Assembly (NCBI GenBank): GCA_965655095.1
Contig: OZ296656.1
Span: 1,798,001 to 1,862,000, forward strand
Direction: 5' to 3'
DNA length: 64,000 nucleotides
Source of the DNA: Haplodiscus bocki
Taxonomy: Eukaryota
Shown: positions 1 to 64,000 of the stretch, piece after piece
Numbering within the stretch: the stretch's first letter is position 1
Layout of the letters: each line of letters starts with the position of its first letter
Notes under the pieces: model-generated
Seen by the model: the letters and a program-made list of their open reading frames with translations, nothing else
What the model was told of the DNA's origin: nothing
Database searches by the model: none
Translations under genes and position numbers: made by a program

Positions 1-2
1 AC

Positions 3-3000
3 ATTGACGTTAACACGTTGTTGCCGAAGGTCAAAGACCCTCTAATTGCCGGGAAGCATCACTATCCGACTGTGTCTAACGAGCATTTCTCGCCAACCAA
101 TGCAGCTTTGTTTGCACTGACTCAATCAAGCACTAACGTTCAAATTTGCGACGATTACACGGCACCCCGTTACGTTGCGAAGTATGCAGCGGGCATTGAA
201 TCTCGAGCAGCAGCCACAATTGTTGCAGGTCAGACAGAGAACAGTGTAAAGGTTCTGACAGAACCGATAGAACATGAGAAGATAGCAGGTGTTCGAGCTT
301 GTTTGAAAAATTTGCGTCAGGAAGAGAAACGACAATCAGTAAAAGGTCGCATTGTCAGTATTACTGAATGTCTTTGGTGGTGCTTACAACTTCCTTACGT
401 CTGCACAAATGTTGACTTTGTACATGTGCCTACAGTTCCCAAAGAATATCGTTCAGGAATTGTAATTGAGAAACGTTTTCACAAGTCTCCGAATTTCAGC
501 GCCACTTTCACTGATGGAATCCGTGTGCGAAAAGAATTATTGGAACTCCCAAAACTTCGACAATTTACAAAAAGTCAAACCCTCCTCCTTGCAGATGTTG
601 AAAACAGTTTCATTTCTCCTGACAAGGTAACTGTTTTTGGACTGAGGCCGCCGGAACTTTTGTTCGTATCGCAGTTAAAAGACTATTACAGCTGGTTTGT
701 GCGCTGGAAACCCAGAAGAACAAACTGCCTTAGCAATCACGAGAAGTTCTTGAAAAAAGGTTTACGTAAAAGCTGCTGGGTTGATGCACTTGGATATTTG
801 GTTAAACTGCGCCCATCTGCTGTTAACTCTTTCGTAAGTCTCTGTCAAGAAAAGTTTGGTGAAGAACGGAATCAGATCTTGAAACGCGAAATGAGGAAAC
901 ACATTGTTCCCATTCTTGAAAACAAGAACAGTTCTCAGTTCGTTGCTCATTGGAAAAACTTGTCAGAAGAAGAGGCCGTTGTTGTTTTAGCAACAGTCTA
1001 CCGAATAACCCAACAAAGTTTTTACTTCATCTGTTACTGACCGTCGGGAAACTTGACACTGAGTTGGACATCTTGAACGTCCAAACTTTCAAAGAAGCTT
1101 TCATAAAAGCGGGTATTTTGCTAAACTCAACCGTCACTGATGGCGAAGTGAAAGAAATAGCTAAGAAGTATTTGCTGGAACAGCTTCGCTTCACTCCAGG
1201 GTCATCTAAATTGATTGACACTTACTTGGTAATGGCCCATAGTGTCATATCGGAGGCACTGTTGATAAACAATCTCTTTTTTGCTGCTGCTTTACCACCT
1301 GTTCTCGACAAAAGCGTCCTGGAGGAATGCGAAGAAACAGTCACAATTCAACTGGCTATGGAAAAGTGTAAAATGATAGCTTTCCTTCAGACATGTCAGA
1401 CTGAATTACCTGCAGAGCAAACGATGATCGACGCCACTTTCAATACTCCAGTGCCTTGGAAGCCACTTTTACAGAAGAGCCCGGATCAAAGTAAAAACTC
1501 ATATTTAGAGCAACGTCAAGTTTTGGACGAACTCATTAATTCAATAGACATGTATAAACGAGGACATTGCACTTTCATAAGACATCAGATTGTTTTCGGT
1601 CCACCAGGATGCGGCAAAACTTTTGTGATGCTGAAATCTCTTGCTTACGCCTTATGTCAAGGATAGCATTGTGTGGTGACATCCATAGCAGCTGAAAGAT
1701 CTGCTGCTTTAGCTGGAAAACATCTGAATGCTTTGATACCATTTCCAGTTGAAAAATGTTGCTCTGCAGAATCACTTTCGAAGAAGGCTCTGTCCAATTT
1801 ACAACGATCTCCTATCAAAAGCCGAGTTTTACAGCACTTAGACGTAATTTTCGTTGAAGAACTTTCGATGATATCTAGCGAGCTTTGGGCAGCGACAGAT
1901 CATGTTTTGCAAGTTGTCACAGCAAATTATGTTCCTTTCGGCGGAAAACTCGTTGTCGCAACTGGTGACTTCTTTCAACTTCCTCCGCCCTCTGGATCTT
2001 ACTTGATGAGTTCCTCTTTTCCTTTAACAACCTTTGCTTTCCACAATTTGAAAAATTTTGTCCGAATGCGGAACAAGAACGGCCAGGAACTGTTATCATT
2101 GTTATCAGCAACGCCTAAAACAGATGCCAATGCAGAAAAAATTTGGAAAATTATGGAGAAAGATTGCACTTTTGTACAATCGTGGAACGACGTGCCGAAC
2201 GATAGAATTCGAATTTTTGCTACTAGACAAGCGGAACGGAAAGCAACCGAGAATAAAATCACTGAAGTTAAATGCAGCAGAGCACAATACTTTGAAAGTG
2301 CGTCCATCGACGAAATGTGCGTTTCGAGCACCGACAACTGGAGTGAGGCGTCTGCAACAGCGTCGAAGTTCCTGAACAAAAAGTGCCTTGAGCCCCAATC
2401 ACTTTTTCTATACCCCGGTGCTATTATGCGATTAACTGTCAACAAACCATCCTTATCAGCATATCAAGGTCAATTTTGCGTCCTCCTGACTTTGGATACC
2501 ATTGAAAATGGTACCCTAACAGTTGCTCTTGCTCCAGCTGGTTGCAGAAATATCCCGCCACTCTCTGTGATCAGAAACAGTTGGAGGTGTGTTGTTATTG
2601 GCAAGGAAACTGGTGTAGCCTTCCGATTAAACCATAAAACAGTGTGCAGGAGGATACAGTATCCGTTAAAGCTTTTTGTTGCGTCCACCATTCACAAGAC
2701 CATGGGCGAAACTCTGCCGATGGTGGCGACGCAAATAGTGGGGTCACGAGATTTTGCTTTGTGGCTTCCTGAGCAGTTGTATGTGGTTATGAGCAGGGTA
2801 CGGAGTTTGAACCATGTCACTTTTGTGGGCACGAAGGAGGAGAATAGAAGAGCAGTTTTAGACTTAGTCCGCAAAAAATCACAGTGGGCTGAGCTGACTA
2901 ATGAAATTCTGACAAAAAGTTCTGCGCGCGATCCCACAGTTTATCATGCCAAAGCATCGCCTTTTCCGCCATCAACTCGTGACCTACCTACCCAAAACTT

Positions 3001-3382
3001 GGGTTTCTGTTACTTGCTGCAGAGTGTCCCACAAAGTCAGCTGTTGTACATTGGCTCCACTATGTCCTTGGTGCGTCGTCTGAGGGAACACAATTCTGTG
3101 TTAGGTTCTAAGTTCACAAAAATTACAAATCGGTTGCCCTGGAAAGTTTGTGCCTATGTAACTGGGTTCAATTTAACCAATGCGTCTCATAGAGTCCGCG
3201 TATTTGAGAAAGAATGGCTGGATGCAGCATCGAACTACGTTAATCTCAAAAAGAAAAATGTATCACTCTTCACAGCCATCAATTTAGGTGAAGACATCGC
3301 AAAAACTTGGCCGCACAAAGAAGACGGTTTGAAACTTATTGTATGTAGTGGTGAACCCACTGCCTGTTTAAAGCCATGGTGA
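3..3382 (+). pseudogene. Rep-PIF1 helicase-GIY-YIG polyprotein, C-terminal part, disrupted
   Basis: Track ORFs 18-1040, 950-1666 and 1673-3382 are colinear with the intact U2 protein (RYVAKY, GPPGCGKT, GDFFQLPP, TIHKTMGETL, LYIGST). Frameshift near 985-990 and in-frame TAG at 1664-1666. Confidence 0.9.
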
Positions 3383-4206
3383 TCGCAATATCCATTCTGA
3401 CAAAACTGTTGAAACCATTTTCTGTTATGCACAATGTTTCTGCGTACGCGTTGGATCCCAACTGCTTCGACTGCATAGTGAAGCGTTGACAGAGTTCTCT
3501 TCCAATCTTTTGTATATATTTGCATCGACTGCACAGTGTTGCGAATTTCAGCATAGGACTACTGACGAAAAATTTTCGGCTCGACTGACTGCTACGGCTG
3601 TAGATTGTCGCATTTTGAAATGTCAGCTGGTATTGCCCCTTCTGTGCCCTCGATAATATGCACCAGATGAACAGTTTAGAATTTTTGTTCCTGTAGTTAG
3701 TTCAGCATTTTTGATTAGTTGAATTTTCTTGCTTTGTGTAGCTTTGAGTACGTATTAAACTTCAGTTGTGGAACATCTGCAATGAAAATATATTTTATTA
3801 ACCTTAACTTTCTACAAGTTCTGTGGACGGAAAAAACCGATTTAATAACGGTGTATTCGAATGCATTGCTCACCTTTTTTTCTATGGCCTTAAATGTTAC
3901 TGATCGACAAAGCGTGATGCGTTGAACCGTAAGATGACTGTAATTGTAACATGACATTTTTATAATTGAACTTAATGATGAAGAAGTCTTGAGAACTCTG
4001 AATAATTGATGAATTGTCATGCTTTTTTTTGAAAAACAGGTTGCTTTACTTGAAGCAGTAGCGCTATTTCATTGTATTAATTGCTTGAAACCGAAAATAC
4101 TTGCCTGTTGACTGTAAGGAACCTTAACGGAAATTGCGTTCACAGAATCTTTAAAAAAATTAAAAAGCATGGTTTTGAATACTCCAATTGTTCAGTTCTC
4201 AGGCAT

Positions 4207-5154
4207 ACGTTCGTCAGAGGTATCGTTGTAGTTATTAAGAAAAATGACAAACCCTTGCAGTTGTTTAGACCGCAGAATATCAAAAACAAGAGAGGTGCCC
4301 TCGATACCAGCTATGATCGATTAGTCATACTAGGCGAGATCAGTTCGAAAGAATGCTTTGCTGTGATTGCGGAGTCTACACAGAAAAGCTATTTTTTGTT
4401 CGGGGACACTCTGTTAACAGTAGGGTCAATTGTGGACGTCAAAGAACCTGTGTTCTCCAACTCTTGTCGCGGCAATGATCGCAGTAATCCCATTTTCCAT
4501 GTCTTTCTTCCTTTGGAAGTCGTGATTAACAATATTCCATTGTTGCCAATTCCCATAGATCTCCATTCATCAACGACAGCAATGTTTCACTTTTGCTTGC
4601 CAAACAGACCCCTCACCTTCTTACAAGCAAGTGCTGTGGCTCCAACTTGCTCAGGCTTCATGTGTGACAGACGAGAAAATCGAATTGACTCTGTATGCCC
4701 CTGTATACAGAAATCTCCTGTTTCCGCTTGGGTAATGTGCGCCCGAATTATCAGTCGTGACATCGAAAATGAAGACGAAGACTCCCTCACGGGAGAAATA
4801 TTACACAGTCTTAACCTGACAAAAATGTTTTGCAGCGAAGCTATTATTAGAACTTCATATGCATCAATCAATTCACAACAACTGCGGAATGCTGTTAACC
4901 AGGTGTCCCAATTTGTAAATGAGAATGGAGGGTGGCAGGTACGTGGATTTTACAAAACTGGATCCACAGACGAAAATCTTGCACAAAACGTACAACGTGC
5001 CCGCATTTGCGAAATTACGCCTGCCGTTGAAGTGCCTTTTAACTTGAAGTACAACATTGTGCCATGCAACGCCAATATTGGCAATGAACCCTCAGCTTTG
5101 CAGCATGCGAATGCTAACGTCGGTGCTCCTAACAATCCGAACGACGTACGATAG
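4207..5154 (+). pseudogene. ORF3 (unknown, possible OB-fold/Zn protein), start codon deleted
   Basis: Near-identical to 38101-39111 from TFVRGIV onward. About 88 bp, including the ATG (38075-38162 in U3), is missing at ctcaggca|tacgttcg. The track start at 4081 is a TTG in sequence that is upstream non-coding in other copies. Confidence 0.8.
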
Positions 5155-6199
5155 GTGATCTAGACCTACTCTTCAGAGGACCGTTCTTTCTCCACCGCGT
5201 GAACTGCTTGCAGGTTTTCAAAACCAACATCTCCTTTCGCAATCGACCGCAAGGTGGTTGCTGAAAAAAACATGCACAAAGTAACAGGTTTCGGAAAAAA
5301 AAATTAATGTTGTCCTCGTTCTTTCATACCAAAGTTTGTTCTCCTGCTTTTTTCAATCTTGAAACCTATGCTTCTATTCTCTTGTTTATGATAAAGTTTA
5401 ACTTTCCAGTACTTATCAGTACCTAAAGGTTAATTGTTGGTTTTTGTAGAACTGTGAACACTAATGTCAAATTAGTTGTTGTTGAACAATGGAAATTAGT
5501 TTGCAACTGCCGACGACTTCTCTCTGTAAACTTATGTCTTTCAGTAGCTTAGAACATTGTGCTAATTCGTGTTGCTTTTGAATGTGGATTGTTGATTCGT
5601 GTAGAAGTTGTGAACTTTTCATTTTATGCAATGAACTTCTTTCTTGTTATGTTAAACATTACTATCCGTTCATCACCGAACGTTTTGAACTTTGAAACGA
5701 TGTCTTGCTCTTTTATCGGGCTCAGTGCACTCTCTCAGTTTGTTGCTTGACGTTTGATACAGTGAACGCTTTGTAAAACAGGGAAAAGGAAAAGAAGCAG
5801 AAAGTGTTGTAATTTTCTCCAACAGAAGAATGGGAACAAACTTTTATACGAAATTTTAGAGAAGTTTTATTCTGAAGTCTATACAGGTTCATTTGCTTCA
5901 TTTAGGTTGTTTTCACAAAGTAACAGCTGGGAACCTACTGCCTACAAATTGACAACAATGGTGCGAAACTTTTTGAGAAAGTTAAAACACTTTCGCGGGT
6001 GAAATTTTGATTCGTTCGGAAAAAAATTCTGTTTTCCTTCCCAGAAACTCATCAAACTTGAATTTGTTTGTTAAAGGAACAGCTGCTTTCAAAACATAGC
6101 AAGCTAAATTTTCCTGCCGACGTTCGCTATGCGCCTGTTTAAGTGTCATAATCAAATTCTACGGCAAATTTTGATTTTTTGTGATTTTTATTTTTTTTT

Positions 6200-6819
6200 C
6201 GAAAAATTCGTCATAACCGTCATTTGTTTCGGCACTTTGGCCAAAAATTTTTTATCGTCAAAAAATTATCTTTCAAGTTATGGAGTCAATTTCACAATGG
6301 AGCCGCTCCAGAGCGCAAACTATGTACTTCAATGTGGGAGCTATGACGAAATGATCGATTTTCGGCATTTTTTTCCAACTTTGATCCGTCATACCTCCAC
6401 ACCTATGACGAGTTGGCAGAAAATTTTTCGCATGCGTATAGGTCACAGTTTATGTGCTTCACACAAAAAGTTTCGGCCAAATGCATGTGGTTACTTGCAA
6501 GGCTGTCGATTAAAAACTGCAAAAAAGGGCCAAAAAACAGAATCATCCCGTCATAATTCCTCAACCATTTTTGCTAGAATGATCTAACCCGCACCATTGT
6601 TCTTAGAATTGTAAAGTATGCCTGCATACAAAGTTTGAACCAAATCGTATGGGTGGGAGCTGATATCGCTATTTCTACACCCCCGTTTCCACAGATGTAA
6701 AACACTAACTACTAAAACGGCTCGGCAAAGGGGCCCCTCCCCCGCCTCGCAAAGGCCTGATATGGGGCAAAAACCCCTGACCACCCAGTGGAGGCAACGG
6801 TGCAATTTACTAGAGGGCG
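6200..6819 (+). repeat. Conserved ~610-bp terminal block, copy 1
   Basis: Starts TCGTCATAACCGTCAT; ends GGGCCCCTCCCCCGCCTCG...GACCACCCAGTGGAGGC...GGCG; five copies in the window. Confidence 0.9.
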
Positions 6820-7169
6820 GGATTTTTTCCATCCAACTTTCTTTTTCTGCATCAATTCTGGTGATTGGTCTGCAATTCTAAATTAAATTGTTGTTGTTAT
6901 AAACTGGAAACTGTGGTTTGTTCTTTTTTACGAATCCTTTCTCCAGGCTCAAGATTAGCTCGCACAACGCAGATTCAACTGCTTTGTGCACGGTTTGTTT
7001 CACACCGTAAATGTAGCTATGTTCTGCAAAACCTATGAAAGTTTCTTTTTTCTTTTGAAATTCGTGACAGCAGCAACGAAGGATGGCAAACGTACTTTCC
7101 GATCGACTTTTTCCCGAAGTCAGCTCACAACGGTGAAGTAACAAATTCTCCATTTTATCAGCTGCAGAA

Positions 7170-7660
7170 TTAAACTATAACTACACAGACCTACCCCTGA
7201 CCGGCTTCCATATCAATGGACGTCTTCAGTGGAGCTCCTTTCCATTCATTGAATCCAGATTTTTTGAAGAAATCATTTGTTTGCGCAATGAGATGTTCCC
7301 GAAGCATTTTTTGCTGTTTCTGGTTGCCTTTCTTTGTGCTTCAGAGGAACAAAATAGGTGTTATGTGCTATTGCAAATCAGTTTAATTTTTTTGAAACAT
7401 GAAATTGTACATTTAGGAGTTCTGTACTAGAAAAATTCAACAATAGGAAGTTCTGCGCCAAAACCTTTCATCCAATATGTAACTATAATATTCATATCTC
7501 GTCCAAAACATATATAGACCGTTTCATGCTTCCGGAAAATAACCAGATGAGAAAAAGTTACTGGCCACATTCATCATTGAATTGAGACAGTTGTTTTCAT
7601 CAAATTATCGTAAACCAAGTATTATGACAACATGATGACCAACTTGATGACGGATCAGTA
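7170..7660 (-). pseudogene. Decayed tyrosine-recombinase-like catalytic domain (type A 5' region)
   Basis: Manual minus-strand translation across stops and frameshifts: LIRHQVGHHVVIILGL (7658-7611), KHET (HET 7528-7520), LRK (7288-7280), GQ (7202-7197) with TAA nine codons later. The U6 homologue has GH...Y at the same spacing. Confidence 0.45.
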
Positions 7661-10022
7661 CTATGAAGTCGATTGAATATGTACCTTTCATTTATCAAGT
7701 CGTAAAAGTGGTATTTTCATTCTCTACATTTTCAGCTTTTGTCAACATAAAACTTGGTTAATGGAAGCACTTTTAACAATATCTGAAGGTTACGTGTACA
7801 GTTAAAACGCTGCCCCTTCACTCTTGATGTCTTTTTTGAGTGTTTCCGGTTTTAAAGACTTTTTTTCTTTTACATACTGTTCAAAAGTGGTCGCGTTTTT
7901 CACAACCACTTTTATCGGAGTTTTTCGAAAGATCATATTTGATTGGTTCTGACGCATAGATATCGGAGTTTTACACTTTTTCAAATTAACTTTGAAATGT
8001 TGTGTGAAAAAATCTTGTCGTTGTCAGAAAAAATTATCCGCGAACGAGCGATTTATGGGTGTGTTTTATTCCAAGAAGTCTTGACGAAGTTAGTTTTTGG
8101 ATAGTGAATTTTTATATCAAATCATAAATTCTTTAAGGTCAGCTCCACATTGCCAATTTCTCATCCCTCATTGGAACCCTCTGAAGTAGACAGTTTTGGT
8201 ATGTGATTCGATCGTTTGAACTCTTCATCCTGTGAATCCTGACTCACTGAAGTCTCAACTGATAATGGTCGACATCTTTTGATCGCTGTCGATAAATTGT
8301 GCTATTTGTTTCGGGTGATTTACTTTACTGACGTTTTTTTGGACGAACAATGCTGGATAATGCTTGTAGAATCGTTGACTGACTACTAAGTATTGTTCCA
8401 AAATTTCCAATTTACAAGGGGAACTCCACTGTTATCAGCGTACATGAATTGTTATTGTGTTTGATGGAGCATGAGACGCGGGAAAAATTTGAAAAGTATA
8501 CAACATAATCGTAACTTTAAAATCATCCCGATTGATGCCAAAGATGATTGCCGTTGAACGAACAGTGTCAACGGGCTCCTCAAAGCTGAGCGTGTCAATG
8601 GTTTTGCTCCGGAAGAGAAATTGTTTCCATTTATTTTTTACCCGTCTACTGCCTAGAAGCTACAAAGTGTTTACGTGCAAGTTCGCAGACTCACATTACC
8701 TATAGTTTTCTAACAAACTTGACAGTTTGTGCTTCATTTCATCGTGTTTTTACTGATATTGAAAGTTCTTCATGTTTGTGTTGCCTGTGGGTTTCGTTCT
8801 TTTTTCCATGTGTTCAACCATTCAATCGGATTTACCATTTTTGGAAGGAAATTCAGGACCGAATGATCAAAACTGAGATCATATTATCGTTAGTTTTGAC
8901 CACAAAAAATTTGTTTTCCCAACGAAACTGTTTGGATTCGCACGTGTTTTGTAGAGATGTTAGCGAAAAAACATTGCGTGTGGAAAAAAATTATTGACGA
9001 AAACTACTGCTTGAACGTTCATAGCAAACTGTGTGTTATCTTTGGCGTTGAAGTACCACGCGTCTGACTGTGCATCAACTTTGAGACGCACTTGTAAGCA
9101 AACGATTTCTCATTTTGTTCTTTAATTGTTCAAATGAAACTTTGACGAGTTAAAAGTGTAATCATGATTTTTCGCGGGGAGAAGACTGCCCCTCCTTTTT
9201 CTTGTTTCAAAGTTTCAAAAATCCAATCTCTTCTGTCCGATCATGAAATTGAATTTTTTATTTTTAGCAAGTTACATAATCGCCGTCGATATTATAGATC
9301 TAAATTTTATTGATCAACCGCTGCTGCAAGCATTTGTTTTGTCAGCTGACTCACTTGGTTCTGACAGCTTCCATAACCTCCGTTCCATGGAATGATTTTG
9401 GATGCCAGGGTTTTCTGAAGAGAGTGACAGGATTGTGAGAATCTTTCAATCATAGTTACCTAAGTTGTTAGGTTTTTGGGTTTTTTACAGGAAGATTTTT
9501 TTTCCGGAGGGAATTTTCACCTGTTGTCAGACTTCAGTCATAAACTATAGGGCGTAATTTCAGTTTGCCTGATTTAGTAGTTGGCTCTGGGAAAAACTTT
9601 ATTTTTACTCCCTTTCTTTCCTGCTCATTTTTCATGATATGTTATTTTAAGTTAACTAAAGTGATAAAGTGCGCATTTTCTCAAACAGCTTAGGGAATTC
9701 GTATAGGTCGCCTCAACACTCATGCGTTCTCAATTGATTTTTCCAACTCAACATTCTTGGCTTTTAAGAACGATTGTGATGGGCAATGTAGTCTGATCCC
9801 CTCACAATTGGGCAAAAAAAATTGGGAATTAAGCGAACTCGCCGTGTACACAATACTAATTGACGGCAATCCGTAACATCGAGATATGTTCCACTTGTAT
9901 GGGTGAACGGAAAAAAAGTTCATGCATACGATTTTTAAACACGATACAAGAGTCGCAATTAACACTAATTACAACGCCGCCTCTCCGAGTAAAAACCTGT
10001 TTGTTTTCTTTCTCTGATAATT

Positions 10023-10060
10023 GCCTTGGTTTTGCTTCGTTACCTGCGCAAAACCAAGGC
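10023..10060. other. Conserved inverted repeat GCCTTGGTTTTGC-N12-GCAAAACCAAGGC
   Basis: Perfect 13-bp arms (10023-10035, 10048-10060), ~200 bp upstream of the polyprotein ATG. Confidence 0.9.
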
Positions 10061-10256
10061 CCACATTGCATATGTTTTTCTGGATACTGATTTCCGAATT
10101 AATTAGATGCTTCCCTTAATTGAACAGTTTGAAAGCCGAGCAAAACGATGTCATTTTGTACGTTGGTTCTATAATGGCGCCAACTCTTTACAATGTATTC
10201 ACTATTAAAGATGAGTGATTGATAAACTTTTGCGCGAATTTGCTTGTGAAAGAGTA

Positions 10257-13200
10257 ATGCCATCTGGTAAGAGTGATTTTAAAAGACGTCGCTGTGCAAA
10301 ATGTGGACGCTTCAGTGAACGTAATCACTCCTGTCCAAATAACACTGACAATGTTTCTTCTACTAGCGAACCATTAGGAATTTTGTACAGCATACCTGAC
10401 AGTAATTTGCTGGTCTCCTCTGTTGATACCCTGCACTTAGAATCAACGTTGGAAGCGATGGGACTGTCCTGTTCCCCAACAAGCGGCATAATTGTGAATA
10501 AAACTAACATTCGCCTCAGTTCTGTTCAGCCCTCGCAGAGTCTTTCTATAACGGGTGATGGTAATTGTCTTTTCACTGCTCTGGGCGTAGCCGTCGGTTT
10601 ATCTCATGAAAGTGGTCATGATTTGAGGAAACTTATTGTGAGTAACATGGACTCGGTGACTTTTCCGGAAAACAGTTTGCAAACCTCAATCTATTCCGCT
10701 GAGTTCCCCAACCAGAACAAACTTCTCACCAGCCCAACTGTCAACCACTACCTGAAGACATCGCGAATGGCAGAAAATGGAGTTTTTGGCACTTGTGTGG
10801 AAATTTATACCTTTTGTCAAATTTTTAAATTGGACGTTTATGTATACCACAGTATTTTGAAAAGTTGGCTCGTTTACAAATGCGACTGCTCAAATGACAG
10901 ACAAGGAGTTTTCATTCAACAAACGCGAACCGGAGATCACTTTGAGGTAATTAGTGGCTTGACCGAAACATACCACACTTCATTACTCCTATCAGAAGAT
11001 TTTGCTGGTTCGAGTAGTCAATGTGGAAATTCAGCAATGAATACTCAATGCCCCGGAATCCAGAAGACAGCACTTGCAGCACTTGATGAAACTGAGCCCT
11101 TGCAGAAGCGCAGACGGACTTCAGATTATCCAGTCGCCAATTATTTGATCGAGAATGGAGAAATTAAAACAACTTTGACAACTTTTTGTTTGGCCGAAGC
11201 TCTTTGTGCTGGAGGAAATACTACAACGCAAAGTAAAGGCCCTCCTCCAACTGCTCTGCAACATCGACAACATCAATTTCACAGATTGCCTGGGGACGAG
11301 TTAACTGATGAGATTTTTTTGAAATTAACTGAAAACTTTGTACCATCATCGAAACTACCTGAAGAATCAACCGTTGAAATTGAGTCAAAATTGGTTGTGA
11401 CAGATACCGTCAATGGCGCTGACATTTGTTGCAAGTGCATGCGGGAAGCCACGGTTTATTTTCCACTGGACATTAAGGCCTACAGCAATGCTGGATTGGT
11501 TAATAGAAAGTTCGGTAGGAAGCTGAAAAACGAAGTTGTACATCTGTGTTGTTCCTGTTACAGCTATTGTACTGCACCAAAGGTTGACTGGCAAATGGCT
11601 TGGCCAGCTGTTTTTTTCACGCTCCTTTCTGATACTTCCAAGACAGAAGCTTGTTTAGTCGCTATTTGCTCGTTGTTACCGCTGGAAATAAGGCAACATT
11701 GGCTGGGGGTAATAACCCTTTTCCCTATCTGCATCCAGTGTGTTTTAAATCGGCCGCGTATTCTTGGCACATGTACTGTTGATGGAACACGGAGATTGGA
11801 ACGTTTCGAGCAATTAATGAAAACAATGAGACAAAAAGAAATGGCTGAAGCTTTGGACTCTGAACCGTATCCAAACATACGTTGCCCTTTTGGTTGTTGG
11901 ACGTTTATCGAAGATCCCGGGTACATACCAGCACAGCATTTTATAAACTTGATAGACAGAACTTTCACATCATTCCAAGCGTCTGCATTCAAGAAACTCA
12001 GAGGCGCTAGACTCGACTTCCTGTGTCCTTTGATGTGCTTAGAGACGTTTCTAGTGGCTGCCACAGTGCGGTTACATGAGAAAGAAGGTTTGGTTGTGCA
12101 AACTTGTTCTGCGCATGACAGGGGATGTGCGTTACAGTTCTTGCATCCCCCCAGGCATCCGGAGCTGGGACGAATTCCAACTTTGTTTGAGGAACGATTA
12201 GCTATTGCATCACCTTCATTGTCGTGTGTGAGTAGCTTAAAGGCTAATTATGCTAGCCACACCTACCAACTGTTTCGGAGCGTTGGGTCTTATAGTGGTA
12301 TGAGTACTGTTTCGTTGAGACGTAAACGGCGTTGGAACATCACTAGCAATCGTTTGTTCCAAGCTGAAAGAACCGCCACGTTTTTCAGGTCAGATATTCC
12401 CATTTTAATTAGACAATGGGTTGTTCAAGGTAAAGTGATTGAAGATGTCGCCACTGATCTCTCTCAATATCAGCCGAAAAATGAAAAATTGATGGAGCAT
12501 GTCGGCGTAGATCTTGACACCTGCATTCGATTGACGAAGGTGATGGACAAAAACGAACAAGAACTTTTGAGTAATGTGAAATTTCTACAGTGCTACGCTT
12601 TGGCTCAACCAAACAATGAACATGGTTGCTCACCTCCTCCTCTGATCAATGATACTGGAGATACACTCTGGTTTCTTCAAGCGGCATGCTGCATATCTCC
12701 AATTTTATGTTCATCCATGGTGTCTGGCGTTAATCACGTTTTGGCAAAAAATATGTTTTCACTGTTGCGTCATACATTTGCTCGGTTTGGAAAAGAAAGC
12801 AAGTTGCAGCGTATTTCAGAAGCTCAAGCTGACATTGACAGTATATTGAATAACGCGGCAACTAACAATGACAACCCAATCCTAATTTCAAACTTTTTGC
12901 AGGCGGGTGGCGTGGTGTTGCACGCATTATGTGCTGACTTATGCCATCTGCAGTTGAGCCAAAGAATAGAATTGACTGAGAAAATTCTGCGCGACGTAAA
13001 AGTGGATACGAAACACGTGATTGCTACAACAACTGATGTAAACAATCTGAGGAACAAGGTCAACCCACCTCTCAACATCGTCCTATTTGATGTCCAATTT
13101 GAGCTTGTGGGATGTGGTTGCGGTTCTCGGGGTACAGATGCTGTAATTTTGCTTCGGCATGGTGGTCGCTTCTGCAATTTTTGGCGTATACTCAAAGCTA

Positions 13201-16200
13201 ACAAGTTTGCTGAACCTTTGTTGGACTCACCTGAGACCTTAGTAGAAAAAATTCTACGAGGCTACTGGACGTTTTTAATCTACCGAGGAACTAACTCTAA
13301 AAAGGTGTCGACTGTAAAGTGGCACTATCTCAGTAATTTAACCGGCCAAGGGGTTTTCATTTGTGATAAACATGATGTTCCGTTAACAAAGGACTTCCGA
13401 CGTAGTAACTACTTCTGTCGATGTGGAAGGTCATCATTCCTCAGATGTGCCTACTCAAAGTGCAACAGTTGTGTGTGTAAGAAACACTTCGACGAGGGAA
13501 TGAAACATCCGAACTTACGAGTTTTAGTTGCACCTCTAGCAGAACGAAAATTAACGCCTGAAGTACCGAACGCTGAAGCTGCAATCAATCCCACACAGTG
13601 TGAACTGAATTCCAACATAGCTAGTGTATGTGATGAGGACAAAAGCTTTGTTGAACCAGATTTATCCACCAACTGTTTAAGTCAAAACTCAAGTTCATCG
13701 GTAGCTTCTTTTCTGTGCAACAACATGAACGCAAACTCGATCAGCGAAAGTCAATTGGCCATGAATAAATTGAACGTTTGTTCGGGTGAAAGGGCCATTG
13801 TTGCTGTACAAGAGGCTTCCAGAGAAGAAGATTACAATATTCCTCTCCACATACTGTTGAATTCACGATGCAACTTACTGCACAGGAAAAGAAGTCATCC
13901 CATTTCCCTAACCGTTAAAGAGAAACGTTTTATGGAAAACATAACAGCTTCCTCAACATCATCAACGCCTTTGCTTCAACCGGAAGGGCTGCTTTTTCCT
14001 ACTATTTTCTGGTCCCAAAGTTTCGATGGCAGCATTGAAGGTGCAATTCCAATATCCCTGTTCCAATCCGAAAAATACAACAAACAAGTGGGGTTTGCAG
14101 GTTTAGAAAACATGCTGCGAACTCGCATCACTGATGGGTCACTTTTAACCTCCAGTCACGCATCATATCTGCAGTTCGTTTTTGATTGTCTTCTTAATTT
14201 ACAACTGAGTAAAACCGATATTCGGATTGTGTTGAACAGAGGCTGGCAGGAATTGGGCAGTAAGCCTACAAATTACCAGTACTACTCCGCTGAAACGTTC
14301 AAGTTCGATTGTGAAGAATCCCGGAAAAATGTCTGTGAAGTAGCAGCACTTATTAGAGATAAAAACCCCACTTATTTTGTTACATACACATGTGGGCAAT
14401 CTACTCACCCCGGCTTGCGCAAAATTTTCGAGGCTATTGACAAACTTTACCCGCCCGATATGACATCCAAAGAATTGAGATTATCTGTAATACAAAGTGA
14501 ATTAATGCCTATGCTTAGATGTTGGCATCGCGCCTCACAGTATGTAATGCAATGGTTGAAGTGTTCGGCCGAGCAACCTCTGGGACCAGTCTCCCACTTA
14601 TGGATGAGGTACGAGTGGCAAGATGAAACTTCGGCCTTTCCACACATCCATGCACTAGTGTGTACAGGAGAAAACAAGTTTGGTCCGGAAGTTCAATCCC
14701 GAGTCTGCTGTTCTAAAGAAACATTCATGGGCGCCTTGAACGATTGTTGTCCAGCGTTATCGGATAGCGAACGGTTCCGGTTGGGAGAACTTTTCCAAAA
14801 ATACCAACGGCACGATTGTGGCAAGGGCAAAAATAGATGTAAAAAGAAAACTGATTGGTTGGGAAAGCCAGTGTGTAGAGTACCTAAATATCCTGCATCC
14901 GTTGGGTTCTCTTACAAGCAAATACAACCTAATTACTCGGAAGAAACTTGGGACTTGTTGAGAGCCATGAAATTGTCCTATATTGACCCTAACTCTTCAA
15001 CAGACAAAGCTGAGGAAGAACTGAAAGCTGGAAAGCATCACTACCCTGCTGCTTACAACGAGCACATTTCACCAACAAATGCAGCTTTGTTTGCCTTCAC
15101 TGAAAGTAGTACGAACGTCCAAATTTGTGACGACGAAATGTGTTCACGCTACGTTGCAAAGTATGCTGCCGGCGTGGAAGGTCGGGCGTTCACAAAAATA
15201 GTAGCGTCTGCTGGTGAGGATGAAGTGAAAGTCCAAACGGAACCTATTGTGAACGAAAAAATAGCTGGTGTCCAAACCAGCGTTACCAAAAAACGTCGGG
15301 ATGATGATAAACGGAAATCTGTAACAGGAAGAATTGTTAGCATAACTGAATGCTTGTGGTGGGCTTTGCAGTTGCCATACGTTTGCACAAACGTAGATTT
15401 CATTCATGTACCAACAGTTCCGAAAGAGTTCAGATCTGGAATAGTGATAGAAAAACAAATTGCGAGGACGATGAACTTCAGTGCTGTTTTTGCCGAAGCT
15501 GTTCGAATTCGGAAAAACGTTTTGAAGCTTCCAAAACATCGACAATTAACAAGAAATCAAGAATTGTTGTTGGCAGATGTCGAAGCAAGTTCGATTACGC
15601 CTGACAAAGTGACTATTTTTGGCCTTAGACCACCGGAACTTTTGTTTGTCAGCAGTTTGAAAAGTTATTTTAGTTGGTTCGTTAGATTCAAAATCAACAG
15701 CTCGAAAGGGAAAAGTAGTCATGAGATTTTGTTGAGCCGTGCATCGTGTAATGACTTTTGGGTTGATTGTCTTGGATACGCTATCAAGATACGCCCACCC
15801 GCAATTTCTGATTTTCTTGATTTTTGTTCAACGAGAAGTGATAACCGGAGAGACGAAGTTTTGAAACAGGAGTGCCGCAAACATGTTCTCCCCAAATTGC
15901 AAGGAACCAACAGTTGCCCCAGACTGGTGGCGTACAATCATTGTTTTTCAGATCAAAAAGCCATAGTGGTTTTCACAAATACTCTACCCAGTAGTCCAAC
16001 AAAGTTCTTGTTGCATTTTGTGCTAACTTTTGGTTCGTTTGACACCGAACTTGACATTCTCGCAGTTTCCTCTCTCAGGGAATCTTTTATAGCTGCCAAA
16101 CTGGTGGAGCGTAACAACATTACTGTTGCAGTCGTGCTTCAACTAGCTCGCCGCTATCTATTGCAACAGCTCCGCTTTGTGCCGGGATCCTCTAAACTCA

Positions 16201-18356
16201 TTGACAAGTTTTTGTTGATGGCAAATAGCGTTCTGGGAGAGGCACTGTTAGAAAACAACTTATATTTTGCATCCGGGGTACCAGCTGTTTTGGATCGCAC
16301 AATCTCTGCCGACTCCGAAGAAAATGTTGCTGTAGATTTGACAATCAGCAAGAGTAGATTGGTGGAGTTCTTACACACATGTCAAACGGGACTTCCAAGC
16401 GAAGAAAGTATGATTGATGCTTCCCTAACTGCGCCCGTTGATTGGAAACCGGACTTTGGTAGACATCCTAGCCAAACAGTGACATCGTACTGTGAACAGA
16501 GTAAGATTTTGAAATATTTAGTTGAAATCGTGGACTTGTACAGAGGAGGAACACAAAATTTTGTGAGACATCAAATCATCGCTGGGGCACCAGGAACGGG
16601 AAAAACATTCATCATGTTGAGAGCTCTGAGTTATGCAATATGTCAAGGACTCAATTGCATGGTAACTTCACTAGCGGCCGAAAGGTCGGCTGCTTTAGGT
16701 GGCAAGCATCTAAATGCTCTCATTCCTTTCCCGGTGGAGAAAAATGGAACTGTTAATTCTTTGTCTCGAGTAGCTTTGTCCAGCTTGCAGAAATCACCGG
16801 ACAGAAGTCGGTTTCTCCAAAACTTAGATGTATTGTTTGTTGAAGAAATTTCGATGATCTCTAGTGAACTTTGGGCTGCGACGGACCACGTTTTCCAAAT
16901 CATCTGCTCAAACTACGTGCCATTCGCTGGCAAACTAATCATTGCAACCGGAGATTTTTTTCAACTCCCTCCACCAAAAGGAAGTTGTCTGATCAGTTCT
17001 TCATTCCCTCTAACGACTTTTCATTTTAGTTTTCTCCAGCACTTTGTGCGTATGCAAAATGAAACGGGTCAAAAAGTTTTGTCACTGATGTCAACTTTTC
17101 CAAGAACAACTGCCATCGGAAACCAAATTTGGAGTTTGATTGAGCGAAATTGCAATTTCGTAGATTGCTGGGATGACGTACCAAATGATACAATTCGAAT
17201 TTTTGCTACTCGCAAAGCGGAAAGATATGCGACGTTCAAGAAAATTATTCAGGTGAAAGACAGTGGTTCCCAGTTCTATGAAAGTTCATCGACAGATGAA
17301 ATGTGTGTGTCAAGTACGGACAACTGGATAGAAGCTTCTGGACCTGCAACAAAGTTTCTAAATAAGAAATGCTTGGAGTCACAATCATTGTTTCTGTTCC
17401 CCGGAGCAATTCTTCGACTCACCGTGAACAAGCCAAATGTGATGGCTTTCCAAGGACAACTGTGTGTTTTGGTTTCACTGGACTCGTTGGCTGACAACGG
17501 AACAGTAACTGTTGCCTTGGCCCCTGCTGGTTGCCGATCCATTCCACCACTCTCTGTAATACGAAGATCCTGGAGATGCATTGTTCTCGCAAAGGAAATC
17601 GGAGTTAACATTCGTCTAAACCACAGAACTATTTGTCGCAGAATCCAATTTCCCCTCAAATTGTACGTAGCGTCAACTATTCACAAAACTATGGGCGAAA
17701 CACTCCCAACAGTTGCTACGCAGATTGTTGGAGCTCAAGAGTTTTCTCTTTGGCTGCCGGAGCAACTATACGTAGTAATGAGTCGTGTTCGATCACTGGC
17801 GGATATCACTTTCGTGGGATCGAAGCAGTCCAACGAAGGAGCCATCCTGAGTTTGTTGTGTAAAAAGTCACAGTGGTCGGAGCTGACTACCGAGATCCTC
17901 CAAAAGTGTTCTTCCCGTGACCCAACAATCTTCCATGGCTCTACAGACCCCTTTCCGTCAACCATCAGTATACCGCAAGAGAATGTTGGCTACTGTTATG
18001 TTATTCAGAGCGTCCCACAAAACAACTTGTTATATAATGGTTCAACAATGTGCCTGAATCGACGAATTCGTGAACATAATGTTGGCTTGGGAGCTTCATT
18101 CACGCATGATCCCTCTCGAAGACCTTGGGTTTTGTGTGCTTACGTGACCGGCTTTCTTGCAAGCAGCTCCACGGAGAGAATAAGGTTTTTTGAAAAACAG
18201 TGGCTTGGGGCAGTCACTAAAGTGCTTAACTTGAGGAAGAAGAACATCTCCCTCCCGAATGCATTGTCAGCAGCAGAAAACTTAATCATGAATTGGCCTC
18301 ATAAAGAAGATGTCCTGAAGTTGGTAATTTGCTGTAATCAGCCCATATTGCATTAG
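10257..18356 (+). CDS. Intact 2,699-aa polyprotein: Zn finger - OTU protease - Cys-rich region - HUH Rep - PIF1-like helicase - GIY-YIG (SLX1-like) nuclease
   Basis: OTU GDGNCLF (~10554) and HF (~10938). Rep motifs YFVTYTC (14373-14393), YEWQ..FPHIH (HIH 14643-14651), YVAKY (15150-15164). Helicase GAPGTGKT (16584-16607), VEEISM, GDFFQLPP, TIHKTMGETL, QLYVVMSR. C-terminal YCYVIQS..LYNGST..RRIREHN..RPW..GF..FE. First ATG is 10257 (track start is a GTG). Confidence 0.92.
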   Translation: MPSGKSDFKRRRCAKCGRFSERNHSCPNNTDNVSSTSEPLGILYSIPDSNLLVSSVDTLHLESTLEAMGLSCSPTSGIIVNKTNIRLSSVQPSQSLSITGDGNCLFTALGVAVGLSHESGHDLRKLIVSNMDSVTFPENSLQTSIYSAEFPNQNKLLTSPTVNHYLKTSRMAENGVFGTCVEIYTFCQIFKLDVYVYHSILKSWLVYKCDCSNDRQGVFIQQTRTGDHFEVISGLTETYHTSLLLSEDFAGSSSQCGNSAMNTQCPGIQKTALAALDETEPLQKRRRTSDYPVANYLIENGEIKTTLTTFCLAEALCAGGNTTTQSKGPPPTALQHRQHQFHRLPGDELTDEIFLKLTENFVPSSKLPEESTVEIESKLVVTDTVNGADICCKCMREATVYFPLDIKAYSNAGLVNRKFGRKLKNEVVHLCCSCYSYCTAPKVDWQMAWPAVFFTLLSDTSKTEACLVAICSLLPLEIRQHWLGVITLFPICIQCVLNRPRILGTCTVDGTRRLERFEQLMKTMRQKEMAEALDSEPYPNIRCPFGCWTFIEDPGYIPAQHFINLIDRTFTSFQASAFKKLRGARLDFLCPLMCLETFLVAATVRLHEKEGLVVQTCSAHDRGCALQFLHPPRHPELGRIPTLFEERLAIASPSLSCVSSLKANYASHTYQLFRSVGSYSGMSTVSLRRKRRWNITSNRLFQAERTATFFRSDIPILIRQWVVQGKVIEDVATDLSQYQPKNEKLMEHVGVDLDTCIRLTKVMDKNEQELLSNVKFLQCYALAQPNNEHGCSPPPLINDTGDTLWFLQAACCISPILCSSMVSGVNHVLAKNMFSLLRHTFARFGKESKLQRISEAQADIDSILNNAATNNDNPILISNFLQAGGVVLHALCADLCHLQLSQRIELTEKILRDVKVDTKHVIATTTDVNNLRNKVNPPLNIVLFDVQFELVGCGCGSRGTDAVILLRHGGRFCNFWRILKANKFAEPLLDSPETLVEKILRGYWTFLIYRGTNSKKVSTVKWHYLSNLTGQGVFICDKHDVPLTKDFRRSNYFCRCGRSSFLRCAYSKCNSCVCKKHFDEGMKHPNLRVLVAPLAERKLTPEVPNAEAAINPTQCELNSNIASVCDEDKSFVEPDLSTNCLSQNSSSSVASFLCNNMNANSISESQLAMNKLNVCSGERAIVAVQEASREEDYNIPLHILLNSRCNLLHRKRSHPISLTVKEKRFMENITASSTSSTPLLQPEGLLFPTIFWSQSFDGSIEGAIPISLFQSEKYNKQVGFAGLENMLRTRITDGSLLTSSHASYLQFVFDCLLNLQLSKTDIRIVLNRGWQELGSKPTNYQYYSAETFKFDCEESRKNVCEVAALIRDKNPTYFVTYTCGQSTHPGLRKIFEAIDKLYPPDMTSKELRLSVIQSELMPMLRCWHRASQYVMQWLKCSAEQPLGPVSHLWMRYEWQDETSAFPHIHALVCTGENKFGPEVQSRVCCSKETFMGALNDCCPALSDSERFRLGELFQKYQRHDCGKGKNRCKKKTDWLGKPVCRVPKYPASVGFSYKQIQPNYSEETWDLLRAMKLSYIDPNSSTDKAEEELKAGKHHYPAAYNEHISPTNAALFAFTESSTNVQICDDEMCSRYVAKYAAGVEGRAFTKIVASAGEDEVKVQTEPIVNEKIAGVQTSVTKKRRDDDKRKSVTGRIVSITECLWWALQLPYVCTNVDFIHVPTVPKEFRSGIVIEKQIARTMNFSAVFAEAVRIRKNVLKLPKHRQLTRNQELLLADVEASSITPDKVTIFGLRPPELLFVSSLKSYFSWFVRFKINSSKGKSSHEILLSRASCNDFWVDCLGYAIKIRPPAISDFLDFCSTRSDNRRDEVLKQECRKHVLPKLQGTNSCPRLVAYNHCFSDQKAIVVFTNTLPSSPTKFLLHFVLTFGSFDTELDILAVSSLRESFIAAKLVERNNITVAVVLQLARRYLLQQLRFVPGSSKLIDKFLLMANSVLGEALLENNLYFASGVPAVLDRTISADSEENVAVDLTISKSRLVEFLHTCQTGLPSEESMIDASLTAPVDWKPDFGRHPSQTVTSYCEQSKILKYLVEIVDLYRGGTQNFVRHQIIAGAPGTGKTFIMLRALSYAICQGLNCMVTSLAAERSAALGGKHLNALIPFPVEKNGTVNSLSRVALSSLQKSPDRSRFLQNLDVLFVEEISMISSELWAATDHVFQIICSNYVPFAGKLIIATGDFFQLPPPKGSCLISSSFPLTTFHFSFLQHFVRMQNETGQKVLSLMSTFPRTTAIGNQIWSLIERNCNFVDCWDDVPNDTIRIFATRKAERYATFKKIIQVKDSGSQFYESSSTDEMCVSSTDNWIEASGPATKFLNKKCLESQSLFLFPGAILRLTVNKPNVMAFQGQLCVLVSLDSLADNGTVTVALAPAGCRSIPPLSVIRRSWRCIVLAKEIGVNIRLNHRTICRRIQFPLKLYVASTIHKTMGETLPTVATQIVGAQEFSLWLPEQLYVVMSRVRSLADITFVGSKQSNEGAILSLLCKKSQWSELTTEILQKCSSRDPTIFHGSTDPFPSTISIPQENVGYCYVIQSVPQNNLLYNGSTMCLNRRIREHNVGLGASFTHDPSRRPWVLCAYVTGFLASSSTERIRFFEKQWLGAVTKVLNLRKKNISLPNALSAAENLIMNWPHKEDVLKLVICCNQPILH

Positions 18357-19264
18357 TACGTTAGAAAACACTGGCAAACTACATTTCAACAGCTTCGCCG
18401 ACTGTCAAATGTGACGAAGTGAATGCCTTATCCCATAAAAAACATAAAGTTCATAATTTAATCAATACATAAAGTTTTTTTTAAACGTCCATCTATAGTA
18501 TATATTCATTTGTCTCCGGTGGTTTCCAAAGCTGCACGTGTAAAGTTTTTAGTCTGTGTGTTTTTGCTTTTCGCTGTGGTTAAAGATATTTTTGTGAAAG
18601 TTTTTTCTTTTACTATTAACAACAATTCAATTGTTCAATTTTTGATGTCTTTGAGAGTAGTCTGCAGACTATTTAGCCTACGTACTGTTTTCCAAAGGTT
18701 TCGTTGTTTAAGTTAGTTAAACATAAAACTATCCGACAATATTCCTTTGCGGACAAGACTTTGCTGCAATTTGAACCTGATTTTTGGAACGTTAAAAGGG
18801 AGCATCAGGTGTTCATGATTTGCCCCTTAACAATGAACGTTCCTGATTGCCCACCGTATTTAAAGTTGATTGATTAGTGATTTTAACTTTTTGCACTGCT
18901 TTTTTCCCATATGCTTATGGTACGCTTTGTTTTGTGTATGTCTTAATAACGATGTACACCTACATAGTGTATGATAAAAGCCCTGTACTCCTTCCTGTTT
19001 CGACCGCAAGGTGGAACACTTGGTAAAACGTTAGTGAAACTTCTATACCAAAAACCAGACACACTCAAATGAGCAAATTTATATTTAGAGGTTTTTGGAA
19101 CGATGTTTTTTTCAGCTCTTCCGTTTTATACTATTATATAATATAATGCCAATGACAGTTATCTTCTGTGTTCCATCGTAGTGTACCTATGCTGTTGGAG
19201 TCATTAAATGTCGTTTTTTTGTCGTCACCCCTTGTCGTTGTTTTTCAACGTTCTGCAGATCTAA

Positions 19265-20021
19265 ATGAAACATCTTATCATAGCTGATTCCCTTGGGAGA
19301 AGACTTGTCATGAAGCACGAAGACCTGGAAGTGAAGTTTTTCCCTGGAGCCACGGCATCTTGCCGTCGGGTAATTGAGTGTTTAAGAAACCTAACAACGT
19401 TTTATGAATCAATCATTTTGTTCATCGGGGGAAATGGACTTACAGGCCGGGGCACACGACGGGGAAAGACTCCTGAGCAAGTGAGTAATTTCAACACAAT
19501 ATCAAGTTGGTTGCGACTGAAAACATTTTAGAATTAGACTGGTTGCAACATCAGGGTGCATTGTGTATGAATTGATCCGCAGGTGATATTTCCCTGCGAA
19601 AATAATTTCCAATTATTAAGCAGAGCTTCAAATGCAACTGAAAATATTTTTTTCCTCCAAATTTTGAAGAAAGTTCAACAAAATCAAACGAAGTGCATGT
19701 TCAGCTCAAAAATTTTTTGTTAACTCTTAGGTGGTTCAAGACATTATGTACCTCGTGCGTCTGGCCATTCCAAAGTGTTACACAGTATACTGTCTGGCTC
19801 TGGTCATGAGATCCAAACCTTGCCTCTTAGATATCAAAAGGGTTAACGATGGACTCAGAAACTCTGTGGGTCAATACAATTTTGTGTCGGTGGCTAGCAA
19901 AATGAGCTCCGAAAGGAATTTGATGGATGGCGTGCATTTATCTCGTCACGGTGTTTCAAACTTGATGTACATTCTAAGGAAAAGAGTTTTGGGTACTGTA
20001 CTACCTTTTTCTGACCTGTGA
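19265..20021 (+). CDS. SGNH/GDSL-type hydrolase, 2 exons (19265-19480, 19731-20021), 168 aa
   Basis: Block I ADSL, block II PG, block III GGNG, block V DGVH. Phase-0 intron GTGAGT...TTAG (19481-19730), same position in U3 and U4. Confidence 0.88.
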
Positions 20022-21330
20022 TAAGTACAAGTAACAAAGCCTTACTGACGTAGTTGTTGATTAATGAACGCAGTTTCTAACATGGTACCATGTTTTTGAT
20101 TTTTTGGTAATCGCGTGTTTGCTCTCTTTCTTCTATGTTTCCTTTAAAGTATCAACGTTCACCGGAAAGTTGTCGTAATGTGGCCGACAAAATTGTGAAC
20201 AATTGTAATTGTTTAATGGCCATTGTTTTAACAGAGCGTCGCAGAATACGTACACCTGCTCATCGTCGACTGGGGTTCTGAAAGCAATCACATTCTGTTC
20301 CAGCTGAAAAAGAGATAAAAGTGTGGTATTACGCCTCGACGACCAATGTTATGAAGGCTTCCTTCCGTATATTCGATACACCAGTTTTATCATGCAGCAA
20401 ACAAATAGGAGTTATTGGTTATTTTACTGTGCATACAATTGGAATCGACTGTAAAGTTATCTGAGTGTTTAGATCTTGTAAGTTCCGAACAAAATTAAAT
20501 GATTTTTTCGAATAAATGTCAGTTCAACCTATAAAACCCTTGAATTTGTCACTTTGCGTTGTTTCTTCCTGTATGTTAGTTTCCTTCAGTCACGTTTTTC
20601 CATAGACTTTGAGTACTGCTAAACCCATGAATGTTGCTCTTTGTTCGGCGCTGTTTTTATGCCTGTTAATTTTCATTGCTAATTGAACTGCTTATTGAAA
20701 TAAAGCATTACCAGATTGCTTCCCCTGAAATAACGTTTTATGTAACTTAGATTCAACTTCATTTGTTGAAGTCAAGAAACTGCCGATTGTTTTATTTCTC
20801 TTGAATTGCTATCATTGTCTGTGCACTGATTTGTTTAATTTTGAAAAGGTTTTCTTTCGTGTTAGAGTGGTTTTCACGAAAGAGAAATTTTTATCCTGAA
20901 TTAACACGTTTCAATTCCCTATAGTCTTTTCATTTACATTCACAGCCGTTAATGATGCGTGAAAGTTCGTTGAAAAATGTAATTGTGAGCAAACATAAAC
21001 GTCATTCACTGATGACTGAACTTTGAAACTGTTGACACGTGAAAAAAAGTTGAAAGAAGTCAGTTCCGCCTTTTGCGTGGCATCACGTAAACGAGCATGT
21101 AACTTTTTTCAATAGAAAACTAGCAAGAAGTTTTTTATCAAACCTTTTAATGTATACTAGCGATTCTCACTGTGACGTGGAAATTTACTGAAGTTGTATT
21201 TGATCATGTTGAACTTCATCTTCCTTGTTTTAATTTTTGAGAGTAATTAGTTCTGCGTCCTGAATAGGTTGACGAAATGTCACTGTGTAAACCGCGTTGT
21301 ATAAGATGATGCTTGAAAAGATTGTTCCAG

Positions 21331-22344
21331 ATGATGACCACCCGTGTAAATACGGCCCAAATAACTGCTCCCAATTTCTTGCGCAACAGTGAGAACACAT
21401 ATATCCGAGGTGTTGTTTTGGTTTTTAAAAAATTTGATCGTCCCCTACAGTTATTTCGACCGCAAGCTGTAAAAGCTAAACGAATGAGCCCTGACACAAA
21501 CTACGATCGCCTAATCATCATCGGCGAAATCGAAACGCGAGAATGTTTTGCAATAATAGCAGATTCTGCGCAGAAAAGTTCACTCCTTTTTGCTGACCGA
21601 AAACTAACTATTGGTGCCATCGTTGATGTGAAAGAAGCTATTTTTTCCAACTCCTGCCTTGGTAACGATCGAACTAATCCAATTTTTAATGTGTCTCTTC
21701 CTTTAGAGGTAGTTACAGACGACCCGCCAATGGAGCCTATTCCTATCGATTTGAATCCCTCGACGAGTGCAATGTTTCACTTCTGTCTCCCAAACCGACC
21801 CCTTTCGTTTTTGCACGCAATTCCTGTGTTTCCGACTTGTTCCGGTTTTTTGTGCGACAGAAGAAATAGAAAAAACGAAAGCATTTGCGCATGTTTGCAA
21901 AAATCGGCTTTGTCAGCGTGGGTCATGTCAGCAAGGGTAATTAGTCAGGACATATTGAGCGAAGACGATGATCCTCTAACAGGGGATGTTCTGCAAAGTT
22001 TGTCATTGACCAAACTTTTTTGTGAGGAGGCTATCATTAGATCGGCATACACATCAATTGACAGGGGACTTTTGAGAGACGCTGTCATGCGTGTTGCTAA
22101 CCATGTTAATAGCAATGGTGGGTGGAGAGTGTCAGGCTTCTATAAAACTGCTTTAACAGAAGAAAACATTGCGCAAAATGTTCAAAGGGTAAGAATTTGT
22201 CGAATCACTCCAGCGATTGAGATCCCTGTGCACTTGAAATACAATGTGATTCCTTGGATTGGAGACAATACAAACCAGCCACCACGCCTTCTTCACGCTA
22301 ACGCAAATTTGCCAGCAACTAACAATGTAAACAACATGAGATGA
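21331..22344 (+). CDS. ORF3, conserved hypothetical ~337-aa protein with CxxxxCD..CxC cluster
   Basis: Open frame that aligns over its full length with 38101-39111 and 55110-56120 despite heavy nucleotide divergence; ATG at 21331/21334. Confidence 0.88.
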   Translation: MMTTRVNTAQITAPNFLRNSENTYIRGVVLVFKKFDRPLQLFRPQAVKAKRMSPDTNYDRLIIIGEIETRECFAIIADSAQKSSLLFADRKLTIGAIVDVKEAIFSNSCLGNDRTNPIFNVSLPLEVVTDDPPMEPIPIDLNPSTSAMFHFCLPNRPLSFLHAIPVFPTCSGFLCDRRNRKNESICACLQKSALSAWVMSARVISQDILSEDDDPLTGDVLQSLSLTKLFCEEAIIRSAYTSIDRGLLRDAVMRVANHVNSNGGWRVSGFYKTALTEENIAQNVQRVRICRITPAIEIPVHLKYNVIPWIGDNTNQPPRLLHANANLPATNNVNNMR

Positions 22345-23104
22345 ACGATTAATTGAAGCAACAAAACTCAAAGAAATGTTATGTCAATCACTGTTGTGAC
22401 ATTTTTTACTACAGCTAAAAATTACCTATAGAATCAAGAGAGGTATTACAGACAAGTAAAACAATGTGCCAGTAATCATTTAGCAAACTACCGAATGTTG
22501 TTTCCATGCAACATCGACTGTTACAAGGCATTCGACCGTAAGGTGTTTGCCCAAAATTAGGAGTTCATTTGGCGTTAAAGAAAATGAGAGTTGTCGTAAA
22601 GTGGATTTATTTTACGTGCATCAAAATGAACTGTCAATTGTTGCTACCATTCATTTGCAGTTAAATTGAGAGTTTACTTTGTTTCACTGGACATTTTTAT
22701 TTATCACAGTTTAAATTGTTTTCTGTAGTTGGTACATATAATGTTCATTAAAAATTAAATGGATCATCTAGAGAAAAGTTTGTGTGCAGCTCCTTACAAC
22801 TAATTACCTCAAACCTAATTCGTTGTCCACTGAGACAAAAAAGTTGCTACAGTTATGTAACTATAACATAATTTTCGCAAATTATTTTACAAATAATTCG
22901 GCATTGGAAGAAAAAAAAGATAAGATTTTTTCAAAAATAAATTGGCCCAGAATAAAACTTGTGTCACCAACAGTTTGCCAGCCCAGTAGTTTACTACGAA
23001 ATTTCAGCAAAGCTTGATTGCCGCCCCTTCAAAAAATTGACGGATTTCAGATAGATCAATTAGAAAAACTGACTTTTTTAGCAGGTTTTTCTTTTTTCTT
23101 CGAC

Positions 23105-23714
23105 AAAAAATCGTCATAACCGTCATTATTTTCGGCAATTTGGCCAAAACATTTTTTCGCTGCAAAATTATTTTTCTTTTGATACAGGTCCCGTCACGTT
23201 GTGACGAATGCTCACATCACTTTTTTAACATCAACCTGGGAGAAATGACAAAATGCTCGATTTTGGCCTCTTTTTGACAAATTTGAAAGGTCATATCTCC
23301 TAGGGCAAAAGGCCCTGGCCAAAAATTTTTGGCATGTAGGTAGTTAACAGCAAATGTGCTTCACACAAAAAATTTGGGTCCAATGCTATGGGTAAAGTGT
23401 GGAGATATTGCGGGAAAAACATCGAAACCTGCCAAAAAACAGGATCATTGCGTCATATCTCCCCAACCAAAAGAAAAAAAATGATGTAAGTGCCAAAAAT
23501 CTTCATACATCGGCGGACTCTATCCACATGCAAAGTTTCATCAAAATCGTATGGTTAGGTTTCGAGATCGTCTCCTTTTCGGCGGGTTGAGTGTAAGTGT
23601 AAACTTGATTTTTGAAACTCGGCACAGGGGCCCCTCCCCCGCCTCGTAACAGTTTTGTGTCGCTAAAAAGCTTGACCACCCAGTGGAGGCGACGGTGAAA
23701 ATTACCAGAAGGCG
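23105..23714 (+). repeat. Conserved terminal block, copy 2 (divergent variant)
   Basis: Same first motif, same length and same last ~90 bp (ends TTACCAGAAGGCG); interior diverged. Confidence 0.85.
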
Positions 23715-23789
23715 TGAGGTTTGAATCGGTGTTTCTTTCGTGTTCAGATTTATTTTCTGCGACAAACGGGCGTAGTCCTGTCATTGTGC

Positions 23790-24590
23790 GTCAGTCAACG
23801 TGAAGCCGTGAAGCAGTATGTTGTCAATTTTTGTGACGAAGACGAAAAATGCCTTTTGGGTGGCAAATATTGACAAAATTATCGTCGTCAATCCTTATTT
23901 CAGATTGTTGTTCTAACTTCTCTGTCTCCTGCATGAGAGGTAACTTTGTTTTCCTGTAGACGCACTGGATTTGCCGATGCAGTTTGGGAAAGGTGCAGTT
24001 AGGCGGTGAATACGAAGGGGCCGGAAGTATGCTGAGCAATGAACAGTTGTTATCTTGGAACAAAATATGTTTTTGTTAAAATTTAAGTTTAACAGTTACT
24101 TTTTAATCTTTTCTTCAGATACCAAAATTCTGGGTTTTTGTCCAATTCATTAGTAAAATTTATCTGTACTTAAAATATGAAAGGTGAGTAAAGTTTTGTT
24201 TTAACTCTAAGTTTTTATCCATACTTTTGCTGTTTCTTTTGGAGCTGTTCCCAGAAATTTTTTTGTCTCATTGCTGTTGTTGTTTCTTTAAACAAAGAAA
24301 AAACTTGACTGGTGTTCAAATACGCACTCCAAAGTTATGTTTGGATTCTGCCTTCGTGGAAAAAACAATAATTGTTTTGTTGTTTCCAATGTTTTCTGCA
24401 GGGATGAACTTGACAATGCAGCTTAGCAATGGGATACTAACATTTAGTGAACAAAAATCAGGATATTGGAAGCGGGTGGTCTCCACGAACCTTAAGCGTT
24501 GTTTGAACCTCGAAAATCACGAGCAAGTTTCTCCAGTTTCTCATACCTATGAGATTCATTTTCAAGGTTTTCAATGATTGTTATAACTTA
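23790..24590 (-). pseudogene. Decayed coding-like frame, possibly tyrosine-recombinase N-terminal half (type B 5' region)
   Basis: Minus-strand remnants LFIAQHTSGPFVFT (~24046-24005) and RHKN (HKN 23835-23827) resemble the box I and HK motifs of type A; many stops. Confidence 0.3.
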
Positions 24591-26971
24591 CATTGGTTTT
24601 TTGAAAAATGTGTCTGATTAATATCAACCACCCCTTCCGCCGCTTTCGAAAATGAATTTCTGAATAGTTTTGTTGAATGAAATTTTAATGTTCAAAAAAA
24701 AGAGGCAACGGAATGATGACTTGTTTTTGATCGACACCAAATGCTATTTTTTTTCCGGGCTCAGGTGGAGTTTTTTATTGGAAACGTTGCACTACGCATC
24801 TGGTAGGTAATTTATTTTTTTGTTGTTTTGTATTTTAATGGATAACACGATTCATCACAAGCATTTCTTCAATTAAGGCTTCCTGCGCTGTAGCTGCTTC
24901 TTTTTGTTTGAATCAAGCGTTTCTTGACGGGAAAGGTCCGGTTTCCCCTTGTGTTGGCATGAAGTTTCACTAACCAATAATGTTTTTCAATCAGCACATA
25001 AGTAGAAAAGTAAAGATGGCTACTGCACGCTTCCTCGTGGCTTCATGTTTTCGCGTTAATTCGCTTTCTTCATTTGTTTACAACGTTGTCCGAGCCAATT
25101 TTCCCTAAATAATTACGTTTTTTATTCATGGCTTCCCATTGACATGACTGTCCTGCTTTTACGGTCAACATTTTTAAGAAAAGCACCCAACCTTTTTTTT
25201 CCGCAATAATGTCTTCCTAAAAATAATTTCCTTTTTTGAAGACTGTACTGACAATTCGAAATTTCCGATATTTTCGCGAAACTAATAAGTTTCGTTTGTC
25301 CAGATTGAGTAACGAACGGGGCATTTCCTCAGCTACTTAATTCCATCACTTGTTCAACATTTTACCGAATTTCAGATTCGTCCTTCCCTTCTTTGACTTT
25401 TTCTTCCTGATTTTAAATTATAGAATTTCCAGAAGCAAATTATTGTTTTTTATTGTAGAGCTTATTATTTTATTCACAATGTTTTTCTAATTTTGCTAAT
25501 TCCCATCCTGATACTCTGATCCCCCAGAGTCATTTGGAATTTTGGTGGACGGAAGGCAATTCACTTCTGCAACCTTATGCTAGTTCTCTTACGACTGTTC
25601 ACATTAGCATATGTTTCTCCGCAGACATATATAAAACATCGTTAATGTTTGTAAAGTGATTGATTAAAAATAAAAACCTATTTCATCTTTAACTTCATAA
25701 ATATCTTTTATATGCGTAACTTTTTCTCACACGCAATGGCTGGCTTTGGCAGCCTTTTTCTGCGGAATAATATTTCCGTTAACTGCCAATTTTCTCACTT
25801 GGACTAGCCTGGTTGTTTAAAAGTCAATGCTTTCGAATCTTAAGGTCCACTTTGAGGCTCTTTCTTTCCTGCAGTGAAGATTTTATGAAATGGCTCCACT
25901 GCCAGAAATTCAAAATTTCAAATATGCTTTACTTGTAAAAGATCATCGGGAAGTGGATGTTCATCTAATTGTCAGTAGACGGAATCAAGACAATAAGAAG
26001 CCAAGGCGGGATAGCCATATTGATCAATGACTTTAACCGATTCAATTTTTCAAGTTCAATATGCAAACTATATCACAACGATTAACTGTGTCTGAATGAT
26101 GCTAGGCAGTTGGAATTGCACACAACTATGGCACTTTTTGAACATCCTTGATCCATTCTTTCTATGTTTTCATCAAGAGATTTCGTATCTGGAGCCTTGA
26201 AATTTTCCCCTCTGTTCCATCAACGTGCCTGTTCATCTATCACCGTTAACGAAAGGACATGAAATAAAACAACGAATAGAGTTTGCGGAATTTGTTACTA
26301 AGCTCTTGATTTCAAGAAGCTTTCCAACGTTGAAGTAATTTAAAAAAAATACTAAATTCATTTTTATGACGCCTAAAGACTGTCAGTAGTGGTTTACGTT
26401 GTGTATTTCAATGAAATAGGCCGTGAATATATGATTTTGAGAATTTGTCGGAGAGAAAAGGTGAATTCGACGGAGAATGATGGAAATGTAGAGCTTCCCA
26501 TTGTTCCTCCCAACTGAAACAAAATTTGTACCAACAATTATCTGTACCCCCTTATTTGTATGAAATTGTTATTGGATGCTTTTTTTAGACTGTCAAATTC
26601 TTGAGCTTTTTCGTATCTTAAATCTGGTCTCTTTTCGTCTTCTATACGACATTTTCTTCGAAACCTAGACTGATCTTTTCAACTTTACATCTGTTAAAAC
26701 AAGCTACTTACTTCATAGATGAAACAAAGGTACTGATTTTTTTGGGCCCTTGAATATAAAGTTTTTTTACCTGCAAAAACTGAATTGAATTGATGCCTGG
26801 TTTACACCAGTGAAAAAGACTACGAACCTCTGAAAACTTTGTTGGGTCTTAATTTACCCAACTTCAGTTACTTGGTGCCATTTTTTGCAAAAAGTTTTCA
26901 AGTTCCTAAGTGTTTTGTGAAACTGAAAAATTACGTTGTGTTCGATTGAAGTCAATACAACTGCTGAGGAA

Positions 26972-27009
26972 GCCTTGGTTTTGCTCCTGTGCGTTCGCAA
27001 AACCAAGGC
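26972..27009. other. Conserved 13-bp inverted repeat, 12-nt spacer
   Basis: GCCTTGGTTTTGC-tcctgtgcgttc-GCAAAACCAAGGC. Confidence 0.9.
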
Positions 27010-27270
27010 GTCTGGTTTATGAATGGTTGGAATTGAATTATGATTTTTTACAGTACTGCCTTATCTTTTTCGCGGCATCGAACCTGAAATTTAATTAGGC
27101 AGGCAACGGTTTGTAATTGAACCGTAAAAGACTTCGCTCAAACGACAATTTGATGTATTTACCTATTATACGAATTTCCCTGCTAATTCTTCAACGTGTG
27201 TTTGTATTGTAACATCTTGTTTTTTCATATAGTCATGATCCCACTGAATTAATGTCTGTTGTGTTTTACA

Positions 27271-30200
27271 ATGTCAAAACAAAACAACAAAGGAAACTTG
27301 AAGCGTCGTCGTTGTACTTCCTGTGGACAATTTGTTGGAGAACATCATGTGTGTGCAAAATCAATTGAGCTGGAACTTCAGGTCAACGAGCCTTTATGAA
27401 TTTTATACAAAATTCCCGATGCATCAGTTGCTGTGTCACCTACCGCGAGAACGGAGATACACAGCTCGCTGAACACTTTGGGGTTGATGGACTTTTTAAA
27501 GCCTACAAAAACAGCTATCGGAAACGATACAGTTATCTGCTCCATGCAGCCAGTCCGGGTAACAGCAGTGCTTGGGGACGGTAATTGCCTTTTTTCTTCT
27601 CTGGCAGTTGCTCTGGGACTGTCACATGAATGTGGCCCAATCATACGTAACATTATTGTCAGCCACATGAATTTAATCAGTTTCCCCCCTAATAGCCTGC
27701 AAACATCTGTTTACTCCGATGACTTTCCCAACCAACATCGTGTTTTGAGTTGTACTTCCGTCGATGAGTACCTCCGCGAATCTAGAATGGCAGAAAATGG
27801 TGTTTTTGGAAGCTGTGTAGAAATATATTCATTTTGCCAAATCTTCAAAGTAGATGTTTTTTTGTACCATGTTCCATTCAAATCCTGGATGATTTATGAA
27901 TGTTCCTCCAACGTAAATAGAAAAGGAATTTTCATTCAACAAAACCGGAATGCAAATCACTTCGAGGTGATAACAGAGCTGGTTTCAATTGGTCCTGAAA
28001 GCTCCAGCTTATCGCAAGTTGCATCAATTAATCGCCCTCCTTCTCAATCAAGCGAAACTAATCATTGGAGTCAAGCCTTGCAGAACTGCGAAGGAACTGA
28101 AACTGAACCAGCTTCGAAAAAAAGCAAAGTCAATTCTGATTACACCTGGGAAGAGCACCCTGACCCGCTCGCATTAAGTCTCTTCGCCAATTCTGTATCT
28201 ACCAAAATGAAGAAACTTTCGGCCTTGGAAACATTATCAACAAATTCAACGAACCTCCCAAAGAACGATTGTTCACAAATGCTGGAACCCCCATGTTTTG
28301 ACTTTTCCCCAACAGATAGTGTTTCAGGAAATATGCACACGAACGGCGAGTGCCCAAATTTGGGCGGATGTGACTGTTGCGCAAAATGCATGCGCCAGTC
28401 AACAGTTCTTTACCCTTTAAAGTTGAAGAGGAAGAATAAATTTGATCTTAAAAACCGTGTGTTTGGAAACAAGCTAACGGAGCCCATTGTTGTTTTATGT
28501 AAGCTCTGTCTTCTCTATTGCACAACCGAAAGTTATGATTGGTACAATGCTTGGCCCTCTGTGTTTTTCAGCCTATTGAGTGATCAAGACATGCCAGTTA
28601 GAACCCAAATGGATATTTTGTCTTTGTTACCTTGGGAATTGAGACAGCAGTGGATGACATCCATGCACTACTTTCCCCTGTGCGTTCAAAGATGTCTAAG
28701 TCGGAAACGGATTGCTGGGAAATGTTCCGTTGATGGGACGCTTCGTTTGCGTCGTTTCCACGAACTCATGAAAACCTTGAAGCAGACTAACATTGCTCTT
28801 GCCCTGGACAATGAACCTTATCCCAACGTCCGCTGCCCATATGGGTGCTGGTGTTTCATTGAAGAATCAGGTTGGATACCCGCAAATCACTTCATCAATC
28901 TTTTTGAAAGAAACTTTACCTCGTTTCAGTCCTCCAGCTTCCTGCATCTAAGAGGAATTAGGTCCGACTTTTTGACACCATTTGTGTCCCTGCGCCAGTT
29001 CTTAGTAGCGACTACAGTGCGAGTTGATGAAAAAGCGGGACTCGTGGTTCAGGCTTGCTCCAGGCACTCAAGAGGCTCCAGTGTGCAGTACTTTCATCCG
29101 CCATCACATCCTTCGCTGGTGCGAACTACAGTGATTTATGAAGAACGTCTTAGTGCCATCGCACCCACATTGTCGTTCATCTCAAGCATAAAAGCCAACT
29201 TCGCCAGTCATACGTACCAATTGCTAAGAAGTGTTGGCTTTTACAGTGGAATGAGCACAGTCCGATTGAAGCGGAAAACGCGCTGGGATGTCACTAGTGA
29301 CATTTTGTATCATGCTGAAGGCGTCGCTTGTCATTTCAGAGAAGACATCAAAACAATGATTCGTGAGTGGGTAAGACAGGGTAAAATCCTTGATGACGTA
29401 GCTTCGGGAATGCTGGATTATGTACCGGACAAAAAGAAAGTCAACAGTTGTTTGTCACAGGCCACTTCAATAGACTTACAAACATGCCTGAACCTCACGA
29501 AAATAGTGGAAATGAATGAAAAAGAATATCTCAACAATGTTGAGTCGTTGAGTTGTTACACTCTCGTTCATGGAAATGATGATTACGGCTGCTCTCCACC
29601 TCCTCTGGAAAATAGAGTAAGCATAGTATCGTGGATTGTGCAGGCTGCAGTTTGTGTTTCCCCAATACTTTGTCGATCCTTAGTGAACTCATCAAAATAC
29701 AGTGTGACACTTAGGCCTTTGTTCACTTTACTCAGGAAAGTGTTGCTTGGCACCGCAAGAATGAATACAGCAAAAGTTTTATGGCTTGTTAGAGAATCCG
29801 AACAAGCAGTCTCAGCTGTCATAGAACAAACTAACACTGATGACAAAACAGAGGGAACAACCGACTGTTGTTGTTTTGTAGGAGCAAGGTTTCTTTCAGA
29901 AATTTGTGACACCATTCAACACGTTCCCTTAAACAAACGGAAGAATATCGGTTCAGCCACAACAGAGCAAATTTCGTACAACATGACTCATGCCATTTTT
30001 ACGACAGGTTCCCCAAAAAATTTGCGGAACAAGGTGAAACCACCGTTAACCCTGATTATTTCCGACAATGAATTCGAATTGATTGCAGTTGGAACGAAGG
30101 ATGGAAGCAGCAAGGGAGAACCGAGGTGGTTGGTTAGACATGGAGGGAGGTTTCAGGGGTTTTGGCTCATTGAGAAAAGTAAAAAATTTGCCACAAAAAC

Positions 30201-33200
30201 AGAAGGCTCTCCGACTGATGCCCTGGAAACTTTCATTCGGGGTTATTGGACAATTGCAATTTATCAAAAGTCAAGAAATGTTGAATTGATTGATTTGAAG
30301 TGGAAATTTCTGAGCACTTTGACAGGTCAGGGTATTTTTATTTGTGCACATCACACAATTCCTTTAACAAGAGATTTCAGAAACAGTGGTTTCCAATGTA
30401 GATGTAATCGTGCATCGTTTTTGCGCTGCCCGCATTTGCAGTGCTACTCTTGCGTTTGCAAGCGTCACTTCAATGAAGGTCTACAGCAGCAACACAGACG
30501 TATTTTAATTGATTCAGTACCGTTGGAGAAGTTAAATAAAACTAATTCCCCTTCTCTGGTATCGGAATCATCTTCGTCACGGGATTTTATTGAGCCCAAC
30601 AGCATGCCTGCAAATGAACCAATTCAACCAGATGCGGCAGCAGAAACGCTTGACATTGCATCAAGCAACAGTTCGTCCGTCAGTTATATTGTTCATCCGG
30701 AAACAAATGACGAAGAATTCGAAGATGACAACTTGAGAATAATGGCTACATTAAAAACCAACTCAGATGAAAAACTGATTTCCGTGGATCTTGAACGAAA
30801 AGAAGATGCCTTCAAACTACCGCTCCATATTCTTTTAAACTCACAATGCAATCTTCTTTATCGACGTAACGGGAATCCAATCAGCCTTTCTCTGAAAGAA
30901 AAACGTTTCCTGGAAAATATTTCAGCTGTTTCGACGTCTGCATTACCGCTCATTCAACCCGAAGCTCTTCTTTTTCCATCGATTTTTTGGTGTCAAGCTA
31001 GCAGCGGCAGTTTTCCAGGAGCAATACCAACGGCTTTATACAATTCATCCAAGTACAACAAACAGCTGGGTTTCGCCGGTTTGGATGACATGCTTCGAAC
31101 TCGAATCAAGGACGGCTCTCTTTTGACATCTTGCAATCCTACTTATTTGCAGTATGTGTTTGATTGCCTCTTGAACATGCAGCTTCATAAAAGTGACATT
31201 AGGATAATACTAAATCGAGGATGGCAAGAAGTTAATTCGGTTCCTCATAATTGCTCTTTTCTTTCGACTCAAACTTTCAAGTTTGATTGTGCCGAAAGTC
31301 GAAAAAATGTCTGCGAACTTGCGGCTTTGATTAGAGACAAAAATCCAACCTACTTTGTGACATACACTTGTAGTCAATCGACCCACCCGGGGATTCGCAA
31401 AATCTTTGAAGCACTGCATGAAATGTATCCCGCAGAAACCACTCCAAAGGAAGTACTTGCAGCAGCAATTCAAGCTGAGCTCATGCCCATGCTCAGGTCT
31501 TGGTACCGCGCCTCTCAATATGTAATGGAATGGGTGAAAAATTCACCAGAAGAACCACTTGGTCCTGTGTCTCATATTTGGATGAGGTACGAATGGCAAG
31601 AAGAGACAGCTGGCTTTCCACACTTGCATGCTATATTGTGCACACCAGAAGATAAATTTAGTGATGATGTACGACCTCGAGTTTGCTGTTCAAAACAAAC
31701 GTTTTTGGGTGGCTTAGAAGTCAGTTGCCCCGAATTGAACGCAGTCGAACGTTTCCAACTGGGTGAACTTTACCAAAAGTATCAAACCCATAACTGTTCG
31801 AAAGGCCGTAAACGTTGCCATAAGAAGACAGACAGGCTGGACAAACCAATTTGTCGTGTACCTAAATATCCTCCTTCGAATTGTTTTTCTTTCAAGGAAA
31901 TTCCTGTGAACTTTTCCTGCGAAACAATGGGACTTCTGCGAGAAATGGAACTGGCAGACATAGATGAAAACTCGCTATTCCCAAAAGTGAAAGATCCTTT
32001 AACGGCCGGAAAACATCATTATCCCACTGTTTCTAACGAACATTATTCACCAACGAACGCTGCTCTTTTTGCTTTGACACAATCCAGCACCAATGTTCAA
32101 ATATGTGACGACTACATGGCCCCCCGCTACGTTGCAAAATATGCAGCCGGCATTGAATCTCGAGCAGTTGCCAAAATTGTTGCTGGTGAAACAGAAAATA
32201 GTGTCAAAGTTTTAACAGAACCAATCGCACATGAAAAAATAGCTGGGGTACAGGCTTCGCAAAAGAAAATGAGAGGCGATGAAAAACAAAAATCGGTAAC
32301 TGGTCGTGTGGTCAGCATAACAGAGTGTCTCTGGTGGTCCTTACAGCTTCCTTATGTCTGCACAAATGTCGATTTTGTTCACGTGCCAACTGTTCCCAAA
32401 GAAAATCGATCTGGAATTATCACTGAAAAACGCTTTAGCAATAAAATTAAGTTGGGCGCCACGTTTATGGAAGGAATCCGAGTTCGGAAACACGTTTTAC
32501 AACTTCCAAAGCACCGGCAGTTCACAAGAACACAAAGTTTTCTTCTTGCAGATGTTGAAAACAGCTCTATTTCGCCAGACAAAGTAACAGTTTTTGGACT
32601 CCGCCCACCTGAACTTTTGTTTGTCTCGAAGTTAAAAAATTACTACAGTTGGTTTGTTCGTTGTAAACCGCAAACAAAAAAATCCATCAGCAATCATGAA
32701 GTGTTCTTGAAGAGAAGCTTCCGCAGAAGTTGTTGGGTTGATGCATTGGGGTATTTGGTTAAACTACGCCCTTGTTCAGTGGACGCTTTCGTAAATTTCT
32801 GTCGTGCAAATGGTACCGATGGACGGGATGGGATTCTGAAACGCGAAATGCGAATACACATTGTTCCGTTGCTTGTGACGAAAAAAGCATCACAATTTGT
32901 TGCTCACTGGAAGCAGTTGTCCGAAGAAGATGCCGTGGTTGTTTTCAGTAACGTTTTGCCGAATAACCCAACTAAATTTCTACTACATGTGCTCTTGACT
33001 AATGGAGAATTTGACACAGAGATGGAGATTCTGAACGTGCAGTCTTTCAAAGAAGCTTTCACAACAGCTAAAATTATTCCAAGCTGTAACATAAACGCCA
33101 AGACCGTGCAAAATTTAACACGGAATTATTTGCTGAAACAGCTGCGTTTTGTACCTGGGTCCTCGAAACTAATTGACAAATACCTTTTAATGGCTCACAG

Positions 33201-35328
33201 TGTTCTTTCAGAGGCTCTGTTAGTAAACAGCCTTTATTTCGCTGCTGCGCTACCGCCTGTGCTGGACAGAAGTGTCATTGAAGAATACGAAGAATCACTA
33301 GCAGTGCAAATCAGTATGGAAAAATGCAAAATGGTAGCTTTTCTTCACACTTGTCAGAAACAATTACCTACTGAGCAGGCGATGCTAGATGCAACCATCA
33401 CCGTCCCTTTACCTTGGAAACCAGTCATTCAGAAAAGCCCGGATCAATGTCGAAACTCTTATACGGAACAGAAGAGTGTATTAAACAAACTGTTGAGTTC
33501 CATCGACATTTATAAAGAAGGACTTTGCAGTTTCATCAGGCATCAAATTGTCTTTGGACCTCCAGGAAGTGGGAAAAATTTCGTTGTGCTAAAATCGCTT
33601 GCATATGCTTTATGCCAAGGTCTCAACTGTGTAGTGACATCTTTGGCTGCTGAAAGATCTGCCGCTTTGGCTGGAAAACATCTGAATGCCCTCATCCCAT
33701 TTCCAGTGGAAAAACACGCTTCTGCAGAATCGCTCTCGAGAACAGCCCTGTCCAACCTACAACGATCTCCTATTAAGAGCCGCTTTCTGTAAAATCTACA
33801 CGTTCTTTTCGTGGAGGAATTGTCAATGATTTCTAGCGAACTTTGGGCTGCCACGGATTATGTGCTTCAGGTTATCACAGCAAATTATGTTCCATTCGGT
33901 GGGAAACTTGTTATTGCAACCGGAGATTTCTTCCAACTTCCTCCACCATCAGGATCTTGTTTGATGAGTTCTTCTTTTCCTCTCACAACGTTCACTTTTC
34001 TCAAACTGGAAAATTTCGTTCGCATGCAAAACAAAAATGGCCAAGAACTGTTGTCTTTGTTGTCAGCGACTCCAAAAACTGACGGCAATGCGAGGCGTAT
34101 CTGGGAAATTATCGGTAAAGGTTGCAATTTTGTCCATTCATGGAAAGACGTGCCGAATGATAGAATTCGAATTTTTGCCACTCGACAAGCAGAACGTAAA
34201 GCAACTGAAGACAAAATAATCGATGTTAAAAACAGCGGTACCCAATTTTATGAAAATGCGGCAATTGATGAAATGTGCGTTTCAAGCACTGACAACTGGA
34301 CCGAGGCGTCGCCAAGTACATCAAAATTTCTCAACAAAAAGTGTCTTGAACCCCAGTCGTTGTTTCTGTACCCCGGAGCCATTTTACGACTAACAGTGAA
34401 CATGCCATCTATATCCGCGTATCAGGGTCAACTCTGTGTTCTGCTTTCTTTGGATACAATTGAGAATGGCTCTGTGACAATTGCTCTAGCACCAGCTGGT
34501 TGCCGAAGTATTCCACCGCTTGTTGTGATCAAAAACAAATGGCGTTCTGTTGTTATCGGCAAAGAAACTGGTGTTACCTACCGATTAAACCACAAAACGG
34601 TTTGCAGACGAATCCAGTTTCCACTAAAATTATTTGTTGCGTCAACCATTCATAAGACAATGGGTGAAACGCTTCCGATGGTCGCAACCCAAATAGTTGG
34701 ATCGAAAGACTTCGCTTTGTGGCTTCCCGAACAACTCTATGTTGTAATGAGTCGAGTAAGAAGTCTGAATCAGGTGACTTTTGTTGGATCGAAGGAATCT
34801 AACAAACGAGCAGTCTTGGATTTAGTCTGCAAAAATTCGCAATGGGCTGAACTCACGAATGAAATTTTGACTAAAAGTTCCGCTGGTGACCCTACAATTG
34901 ATCATGCAAGAGCATCTCCTTTTCCCCCTTCAATGAGAGAACTACCCGTTCAAAATGTGGGCTTCTGTTACTTGCTCCAAAGTGAACCACAGCAGCACCT
35001 TCTGTACATTGGCTCCACTATGTCGTTAGTGCGTCGTTTGCGAGAGCACAATGCAGGACTGGGTTCCTCCTTCACCAAGGTACAAAATCGTTTGCCCTGG
35101 ATGGTTTGTGCTTATGTTACTGGTTTCAATTCGATTAATGCTTCAGAGAGAATCCGAGCATTCGAGAAGGAGTGGCTGAATGCGGCAACACACTACGTCA
35201 ACGCAAAAAAGAAAAATGTGTCACTTCCCACAGCTATCAATTTGGGGGAAATTGTCGCAAAAAATTGGCTATACAAAGAAGATGATTTGAAACTAGTAGT
35301 GTGCTGCAGGTCATCAACTGTGTCTTGA
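27271..35328 (+). pseudogene. Rep-helicase-GIY-YIG polyprotein with two nonsense mutations
   Basis: ATG 27271 (MSKQNNKGNLKRRRC). TGA at 27397-27399 (GGA in U4) and TAA at 33790-33792 (CAA in U4). Walker A reads GKN rather than GKT. Otherwise one continuous frame. Confidence 0.92.
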
Positions 35329-35905
35329 AAAGTCATACTTTAGGAGAAAGCTGCCCAAAAACTTATGGATTAGTTTGAGATAATTGTTTTACTTGCACAC
35401 AAACTTCCTTGCCTTGACAGCCATACGCATCGACTGCATAGTGATGCAATGGTGAATTTCTCTTTATGTTATGCTGCAACCGCATCGGCTGCAGAGTGAT
35501 GTACCAAGTAGCACGTGCAGCAACATCAACCTTTTTGCTGGAAAATATAATGCCTCGACTGCATAGTGTTGCATTATCTATTTTGCAGTTGAGATGATTT
35601 GTTGCTAATCACTTGTCTGTGTCTGTTTAATTCATTAGTTTGATGGGATTGACTTTCACTGAACCTGATTTGATGGACTTTGATTTTGGAAGCACTAGAA
35701 AGAGTCCATTTAAAAAAGCGCCGTTAATTTTGGACAATAGAAATCAGCTAACTTTCAAGTTTTTTCGGGAAAAAAATATAATCATACGTTAAATGACGAA
35801 TTTTGACATTGTTGATTGAAGCACTCTTGTTACTGTATCCCCGTATTCGGGGATGATACCTGAAGCTGCAGAAACCGACGTTTTTCACAGTGCTTCCAGA
35901 TCATT

Positions 35906-36658
35906 ATGGCTCATTTGATCATAACCGACTCTCTGGGCGTACAACTGGAAGGTGTGCTTGAAAATTTGGCAGTTAAAAGTTTTCCTGGCGCCAGAGCGGC
36001 GGACCGACGTGTAACGAGTTTCCTGGAAAATTTGCGGCGCCGCTTCCAATCCATTACAATTTTCATTGGAGGGAATGGCCTTTCCAATTGGGGCCGGCGT
36101 CCAGCTGAAAGTCCAGAACAGGTAAAGCTTAAGTGATGGTTCATGGGGTTACTGTTTGCAAAATCAAATTAGACGCTAGTAAAATTTGGAACGTTTTTGT
36201 GTATTGTTAAACCCTTTATTGAAGTACGTTTAGTAAAAATCTAGGAAAACGTTGTTTTCAATAGTAAGTCTTTCTACTGGTACTTTAACTGGTGCTACTT
36301 GCAAACTATAATTGAACCGTAACTTTGTGTTTTTAATATCTCAACAGTACTTCATTTGCTTTTGTTGTTTTATTATTAGGTGTTCCATGATATCTTGAAC
36401 CTTGTGAGAATTGCCGAGAGAAAATGCGACAAAGTATACTGCCTGGGCTTAGTAATGCGAAGCCGACCGTGCTTCCTTGCAGTGAAAGAAATAAACCGAA
36501 TGCTGCGAACATCCATTGGACACTACACTTACGTTTCCGTGTCATCTAAGATGTCATCTGAAAGAAATCTTAAAGACGGAGTGCATCTGTCTCAGCACGG
36601 CGTGACGAACATCCTGTGGATTATAAAAAGACGGATTTTAGGTAACAAATGTGTCTAG
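35906..36658 (+). CDS. SGNH/GDSL-type hydrolase, 2 exons (35906-36121, 36380-36658), 164 aa
   Basis: TDSL, PG, GGNG and DGVH motifs; GT-AG phase-0 intron 36122-36379. Confidence 0.88.
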
Positions 36659-38100
36659 CAGTACATTAAGATGTTGAAAAACAGTATTGATTCCAGTAAT
36701 TTGCGGTTGATATCAACTTTCCAGCAATTGAATGTTTCTAGCTTTAAACTCTTTGGAATTTACCTATAGAAGGTTTACGTTTTTTCCATAAACTTCCATT
36801 CTAACACCAATGTCGTTTAGGATACTCAATCAGGAGACTCTCCCATCGCAAAAACCACTACGTCCACTGGAAGTGGTGAAGATCCGGCCCTGTGTTGTTG
36901 TAGGCTTCATTTGGACATTTCTGGAAAATGGAATTACAATCTTGGTCGTTGCACCTATGTTTCGAATACTCTTGGTAGTTTTTTCATGATGACACAATTT
37001 TGAAACTTTTTTTGGTGGTACCATTAAAAACAAACAAAGGTGCTTTTTTGGTTTCCAATAATCTTGGCCAATTGACGCCGCTAACAGTGTTTTAATTTTG
37101 TTTTCGTGTCCTCTTCGATTTCTAATTTGTCAGTGATAAAATTGTAAAAAAGCTCGACCGCATGGTGGCCTCTACTTCTTTGAAGTTTTGAATTTTTTTT
37201 GTTCCACACACCTTGCATTTTGGCGTACATTACAACATATTTATTATTTTAAACTTTGTCTTCATGCCTCATTCAATTTAAAGTTGGTTTGTGATGACGT
37301 TGTAAGGAGTTCAACCGCATGGTGATCTGTACCTCTTTGAATTTTTGATGCTTCGTTGTCATTGGAACATTTTTTTAATGGTCGCCGTCCGCTATTAGTC
37401 GTCACAATTCCTTCATGTTTTCGCTGAAATAGTGTACTCCATAGTTACATTGTTTGTTAAAAACTTTTGGTAGTTTAAAATTTCGAAAGTGATCAACTAA
37501 CCTCGGCCATACTGTTACAAGGATTGTTCATATTATTTTGAATAAAGTTTTCTTTTGAAATGTTTGTTCTTATATTCGCAAAAAACGTTATAGCAAACAT
37601 TGTGCAGCTTTGAGCTCGTATTAAACTTCAGTTGTCGAACATCTGCAATGAAGATATAATTTATAATCCTTAACTTTCTACAAGTTTTGTAGACAGGAAA
37701 AAAACCGATGTAATAACGATGTATTTGAATGCATTGCTCACCATTTTTTTTCTTTTGCCTTGAGTGTTACTGATCGATAAAGCGTGATGCGTTGAACAGT
37801 AAGATAACTGTAAATGTAACATAACATTTCGATGAAATAAACTTAATGATAAAGAAGATTTGAGAAATGTGAATAATTGAGAAACTTGTCATGCTTTTTT
37901 GAAAAACAGGTTGCTTTACTTGAAGCAATAGCGCTAATTCACTGGATTAAATGCTTGAAACCAAAATTACTTGCCTGTTGACTTCATTGAACCTTATAGG
38001 AAAATGCGTTCACAGAATCTTTAAAAAAGGAAAAAGCATGGTTTTGAATGTTCCAATTGTTCAATTCTCAGGCAGCTTCAACCACGTTTGATTTCAGACT

Positions 38101-39111
38101 ATGACAACTCAAGTGAACACCTCCCAAGTAACAGCACCAAATTTTTTGCGACGAAGCGAAAATACATTCGTCAGAGGTATCGTTCTAGTAATTAAGAAAT
38201 ACGACAAACCTTTGCAGTTGTTTAGACCGCAAAATATCAAAAACAAGAGAGGTGCCCTCGATACCAGCTATGATCGATTAGTCATACTAGGCGAGATCAA
38301 TTCAAAAGAATGCTTTGCTGTGACTGCGGAGTCTGCACAGAAAAGCTATTTTTTGTTCGGGGACACTCTGTTAACAGTAGGGTCAATTGTGGACGTAAAA
38401 GAACCTGTGTTCTCGAACTCTTGTCTCGGCAATGACCGCAGTAATCCAATTTTTCATGTTTTTCTTCCTTTGGAAGTCGTGGTTAACAATATTCCATTGT
38501 TGCCAATTCCCATAGATCTCCACCCATCAACGACAGCAATGTTTCACTTTTGCTTGCCAAACAGACCCCTCACCTTCTTACAAGCAGGTGCTGTAGCTCC
38601 AACTTGCTCAGGCTTCATGTGTGACAGACGAGAAAAACGAATTGACTCTGTATGCCCCTGTATACAGAAATCTCCTGTTTCAGCTTGGGTAATGTGCGCC
38701 CGAATTGTCAGTCGTGACATCGAAAATGAAGACGAAGATTCCCTCACGGGAGAAATGATACAAAGTCTTAACCTGACAAAACTGTTTTGCAGCGAAGCAA
38801 TTATTAGAAGTTCATATGCATCAATCGATTTGCAACAACTGCGGATTGCTGTTAACCAGGTGTCCCAATTTGTAAATGAGAATGGTGGTTGGCAGGTATG
38901 TGGATTTTACAAAAGTGGATCCACAGACGAAAATCTTGCACAAAACGTACAACGTGTCCGCATTTGCAAAATTACGCCTGCCGTTGAAGTGCCTTTTAAC
39001 TTGAAATACAACATTGTGCCATGCAACGCCAATATTGGCAATGAGCCCCCAGCTTTGCAACATGCGAATACTAACGTCGGTGCTCCTAACAATCCGAACA
39101 ACGTACGATAG
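38101..39111 (+). CDS. ORF3, conserved hypothetical 336-aa protein
   Basis: Intact ATG-TAG frame; four homologues in the window. Confidence 0.88.
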   Translation: MTTQVNTSQVTAPNFLRRSENTFVRGIVLVIKKYDKPLQLFRPQNIKNKRGALDTSYDRLVILGEINSKECFAVTAESAQKSYFLFGDTLLTVGSIVDVKEPVFSNSCLGNDRSNPIFHVFLPLEVVVNNIPLLPIPIDLHPSTTAMFHFCLPNRPLTFLQAGAVAPTCSGFMCDRREKRIDSVCPCIQKSPVSAWVMCARIVSRDIENEDEDSLTGEMIQSLNLTKLFCSEAIIRSSYASIDLQQLRIAVNQVSQFVNENGGWQVCGFYKSGSTDENLAQNVQRVRICKITPAVEVPFNLKYNIVPCNANIGNEPPALQHANTNVGAPNNPNNVR

Positions 39112-40134
39112 CTGATCTAGACTTACTCCTCAGATGACCGTTCTTTCTCCACCGCATGAACTGCTTGCTGGTTTTCAAAACCAATCTCTCCTTTCGCAAT
39201 CGACCGCAAGGTGGTTGCTGAAAAAAACATGCACAAATTAACAAGTTTCGGAAAAAAAGTCAACTGATAAAGTTGTCCTCGTTCTTTCATACCACAATTT
39301 GTTCTCCTCCTTTTCAATCTTGAAACCTATGCTTCAATTTTCTTGTTAATGATAAAGTTTAACTTTCCAGTACTTATCAGTACCCAAAGGTTAATTGTTG
39401 GTTTTTGTGGAACTGTAAACACTAATGTCAAATTACAAATTAGTTGTTGTTGAACAATGGAAATTAGTTTGCAACTGCCGACGACTTGTCTCTGTAAACC
39501 TACGTTTTTCAGTAGCTTAGAACATTGTGCTAATTCGTGTGGCTTTTGAGTGTGGTTTATTGGTTCGTGTAGAAGTTGTGAACTTTTTATGTTATGCAAT
39601 TAACTTCTTTCTTGTTATGTTAAACATTACTATCCGTTCATGACCGAACGTTTTGAACTTTGAAACGCTGGCTTGCTCTTCTATCGGTCGAAGTGCACGC
39701 TCTCAGTTCGTTGCTTGACGTTTGATACAGTGTTGTAATTTTCGCTAACAGAAGAATGGTATCAAACTTTCATACGAAATTTTAGGGAAATTTTTTTCTG
39801 AAGTCTATACAGGTTCATTTGGTTCATTCGGGTTGTTTTCACAAAGTAACAGCTGGGAACCTACTGCCTACAAATTGACAACATTCATGCGAAACTTTTT
39901 GAGAAAGTTAAAACACTTTCGCTGGTCAAATTTTGAAAGTATTCGTTCGGACAAAAATTTTAGTTTTCCTTCCCAGAAACTCATCAAACTTGAAGTTGTT
40001 TGTTAAAGGAACAGTTGCTCTCCGAGAATTGCGGGCAAAAATTCCTGCCGACGTTTCACCATACGCCTGTTTAAGTGTTATATTCAAATTCTACAGCAAA
40101 ATTTGATTTTTTTCTGATTTTTGTTTTTTTTCCA

Positions 40135-40746
40135 AAAAATTCGTCATAACCGTCATTTTTTTCGGCAAAGTGGCCGAAACTTTTTCATCTTCGGAAAATT
40201 GCCTTTCAAGTTATGGAGTCGATTTCATACTGGAGCCACTCCAGAGTGCAAACTATGCACTTCAATGTGGGAGCTATGACGAAATGGTCGATTTTCGGCA
40301 TTTTTTCCAAATTTCATCCGTCATATCTCCACACCTATGACGAGTTGGTAGAAAATTTTTTGCATGCGTTTAGGCCTTAGTTATTCTGCTTCACACGAAA
40401 AGTTTCGGCCAAATGCATGTGGTTACTTGCAGGGCTGTCGCTAAAAACTGAAAAATGAGGCCAAAAAACAGAATCATCCCGTCATAACTCCCCTACCATT
40501 TTTGCTAGAATGATCTAACTTGCACCATTGATCTTAGAATTGAAAGTTATTTCCGCATGCAAAGTTTGATCCAAATCGTATGGGTGGGAGCTGAGATCGC
40601 TATTTTCCTATACCGTGTTTGCATAGAGTTATTTCTTATATTTTAACGCGAGGCAAAGGGGCCCCTCCCCCGCCTCGCCAGGACCTATGAGGGGCGCAAT
40701 CCCGTGACCACCCAGTGGAGGCGACGGCGAAAATTACTAGAGGGCG
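40135..40746 (+). repeat. Conserved terminal block, copy 3
   Basis: Ends TTACTAGAGGGCG at 40746. Confidence 0.9.
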
Positions 40747-40809
40747 TGAGGTTTGAATCCGTGTTTCTCTCGTGTTCAGATTTATTTTCTGCGACAAACG
40801 GGCGTAGTC

Positions 40810-41610
40810 CTTTCATTGTGCGTCAGTCAACGTGAAGTAATATGTTGTCGGTTTTTGTGACGAAGACAAAAAATGCCCTTTAGGTGCCAAATATTGACAA
40901 AGTAATCGTTAATCCCGATTCCAGATTGTTGTTCTAACTTCTCTGTTTCCGGCATGAGAGGTAATTTTGTTTTTCTGTAGAAGCACTGGCTTTGTCGATG
41001 CAGTTCGAAAAGGTGCAGTTAGGTGGTGAATACGAACGGGGCCGAAGTCTGCAGAGCAATGAACAGTTGTTATCTTGGAACAAAATATGTTTCTGTTGAC
41101 ATTTCAGTTTAATAGCTGCTTTTGAGCTTTTTCTCCAGCTAGCAAAATTCTGCGTTATTGTCTAATTCATTTCTATAATTTATTCGTACTTAAAATAATA
41201 AATGTGAATAAAGGTTTGTTTTAAACTCGAAATTGTTATCTCAACTTTTGCTGTTTCTTTTGCAGCTGTTTCCAGAGAAATCGTTTTTTGTCTCTCATAG
41301 CTGTTTTTGTTTCTTTAAACAAAGAAAAAACTTGATTGGTGTTCAATTACGCACTCCAAAGGTATGTTTGGCTTCTGCCTTGGTGGAAGAAACAAATGTT
41401 TTGCTGCTTCTAATGTCTTCTGCAGGGATAGTCATGATAATGGAACTTTGCAACGGGATACTTAATATTTAATGAACAAACATCAGAATTTGGAAACGGG
41501 TGGCTTGCAGGAACCTTACGCGTTGTTTGAACCTCAAAAATCACGACGAAGGTTCTCCAGTTTCTGATACCAATGAGACTCATTTTCAAGGGTTCCAATG
41601 ATTGTTATGA
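40810..41610 (-). pseudogene. Decayed coding-like frame, possibly tyrosine-recombinase N-terminal half (type B)
   Basis: LFIALQTSAPFVFT (~41066-41025) and RHKNR (HKN 40859-40851); homologous to 23790-24590. Confidence 0.3.
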
Positions 41611-43988
41611 CTTAAATTGGTTTTTTTTAAAAATGTGTCTAAATAATATCAACCACCCCTTCCTCCGCTTTCGAATTTTAATTTCTGAATAGTTTTGTTA
41701 ATGAAATTTTACTGTTCACAAAAAGAGGCAACGGTATGATGCCTTATTTCTGATCGGCGCCAAATGCAAAATTTTTTTCCGGGCTTCTGTGGTTTTCTTT
41801 TAAGGGAAACGTTGCATTGCGCATCTAGTAGGTAATTTTTATTTTTTCTTTGTTTTGTTTTGTAATGGATAACACGATTGATCACAATCATTTCTTGATT
41901 TAAGGCTTCCTGCGGTGTAGCTCTATCTTTTTAATTGAATCAACCGTTTCTTGACGGCAATGGTCCCGTTTCCCCTTGTAGTGGTATGAAGTTTCACTGA
42001 CCAATATTGTTGTTCAATCAGCACTTGATTAGAAAATCAGTGAAAGCTACTGCACGCTTCATTGTGGCTTGATGTTTTCCCGTTAATTCGCTTTCTTCAT
42101 TTGTTTACAAGGTTGTGCGAGCTACTTTTCTCTAAATAATTTCGTTTTCTATTCACGACTTCCGATTGACATGACTGTGCTGCTTTTGCGGTCAACATAT
42201 TTGGAAAACGCACCCAACCAATTTTCCGAAATGCTGTTTTCCTATATATAATTACCTTCTTTCAAGACTGTACTGACAATTCAAAATTTCTCATGTTTTC
42301 GCGGAATCAATGAGTTTCGATACTCCGGATTGAGCAGTTAACGGAGCATTTCTTCAGCTGTATAATTCTATCAATTGTTCAACATTTTACCGAGTTTCAA
42401 ATTAGTCCTTCCGTTGTTTGATTTTTTTCCTCATCTTAAATAATTGAATTTCCTGAAGCATTTTATTTTTTTTTATTGTTGATATTACTATTTTATTCAC
42501 AACGTTTTTCTTCCAATTCCAATCCTGATACTCTGATCCCCCAGAGTCATTTGCATTTTTGCTGGACGGATGACAATTCACTTCTTCAACCTTATGCTAG
42601 ATCGACTGTTCACGTTTGACATATGTTACACCAAAGACATATATAAACCCTCGTTGAAGTTTGTAAAGTGATTGATTAAAAATTAAAACGTATTTCAATT
42701 TTAACTTTATAAACATCTGTTTAATATGCGTAACGTTTTCTCACGTGTAATTGCTGGCTGTGGAAGGTTTCATTTAGGAAATATTATTTTCATTAATTGT
42801 CAATTTTCTCTCTTGGGCTAGCTTCGACGTTTAAAACTCAATGCTTTCGAATCTTGAGGTCCACGTTGAGGCTCCTTTTTTTCCTGCAGTACAGATTTAA
42901 AGAAATGACTCCACGGCCAGAAATTCAAAATTTCAAATAAACTTTACTTGTAATAGATCAGCCGAAAGATGATCTTTATCTAAATGTCAATAGACGGAAT
43001 CAAGACACAATAAGAAACAACGGCGTGATAGCCATATTGATCAAAGACTTTAAGCAATTCAGTTTTTCAAGTTCAAGATGGAAACTATATCGCAACGATT
43101 AAATGTGTCCGAAAAATGCTAGGCAGTTGGAATTGCTCAAACCTATGGCACTTTTAGAACCTCCTTGATCCAATTTTTTTATGTTTTCATCAAGGTTTTT
43201 CCCATCTGGATTCTTGAAACTTACCCTCTGTTCTATGAGTGTGCCTGTTCAACTATCAACGTTGACAAAACGACATGAAAAAGACAGCGAATACAGTTTG
43301 AACAATTTGTTACTAAGCTCTTGATTTTAAGAAGGTTCCCAACGTTGAAGTGTTATGAAAAAATTACTAAATTCATTCTTTTGACGCCCAAAAACTTTCA
43401 GTAGTGGTTTACGTTGTAGTTCACTGAGATGAGCCCTGAATATTTGATTCTCAAATTTTGTGAGAGAAAAAGAGAATTCGACGAAGAATGGTGGAAATGT
43501 AAAGCTTCCCATTGTTTCTCCCAACTGAAACAAAATTGTTGTAGCAACAATTCTCTCTACCCCCGTCATTTTTATGAAATGGTTATTAAATGCATTTTTT
43601 TAGACTACAGAACTCATGAGCTTCTTCCTATATTAAATGTGGTCTCTGTTCGTCTTGTATAAGTCATTTTTTTCGGAATATGGACAGACCTTTTCATTTT
43701 TACATCTGTTAAAACAAGCTACATGTTTTATAGGTGAAACAAAGTTACTGATTTCTTTCAGGCCCTTGAAAACGAGAATTTTTTACCTGCAACAACTAAA
43801 TTAAATTGATGCCTGGTTTACACCAGTCGGAAGCACTAAGAACCTCTCAAAAACTTTTGTGGCCTTACTTTTACGCAACTTCAGTTACTTGCTGCGATTT
43901 TTTGCCAAAAATTTTCAATTTTCCAAATTGTTTGTGAAACTGAAAGTTTACGTCGTGTCTGATTGAAGTCAGTAAATCTGCTGAGGAA

Positions 43989-44026
43989 GCCTTGGTTTTG
44001 CTCCATTCCGTTCGCAAAACCAAGGC
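43989..44026. other. Conserved 13-bp inverted repeat, 12-nt spacer
   Basis: GCCTTGGTTTTGC-tccattccgttc-GCAAAACCAAGGC. Confidence 0.9.
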
Positions 44027-44287
44027 GCCTGGTTTATGAATGGTTGGAAACGAATTATGATTTTTTACCGTACTGGCTTATCTTTTCCGCTGCATCGACC
44101 CTTAAAATTAACTAGACAGGCAACGGTTTGTAATCGAACCTCAAAAGACTTTGCTCAAACGACAATTTGATGTATTTACCTGCTATACGAATTTGCCTGC
44201 AATTTATTCAACGTGTGGTTGTATTGTAACTTTTTGTTCTTTCATATAGTTATGATCCCATTGAACTAATGTCTGTTGTGTTTGACA

Positions 44288-47200
44288 ATGTCAAAGCAAA
44301 ACAGCAAAGGAAACTTAAAGCGTCGACGTTGTACTTCCTGTGGACAATTTGTTGGAGAACATCATGTGTGTGCAAAATCAATTGAAGTTGAACTTCAGGC
44401 CAATGAGTCTTTAGGAATTTTATACAAAATTCCCGATGCTTCAGTTTCTGTCTCACCTGCCGCGAGAACGGAGATACACAGCTCGCTGAACACTTTGGGG
44501 TTGATTGACTTTTGGAAGCCTATAGTAACAGCTATCGGAAATGATACAGTTATCTGCTCCACGCAGCCAGTCCGGGTAACAGCAGTGCTTGGGGACGGTA
44601 ATTGCCTTTTTTCCTCTCTGGCAGTTGCTCTCGGGCTGTCACATGAATGTGGCCCAATCATACGAAACATTATTGTCAGCCACATGAATTTAATCAGTTT
44701 CCCCCCTAATAGCCTGCAAACATCTGTTTACTCCGACGACTTTCCCAACCAACATCATATTTTGAATTGTACTTCCGTCCATGAGTACCTCCGCGAATCT
44801 AGAATGGCAGAAAATGGCGTTTTTGGAAGCTGTGTTGAAATATATTCATTTTGCCAAATCTTCAAAGTCGATGTTTTTTTGTACCATGTTCCGTTCCAAT
44901 CCTGGATGATTTATGAATGTTCCTCCAACGTAAATCGAGAAGGAATTTTCATTCAACAAAACAGGAATGCAAATCACTTCGAGGTGATAACAGAGCTAGT
45001 TTCACTTGGTCCTGAAAGCTCCAGCGTAGCGCAAGTTGCATCAATTGATCGCCCTTTTTCTCAATTAAGCGAAAATAATCACCGGACTGTAGCATTGCAG
45101 AACTGCGAAGCAACTGCAACTGAACCAGCTTCGAAAAAAAGAAAAGTCCATTCTGATTACGCCTGGGAAGAGCACCCAAAGACTCTCGCAACAAGTCCCT
45201 TGAACATTTCAGTATCTACCAATATGAAGAGACTTTCGGCCTTGGAAACATTATCAACAAATTCAGCGGACCTCCTAAACAACGATTGTTCACAAATGCT
45301 GGACGCCCCATGTTCTGCCTTTTCCAGAACAGATAGTGTTTCAACAAATATGCACACGAACAACGAGTGCCCCAGTTCGGGCGGATCTGACTGTTGCGCA
45401 AAATGCATGCGCCAGTCAACAGTTCTTTACCCTTTAAAATTGACAAGGAAGAACAAACTTGATCTTAAAAACCGTGTGTTTGGACACAAGCTAACGCAGC
45501 CCATTGTTGCTTTATGTAAGCTCTGTCTTCTCTATTGCACAACCGAAAGTTATGATTGGTACAATGCTTGGCCGTCTGTGTTTTTCAGCCTATTGAGTGA
45601 TCAAGACAGGCCAGCTAGAACCCAAATGGATATTTTGTCTTTGTTACCTTGGGAATTGAGACAGCAGTGGATGACATCCATGCACTACTTTCCCCTTTGC
45701 GTTCAAAGATGTCTAAGTCAGAAACGGATTTCTGGGAAATGTTCCGTTGATGGGACGCTTCGTTTGCGTCGTTTCCAGAAACTCATGAAAACCTTAAAGC
45801 AGACTAACATAGCTCTTGCCCTGGACAATGAACCTTATCCCAACGTCCGCTGCCCATATGGGTGCTGGTGTTTCATTGAAGAATCAGGTTGGATACCCGC
45901 AAATCACTTCATCAACTTTTTTGAGAGAAACTTTACCTCGTTCCAGTCCTCCAGCCTCCTGCATCTAAGAGGAATTAGGTCCGACTTTTTAACACCATTT
46001 GTGTCCCTGCGCCAGTTCCTAGTAGCAACTACAGTGCGAGTTGATGAAAAAGTGGGACTCGTGGTTCAGACTTGCTCCATGCACTCAAGAGGCTCCAGTG
46101 TGCAGTACTTTCATCCGCCATCACATCCTTCGCTGGGGCGAACTACAGTGAATTATGAAGAACGTCTTAGTGCGATCGCACCCACATTGTCGTTCGTCTC
46201 CAGCATCAAAGCCAACTTCGCAAGTCACACATACCAATTGCTAAGAAGTGTTGGCTCTTACAGTGGAATGAGCACAGTCCGATTGAAGCGGAAAACGCGC
46301 TGGGATTTCACTAGTGACATTTTGTATCATGCTGAAGGCGTCGCCTGTCACTTCAGAGAAGACATTAAAACAATGATTCGTGAGTGGGTAAGACAGGGTA
46401 AAATCCTTGATGACGTAGCTTCGGGAATGCTGGATTATGTACCGGACAATAAGAAAGTCAACAGTTGTTTGTCACAGGCCACTTCAATAGACTTACAAAC
46501 ATGCCTGGACCTCACAAAAATAGTGGAAAAGAATGAAAAAGAATATCTCAACAATGCTGAGCTGTTGAGCTGTTACACTCTCGTTCATGGGAATGATGAT
46601 TACGGTTGCTCTCCACCTCCTCTAGAAAATAGAGTTAGCATAGTTTCGTGGATTGTGCAGGCTGCAGCTTGTGTTTCCCCAATACTTTGTCGTTCCTTAG
46701 TGAACTCTTCAAATTACAGTGTGACACTTAGGCCTTTGTTCACTTTACTCAGGAAAGTGTTGCTTGGCACCGGAAGAATGAATACAGCAAGAGTTTTATG
46801 TCTTGTTGAAAAATCCGAACAAGCTGTATCAGCTGTAATTGAACAAAATAAAAGTGATGACAAAACAGAAGGAACAGCCGACTGTTGTTGTTTTGTAGGA
46901 GCAAGGTTTCTATCAAAAATTTGTAACACCATTCAACACTTTCCCTTAGGCAAACGGAAAAATATCGGTTCAGCCACCAGAGAGCACGTTTCGTACAACA
47001 TGACCCATGCCATTTTTACGACAGGTTCCCCAAAAAGTTTGCGGAACAAGGTTGAACCACCGTTAACCCTGATTATTTCCGACAATGAATTTGAATTGAT
47101 CGCAGTTGGAACGAAGGATGGAAGCAGCAAGGGAGAACCGAGGTGGTTAGTTAGACATGGAGGAAAGTTTCAAGGGTTTTGGCTCATTGAGAAAAGTACA

Positions 47201-50200
47201 AAATTTGCCAAAAAAACAGAAGGTTCCCCGACTGATAACTTGGAAACTTTAATTCGGGGATATTGGACAATTGCGATTTATCAAATATCGAGAAATGTTG
47301 AATTGATTGATTTGAAGTGGAAATTTCTGAGCACTTTGACCGGTCAGGGTATTTTTATTTGTGGACATCACACAATTCCTTTAACCAGAGACTTCAGGAA
47401 GAGTGGTTTCCAATGTAGATGTCGTCGTGCATCGTTTTTGCGCTGCCCGCATTTGCAATGCTACTCTTGCGTTTGCAAGCGTCACTTCAATGAAGGTCTA
47501 CAGCAGCAACACAGACGTATTTTAATTGATTCAGTACCGTTGGAGAACTTAAATAAAACGAATTCCCCTTCTATAGTATCGGAATCATCTTCCTCACGGG
47601 ATTTTATTGATCCCAACATCATCTCTGCAACTGAACCAATTCAACCAGATGCGGCAACAGAAACGTTTGAGATTGCATCAAGCAACAGTTCTTCTGTCAG
47701 TTTTATTCTTCATCCGGAAAGAAATAACGAGGAATTCGAAGATGACAACGTGAGAATAATGGCAACATTAAAAACCAACCCTGATGAAAAACTGATTTCC
47801 GTGGATCATGAACGAAAAGAAGATGCTTTCAAACTACCGCTCCATATTCTTTTAAACTCACAATGCAATCTTCTTTATCGACGTAACGTGAATCCAATCA
47901 GCCTTTCCCTGAAAGAAAAACGTTTCCTTGAAAATATTTCAGCTACTTCGACGTCTGCATTACCGCTCATTCAGCCCGAAGCTCTTCTTTTCCCATCGAT
48001 TTTTTGGTGTCAAGCTAGCAGCGGCAGTTTTCAAGGAGCAATACCAACTGCTTTATACAATTCATCCAAGTACAACAAACAGCTGGGTTTCGCTGGTTTG
48101 GATGACATGCTTCGAACTCGAATCAAAGACGGTTCTCTTTTGACATCTTGCAATCCTACTTATTTGCAGTATGTGTTTGATTGCCTGTTGAACATGCAGC
48201 TTCATAAAAGTGACATTAGGCTAATACTAAATCGAGGATGGCAAGAAGTTAATTCTGCTCCTCGTAATTGCTCATTCGTTTCGACTCAAACTTTCAAGTT
48301 TGATTGTGCGGAAAGTCGAAAAAATGTCTGCGAACTTGCGGCTTTAATTAGAGACAAAAATCCAACCTACTTTGTGACCTACACTTGTAGTCAATCGACG
48401 CACCCGGGGATTCGGAAAATCTTTGAAGCACTGCATGAAATGTATCCCGCAGAAACCACTCCGAAGGAAGTACTTTCAGCAGCAATTCAAGCTGAACTCA
48501 TGCCCATGCTCAGGTCTTGGCACCGCGCCTCTCAATATGTAATGGAATGGGTGAAAAATTCACCAGAAAAACCACTGGGTCCTGTGTCTCATATTTGGAT
48601 GAGGTACGAATGGCAGGAAGAGACAGCTGGCTTTCCTCACTTGCATGCTATTTTGTGCACACCAGAAGATAAATTTAGTGATGATGTACGATCTCGTGTT
48701 TGCTGTTCAAAACAAACGTTTTTGGGTGGCTTAGAAGTCAGTTGCCCCGAATTGGACGCAGTCGAACGTTTCCATCTGGGTGAACTTTACCAAAAGTATC
48801 AAACCCATAACTGTTCCAAAGGTCGTAAACGTTGCCATAAGAAGACAGACAGGATGGAGAAACCAATTTGTCGTGTGCCTAAATATCCTCCTTCGAATTG
48901 TTTTTCTTTCAAGGAAATTCCTGTGAACTTTTCCTGCGAAACAATGGGACTTCTGCGAGAAATGGATTTAGCAGACATAGATGAAAACTCGCTAGTCCCA
49001 AAAGTGAAAGATCCTTTAACCGCCGGAAAACATCATTATCCCACTGTTTCTAACGAACATTATTCACCAACGAACGCTGCTCTTTTTGCTTTGACACAAT
49101 CCAGCACCAATGTTCAAATATGTGACGACTACATGGCCCCCCGCTACGTTGCAAAATATGCAGCCGGCATTGAATCTCGAGCAGTTGCCAAAATTGTCGC
49201 TGGTGAAACAGAAAATAGTGTCAAAGTCTTGACAGAACCAATCGCACATGAAAAAATAGCTGGGGTACAGGCTTCGCTAAAGAAATTGAGAGGCGATGAA
49301 AAACAAAAATCGGTAACTGGTCGTGTTGTCAGCATAACAGAGTGTCTCTGGTGGTCCTTACAACTTCCGTATGTCTGTACAAATGTCGATTTTGTTCACG
49401 TGCCAACTGTTCCCAAAGAATATCGATCTGGAATTGTCACTGAAAAACGATTTAGCAATATTATTAAGTTGGGCGCCACATTCATGGAAGGAATCCGAGT
49501 TCGGAAACACGTTTTACAACTCCCAAAGCACCGGCAGTTCACTAGGACACAAAGTTTTCTTCTCGCAGATGTTGAAAACAGCTCTATTTCGCCAGACAAA
49601 GTAACAGTTTTTGGACTCCGCCCACCTGAACTTTTGTTTGTCTCGAAGTTAAAAAATTACTACAGTTGGTTTGTTCGTTGTAAACCGCAAACAAAAAAAT
49701 CCATCAGCAATCATGAAGTGTTCTTGAAGAGAAGCCTCCGCAGAAGTTGTTGGGTTGATGCATTGGGGTATTTGGTTAAACTACGCCCTTGTTCTGTGGA
49801 CGCTTTTGTAAAATTCTGTCGTGCAAATGGTACCGATGGACGGGATGGGATTCTGAAACGCGAAATGAGAATACACATTGTTCCGTTGCTTGTGACGAAA
49901 AACGCGTCACAATTTGTTGCTCAGTGGAAGCAGTTGTCCGAAGAAAATGCCGTGGTTGTTTTCAGTAACATTTTGCCGAATAACCCAACTAAATTTCTAC
50001 TACATTTGCTCTTGACTAATGGAGAATTCGACACAGAGATGGACATTCTGAACGTGCAATCTTTCAGAGAAGCTTTCACAACAGCTAAAATTATTCCAAG
50101 CTGCAACATAAACGCTAAAACCGTGCAAAATTTAACACGAAATTATTTGCTGGAACAACTGCGTTTTGTACCTGGGTCCTCGAAACTAATTGACAAATAC

Positions 50201-52343
50201 CTTTTAATGGCTCACAGTGTTCTTTCGGAGGCTCTGTTAGTAAACAGCCTTTATTTCGCTGCTGCGCTACCGCCTGTGCTGGACAGAAGTGTCATTGAAG
50301 AATACGAAGAAACACTAGCAGTGCAAATCAGTATGGAAAAATGCAAAATGGTAGCTTTTCTTCACACTTGTCAGAAACAATTACCTACTGAGCAGGCGAT
50401 GCTGGATGCAACCATCACCGTCCCTTTACTTTGGAAACCAGTCATTCAGAAAAGCCCGGATCAATGTGGAAACTCTTATACGGAACAGAAGCGTGTATTA
50501 GACAAACTGTTGAGTTCCATCGACATTTATAAAGAAGGACTCTGCAATTTCATCAGGCATCAAATTGTCTTTGGACCTCCAGGAAGTGGGAAAACGTTCG
50601 TTGTGCTGAAATCGCTTGCATATGCTTTATGCCAAGGTCTCAACTGTGTAGTGACATCTTTGGCTGCTGAAAGATCTGCCGCTTTGGCTGGAAAACATCT
50701 GAATGCCCTCATCCCATTTCCAGTGGAAAAGCATGCTTCTGCAGAAACGCTCTCCAGAACAGCCCTTTCCAACTTACAGCGATCTCCTATTAAGTGCCGC
50801 TTTCTGCAAAATCTACACGTTCTTTTCGTGGAAGAATTGTCAATGATTTCTAGCGAACTTTGGGCTGCAACAGATTATGTGCTTCAGGTTATCACAGCAA
50901 ATTATGTTCCATTCGGTGGGAAACTTGTTATTGCAACCGGAGATTTCTTCCAACTTCCTCCACCATCAGGATCTTGTTTGATGAGTTCTTCTTTTCCTCT
51001 CACAACTTTCACTTTTCTCAAACTGGAAAATTTCGTTCGGATGCAAAACAAAAATGGCCAAGAACTGTTGTCTTTGTTGTCAGCGACTCCAAAAACTGAC
51101 GGCAATGCGAGGCGTATCTGGGAAATAATCGATAAAGGTTGCAATTTTGTCCATTCATGGAAAGACGTACCGAATGACAGAATTCGAATTTTTGCCACTC
51201 GACAAGCAGAACGTAAAGCAACTGAAAACAAAATAATGGATGTTAAAAACAGCGGTACGCAATTTTATGAAAATGCGGCAGTTGATGAAATGTGTGTTTC
51301 AAGCACTGACAACTGGACCGAGGCGTCGCCAAGTACATCAAAATTTCTCAACAAAAAGTGTCTTGAACCCCAGTCGTTGTTTCTGTACCCCGGTGCCATT
51401 TTACGACTAACAGTGAACATGCCATCTATATCCGCGTATCAGGGTCAACTCTGTGTTCTACTTTCTTTGGATACAATTGAGAATGGCTCTGTGACAATTG
51501 CTCTAGCACCAGCTGGTTGCCGAAGTATTCCACCGCTTGCTGTGATCAAAAACAAATGGCGTTGTGTTGTTATCAGCAAAGAAACTGGTGTTACCCACCG
51601 ATTAAACCACAAAACGGTTTGCAGACGAATCCAATTTCCACTAAAATTATTTGTTGCGTCAACCATTCATAAGACAATGGGTGAAACGCTTCCGATGGTC
51701 GCAACCCAAATAGTTGGATCGAAAGATTTCGCTTTGTGGCTTCCCGAACAACTCTATATTGTAATGAGTCGAGTAAGAAGTCTGAATCAGGTGACTTTTG
51801 TTGGATCGAAAGAATCTAACAAACGAGCAGTTTTGAATTTAGTCTGCAAAAAATCGCAATGGGCTGCTCACGAATGAAATTTTGACTAAAAGTTCCGCTG
51901 GTGACCCTACAATTGATCATGCAAGAGCATCTCCCTTTCCCCCTTCAATGAGAGAACTACCCGTTCAAAATCTGGGGTTCTGTTACTTGCTCCAAAGTGA
52001 ACCACAGCAGCACCTTCTGTACATTGGCTCCACTATGTCGTTAGTGCGTCGTTTGCGAGAGCACAATGCAGGACTGGGTTCCGCCTTCACCAAAGTACAA
52101 AATCGCTTGCCCTGGATGGTTTGTGCTTATGTTACTGGTTTCAATTGGACTAATGCTTCAGAGAGAATCCGAGCATTCGAGAAGGTGTGGCTGAATGCGG
52201 TATCACACTACGTCAACGCAAAAAAGAAAAATGTGTCACTTCCCACAGCTATCAATTTGGGGGAAATTGTGGCAAAAAATTGGCTACACAAAGAAGATGA
52301 TTTGAAACTAGTAGTGTGCTGCAGGTCATCACTTGTGTCTTGA
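44288..52343 (+). pseudogene. Rep-helicase-GIY-YIG polyprotein with one frameshift before the nuclease domain
   Basis: Open from ATG 44288 to 51877. A 2-bp deletion near 51866 (gctgaactc in U3 vs gctgctc here) separates the GIY-YIG segment 51882-52343. Confidence 0.9.
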
Positions 52344-52920
52344 AAAGTCGTACTTTAGGAGAAAGCCGCTCAAAAACTTATGGATTAGTTTCGGATAATT
52401 GTTTTACTTGCTCACAAACTTCCTTGCCTTGACAGCGATACGCATCGACTGCATAGTGGTGCATTGGTGAACTTCGCTTTATGTTATGCTGCAACCGCAT
52501 CGGCTGCAGAGTGATGTACCAAGTAGCACGTGCAACAACATGAACCTTTTTGCTGGAAACGATAATGCTTCGACTGCATAGTGTTGCATTATCTATTTTG
52601 CAGTTGAGATGATTTGTTGCTAATTACTTGTATGTGTCTGTTTAATTCATTAGCTTGAGGGGATTGACTTTCACTGAACCTGATCTGATGGACTTTAATA
52701 TTCCAAGCACTAGAAACAGTCCATTTAAAAATGCGCCGTTAATTTTGGACAATAGAAATTAGGTTACTTTCAAGTTTTTTTGAAAAACAATTATAATCAT
52801 ACGTTAACTGACAAATTTTGACATTGTTGATTGAGGCACTCTTGTTACTGTATCCCCGTATTCGGGGATGATACCTGAAGCTGCAGAAACCGACGTTTTT
52901 CACAGTGCTTCCAGATCATT

Positions 52921-53794
52921 ATGGCTCATTTGATCATAACCGACTCTCTGGGCGTACAACTGGAAGGTGTGCTTGAAAGTTTGGCAGTTAAAAGTTTTCC
53001 TGGCGCCAGAGCGGCGGACCAACGTGTAACGAGTTTCCTGGAAAATTTGCGGCGCCGCTTTCAATCCATTACAATTTTCATTGGAGGGAATGGCCTTTCC
53101 AATTGGGGCCGGCGTCCAGCTGAAACTCCAGAACAGGTAAAGCTTAAGTGATGTTTCATGGGGTTACTGTTTGCAAAATCAAATTAGACGACAGTAAAAT
53201 TTGAAATGTTTTTGTGTTTTGTCAAATCCTTTATTGAAATACGTTAGTAAAAGTCTAGGAAAACGTTGTTTTCAATTCTGCGTCTTTCTACTGGTGCTTT
53301 AACTAGTGCTACGTGCAAACTATTTTTGAACCGTTACTTTGGGTTTTTAATATCTCAGCAGTACTTCATTTGTTTTCCCTTTTTTCCTGTTGTTTTATTA
53401 TTAGGTGTTCCTTGATATCTTGAACCTTGTGAGAATTGCCGAGAGAAAATGCGACAAAGTATACTGCCTGGGCTTAGTAATGCGAAGCCAACCGTGCTTC
53501 CTTGCAGTGAAAGAAATAAACCGAATGCTGCGAACATCCATTGGACACTACACTTACGTATCCGTGTCATCTAAAATGTCATCTGAAAGAAATCTTAAAG
53601 ACGGAGTGCATTTGTCTCAGCACGGCGTGACCAACATCCTGTGGATTATAAAAAGACGGATTTTAGGTAACAAATGTGTACAGCAGTACATTAGAATGTT
53701 GAAAAACAGTATTGATTCCAGTAATTTGCGCTTGATATCAACTTTCCAGCAATTGAATGTTTCTAGCTCTAAACTCTTTGGAATTTATCTATAG
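52921..53794 (+). CDS. SGNH/GDSL-type hydrolase, 2 exons (52921-53136, 53405-53794), C-terminus extended
   Basis: Same motifs and intron as U3; the U3 stop TAG is CAG here, adding 37 codons. Confidence 0.85.
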
Positions 53795-55109
53795 AAGGGT
53801 TACGTTTTTTCCATAAACTTCCATTCTAACACCAATGTTGTTTAGGACTCTCCCATCGCAAAAACCGCTACGTGCACTGGAAATGGTGAAGATCTGGCCG
53901 TGAGTTGTTCTAGGCTTCAATTGCAAGTTTCTTGAAAATGGTATTACAATCTTGGTCGTTGCACCTATGTTTCGAATACTCTTGGTAGTTTTTTCATGAT
54001 AACACAATTTAGAAATTTTATTGGTGCTACCATTAAAAACAAACAAAGGTGCTTTTTTGATTTCGAATAATCTTGGCTAATTGACGCTGCTAGGACAGTG
54101 TTTTAATTTTTTTTTCGTGTCGCTTTCGATTTGTAATTTGTTACTGATTAAATTGTAAAAGAGTTCGACCGCATGGTGGCCTCTACTTCTTTGGAGTTTT
54201 GAAAATTTTTTGTTCCATACACCTTGCATTTTGGCGTACATTAAAACATGTTTATTATTTTAAACTTTGTCTTCGTGCCTCATTCAATTTAAAGTTGGTT
54301 TGTGATGACGCTGTAAAGAGTTCAACCGCATGGTGATCTGTACGTCTTTGAAGTTTTGATGCTTCGTTGTCATTGGAACAATTTTGTGATGGTCGCCGTC
54401 CGCTATGAGTCGTCACAAGTCCTTCATGTTTTCGCTGAAATAGTGTACTCCATAGTTACATTGTTTGTTAAAAACTTTTGTTATTTTAAATTTTTGAGGG
54501 TGATCAACTAACCTTGGCCATACTCTTAGAAGGATTGTTCATATTTTTTTGAATAAAATTTTCTTTCGAAATGTTTGTTCTTGTCCGCGCAAAAAACGTT
54601 ATAGCAAACATTGTGCAGGTTTGAGCTCGTATTAAACTTCAGTTGTGGAACATCTGCAATGAAAATATAATTTATAATGCTTAACTTTCTACAAGTTTTG
54701 TGGACAAAAAAAACCGATGTAATAACGGTGTATTCGAGTGCATTGATCACCAATTTTTTTCTATTGCCTTGAGTGTTACTGATCGATAAAGCGTGATGCG
54801 TTGAACAGTAAGCTAACTGTAAATGTAACATAACATTTCTTTGAAATAAACTTAATGATAAAGAAGATTTGAGAACTCTGAATAATTGAGAAACTTGTGA
54901 TTTTTTTTGATAAACAAGTTGCTTTACTTGAAGCAATAGCGCTAATTGACTGTAATAAATGCTTCAAACCGAAATTACTTGCCTGTTGACTTCATTGAAC
55001 CTTATAGGAAAATGCGTTCACAGAATCTTTAAAAAAAGGAAAAAGCATGGTTTTGAATGTTCCAATTTTTCAGTTCTCAGGCAGCTTCAACCACGTTTGA
55101 TTTCAGACT

Positions 55110-56120
55110 ATGACAACTCAAGTGAACACTTCCCAAGTAACAGCACCAAATTTTTTGCGTCGAAGCGAAAATACGTTCGTCAGAGGTATCGTTCTAGTTA
55201 TTAAGAAATACGACAAACCTTTGCAGTTGTTTAGACCGCAAAATATCAAAAACAAGAGAGGTGCCCTCGATACCAGTTATGATCGATTAGTCATACTAGG
55301 CGAGATCAATTCAAAAGAATGCTTTGCTGTGATTGCGGAGTCTGCACAGAAAAGCTATTTTTTGTTCGGAGACACTCTGTTAACGGTAGGGTCAATTGTG
55401 GACGTAAAAGAACCTGTATTCTCGAATTCTTGTCTCGGCAATGACCGCAGTAATCCAATTTTCCATGTCTTTCTTCCTTTGGAAGTCGTGGTTAACAGTA
55501 TTCCATTGTTGCCAATTCCCATAGATCTCCACCCATCAACGACAGCAATGTTTCACTTTTGCTTGCCAAACAGACCCCTCACCTTCTTACAAGCAGGTGC
55601 TGTGGCTCCAACTTGCTCAGGCTTCATGTGTGACAGACGAGAAAAACGAATTGACTCTGTATGCCCCTGTATACAGAAATCTCCTGTTTCAGCTTGGGTA
55701 ATGTGCGCCCGAATTGTCAGTCGTGACATCGAAAATGAAGACGAAGACTCCCTCACGGGAGAAATAATACAAAGTCTTAACCTTACAAAAATGTTTTGCA
55801 GCGAAGCAATTATTAGAAGTTCATACGCATCAATCGATTCGCAACAACTGCGGAATGCTGTTAACCAGGTGTCACAATTTGTAAATGAGAATGGAGGGTG
55901 GCAGGTATGTGGATTTTACAAAAGTGGATCCACAGACGAAAATCTTGCACAAAACGTACAACGTGTCCGCATTTGCAAAATTACGCCTGCCGTTGAAGTG
56001 CCTTTTAATTTGAAATACAACATTGTGCCATGCAACGCCAATATTGGCAATGAGCCCCCAGCTTTGCAACATGCGAATGCTAACGTCGGTGCTCCTAACA
56101 ATCCGAACAACGTACGATAG
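55110..56120 (+). CDS. ORF3, conserved hypothetical 336-aa protein
   Basis: Intact frame, nearly identical to the U3 copy. Confidence 0.88.
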   Translation: MTTQVNTSQVTAPNFLRRSENTFVRGIVLVIKKYDKPLQLFRPQNIKNKRGALDTSYDRLVILGEINSKECFAVIAESAQKSYFLFGDTLLTVGSIVDVKEPVFSNSCLGNDRSNPIFHVFLPLEVVVNSIPLLPIPIDLHPSTTAMFHFCLPNRPLTFLQAGAVAPTCSGFMCDRREKRIDSVCPCIQKSPVSAWVMCARIVSRDIENEDEDSLTGEIIQSLNLTKMFCSEAIIRSSYASIDSQQLRNAVNQVSQFVNENGGWQVCGFYKSGSTDENLAQNVQRVRICKITPAVEVPFNLKYNIVPCNANIGNEPPALQHANANVGAPNNPNNVR

Positions 56121-57174
56121 CTGATCTAGACTTACTCCTCAGAGGACCGTTCTTTCTCCACCGCATCAGCTGCTTGCAGGCTTTCAAAACCAATCTCTCC
56201 TTTCGCAATCGACCGCAAGGTGGTTGCTGAAAAAAACTTGCACAAATTAACAAGTTTCGGAAAAAAAGTCAACTGATAAAGTTGTCCTCGTTCTTTCAAA
56301 CCAAAATTTGTTCTCCTCCTTTTCAATCTTGAAACCTATCGTTCAATTTTTTTGTTTATGACAAAGTTTAAATTTCCAGTACTTATCAGTACCCAAAGGT
56401 TAATTGTTGGTTTTTGTAGAACTGTAAACACTAATGTCAAAATAGTTGTTGTTGAACAATGGAAATTAGTTTGCAACTGCCGACGACTTGTCTCTGTGAA
56501 CATATGTTTTTCAGTAGCTCAGAACATTGTGGTAATTCGTGTTGCTTTTGAATGTGGATTGTTGGTTCGTGTAGAAGTTGTGAACTTTTTATCTTATGCA
56601 ATTAACTTCTTGTTATGTTAAACATTACTATCCCTTCATCACCGAACGTTGTGAACTTTGAAACAATGTCTTGCTATTCTATTGGGCTCAGTGCACACTC
56701 TCAGTTTGTTGCTTGACGTTTGATGCAGTGAACGCTTTGCAAAACAGGGAAAAGGAATAAAACTAGAAAGTGTTCTAATTTTCGCCAACAGAAGAATGGG
56801 AACAAACTTTCATACGAAATTTTAAGGAAGTTTTTTTCTGAAGTCTATACAGGTTCATTTGCTTCATTCAGGTTGTTTTCACAAAGTAAAATCTGGGATC
56901 CTACTGCCTACAAATTGACAACATTGGTGCGCAAGTTTTTTGAGAAAGTTAAAACACTTTCGAGGGTCAAATTTTGAAAGTACTCGTTTGGAAAAAAATT
57001 TTAAGTTTTCTTCCCAGAAACTCATCCAACTTGAAGTTGTTTGTTAAAAGAACGGTTGCTTTCAATGAATTGCAGGCAAAAATTCCTGCCGACGTTCGCC
57101 ATGCGCCTGTTTAAGTGTCATAATCAAATTCTGCGCCAAATTTTGATTTTTTGTTTTTTTTTATGGTTTTTTTT

Positions 57175-57790
57175 GAAAAGTTCGTCATAACCGTCATTTC
57201 TTTCGGCAAAGTGGCCGAAAATTTTTCATCTTCGGAAAATTGCCTTTCAAGTTATGGAGTCGATTTCATACTGGAGCCACTCCAGAGGGCAAACTATGCA
57301 CTTCAATGTGGGAGCTATGACGAAATGGTCGATTTTCGGCATTTTTTTCCAAATTTGATCCGTCATATCTCAACACCTATGACAAGTTCGTGGATAATTT
57401 TTTGCATGTGTGTAGCCCTTAGTTATTCTGCTTCACAGGAAAAGTTTCGGCCAAATGCATGTGGTTACTTGCAGGGCTGTCGGTAAAAAACTGCAAAATG
57501 AGGCCAAAAAACAGAATCATCCCGTCATAATTCCCCAACCATTTTTGCTAGAATGATCTAACTTGGACCATTGTTCTTAGAATTGAAAGTTATGTCCGCA
57601 TGCAAAGTTTGATCAAAATCGTATGGGTGGGAGCTGAGATCGCTAATTCCCTATACCGTTTGTGCATATTTGTTTTTTCTTATATTTTAACGCGAGGCAA
57701 AGGGGCCCCTCCCCCGCCTCGCAAAGACTAATGTGGGGCGCGATCCCCTGACCACCCAGTGGAGGCACCGGTGAAAATCACCAGGTGGCG
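57175..57790 (+). repeat. Conserved terminal block, copy 4
   Basis: Ends TCACCAGGTGGCG at 57790. Confidence 0.9.
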
Positions 57791-57952
57791 GTCACTGGAG
57801 AAGCACCTCTGAAATATGAAATATTACTCATAGTCTTTTCTTCGAACACAGTAATGAGTTTTGCAAATGCCTGTTTAATACATTGAAATTGAGCCTGTGA
57901 AATCTTCATTGAAATCGACAGGACATCGAAGACGAAGCTTGCAAAAAGTTCG

Positions 57953-58001
57953 GCCCCGTTGTTTCTCCGTGTCGCTTCGCTAATCTACGAAACAACGGGG
58001 C
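57953..58001. other. Inverted repeat GCCCCGTTGTTTC-N23-GAAACAACGGGGC
   Basis: Perfect 13-bp arms at 57953-57965 and 57989-58001. Confidence 0.85.
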
Positions 58002-58220
58002 GGGGCAATTAACAATTTGAATTTCCAAAAAAAATTTTTCAATTTAGGGCCAAATTATGATTGTTTTTCCAGAAAGTTTCAATACTTCAACCCACAAAAA
58101 AAATTAAATTTCAAAAAAACTACGGAGTAGGAAAATTTTGGGGAAAAAGTGGACAAAACAATTGCCAGATATGAATTCTACAATCAAAACTGAGTTTTTA
58201 GAAAATTTTAATTTTTTTTT

Positions 58221-58837
58221 CGAAAATTTCGTCATAACCGTCATTTCTTTCGGCAAAGTGGCCGAAAATTTTTCATCTTCGAAAACTTGCCTTTCAAGCT
58301 ATGGACTCGATTTCATACTGGAGCCACTCCAGAGGGCAAACTATGCACTTCAATGTGGGAGCTATGACGAAATGGTCGATTTTCGGCATTTTTTACCAAC
58401 TTTCATCCGTCATATCTCCACACCTATGACGAGTTGGTAGAAATTTTTTTGCAAGCATGTAGCCCTTAGTTATTCTGCTTCACACGAAAAGTTTCGGCCA
58501 AATGCATGACGTTACTTGCAGGGCTGTCGGTAAAAAACTGCAAAATGAGGCCAAAAAACAGAATCATCCCGTCATAACTCCCCAACCATTTTTGCTAGAA
58601 TGATCTAACTTGCACCATTGTTCTTAGAATTGAAAGTTATGTCCGCATGCAATGTTTGATCCCAATCGTATGGGTGGGAGCTGAGATCGCAAATTCCCTA
58701 TACCGTATGTGCGTATTTGTTATTTCCTATATTTTAACGCGAGGCAAAGGGGCCCCTCCCCCGCCTCGCGAGGACCTATGTGGGGCGCAATCCCCTGACC
58801 ACCCAGTGGAGGCGACGGTGAAAATTACCAGAAGGCG
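58221..58837 (+). repeat. Conserved terminal block, copy 5
   Basis: Ends TTACCAGAAGGCG at 58837. Confidence 0.9.
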
Positions 58838-59185
58838 GGATTTTTTGCATCCAATTTTTTTGCTGCATCATTTCTGGTGATTGGTTCTTTTTTCTAAAGG
58901 GTTGTTTTTATAAAAGGAAACTGTTGTTTTTTTATTTACGATACCTTACTCCAGGCTGAAGAATAGCTCACACGACGCGGTACAACTGATACATGGATAC
59001 ATGGACAGTTTGTCTCACACCGTAAGATTGCGTTTTTTCCGCAAAACGTATAGTTTTGTAGACTTTTTAAAAGTTGACAACAGCAGCAATGAAGGATGGC
59101 AAACATACTTTCTGGTCGATTTTTACACAAACTCAGGTCAAAACGGCGCTAATGTAACAAATTTTTAAAGTTGTCAGCTGCAGAA

Positions 59186-59690
59186 ATAACATTTAACTTC
59201 ACCCATTTACCTGTGACCGACTTACATAACAATGAACGTTTTCATTGGATAACCTTCCCATTTGTTTAATCCGGAATTTTTCAAAGAAATCATTGGCTTG
59301 CAGAATGGGTGATGTACCTGAAGCATTTCTTGGTGGTCCTCCATACCGTTTTTTGTTCTTCAGAGAAACAATATTGGTGTTGCGGGCTCGTCCACGTCAT
59401 TTGGCCTTTTTCATACATGAAAAAGTACAGTTAGGTGTTCTGTACCAGAGAAATTCATGAACAAAAAGTTCCGCGCCAAAACATTTCATCCATTATTAAC
59501 TATTTTATTCATGCACCGTTCAAAACGCATTAAATACGTTTAATGCGTCCAGAAGCAGAACAAAAGGATTAATGGTAACTAGCCATTTTCATCATTGACT
59601 TGAGACACTTGTCTCCATTGTCTCCATCAAGTCATCGTCAGCCATAGATTATGACAAGTTAAAGGCCACTTTGATGACGTATCAGTGCTG
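59186..59690 (-). pseudogene. Decayed tyrosine-recombinase-like catalytic domain (type A)
   Basis: LIRHQSGL*LVIIYG (59685-59641), H*T (59545-59537), FCK (59305-59297), GH (59218-59213) and TAT Tyr nine codons after His (59188-59186). Confidence 0.5.
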
Positions 59691-61653
59691 ATAGTAGACT
59701 AAATGTGTGTCTTTCTTTTGTCAAGTGGTGAAATTCGTGCTTTGATTTTCCTGATTTTCAGCTTTTACCAACAATAAACGTGGTTAGTGAAAGGAATCGA
59801 AACAGTTTCTGAAGGTATCATGCTCAGTTAAAACGATGCTTCTTTACTATTGATGACTTTCAAGAGTGGTTTCGATTTTAAGAATTTTTTTCTTCTACAG
59901 ACCGAACCAGAACTGTCGCGTTTCACAAACGTTTTTGCGTGAGGTTCTTGGAAGAGGCTATTCGGTCGGTTCCGACGCATACATAACGGAGTTTTACACT
60001 TATTCCAAAATAACTTTTGAATTTTGTGTAAAAAATTACTTGTTGTCAGATAAAATGATCAGCGAACGAGCATGTTATGGATACGTTTTATTCTTGTGAA
60101 GTTTTGTCGAGGTTTCTTTTTGGATATTGCGTTTTTATATCAAATCGTAAATTGTTTCACGTGAACTCGGCATCGCCAATTTCCAATCCCGCATTTGAAC
60201 CCTTTCATGTAGATACTTTTTCGTATGTGATAGAAACGTATGAACTGTTCATCCTGTAATTCCTGACTCACTGAAGTCTCAACTGATTTTGGTGAACAAT
60301 TTTTGGCTTGTGTCGATAAATTCGGCGCATTAACTTTGGTAAATTACTTTGCTAACGTTTTCCTGGGAGAAGAGTGCTGTGTAACGCTTGTCAGAATCGC
60401 TGGCTGACTACTAATACTTTTCAATAATTTCTAAAACTAAAAGGGGGACTACGCTGTTATCATCGTACATGAAATGTTGAAATAGTTAATGGCGCATTGG
60501 AGACGTGGGAAATTGAAAAGTAAACAAAATAATCGTTACTTTTAATGTATCCCCTTGGTTGCCAACGTTGACTGGCATTAGATGAACAATTTCTACAGGT
60601 TCAACAAAGTTGAGCATATTATTGGTTTTGCTTAGGAGGAGAACTTGCTTTCATTTACTTTTTAACCGTCTGCGGCCTAAACACCGGTCACGTAACATTT
60701 AGTGTTCGCCATTCGTTAGCTGGTGAGTTTGGTGTCAGTCATGCGGTAAACTGAAAACAAGGGATAATTTCTTAGACAAACAGACCGTTTCCGCTGTCAG
60801 TGCGGGAATGAAAGATTACGTAACATTCTTGTTTCACGCTTTTGAAATAAGGGTTTTATCTCTTTTCAACTGAGCAGTAAAACGCTGTAACATGATATCC
60901 TACTTTGTTCAACAGTTCAATGTCAGTTTAATTTAAGCTAATTTTTCATGTTCATTGCTTTAGATATATTTGCTGTTCTTATCGCCAACTACAGGACGGT
61001 TAAGTTTCCAGCAGTAAAAAGCAAGCTTCAGATTGATTGCCATTGTAGTCAGCTTGAAGTAAAGGCAGATAATTGTGTAGTCTGTGTCATTATAGGAAAA
61101 TTCTTCATGATTTTCGGGTGCTCATTAAAAATAACGTTCGAATATATGAAAGGCAGAATAAACTTGAGTATTTTTTTGTTTTTGGTTGTGCTGTGCTGGC
61201 AGGGAAGAAAATGATGCAATTTTGCGTGTATCTGCAAAAGTTTATTTTCGTTTTTGTTTGTGTTTGCCAATTGTCACCATATTGAGTAAATTAATGACAA
61301 AAAGTGTGTTTCTCGTGCAGTTGTGTGAATGGTCTCTGTTTCATTCCACGTCAAAAGGGGGAAGTAATTGGCTGGTACCAATTATCGCAAGTGAAAGTTT
61401 TTGGGGAATTTTGACATACGCCTCCTTCCTGTAGGAGTTTGCTGGATTTTGTTGCAGACCAAAACTTGCGACCTGAAGCCAAAGATTTTATATCGGCTTC
61501 TCTTTCTTGAAGGGTTAATTTGGAAAGTAGTTTATTGCTTCTTGTAAATGTTTAGAGACTTTCATTGTGTTTTCTATGTGCTTTGCCTGTAGGACTTTTG
61601 CTATTTGATGTCGGCACGAGTGAAGCACTATATGTAAAAGGCATCTTCCCAAA

Positions 61654-61691
61654 GCCTTGGTTTCGCTCAGAGGCCTTCGCAAAACCAAGGC
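61654..61691. other. Conserved 13-bp inverted repeat, 12-nt spacer (one mismatch)
   Basis: GCCTTGGTTTCGC-tcagaggccttc-GCAAAACCAAGGC. Confidence 0.88.
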
Positions 61692-61975
61692 GCTTCTGTT
61701 TTTCATTATTCAATTCGCAATGGAAACTGTAACCGTTATGGAAACAGTCCTTTCCTAAAAACTTCAAAAAGGTTTGAAATGCGGAAAGGAATAAATATCA
61801 CAGTCTGTATGTCGAATTTATAGCAGCCTCTGGAGCTCTATTTGTCGCAAATGGGTCCTTGGCGGCTTCAATTATCTGGGGTCTGTATTTTTTTTGTGTT
61901 TCAAATAGGTATGGTAAATTTTGACATGCTGCTTCCCTTTTTTGTGCAATCAAACCTGCAACCAAAAAGCAAAAC

Positions 61976-64000
61976 ATGAAGCGTCGCCGTTGTACTTCTT
62001 GTGGACAATTTGCTGTTGCAAGCCATGTTTGCCTGAAGGACATTGATCGAGAACTGCAATCTGATGAGCCGCTGGGCATCTTATACAAAATTCCCGACAT
62101 TTCAATCTCCGTTTCACCAGTTGCACGAAGTGAAACTCTGAACTGTCTCTCAACTTTAGGTCTAACTGATTTTTTAGTCTCTCTAGACGTTTCGATCGCA
62201 AATGACAGTATCATTTATAATTTGCGTCCGGCGCGTGTAACTGCGATTCTTGGCGATGGTAATTGCCTTTTCTCATCCTTAGCAGTTGCTCTCGGTTTGT
62301 CACAGGATTGTAGTTCAATTCTACGGAATAAAATTGTTAGCAACATGATGTTCATCAACTTCCCTCCAAACAGCTTACAAACCACAATTTACTCCGCTGA
62401 TTTTCCAAACCAATACCGTGTTTTGCTTTGTACTTCGATTCAAGAGTACCTCAGTTTGTCGAAAATGGAAGAAAATGGAGTCTTCGGAACATGCGTTGAA
62501 ATATACGCGTTTTGTCAGATTTTCCAAATGGACGTATATTTATATCATGTTCCTCTGAAATCCTGGTTGGTTTATGAATGCTCTCTGAGCACGAATCGTC
62601 GTGGAATTTTCATTCAGCAAACCTGGAATGCAAATCACTTTGAAGTAATCAGTGAGTTGGTTTCAGTCGCAAATGAAGAAAACGCTGCAGGTTCACAAAG
62701 AATTTCCTGTCTTGGTTCCAACGCAATGCATTTCTCTTCGTCAGTTTTGGGAGAGGATATTGAATCTTTCAGGTACCCAGAAAACACAACAGGGGTCCCA
62801 CCAGCGAAAAAAGCAAAACACACTGCGGATCCATCCACCTCGAAGACATGCCTTGAAACTCACGTCACACACATTCCAAGTCAGAACTCCTGTAACGCAA
62901 AGTCAGATCAAAATTTTCCGATGCTAACGTTGTCAGAAAACGCTACCAAATCTGTTCTGAGCAGAGAAATACCCAAAATCGAGGATCTGTACACTAACAC
63001 TGCTACGGTTTCACACAGTGATGCAACAATTGAACAAACGACAGATGGTAATTCTAAGTCTGCTGACGGAGAGTTTTGCGGCAAATGCTTGCGACAATCC
63101 ACGCTGCAATATCCGTTAAAGCTTACTAAGACAGAAAAGTCAGATTTTATAAACAGAATGTTTGGTAACCGAATCAAGGACGCTTTTCCCATATTATGCA
63201 ATCAATGTCTACTTTACTGTACTTCCGAACGCATCGAGTGGAGTCACGCATGGCCATCTGTTTTTTTCACGCTTTTGAGTGATGAAAAAATGCCCAAGGA
63301 GCAGCAGTTGAATGTTTTAACGTTGTTATCTTGGGAACTGAGACAGCAATGGATGGGATGCTTGGAAAAATTTACTCCATGTGTCCAACAGTTTCTCAAT
63401 GGAAAAGAAATCAATGGGAAATGTGTCGTTGACGGAACCGCTCGTTTGCATTATTTCCAGAAACTGATCAAAACTCTTCAACAAGAACAAATAGCAGTAG
63501 CTTTGGATAAAGAACCTTACCCGAACGTTCGGTGCCCATTTGGTTGCTGGTGTTTCATTGAAGAATCCGGTTTAATCAATGCTAAACACTTTTTGAATCT
63601 ATTCGACCCAGCTTTTACGTCTTTTGGAGCTTCTAGTCATTTGCATCTTAGAGGAATTAGGTCAGATTTCTTGGTTCCAACGTCATCGTTGCGGAAGTTT
63701 TTAATTGCAACAACTGTGCGTGTAGACAAAGTAGAAGGATTGGTTGTTCACGCTTGCCTTATGCACTCAAAAGGGTCGTCTGTGCAATACCTTCATCCTC
63801 CATCAAATCCTGTCCTGTCAATAACTGCGTTAATTCACGATGAGCGTTTGAGTATGGTGGCACCAACAATTTCGTGGATAACAAATATTAAAGCAAACTT
63901 CGCCAGTCATACCTACCAGTTATTGAAAAGTGTTGGTTCTTATAGTGGAATGAGTACAGTTCAGTTGCGGCGGAGAACGCGTTGGGACATCACCAGCGAT
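61976..64000 (+). CDS. Rep-helicase polyprotein, N-terminal ~675 codons (runs off window; not in ORF track)
   Basis: MKRRRCTSCGQF...LGDGNCLF...NHFEV...AWPSVFF...PYPNVRCPFGCW...TRWDITSD; start and end are in the same frame. Confidence 0.88.
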   Translation, partial: MKRRRCTSCGQFAVASHVCLKDIDRELQSDEPLGILYKIPDISISVSPVARSETLNCLSTLGLTDFLVSLDVSIANDSIIYNLRPARVTAILGDGNCLFSSLAVALGLSQDCSSILRNKIVSNMMFINFPPNSLQTTIYSADFPNQYRVLLCTSIQEYLSLSKMEENGVFGTCVEIYAFCQIFQMDVYLYHVPLKSWLVYECSLSTNRRGIFIQQTWNANHFEVISELVSVANEENAAGSQRISCLGSNAMHFSSSVLGEDIESFRYPENTTGVPPAKKAKHTADPSTSKTCLETHVTHIPSQNSCNAKSDQNFPMLTLSENATKSVLSREIPKIEDLYTNTATVSHSDATIEQTTDGNSKSADGEFCGKCLRQSTLQYPLKLTKTEKSDFINRMFGNRIKDAFPILCNQCLLYCTSERIEWSHAWPSVFFTLLSDEKMPKEQQLNVLTLLSWELRQQWMGCLEKFTPCVQQFLNGKEINGKCVVDGTARLHYFQKLIKTLQQEQIAVALDKEPYPNVRCPFGCWCFIEESGLINAKHFLNLFDPAFTSFGASSHLHLRGIRSDFLVPTSSLRKFLIATTVRVDKVEGLVVHACLMHSKGSSVQYLHPPSNPVLSITALIHDERLSMVAPTISWITNIKANFASHTYQLLKSVGSYSGMSTVQLRRRTRWDITSD

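Follow-up and report, generated by a model that had tools for sequence, protein, structure and literature searches.

The 64-kb window, by which we mean the whole stretch of Haplodiscus bocki DNA analysed (64,000 nucleotides), raises the question of which kind of element fills it and how its copies came to lie head-to-tail. The initial annotation had described same-orientation units with nothing between them. This was confirmed by direct repeats recurring at ~17.0 kb on one strand (repeat scan of the whole window), by self-BLASTN (91% identity over 17.8 kb between 23064-40746 and 40098-57790) and by the lack of N runs in the 64-kb window. Only units A, B, C, D, x and E are present, head-to-tail on the plus strand, as are all features described below. 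Three genes make up a full unit: one for a polyprotein with OTU, HUH Rep, PIF1 helicase and GIY-YIG domains, one for an SGNH esterase encoded by two exons, and ORF3, which is conserved and 336 aa long. Unit A (1-6788) is represented by its 3' part only: the C-terminal part of the polyprotein (3-3382) contains a stop as well as a frameshift, no SGNH gene is left (~2 kb deleted), and ORF3 homology (4204-5151, start lost) is followed by the 3' region X. Unit B (6789-23683; 16,895 nt) is the most divergent unit and harbours the only intact polyprotein in the window. Unit C (23684-40715; 17,032 nt) contains the polyprotein, the SGNH exons and ORF3, and unit D (40716-57759; 17,044 nt) is 85-97% identical to it. 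A non-autonomous mini-unit, x (57760-58806; 1,047 nt), lies between D and E; it combines the conserved 5' end (31 nt) with ~390 nt of sequence unique to it and the 3' region X (633 nt). Unit E (58807-64000) is a 5' part with a B-like leader (72-85% identity) and a polyprotein that starts at ATG 61976 and runs past the window end. The constant unit length of 16.9-17.0 kb previously proposed thus holds for B, C and D but overlooked mini-unit x; likewise, the unusual gene set of these HUH Rep and PIF1 helicase elements stands for the full units but not for unit A, which is without the SGNH gene.

The polyprotein ORF of unit B (10215-18356, ATG at 10257) encodes 2713 aa, with OTU at residues 114-213, the HUH Rep at ~1377-1650, the PIF1 helicase from 2094 and GIY-YIG at 2592-2666. 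This OTU-Rep-PIF1-GIY-YIG gene was confirmed by matches to Pfam OTU, Helitron_like_N, PIF1 and GIY-YIG and by its catalytic motifs (DGNCLF/HFE, FVTYTC, PHIHA, YVAKYA, GAPGTGKT and GYCYV..YNG). FVTYTC, PHIHA and YVAKYA follow the order expected of a HUH Rep (motif I, HUH, two tyrosines), which is kept across the clade to which these elements belong. The Helitron_like_N score was 27.1 bits in B, slightly below the cut-off of 28.9, and 31.8-35.3 bits in relatives; an alignment showed the Rep to be collinear with that of an HLE2 element over the whole stretch bounded by the HUH and tyrosine motifs. The helicase, fused to the Rep in one ORF, scored 45.4 bits (PIF1, cut-off 25.9), and its best solved matches were PIF1 helicases. 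The GIY-YIG tail scored 31.7-36.4 bits (cut-off 22.6), and its best solved relative was SLX1 (4xlg, E = 1e-5). OTU, with its DGNCLF and HFE motifs, scored 22.4 bits in B, slightly below the cut-off of 23.3, and 36.7 bits in the relative P0113. The polyprotein of unit C (~27271-35328) is interrupted by two in-frame stops (27397 and 33790) and its Walker A is degraded (GSGKN), and that of unit D (44288-52343) has a frameshift near 51875.

The separate, intron-containing SGNH gene was also confirmed. In unit B it spans 19265-20021, with exon 1 at 19265-19480, a phase-0 GT-AG intron and exon 2 at 19731-20021; the exons lie at 35906-36121 and 36380-36658 in unit C and at 52921-53136 and from 53405 in unit D, where the stop codon is lost. 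Blocks I (Ser), II (Gly), III (Asn) and V (Asp-x-x-His) read ITDSLG, FPGA, GGNGL and DGVHLS. An intronless homologue (L004:24129-24713) matched Lipase_GDSL_2 at E = 2.7e-4, under the curated cut-off. Its AF2 model, with the window exons in the alignment (pLDDT 77.6, pTM 0.80), matched PAF-AH Ib (E = 1.6e-7, TM 0.64) and the ZfL2-1 ORF1 esterase, and the predicted SGNH/GDSL fold of the window gene was confirmed via this homologue.

ORF3, annotated as unknown, encodes a conserved protein in B (21313-22344, ATG at 21331) and was found in units A to D (38101-39111 in C; 55110-56120 in D). It had no Pfam or PDB match by sequence search. Its motif C-x4-C-x10-C-x-C is invariant; the AF2 model is poor (pLDDT 52), and its top Foldseek matches were RPA, CST and SSB proteins, all at E >= 0.045. 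ORF3 is thereby a zinc-motif protein, and the matches are a weak lead that it may bind single-stranded DNA. The claim of a tyrosine-recombinase relic was not borne out. No conserved coding sequence is shared by B and C outside the three genes, and 25 non-genic ORFs (intact ORFs, not decayed read-through) had no Pfam match to recombinase families even at E up to 1; they gave two weak, unrelated matches (DUF6526, E 0.031; Flu_M2, E 0.11).

The unit ends were re-mapped to 5'-TGGAGGC ... GACCACCCAG-3'. The conserved 3'-terminal block, shown for unit C (40657-40715), reads GGGGCCCCTCCCCCGCCTCG ... GGGG-loop-CCC ... GACCACCCAG, and its other copies end at 6788, 23683, 57759 and 58806. The conserved 5'-terminal block of 31 nt, shown for unit D (40716-40746), reads TGGAGGCRMCGG...AGDDGGCG and also begins at 6789, 23684, 57760 and 58807. 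These 31 nt, which come directly after CCAG, track the unit downstream of them (Mantel rho 0.58, p 0.002) rather than the one upstream (rho -0.06). The junction core CCAGTGGAGGC was invariant at all five window junctions and at five in other loci, and the full 17-mer GACCACCCAGTGGAGGC was exact at 8 of the 10, with one variant copy each in loci L007 and L008. At least four different 5' types come after one and the same 3' end. The 3' end carries small GC-rich palindromes (GGGG-loop-CCCC) followed ~10 nt on by CYAG, which is CCAG, or CTAG in the L001 family; its hairpins fold no better than shuffled sequence, and just 5 pairs co-vary. The 5' end begins with TG, not TC. Because the 3' end resembles that of a Helitron, the earlier description of non-Helitron termini was only half right and stands for the 5' end. 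No terminal inverted repeats were found between the first 60 and last 300 nt, the longest inverted match being 6-8 nt, as in shuffled sequence. Two further motifs recur. The invariant direct-repeat motif TCGTCATAACCGTCAT marks the start of region X (40141-40156), with exact copies at 6208, 23111, 57182 and 58229, and a palindrome with 12-bp arms (CCTTGGTTTTGC-N12-GCAAAACCAAGG; 26973-27008, 10024-10059, 43990-44025 and 61655-61690) lies ~200-320 nt upstream of each polyprotein ATG. Non-autonomous units of 1.0, 2.1 and 4.9 kb have shared ends: the 3' block is common to mini-unit x and the short units of L001, L003 and L008, and the 5' block is also present in x. The lone array edge observed, in one related contig, reads ...CCGAG|GTAAT.

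DNA identity between unit B and every other unit was ~66%. Protein identity of B to C and D was ~54%, with saturated synonymous sites, in support of several diverged subfamilies being stacked head-to-tail. B and C differ by a dN of 0.26-0.40 (dS saturated). C and D are 91% identical overall and 95-97% in genes, with dN/dS of 0.30 (Rep) and 0.10 (ORF3), and C is nearer to copies from other samples (95.5-96%) than to adjacent D. C-type proteins form a cluster of 165 at >=90% identity. The unit gene set is under purifying selection, and judging from these sequence comparisons the units are probably separate lineages rather than local duplicates.

The same stacking was present in related contigs of four other public assemblies. 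Stacked arrays were found at L001, L002, L003, L007 and L008, and stacking recurred in most related contigs examined. They are embedded in ordinary eukaryotic flanking DNA, several of them on one 656-kb contig; the "dedicated arrays" of the initial annotation hold as regards the stacking but not as regards a location apart from ordinary DNA. A composite D+x unit fits bypass of a 3' end. The single unit of L002 is a hybrid with a C-like 5' half and a D-like 3' end, L007 has a B|C pair in common with the window at 96% and then continues with a different unit, and the window A|B junction resembles the L007 C|B' junction. Unequal crossing-over at the conserved block could give equally sharp junctions, and the C/D similarity, the L002 hybrid and the B|C pair shared with L007 are signs of it. 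No empty-versus-filled site pair or circular form was found in the window and related contigs, nor any solo insertion with an empty site that would show whether insertion falls between T and T, as in HLE2.

The junction between copies falls at a single exact nucleotide, a pattern suggesting that incoming copies insert at the ends of those already present. The window is probably an array in which autonomous Helitron-like rolling-circle transposons from a deep, diverse clade stand together with non-autonomous ones, and it was built by a mechanism that we infer to be insertion beside resident copies. The Rep, with its two tyrosines, would nick at the junction sequence, where the joined ends would rebuild the palindrome CCAC-CCA-GTGG, much as in the origin hairpin of rolling-circle replicons, and the helicase would unwind one strand. 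The 3' terminus of a resident copy would be recognised as the preferred target, so that an incoming copy, whatever its subfamily, would join precisely onto the end of an existing one, giving head-to-tail arrays of mixed composition. The GIY-YIG nuclease may take the role of the Helentron APE as the enzyme that cleaves the second strand or a branched intermediate, and unequal crossing-over would then reshuffle the units.

Alternatively, the same elements might have inserted next to one another a few times by chance, with unequal crossing-over or segmental duplication as the main cause of later array growth; the sharp junctions would then mark where recombination broke the conserved end block, and self-targeting would play no part. 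The adjacency and similarity of C and D, the L002 hybrid, the B|C pair of L007 and the likeness of the A|B and C|B' junctions all favour this account. However, neighbours have unalignable 5' leaders, at most 54% protein identity and saturated dS, the C versus D dN/dS is 0.1-0.3 and not ~1, the same 3' end is met by several 5' types, and distant families and short derivatives are mixed in each of the arrays, which occur at several distinct loci as well as in four further assemblies. We consider it unlikely as the main source of the arrays. A replicon, episomal or virus-like, could have integrated as a concatemer produced by rolling-circle replication and not by transposition; this would agree with a junction that rebuilds an origin-like palindrome and with the unit-sized contigs (12-20 kb) of several relatives. 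SGNH esterases also occur in some viruses. Units from one concatemer should nevertheless be near-identical, whereas neighbours differ by 9-46%; no capsid-like gene and no match in a viral contig collection were found, the unit-sized contigs have no terminal overlap, and the flanking DNA is ordinary eukaryotic sequence, making a concatemer very improbable. A tandem cluster of immobile host genes or domesticated element genes kept by selection, suggested by the long ORFs, purifying selection and constant gene order, is scarcely credible given hundreds of copies across many contigs, stops and frameshifts in copies, short derivatives with just the ends in common and transposase-type proteins.

For the probable reading, insertion of rolling-circle transposons beside resident copies, the nearest relatives among named elements are found in HLE2 (Helentron/Helitron2): Astyanax P0016 and Clytia P0019. 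HLE2 shares the fused HUH Rep and PIF1-type helicase, the upstream OTU and a C-terminal endonuclease. Head-to-tail arrays have been reported for some Helentron derivatives. The window endonuclease is, however, an SLX1-type GIY-YIG, whereas that of HLE2 is APE (PF03372, Exo_endo_phos), which is absent in the window protein and P0001-P0014 and present in P0016 and P0017. DUF6570 (PF20209), treated as an HLE2 marker (PMC11417382), had no match at E <= 0.01 in B and is absent in the precomputed lists of P0001-P0014 and present in P0016-P0019. The window elements also differ from HLE2 in being without asymmetric terminal inverted repeats, in an identity of 23-26% that is confined to the helicase and in the extra SGNH gene and ORF3.

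With HLE1 (canonical Helitrons, e.g. Helraiser) they share the rolling-circle enzyme layout, ends without terminal inverted repeats, GC-rich palindromes ~10 nt ahead of the 3' CYAG (again CTAG in the L001 family), and non-autonomous copies with shared ends, the composite D+x unit being consistent with 3'-end bypass. HLE1 ends are 5'-TC and 3'-CTRR with a hairpin 10-12 nt ahead of the 3' end, whereas the window 5' end is TGGAGGC; the window polyprotein is much bigger, with OTU and GIY-YIG in addition, and the A/T target site of HLE1 was not seen for the window elements. The match to Helraiser (7lcc, E = 0.003) covered the helicase P-loop only and was weaker than that to cellular PIF1. In Replitron and IS91, the HUH transposase is without a fused helicase, whereas here the helicase is in the same ORF. 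AAV Rep and IS91 are HUH enzymes that nick a chromosomal site mimicking their own origin or terminus, and AAV integrates as head-to-tail concatemers. The analogy would be functional only, these families being unrelated, AAV using another class of helicase and IS91 having no helicase.

The third clade of Helitrons in Paramecium, outside HLE1 and HLE2, has ORFs of 9-10 kb and targets telomeric repeats at chromosome ends (PMC13085455). Compared by description only, it is like the window elements in its very large ORFs, fixed orientation, site-specific location and accompanying non-autonomous derivatives, and different in its telomeric-repeat target; GIY-YIG and OTU are unmentioned in that description (PMC13085455). 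HelenSM92 of Sphagnum, described as an HLE2 family in the HELIANO paper, is reported to have a GIY-YIG beside the Rep-helicase, read as a one-family capture; its terminal inverted repeats are short and its target sites TT (PMC11417382). Also by description only, it differs from the window elements, which have neither of these end features and whose GIY-YIG occurs throughout the clade.

In a tree whose references were four HLE2/Helentron proteins, the Rep-helicase falls into a deep clade of 134 sequences. As the proposal of a separate lineage had anticipated, it does not nest among the four sampled HLE2 proteins; the stem to HLE2 is 1.7 substitutions per site (support 0.97). The GIY-YIG tail was present in 115 of the 131 database proteins of the clade vs. 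none of the four HLE2 proteins. A full-text literature search found no publication on this clade, the sole related mention being the GIY-YIG in one Sphagnum HLE2 family. These elements are apparently an undescribed, large branch of Helitron-like elements with a GIY-YIG tail. More tentatively, they may constitute a further major clade of eukaryotic rolling-circle elements beside HLE1, HLE2 and the Paramecium clade, one that would be distinguished by an SLX1-type GIY-YIG, a single origin-like junction (…CCAG|TGG…) and site-specific integration at the termini of resident copies. If this is true, unrelated subfamilies and their parasites would pile up in self-made 'safe-haven' arrays.

The repeat scan of the window revealed direct repeats spaced approximately 17.0 kb apart on a single strand, and self-BLASTN aligned 23064-40746 with 40098-57790 (91% identity over 17.8 kb). 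The window consists of six units, all on the + strand: A (1-6788, partial), B (6789-23683, 16,895 nt), C (23684-40715, 17,032 nt), D (40716-57759, 17,044 nt), the short non-autonomous mini-unit x (57760-58806, 1,047 nt), which the initial annotation had missed, and E (58807-64000, partial). Since all bases fall in these six units, there is no foreign DNA between them, and the continuous same-strand array described initially was soundly observed. The unit at approximately 6.8-23.7 kb (B) shows only about 66% DNA identity to any other unit. N runs, short tandem repeats and Rfam families were all absent from the window.

The unit ends were defined from the junctions. The motif TCGTCATAACCGTCAT (CGTCAT-AAC-CGTCAT), an invariant direct repeat preceded by a T-run, occurs once per junction region (6208-6223, 23111-23126, 40141-40156, 57182-57197 and 58229-58244; five exact copies vs. 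0.04 expected). It is also present in the related loci L002, L007 and L008, and CATAACGGTCATT-like copies are present in the short units of L001. A boundary at this motif was rejected: the following 633 nt match the type of the preceding unit, indicating that this segment is the unit 3′ end, with the motif lying about 580 nt before each 3′ terminus. Alignment of the five window junctions revealed a block kept even in the divergent B (...GGGGCCCCTCCCCCGCCTCG...GGGG-loop-CCCC..GACCACCCAG TGGAGGC....GGCG), past which the sequences diverge into distinct types. The boundary, placed at first after ...GGCG, was moved to after ...CCCAG, because the 31 nt that follow co-vary with the downstream unit and one array edge ends there. 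Across ten junctions (window plus related contigs), these 31 nt correlated with the downstream unit (Mantel rho 0.58, p = 0.002) vs. no correlation with the upstream unit (rho -0.06, p = 0.57). The array edge in L008 lies at ...ATGACCCCCGAG and is followed by 2.8 kb unlike any element sequence fetched, and in the distant L001 family conservation stops at ...CCACCTAG. Consequently, the units are 5′-TGGAGGC ... GACCACCCAG-3′, and a palindrome (CCAC-CCA-GTGG) is re-formed where unit ends join.

The GGGG-loop-CCCC palindrome stops about 10 nt before the 3′ terminus; B-type ends have a different stem. Classical Helitron 3′ ends carry a GC-rich palindrome followed about 10 nt later by C(T/C)AG, the same layout as in these units, so that the wholly non-Helitron termini proposed initially do not stand. 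By contrast, the 5′ end is TG, not the TC of Helitrons. No terminal inverted repeats beyond chance were detected. Co-variation was observed in 5 of the 15 predicted pairs of the 3′ hairpins, whose folding energies are ordinary, with stability no higher than that of shuffled sequence; the hairpins alone are weak evidence. No array in the related contigs examined had a left edge at which the 5′ end was clean. In L001 (9840-10040), a degenerate 3′ block (…CCCATCCCCCGCCGTGCAAAGG…) lies just about 100 nt before the next polyprotein start, with a splice-acceptor-like ...ttacag ahead of that start. Hence the unit is nearly devoid of a 5′ leader, and its transcription may depend on the upstream unit.

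Unit B encodes the polyprotein as an uninterrupted 2713-aa ORF (10215-18356) with Pfam matches to OTU (residues 114-213), Helitron_like_N (1377-1482), PIF1 (2094-2253) and GIY-YIG (2592-2666). The catalytic signatures are complete in unit B (OTU, DGNCLF/HFE; Rep, FVTYTC, PHIHA and the two-tyrosine YVAKYA; helicase Walker A, GAPGTGKT; GIY-YIG, GYCYV...YNG) and are kept in relatives. The solved structures nearest to the GIY-YIG tail are SLX1 structure-specific nucleases (4xlg, E = 1e-5). A minus-strand 166-aa ORF within the polyprotein gene (11564-12064) is probably due to chance, as C and D have no counterpart. Each full unit harbours one palindrome with 12-bp arms (CCTTGGTTTTGC-N12-GCAAAACCAAGG), located some 200-320 nt before the polyprotein ATG (10024-10059, 26973-27008, 43990-44025 and 61655-61690); the arms are kept even across 66%-identical units while the 12-nt spacer varies, and the palindrome may act as a promoter or bind a protein.

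Downstream of the polyprotein, the SGNH gene has two exons separated by a GT-AG phase-0 intron of about 250 nt (19265-19480 and 19731-20021 in B; 35906-36121 and 36380-36658 in C; + strand) and contains the blocks ITDSLG, FPGA, GGNGL and DGVHLS. The individual exons are too short for Pfam detection. A related element has an intronless homologue (L004:24129-24713; 30% identity to exon 2), which matches Lipase_GDSL_2 (E = 2.7e-4). The AlphaFold model of this homologue, with the window's SGNH exons included in the alignment (pLDDT 77.6, pTM 0.80), matched PAF-acetylhydrolase Ib (E = 1.6e-7, TM 0.64), as well as sialate O-acetylesterases, TesA and the esterase domain of ZfL2-1 retrotransposon ORF1. 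More distant elements carry a second small gene family directly downstream of the polyprotein (L004:19628-20260 and L005:23304-23864; 27% protein identity, E = 3e-14), distinct from the window SGNH gene; its proteins have SGNH-like motifs (AASSL, WHDVLSNS, DDLHLH) and gave no Pfam match.

Units A, B, C and D all carry ORF3 (336-343 aa), whose C-x4-C-x10-C-x-C motif is invariant and whose homologues were found only in assembly contigs in the protein search. Pfam, PDB sequence search and AF2 plus Foldseek gave nothing significant on its function, nor did profile comparison against the ORF of a distant relative. The top structural matches are OB-fold proteins (RPA, CST, SSB). Since the model is poor (pLDDT 52) and none of these matches is significant (E at least 0.045), a possible ssDNA-binding role is a lead, not a finding. 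No trace was found of the tyrosine-recombinase relic suggested in the initial annotation: 25 non-genic ORFs gave no recombinase-family Pfam match, even at E up to 1, and coding sequence conserved between B and C is confined to the three genes. These ORFs yielded just two Pfam matches, both weak and unrelated: DUF6526 (E = 0.031) and Flu_M2 (E = 0.11).

Stacking was also observed elsewhere. L007 harbours three full units in succession; its B|C stretch is 96% identical to the window, and the next unit is B-like, whereas the window has D. L002, a 17.3-kb scaffold containing both junctions of one unit, combines a C-like 5′ half with a D-like 3′ end. L008 reads unit end, full unit, x-like mini-unit and non-element DNA. 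L001 and L003 lie 150 kb apart on the same 656-kb contig, and each comprises ORF3, a full unit and then short units (2.1 or 4.9 kb) with the same 3′ block. Upstream of L001 (L006:2656-9295 and 10001-10300), a strong CAP-Gly exon and a reverse-transcriptase fragment accompany a 6.6-kb same-strand ORF run that lacks obvious introns and has a weak Sec39/NBAS-like match; this may be a retro-copy or a captured gene beside the array. These flanking genes and the multiple array loci indicate that the arrays are several islands in ordinary eukaryotic DNA, and together with the intron and the contig sizes the flanking genes show the host to be a eukaryote. Mini-unit x was seen after D-type ends in the window, L002 and L008, three independent contexts. 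This is compatible both with a non-autonomous partner that recurs and with a composite unit carried along by 3′-end bypass. Tandem repeats occur inside related elements (L003:20285-21493 and 25181-26365; L004:18498-19101 and 21289-21847; periods of about 360, 51 and 185 nt) and have no equivalent in the window units. About 1 kb downstream of an intact gene, L005:19381-21815 holds 2.4 kb of internal polyprotein sequence (71-74% identity to L005:11591-14460) that looks like a truncated or nested copy, not a clean unit.

The main rival to self-targeted insertion, plausible though less likely, is that the arrays grow by recombination alone. The L002 and L007 comparisons suggest that unequal exchange does occur between units. 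However, judged by their sequences, the units appear to be separate lineages, not local duplicates. B and C share 55-66% protein identity (dN 0.26-0.40, synonymous sites saturated), and no alignment is possible between the 3.4-kb 5′ leaders of the two unit types; E pairs a B-like leader with a C-like Rep and is therefore a mosaic. Copies in two other assemblies (L002 and L007) are closer to C (95.5-96% identity) than D is (91%), and 165 proteins at ≥90% identity make up the C-type cluster. The C vs. D dN/dS (0.30 in the polyprotein, 0.10 in ORF3) indicates that these neighbours diverged under selection, as active elements would. B is the only intact unit in the window. C is interrupted by in-frame stops at 27397 and 33790 and its Walker A is degraded, a frameshift occurs in D near 51875, and A, with at least two lesions, no longer carries the SGNH gene. 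In A (3383-4204), about 2 kb is deleted between the polyprotein and ORF3, including the whole SGNH gene and the first ~27 ORF3 codons, and there is no in-frame ATG near the start of the remaining ORF. A virus or episome origin was rejected, as there was no match in the viral contig collection and unit-sized contigs had no terminal overlaps.

A word-indexed protein search found the same architecture in 14 clusters at 39-65% identity and, after a large gap, Helentron-type proteins of Astyanax and Clytia (E = 1e-5 to 3e-10). An exhaustive HMMER search extended this to 3,652 relatives, of which 335 (clusters at 50% identity) had E < 1e-30, marking a large clade; the best 150 of the 3,652 aligned over the full 1,191-aa Rep-helicase core at 26-45% identity. 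The C-terminal GIY-YIG was found in every long relative sampled, together with OTU in one of them. A tree was built from 134 clade cores and four HLE2 (Helentron/Helitron2 group) proteins; in it, the clade stem was 1.7 substitutions per site (support 0.97) and the internal depth of the clade was 3.2, vs. 2.4 between the two most distant sampled HLE2 proteins. The GIY-YIG tail is present in 115 of 131 clade proteins (the remaining 16 stop ≤120 residues past the helicase) and in none of the four HLE2 proteins. Cellular PIF1 was a better solved-structure match (E = 1e-8) than the transposase of the canonical Helitron (HLE1) Helraiser (E = 0.003, P-loop only).

HLE2 elements have an APE nuclease, DUF6570 (used as an HLE2 marker; PMC11417382) and terminal inverted repeats, whereas the window elements lack all three. 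In the literature searched, GIY-YIG in Helitron-like elements appears only in one HLE2 family of Sphagnum, interpreted as a captured domain (PMC11417382). In Paramecium, site-specific Helitrons whose ORFs span 9-10 kb were described as a "third clade" (PMC13085455). The full-text literature searched yielded no description of the present clade. As far as searched, these Helitron-like elements form an unusual, undescribed branch living in stacks, and the main proposal of the initial annotation, an unusual rolling-circle lineage, holds to that extent; "categorically new" would overstate it, given the Helitron-like core machinery and 3′ end.

The boundary of each unit is the end of another, both ends are conserved among subfamilies with only about 54% protein identity, and the palindrome formed by the joined ends resembles a replication origin. 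The enzyme set (Rep and PIF1 helicase) is that of rolling-circle transposition. The simplest account, which we infer from these features, is that the preferred target would be the 3′ terminus of a resident copy, where any subfamily and non-autonomous parasites would therefore be joined exactly. Rep would nick and become linked to DNA through its tyrosine, the PIF1 helicase would unwind the strand, and the reaction would stop at the conserved 3′ signal. Second-strand or branched-intermediate cutting is the proposed role of the Helentron APE domain, and an SLX1-type nuclease would be suited to it. Unequal exchange would then add, remove and hybridise units.

This branch is of clear interest for transposon biologists. 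Target choice and the roles of accessory nucleases are poorly understood in Helitron-like elements, and this clade offers a natural case, with a junction located to within a few nucleotides, a target that is apparently the element's own end, a GIY-YIG nuclease in place of the Helentron APE nuclease, and an intact copy (unit B) usable for biochemistry. Standard repeat annotation may be missing this clade, and self-stacking arrays are relevant to genome assembly. Self-stacking would show a route by which transposons limit damage to their host.

Follow-up and report, generated by a model that had tools for sequence, protein, structure and literature searches.

The 64,000-nt stretch of Haplodiscus bocki DNA analyzed here (the window) holds a head-to-tail array of Helitron-type units (Table 1). 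We consider it likely that such units insert at the ends of resident units through the site CACC^NAG, with monomers of many families being added singly. Self-targeting, as put forward in the preliminary description, is supported, at a site other than GGCG, and nicking is predicted there. The short unit N5 combines its own 5′ part with the ~600-bp end common to U3 and U4 (92–93%). Tandem Repeats Finder reported no repeats in the window.

Table 1. Units, genes, and junction features of the window.
Feature	Position	Strand	Remarks
U1	1..6785	+	3′ part of a ~14.6-kb unit starting upstream of the window; RepHel in broken pieces
U1 ORF2	4081-5154	+	without its start
U1 subterminal GC stem-loop	6730..6743	+	loop NCCCTN
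Equivalent stem-loops	23627-23640, 40658-40671, 57702-57715, 58749-58762	+	
Junction core	6779..6795	+	boundary CACC^CAG, 6785/6786
GGCG	6816..6819, 23711-14, 40743-46, 57787-90, 58834-37	+	motif inside downstream unit
U2	6786..23680	+	16,895 bp; RepHel and ORF2 uninterrupted
U2 RepHel ORF	10257..18356	+	
U2 OTU domain	~10554-10853	+	
U2 HUH Rep	H-x-H ~14643-14651, Y-x3-Y ~15150-15164	+	
U2 PIF1 helicase	from ~16494	+	
U2 SLX1-like GIY-YIG	~17988-18212	+	
U2 ORF2	21331..22344	+	337 aa; predicted OB-fold ssDNA-binding (RPA/POT1-like, weak evidence)
Junction core	23674..23690	+	boundary 23680/23681
U3	23681..40712	+	17,032 bp
U3 RepHel	27400-35328	+	frame broken by a stop, 33790-33792
U3 ORF2	38101-39111	+	
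Junction core	40706..40722	+	boundary 40712/40713
U4	40713..57756	+	17,044 bp; 92% identity to U3
U4 RepHel	44288-51877	+	GIY-YIG-like tail in a different frame, 51843-52343
U4 ORF2	55110-56120	+	
Junction core	57750..57766	+	boundary 57756/57757
N5	57757..58803	+	non-autonomous, 1,047 bp
Junction core	58797..58813	+	boundary 58803/58804
U6	58804..64000	+	first part of a 14,733-bp unit; RepHel from 61976, past the window edge

Units begin with CAG or TAG and finish with a hairpin followed by CACC. Among 282 units, the starts were CA (159), TA (121), or AA (2), and the ends were CACC (275), CCCC (6), or CACG (1), tallies that are partly predetermined because the unit caller demanded such ends. 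Similarly, all 293 end-plus-start junctions detected in 727 kb were of the CACC^NAG type, which the detector required, in sampled regions biased towards dense arrays. The 57 ends that do not precede C read GAC followed by CACC in 54 cases, CCCC in two, and CACG in one; one TAG-family end precedes AAAG instead of NAG. With AG absent from the search pattern, 30 of 30 ends with retrieved flank ran on as N-A-G, 11 of them in non-element DNA. Ten starts in non-element DNA all begin with CAG and are preceded by CACC (4), AATC (3), GACC (2), or CACG (1). For an unrelated TAG family, left flanks outside the family end in YC in 13/13 and in AYC in 10/13. The host target consensus is AYC^NAG, with CACC^NAG the best form, and the flanks are non-repetitive or dispersed-repeat DNA; insertion into telomeric repeats was not seen among them.

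Four single insertions with both flanks present show no target duplication, as had been described for the window. Given this absence and the ends described above, every junction is therefore a fresh target. A search for empty sites found one left flank to be unique and another to lie within an old repeat, and in nine paralogs of one host site the flanks are adjacent in seven, with 5–9 extra bases, at 70–75% identity. At a young three-unit array, four public read runs (at most two samples, one study) showed neither an empty allele nor a circle, and loose read ends switch at the core; in short reads the junction of a circle is identical to that of an array. The subterminal hairpin lies 40–54 nt from the end. 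Its fourth pair is Watson–Crick in 14 of 15 end classes, where 5.4 are expected (0/5000 shuffles), a compensatory pattern taken from an anchored count, as a MAFFT alignment of the ends put the hairpin out of register. Folding of whole junctions was significant in only one of six stretches. The target of the array elements is a 7-nt motif, probably together with a terminal structure.

The head-to-tail joining and the reassortment of unit ends and starts noted earlier were confirmed. The start of a unit predicts which end it has itself in 255 of 263 cases and which end its neighbor has in 110 of 201. Arrays on at least nine contigs intermingle families whose transposases are 31–68% identical, including some whose ORFs are inverted. 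Between first and last units of arrays no difference was found (4 and 11 units, P 0.43), giving no sign of a polarity of growth. The same junctions, including a TAG end joined to a CAG start, occur on three metagenome contigs (L212, L213, and L226). Of 51 metagenome core matches, 47 lack both hairpin and start motif; the viral contigs searched held no relative.

It is unlikely that the arrays arose as rolling-circle concatemers by terminator read-through, with recombination shuffling them later. Single-family runs exist, and the available text of PMC5148889 attributes tandem Helitrons elsewhere to circle amplification. Like-with-like neighbors number 111 of 221 versus 82 by within-stretch shuffling (0/1000), an excess which means that there is some local amplification or some preference among families. 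However, only 3 of 71 adjacent short pairs of one class are identical, and distant arrays contain a closer copy for 55 of the 71. Identity between neighbors being so rare, insertion of units one by one is favored over both concatemers and unequal crossing-over. Moreover, families that are unrelated and have inverted ORFs take turns in the arrays, joined at exact junctions.

A 7-mer that suffices by itself, with arrays explained by local chromatin or by harmless insertions having survived, and not by recognition of termini, is very unlikely. Host sites do fit the loose AYC^NAG, and the four singletons are old (0.885–0.906 to the nearest copy among the sequences compared). Nevertheless, starts sit directly behind a unit end in 273/283 and 281/294 cases (~96%); bare CACCNAG has a background of roughly 200–250 per Mb, a count that took in about seven real junctions and overlapping loci. 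Twelve long units hold five internal same-strand CACCNAG motifs in total, equally harmless, and insertion at them was not observed. The 7-mer on its own cannot explain the junction bias, which survival at harmless sites could inflate.

We give very little credence to a mosaic produced by homologous or unequal crossing-over in the common ~600-bp end block, or between a circle and a resident copy. The block is common to units at 65–93%, and 3 of 282 units are chimeric, with breakpoints away from the junctions (two further units have internal indels). Conversely, the own start–end pairing is kept in 255/263 units, the 32 of 221 adjacent pairs that join a CAG family to a TAG family have merely ~10 nt in common, and the sequence switch is sharp at the core. 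Crossing-over is refuted for most junctions, and unequal exchange within the 610-bp block, which the preliminary description had set against its own proposal, does not account for the pattern.

A nick or crossover at GGCG, as first proposed, retains next to no probability, since it is already refuted by array ends that abut host DNA, where the break lies 34 nt before the place that model gives it. All five junction strings are present in the window at the positions given for them, each with its GGCG. The cut, fixed by array ends abutting host DNA, is however a 7-base site 34 nt upstream of the break placed after GGCG, and GGCG itself is +31..+34 of the downstream unit's start, a motif conserved inside some starts. 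It occurs there in 116 of 159 CAG-type starts and is absent in 43; of 123 TAG/AAG-type starts, 89 have no GGCG at +26..+40. Over the variable columns of 140 junctions, the shuffle-corrected information in +11..+34 reaches 1.19 bits for the downstream unit and no more than 0.22 for the upstream one, and columns −30..−8 show the opposite pattern, with information on the upstream unit. In a leave-one-out comparison, +11..+30 matched the nearest neighbor by downstream sequence in 148/169 cases and by upstream sequence in 42/169; the bases before GGCG were said to covary with the upstream unit, and they track the downstream one. GGCG was mistaken for the breakpoint because two long families (17.0 and 14.7 kb) have identical first 34 nt and diverge directly after it, possibly the trace of a single old exchange of tips. 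What survives of the proposal is a fixed short site with units added at existing junctions, the site being CACC^NAG.

The encoded enzyme is a Helitron RepHel with an OTU domain and an SLX1-like GIY-YIG domain. The Rep model (pLDDT 82) has Helraiser 7LCC as its top fold match (Foldseek E 7.7e-7, Z 16.5, rmsd 4.6, 343 residues aligned); fold comparison alone found Helraiser, which was missed when the Rep region was searched by sequence and by profile against PDB sequences. H-x-H and Y-x3-Y are conserved, and both catalytic-site tyrosines are invariant (47/47 and 46/46 ungapped rows). The HUH motif is altered, with a spacing of 7–9 residues and without RG. A PIF1 helicase (PF05970, E 9e-12) lies downstream of Rep in the same ORF, and about 50 of 147 Helitron_like_N matches lie inside open frames of at least 2,300 aa. 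The array elements carry these hallmarks of the Helitron superfamily: a two-tyrosine HUH Rep, a fused PIF1, no target duplication, and a subterminal hairpin. ORF2 has neither a Pfam match nor a PDB sequence match. Its model has a pLDDT of 44 and a best Foldseek E of 5e-3, and the OB-fold is therefore just a lead; weak evidence predicts an OB-fold-like, RPA/POT1-like ssDNA-binding protein. In an unrooted transposase tree, whose HLE1 references are one lineage of this genome, the array elements separate from this genome's HLE1-like elements (branch 100/99) and also lie apart from its two HLE2-like lineages; 9 of 59 rows were dropped (one in the wrong frame, eight database rows without a motif match). 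On balance, we lean towards a deep, as yet undescribed Helitron clade with re-spaced HUH and SLX1-like GIY-YIG, present in hundreds of database clusters and using its own termini as target, in which families down to 31% protein identity and non-autonomous satellites use communal landing arrays.

We propose that a single site on single-stranded DNA, CACC^NAG, is probably where RepHel nicks for the start of copying, its stop, and insertion. Each element end would thereby be a preferred target, to which monomers of many families are added one at a time. Because the two ends of each element rebuild the target site, new copies of unrelated families likely insert there, forming mixed arrays. By analogy with Helraiser and IS91, single-strand circular intermediates may be closed CACC-to-NAG, and the two catalytic tyrosines may carry out strand transfer. 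The resident terminus would be recognized, probably via the subterminal hairpin and GACCACC, giving the strong preference for junctions over bare 7-mers. As a guess, the SLX1-like nuclease could trim flaps or branched intermediates.

Because the Helitron targets known to us are dinucleotides, the way in which Helitron circles choose and enter a target is still poorly defined. With a 7-nt target, base-exact ends, and ~50 long open frames, nicking, circle closure, and integration become directly testable. Such insertion would be a route to kilobase-period tandem arrays distinct from concatemer replication and unequal crossing-over, a safe-haven strategy common to competing transposon families, and possibly a duplication-free, site-directed insertion tool. 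Annotation by termini (TC/CTRR or TIR/TT) would overlook these elements.

Compared with Helitron1/HLE1 (Helraiser), as described in the available text of PMC4778049 and PMC11417382, the array elements share a Y2 HUH Rep fused to PIF1 with a fold match to 7LCC, a hairpin close to one of the ends, insertion without target duplication, an accessory gene (putatively RPA-like in the array elements), and non-autonomous derivatives. They differ in their ends (NAG...CACC instead of TC...CTRR), in their target (CACC^NAG instead of A^T), in the HUH spaced by 7–9 residues without RG, in the C-terminal GIY-YIG, and in that both ends rebuild the target. The other strand of the array units ends with CTR before G, only a partial likeness to CTRR. 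In the unrooted tree, with its one reference lineage from this genome, their transposases lie on the opposite side of the 100/99 branch.

HLE2 (Helitron2/Helentron), from the available text of PMC3627910, PMC5148889, and PMC11417382, has in common with them the OTU domain and an ORF orientation inverted in some families. The asymmetric terminal inverted repeats of 8–15 bp of HLE2 are absent here (the longest own-end inverted match averages 6.0 versus 6.3 across families, 40 start classes), and the target is AYC^NAG rather than T^T. Neither DUF6570 nor AP endonuclease, markers present in three HLE2-like controls, occurs in the 13 window ORFs or in three array proteins. The array elements lie apart in the tree from the HLE2-like elements of this genome, HLE2 subgroups a–d being known by description. 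HelenSM92 of Sphagnum, an HLE2 element compared by description only from the same texts, shares the GIY-YIG domain and differs in its short TIRs and TT sites.

The third-clade Helitrons of Paramecium, also compared by description only (available text of PMC13085455), resemble the array elements in a placement outside HLE1 and HLE2 (for the array elements, as judged against the HLE1- and HLE2-like lineages of this genome), in sequence-directed, oriented insertion, in an ORF of either orientation, and in a right end, CCAA after a stem-loop, that resembles the target. Their target, however, is the telomeric repeat and not another element's end, and "GIY" is absent from the main text of that paper. 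We found no description of terminus-targeted multi-family Helitron arrays in the open literature; Repbase, subscription journals, and the HELIANO and Paramecium supplements may hold such elements.

The IS91 family, in the available text of PMC13181058, shares Y2 HUH rolling-circle transposition without duplication and a tetranucleotide target with a similar tetranucleotide at the cleavage end. It differs in being bacterial, in lacking a fused helicase, and in having the target on one nick side only, and that text does not mention multi-family arrays for IS91 (PMC13181058). A stand-alone, IS91-type Y2 transposase is not present here, where RepHel is fused instead. CTXphi integration at dif regenerates its site, permitting stacks of different elements, and uses the host XerCD tyrosine recombinases. 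Of the two analogies drawn earlier, the IS91-like logic holds; dif/CTXphi is alike in that integration regenerates the site, but it needs a tyrosine recombinase, and a scan of 13 window ORFs gave no member of that family. If the deep-clade reading towards which we lean is right, these arrays would be an HUH-driven eukaryotic equivalent of cassette arrays whose site is regenerated.

The bases before GGCG at the unit boundaries belong to the downstream unit. The preliminary description had assigned them to the upstream unit and placed a nick or crossover site for self-targeting at GGCG itself; the five junction strings that it listed were all found in place. For 140 junctions, we clustered the flanks on either side without the zone under test and then calculated the information per column. 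Columns −30 to −8, counted back from the junction, carried 0.10–1.64 bits on the upstream unit versus at most 0.28 on the downstream unit. Variable columns +11 to +34, counted from the unit start, carried up to 1.19 bits on the downstream unit versus at most 0.22 on the upstream unit. Leave-one-out analysis of 169 junctions gave a downstream match in 148 and an upstream match in 42. The key inference was therefore wrong, and GGCG, found at +31 to +34 in 116 of 159 starts of the CAG type (families named by their first three nucleotides), lies inside the downstream unit rather than at the switch. The error is understandable, as the first 34 nt are the same in the 17.0-kb and 14.7-kb families. 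Site-specific self-targeting itself is supported, at CACC^NAG. The conserved TYRCYAGRDGGCG, at +22 to +34 of CAG starts, resembles the CTCF-binding motif, and this likeness may be the reason for the conservation of GGCG.

A 17-nt core sits before every GGCG. The 1.5-Gb genome holds 269 exact copies of it and none of the reversed control; 261 copies with flanks, spread over 9 contigs, were among the matches listed. The array containing the window has host DNA at both ends, which are of the NAG/CACC type. Contig C23 (322,919 bp) may be nearly all array.

Features of the array and of related loci (C numbers, contigs of genome G000)
Feature	Position	Length	Remark
Window	G000:C9:1798001-1862000		
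Whole array	C9:1721876 (start) to C9:1875696 (end)		
U1			Partial, first in the head-to-tail array of the window
U2		16,895 bp	Full unit
U3		17,032 bp	Full unit
U4		17,044 bp	Full unit
N5		1,047 bp	Short unit after U4
U6			Start only, last in the window
TYRCYAGRDGGCG	window 6807-6819 and equivalents		Ends in GGCG
Direct repeats of U3/U4	window 37090-37348, 54101-54359	~100 bp	Two, imperfect, between RepHel (fused Rep-helicase transposase) and ORF2 (second protein)
Hairpin at start of N5	window 57757-57800		Long, from its own inverted repeat; z −3.4 for 57687-57810
Junction matches in C23	41,590-319,641		
GACCCCC-ended units	C9:1875696, C3:3249108, C3:94460433, C7:44518359		Last in two arrays; two of four singletons
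Internal joint (L131)	C9:19012485		Unit end joined at CCC^TAG to an internal site (~+229) of a TAG-family unit
Long ORFs (L132-L133)	C9:19022927-19039181	1,462, 467, 348, 336 aa	Just beyond the array at C9 18.6-19.0 Mb; could belong to a further large mobile element

The limits of the unit were defined with two separate patterns, one anchored on the upstream hairpin for 3′ ends and one anchored on the start. In 57 ends not followed by C, GAC was followed by CACC (54), CCCC (2) or CACG (1). The next bases were N-A-G in 30/30 fetched ends, though the pattern left them free, and the DNA beyond was an array unit in 16, the start motif of another family in 3 and non-element DNA in 11. Starts without G at −7 (n = 14) were preceded by a family end in 4 cases and by host DNA in 10, the host bases being CACC (4), AATC (3), GACC (2) and CACG (1); five additional host-side starts followed AACC or CATC. 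These host-flanked starts and ends therefore define a unit with NAG as its first and CACC as its last bases; its insertion site is AYC^NAG, with CACC^NAG as the best version. One TAG-family end departs from the following NAG. Target-site duplication is absent in four single insertions with both flanks. No empty allele was seen at the sites searched: at one host site the paralogs had diverged too far, and four sequencing runs all carried the insertion. The GACCCCC end occurs in only 5 of 293 internal junctions and may be a poorer target. The L131 joint could be a 5′-truncated copy or the use of a cryptic site, and it may be relevant to the identity of the terminator end.

The junction is shared by many families. 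TAG-starting families, with autonomous members of 12–13 kb and non-autonomous members of 1.25, 1.43 and 2.1 kb, are interleaved with CAG families in the fetched arrays. Their transposases share 31–33% identity with that of U2, and a 15-kb CAG family shares 48% in Rep; both the TAG families and this 15-kb family have ORFs oriented against the junction. Every end has a GC stem with the loop NCCCTN, 40–54 nt from the cut, and its fourth pair is compensatory in 14 of 15 end classes. N5 has a hairpin at its start; among the other starts folded, none was better than shuffles. Of 294 starts in one TAG family, 281 lie behind a family end; 261 starts have G at −7 and are represented by the first 100 among the matches listed. 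The other 13 are all preceded by YC. The corresponding figure for CAG families is 273/283, in a design that misses host starts with G at −7. Bare CACCNAG is so frequent (~200–250 per Mb) that unit ends would be favoured per site by orders of magnitude. Three metagenome contigs contain the same junctions, which argues against misassembly.

Array growth was analyzed in 282 units from regions picked for density rather than randomly. Independent insertion of monomers fits the data. Growth from concatemers does not match them, since only 3 of 71 adjacent same-class short pairs are identical; their median identity is 0.91, and for 55 of the 71 a more similar copy lies in a distant array (median 0.97). 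Crossing-over within the common end block, the alternative named in the preliminary description, does not agree with start–end pairing and neighbour identity: the start allows prediction of the end of the same unit in 255/263 and of the neighbour's end in 110/201. CAG–TAG joins make up 32 of 221 adjacent pairs. An excess of like neighbours (111 versus 82 expected) and three chimeric units, with breakpoints away from junctions, speak against purely independent insertion.

Quite probably, by analogy with the cited portions of work on Helraiser (PMC4778049) and IS91 (PMC13181058), RepHel would nick at CACC^NAG and displace one strand. A second cut would follow at the far CACC^NAG, past the hairpin; the circle would then be closed, its joint being identical to an array junction, and passed into another CACC^NAG. 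Each insertion leaves two usable sites because half the target comes from each end. Resident ends would be preferred, likely because the enzyme recognises them like donor ends.

The U2 RepHel is an open frame of 2,713 residues with OTU, Helitron_like_N (27 bits, under the cut-off), PIF1 and GIY-YIG domains. The nearest solved structure to its GIY-YIG is SLX1 (E 4.5e-6), and the predicted structure of its Rep has Helraiser as sole strong match. Profile search gave 372 cluster representatives with E < 1e-30. Among the best 150 of 372, the EFQ-to-HxH spacing is 7–9 residues in 113/113 matched HUH motifs, with RG in 4, and a GIY-like domain occurs in 61/70 relatives with a complete helicase. In the HLE1- and HLE2-like elements of H. 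bocki the spacing is five residues and RG is present. In a Rep tree of 50 rows (unrooted, with few references and a long-branch warning), array and database proteins fall together on the same side of a 100/99 branch. ORF2, weakly like OB-fold proteins, is kept across families. By rough count, U3 and U4 differ by dN 0.037 and dS 0.117 in RepHel, and by dN 0.009 and dS 0.088 in ORF2. Six database relatives (P0006, P0024, P0040, P0055, P0074 and P0096) lie on contigs of 11.8–18.0 kb, about one unit long, a length suggestive of a collapsed tandem or circle. The second-ranked ESM Atlas match is a PIF1+GIY-YIG cluster of 66 members, in which diatoms are the most frequent of the named phyla (4 records), and the clade may extend outside animals.

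CTXphi is one comparison system. According to the cited parts of the sources, tandem Helitrons, self-insertion and ORF inversion are already published (PMC5148889), one HLE2 family has GIY-YIG (PMC11417382), Paramecium has a third, telomere-targeted Helitron clade (PMC13085455), and one cnidarian has subtelomeric Helitron-like repeats (PMC11934779). No description of terminus-targeted multi-family Helitron arrays was found in the literature searched, a scope outside which Repbase and supplements lay. Helentron-like elements of the same genome (L166, L167, L171), with DUF6570, AP endonuclease, and OTU or UCH, and HLE1-like elements (L168–L170) served as controls. Under the definitions in the cited parts of PMC11417382 and PMC3627910, the array elements differ from both HLE1 and HLE2 in termini and in target. 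They behave like the Helitron superfamily, four testable features of which they share.
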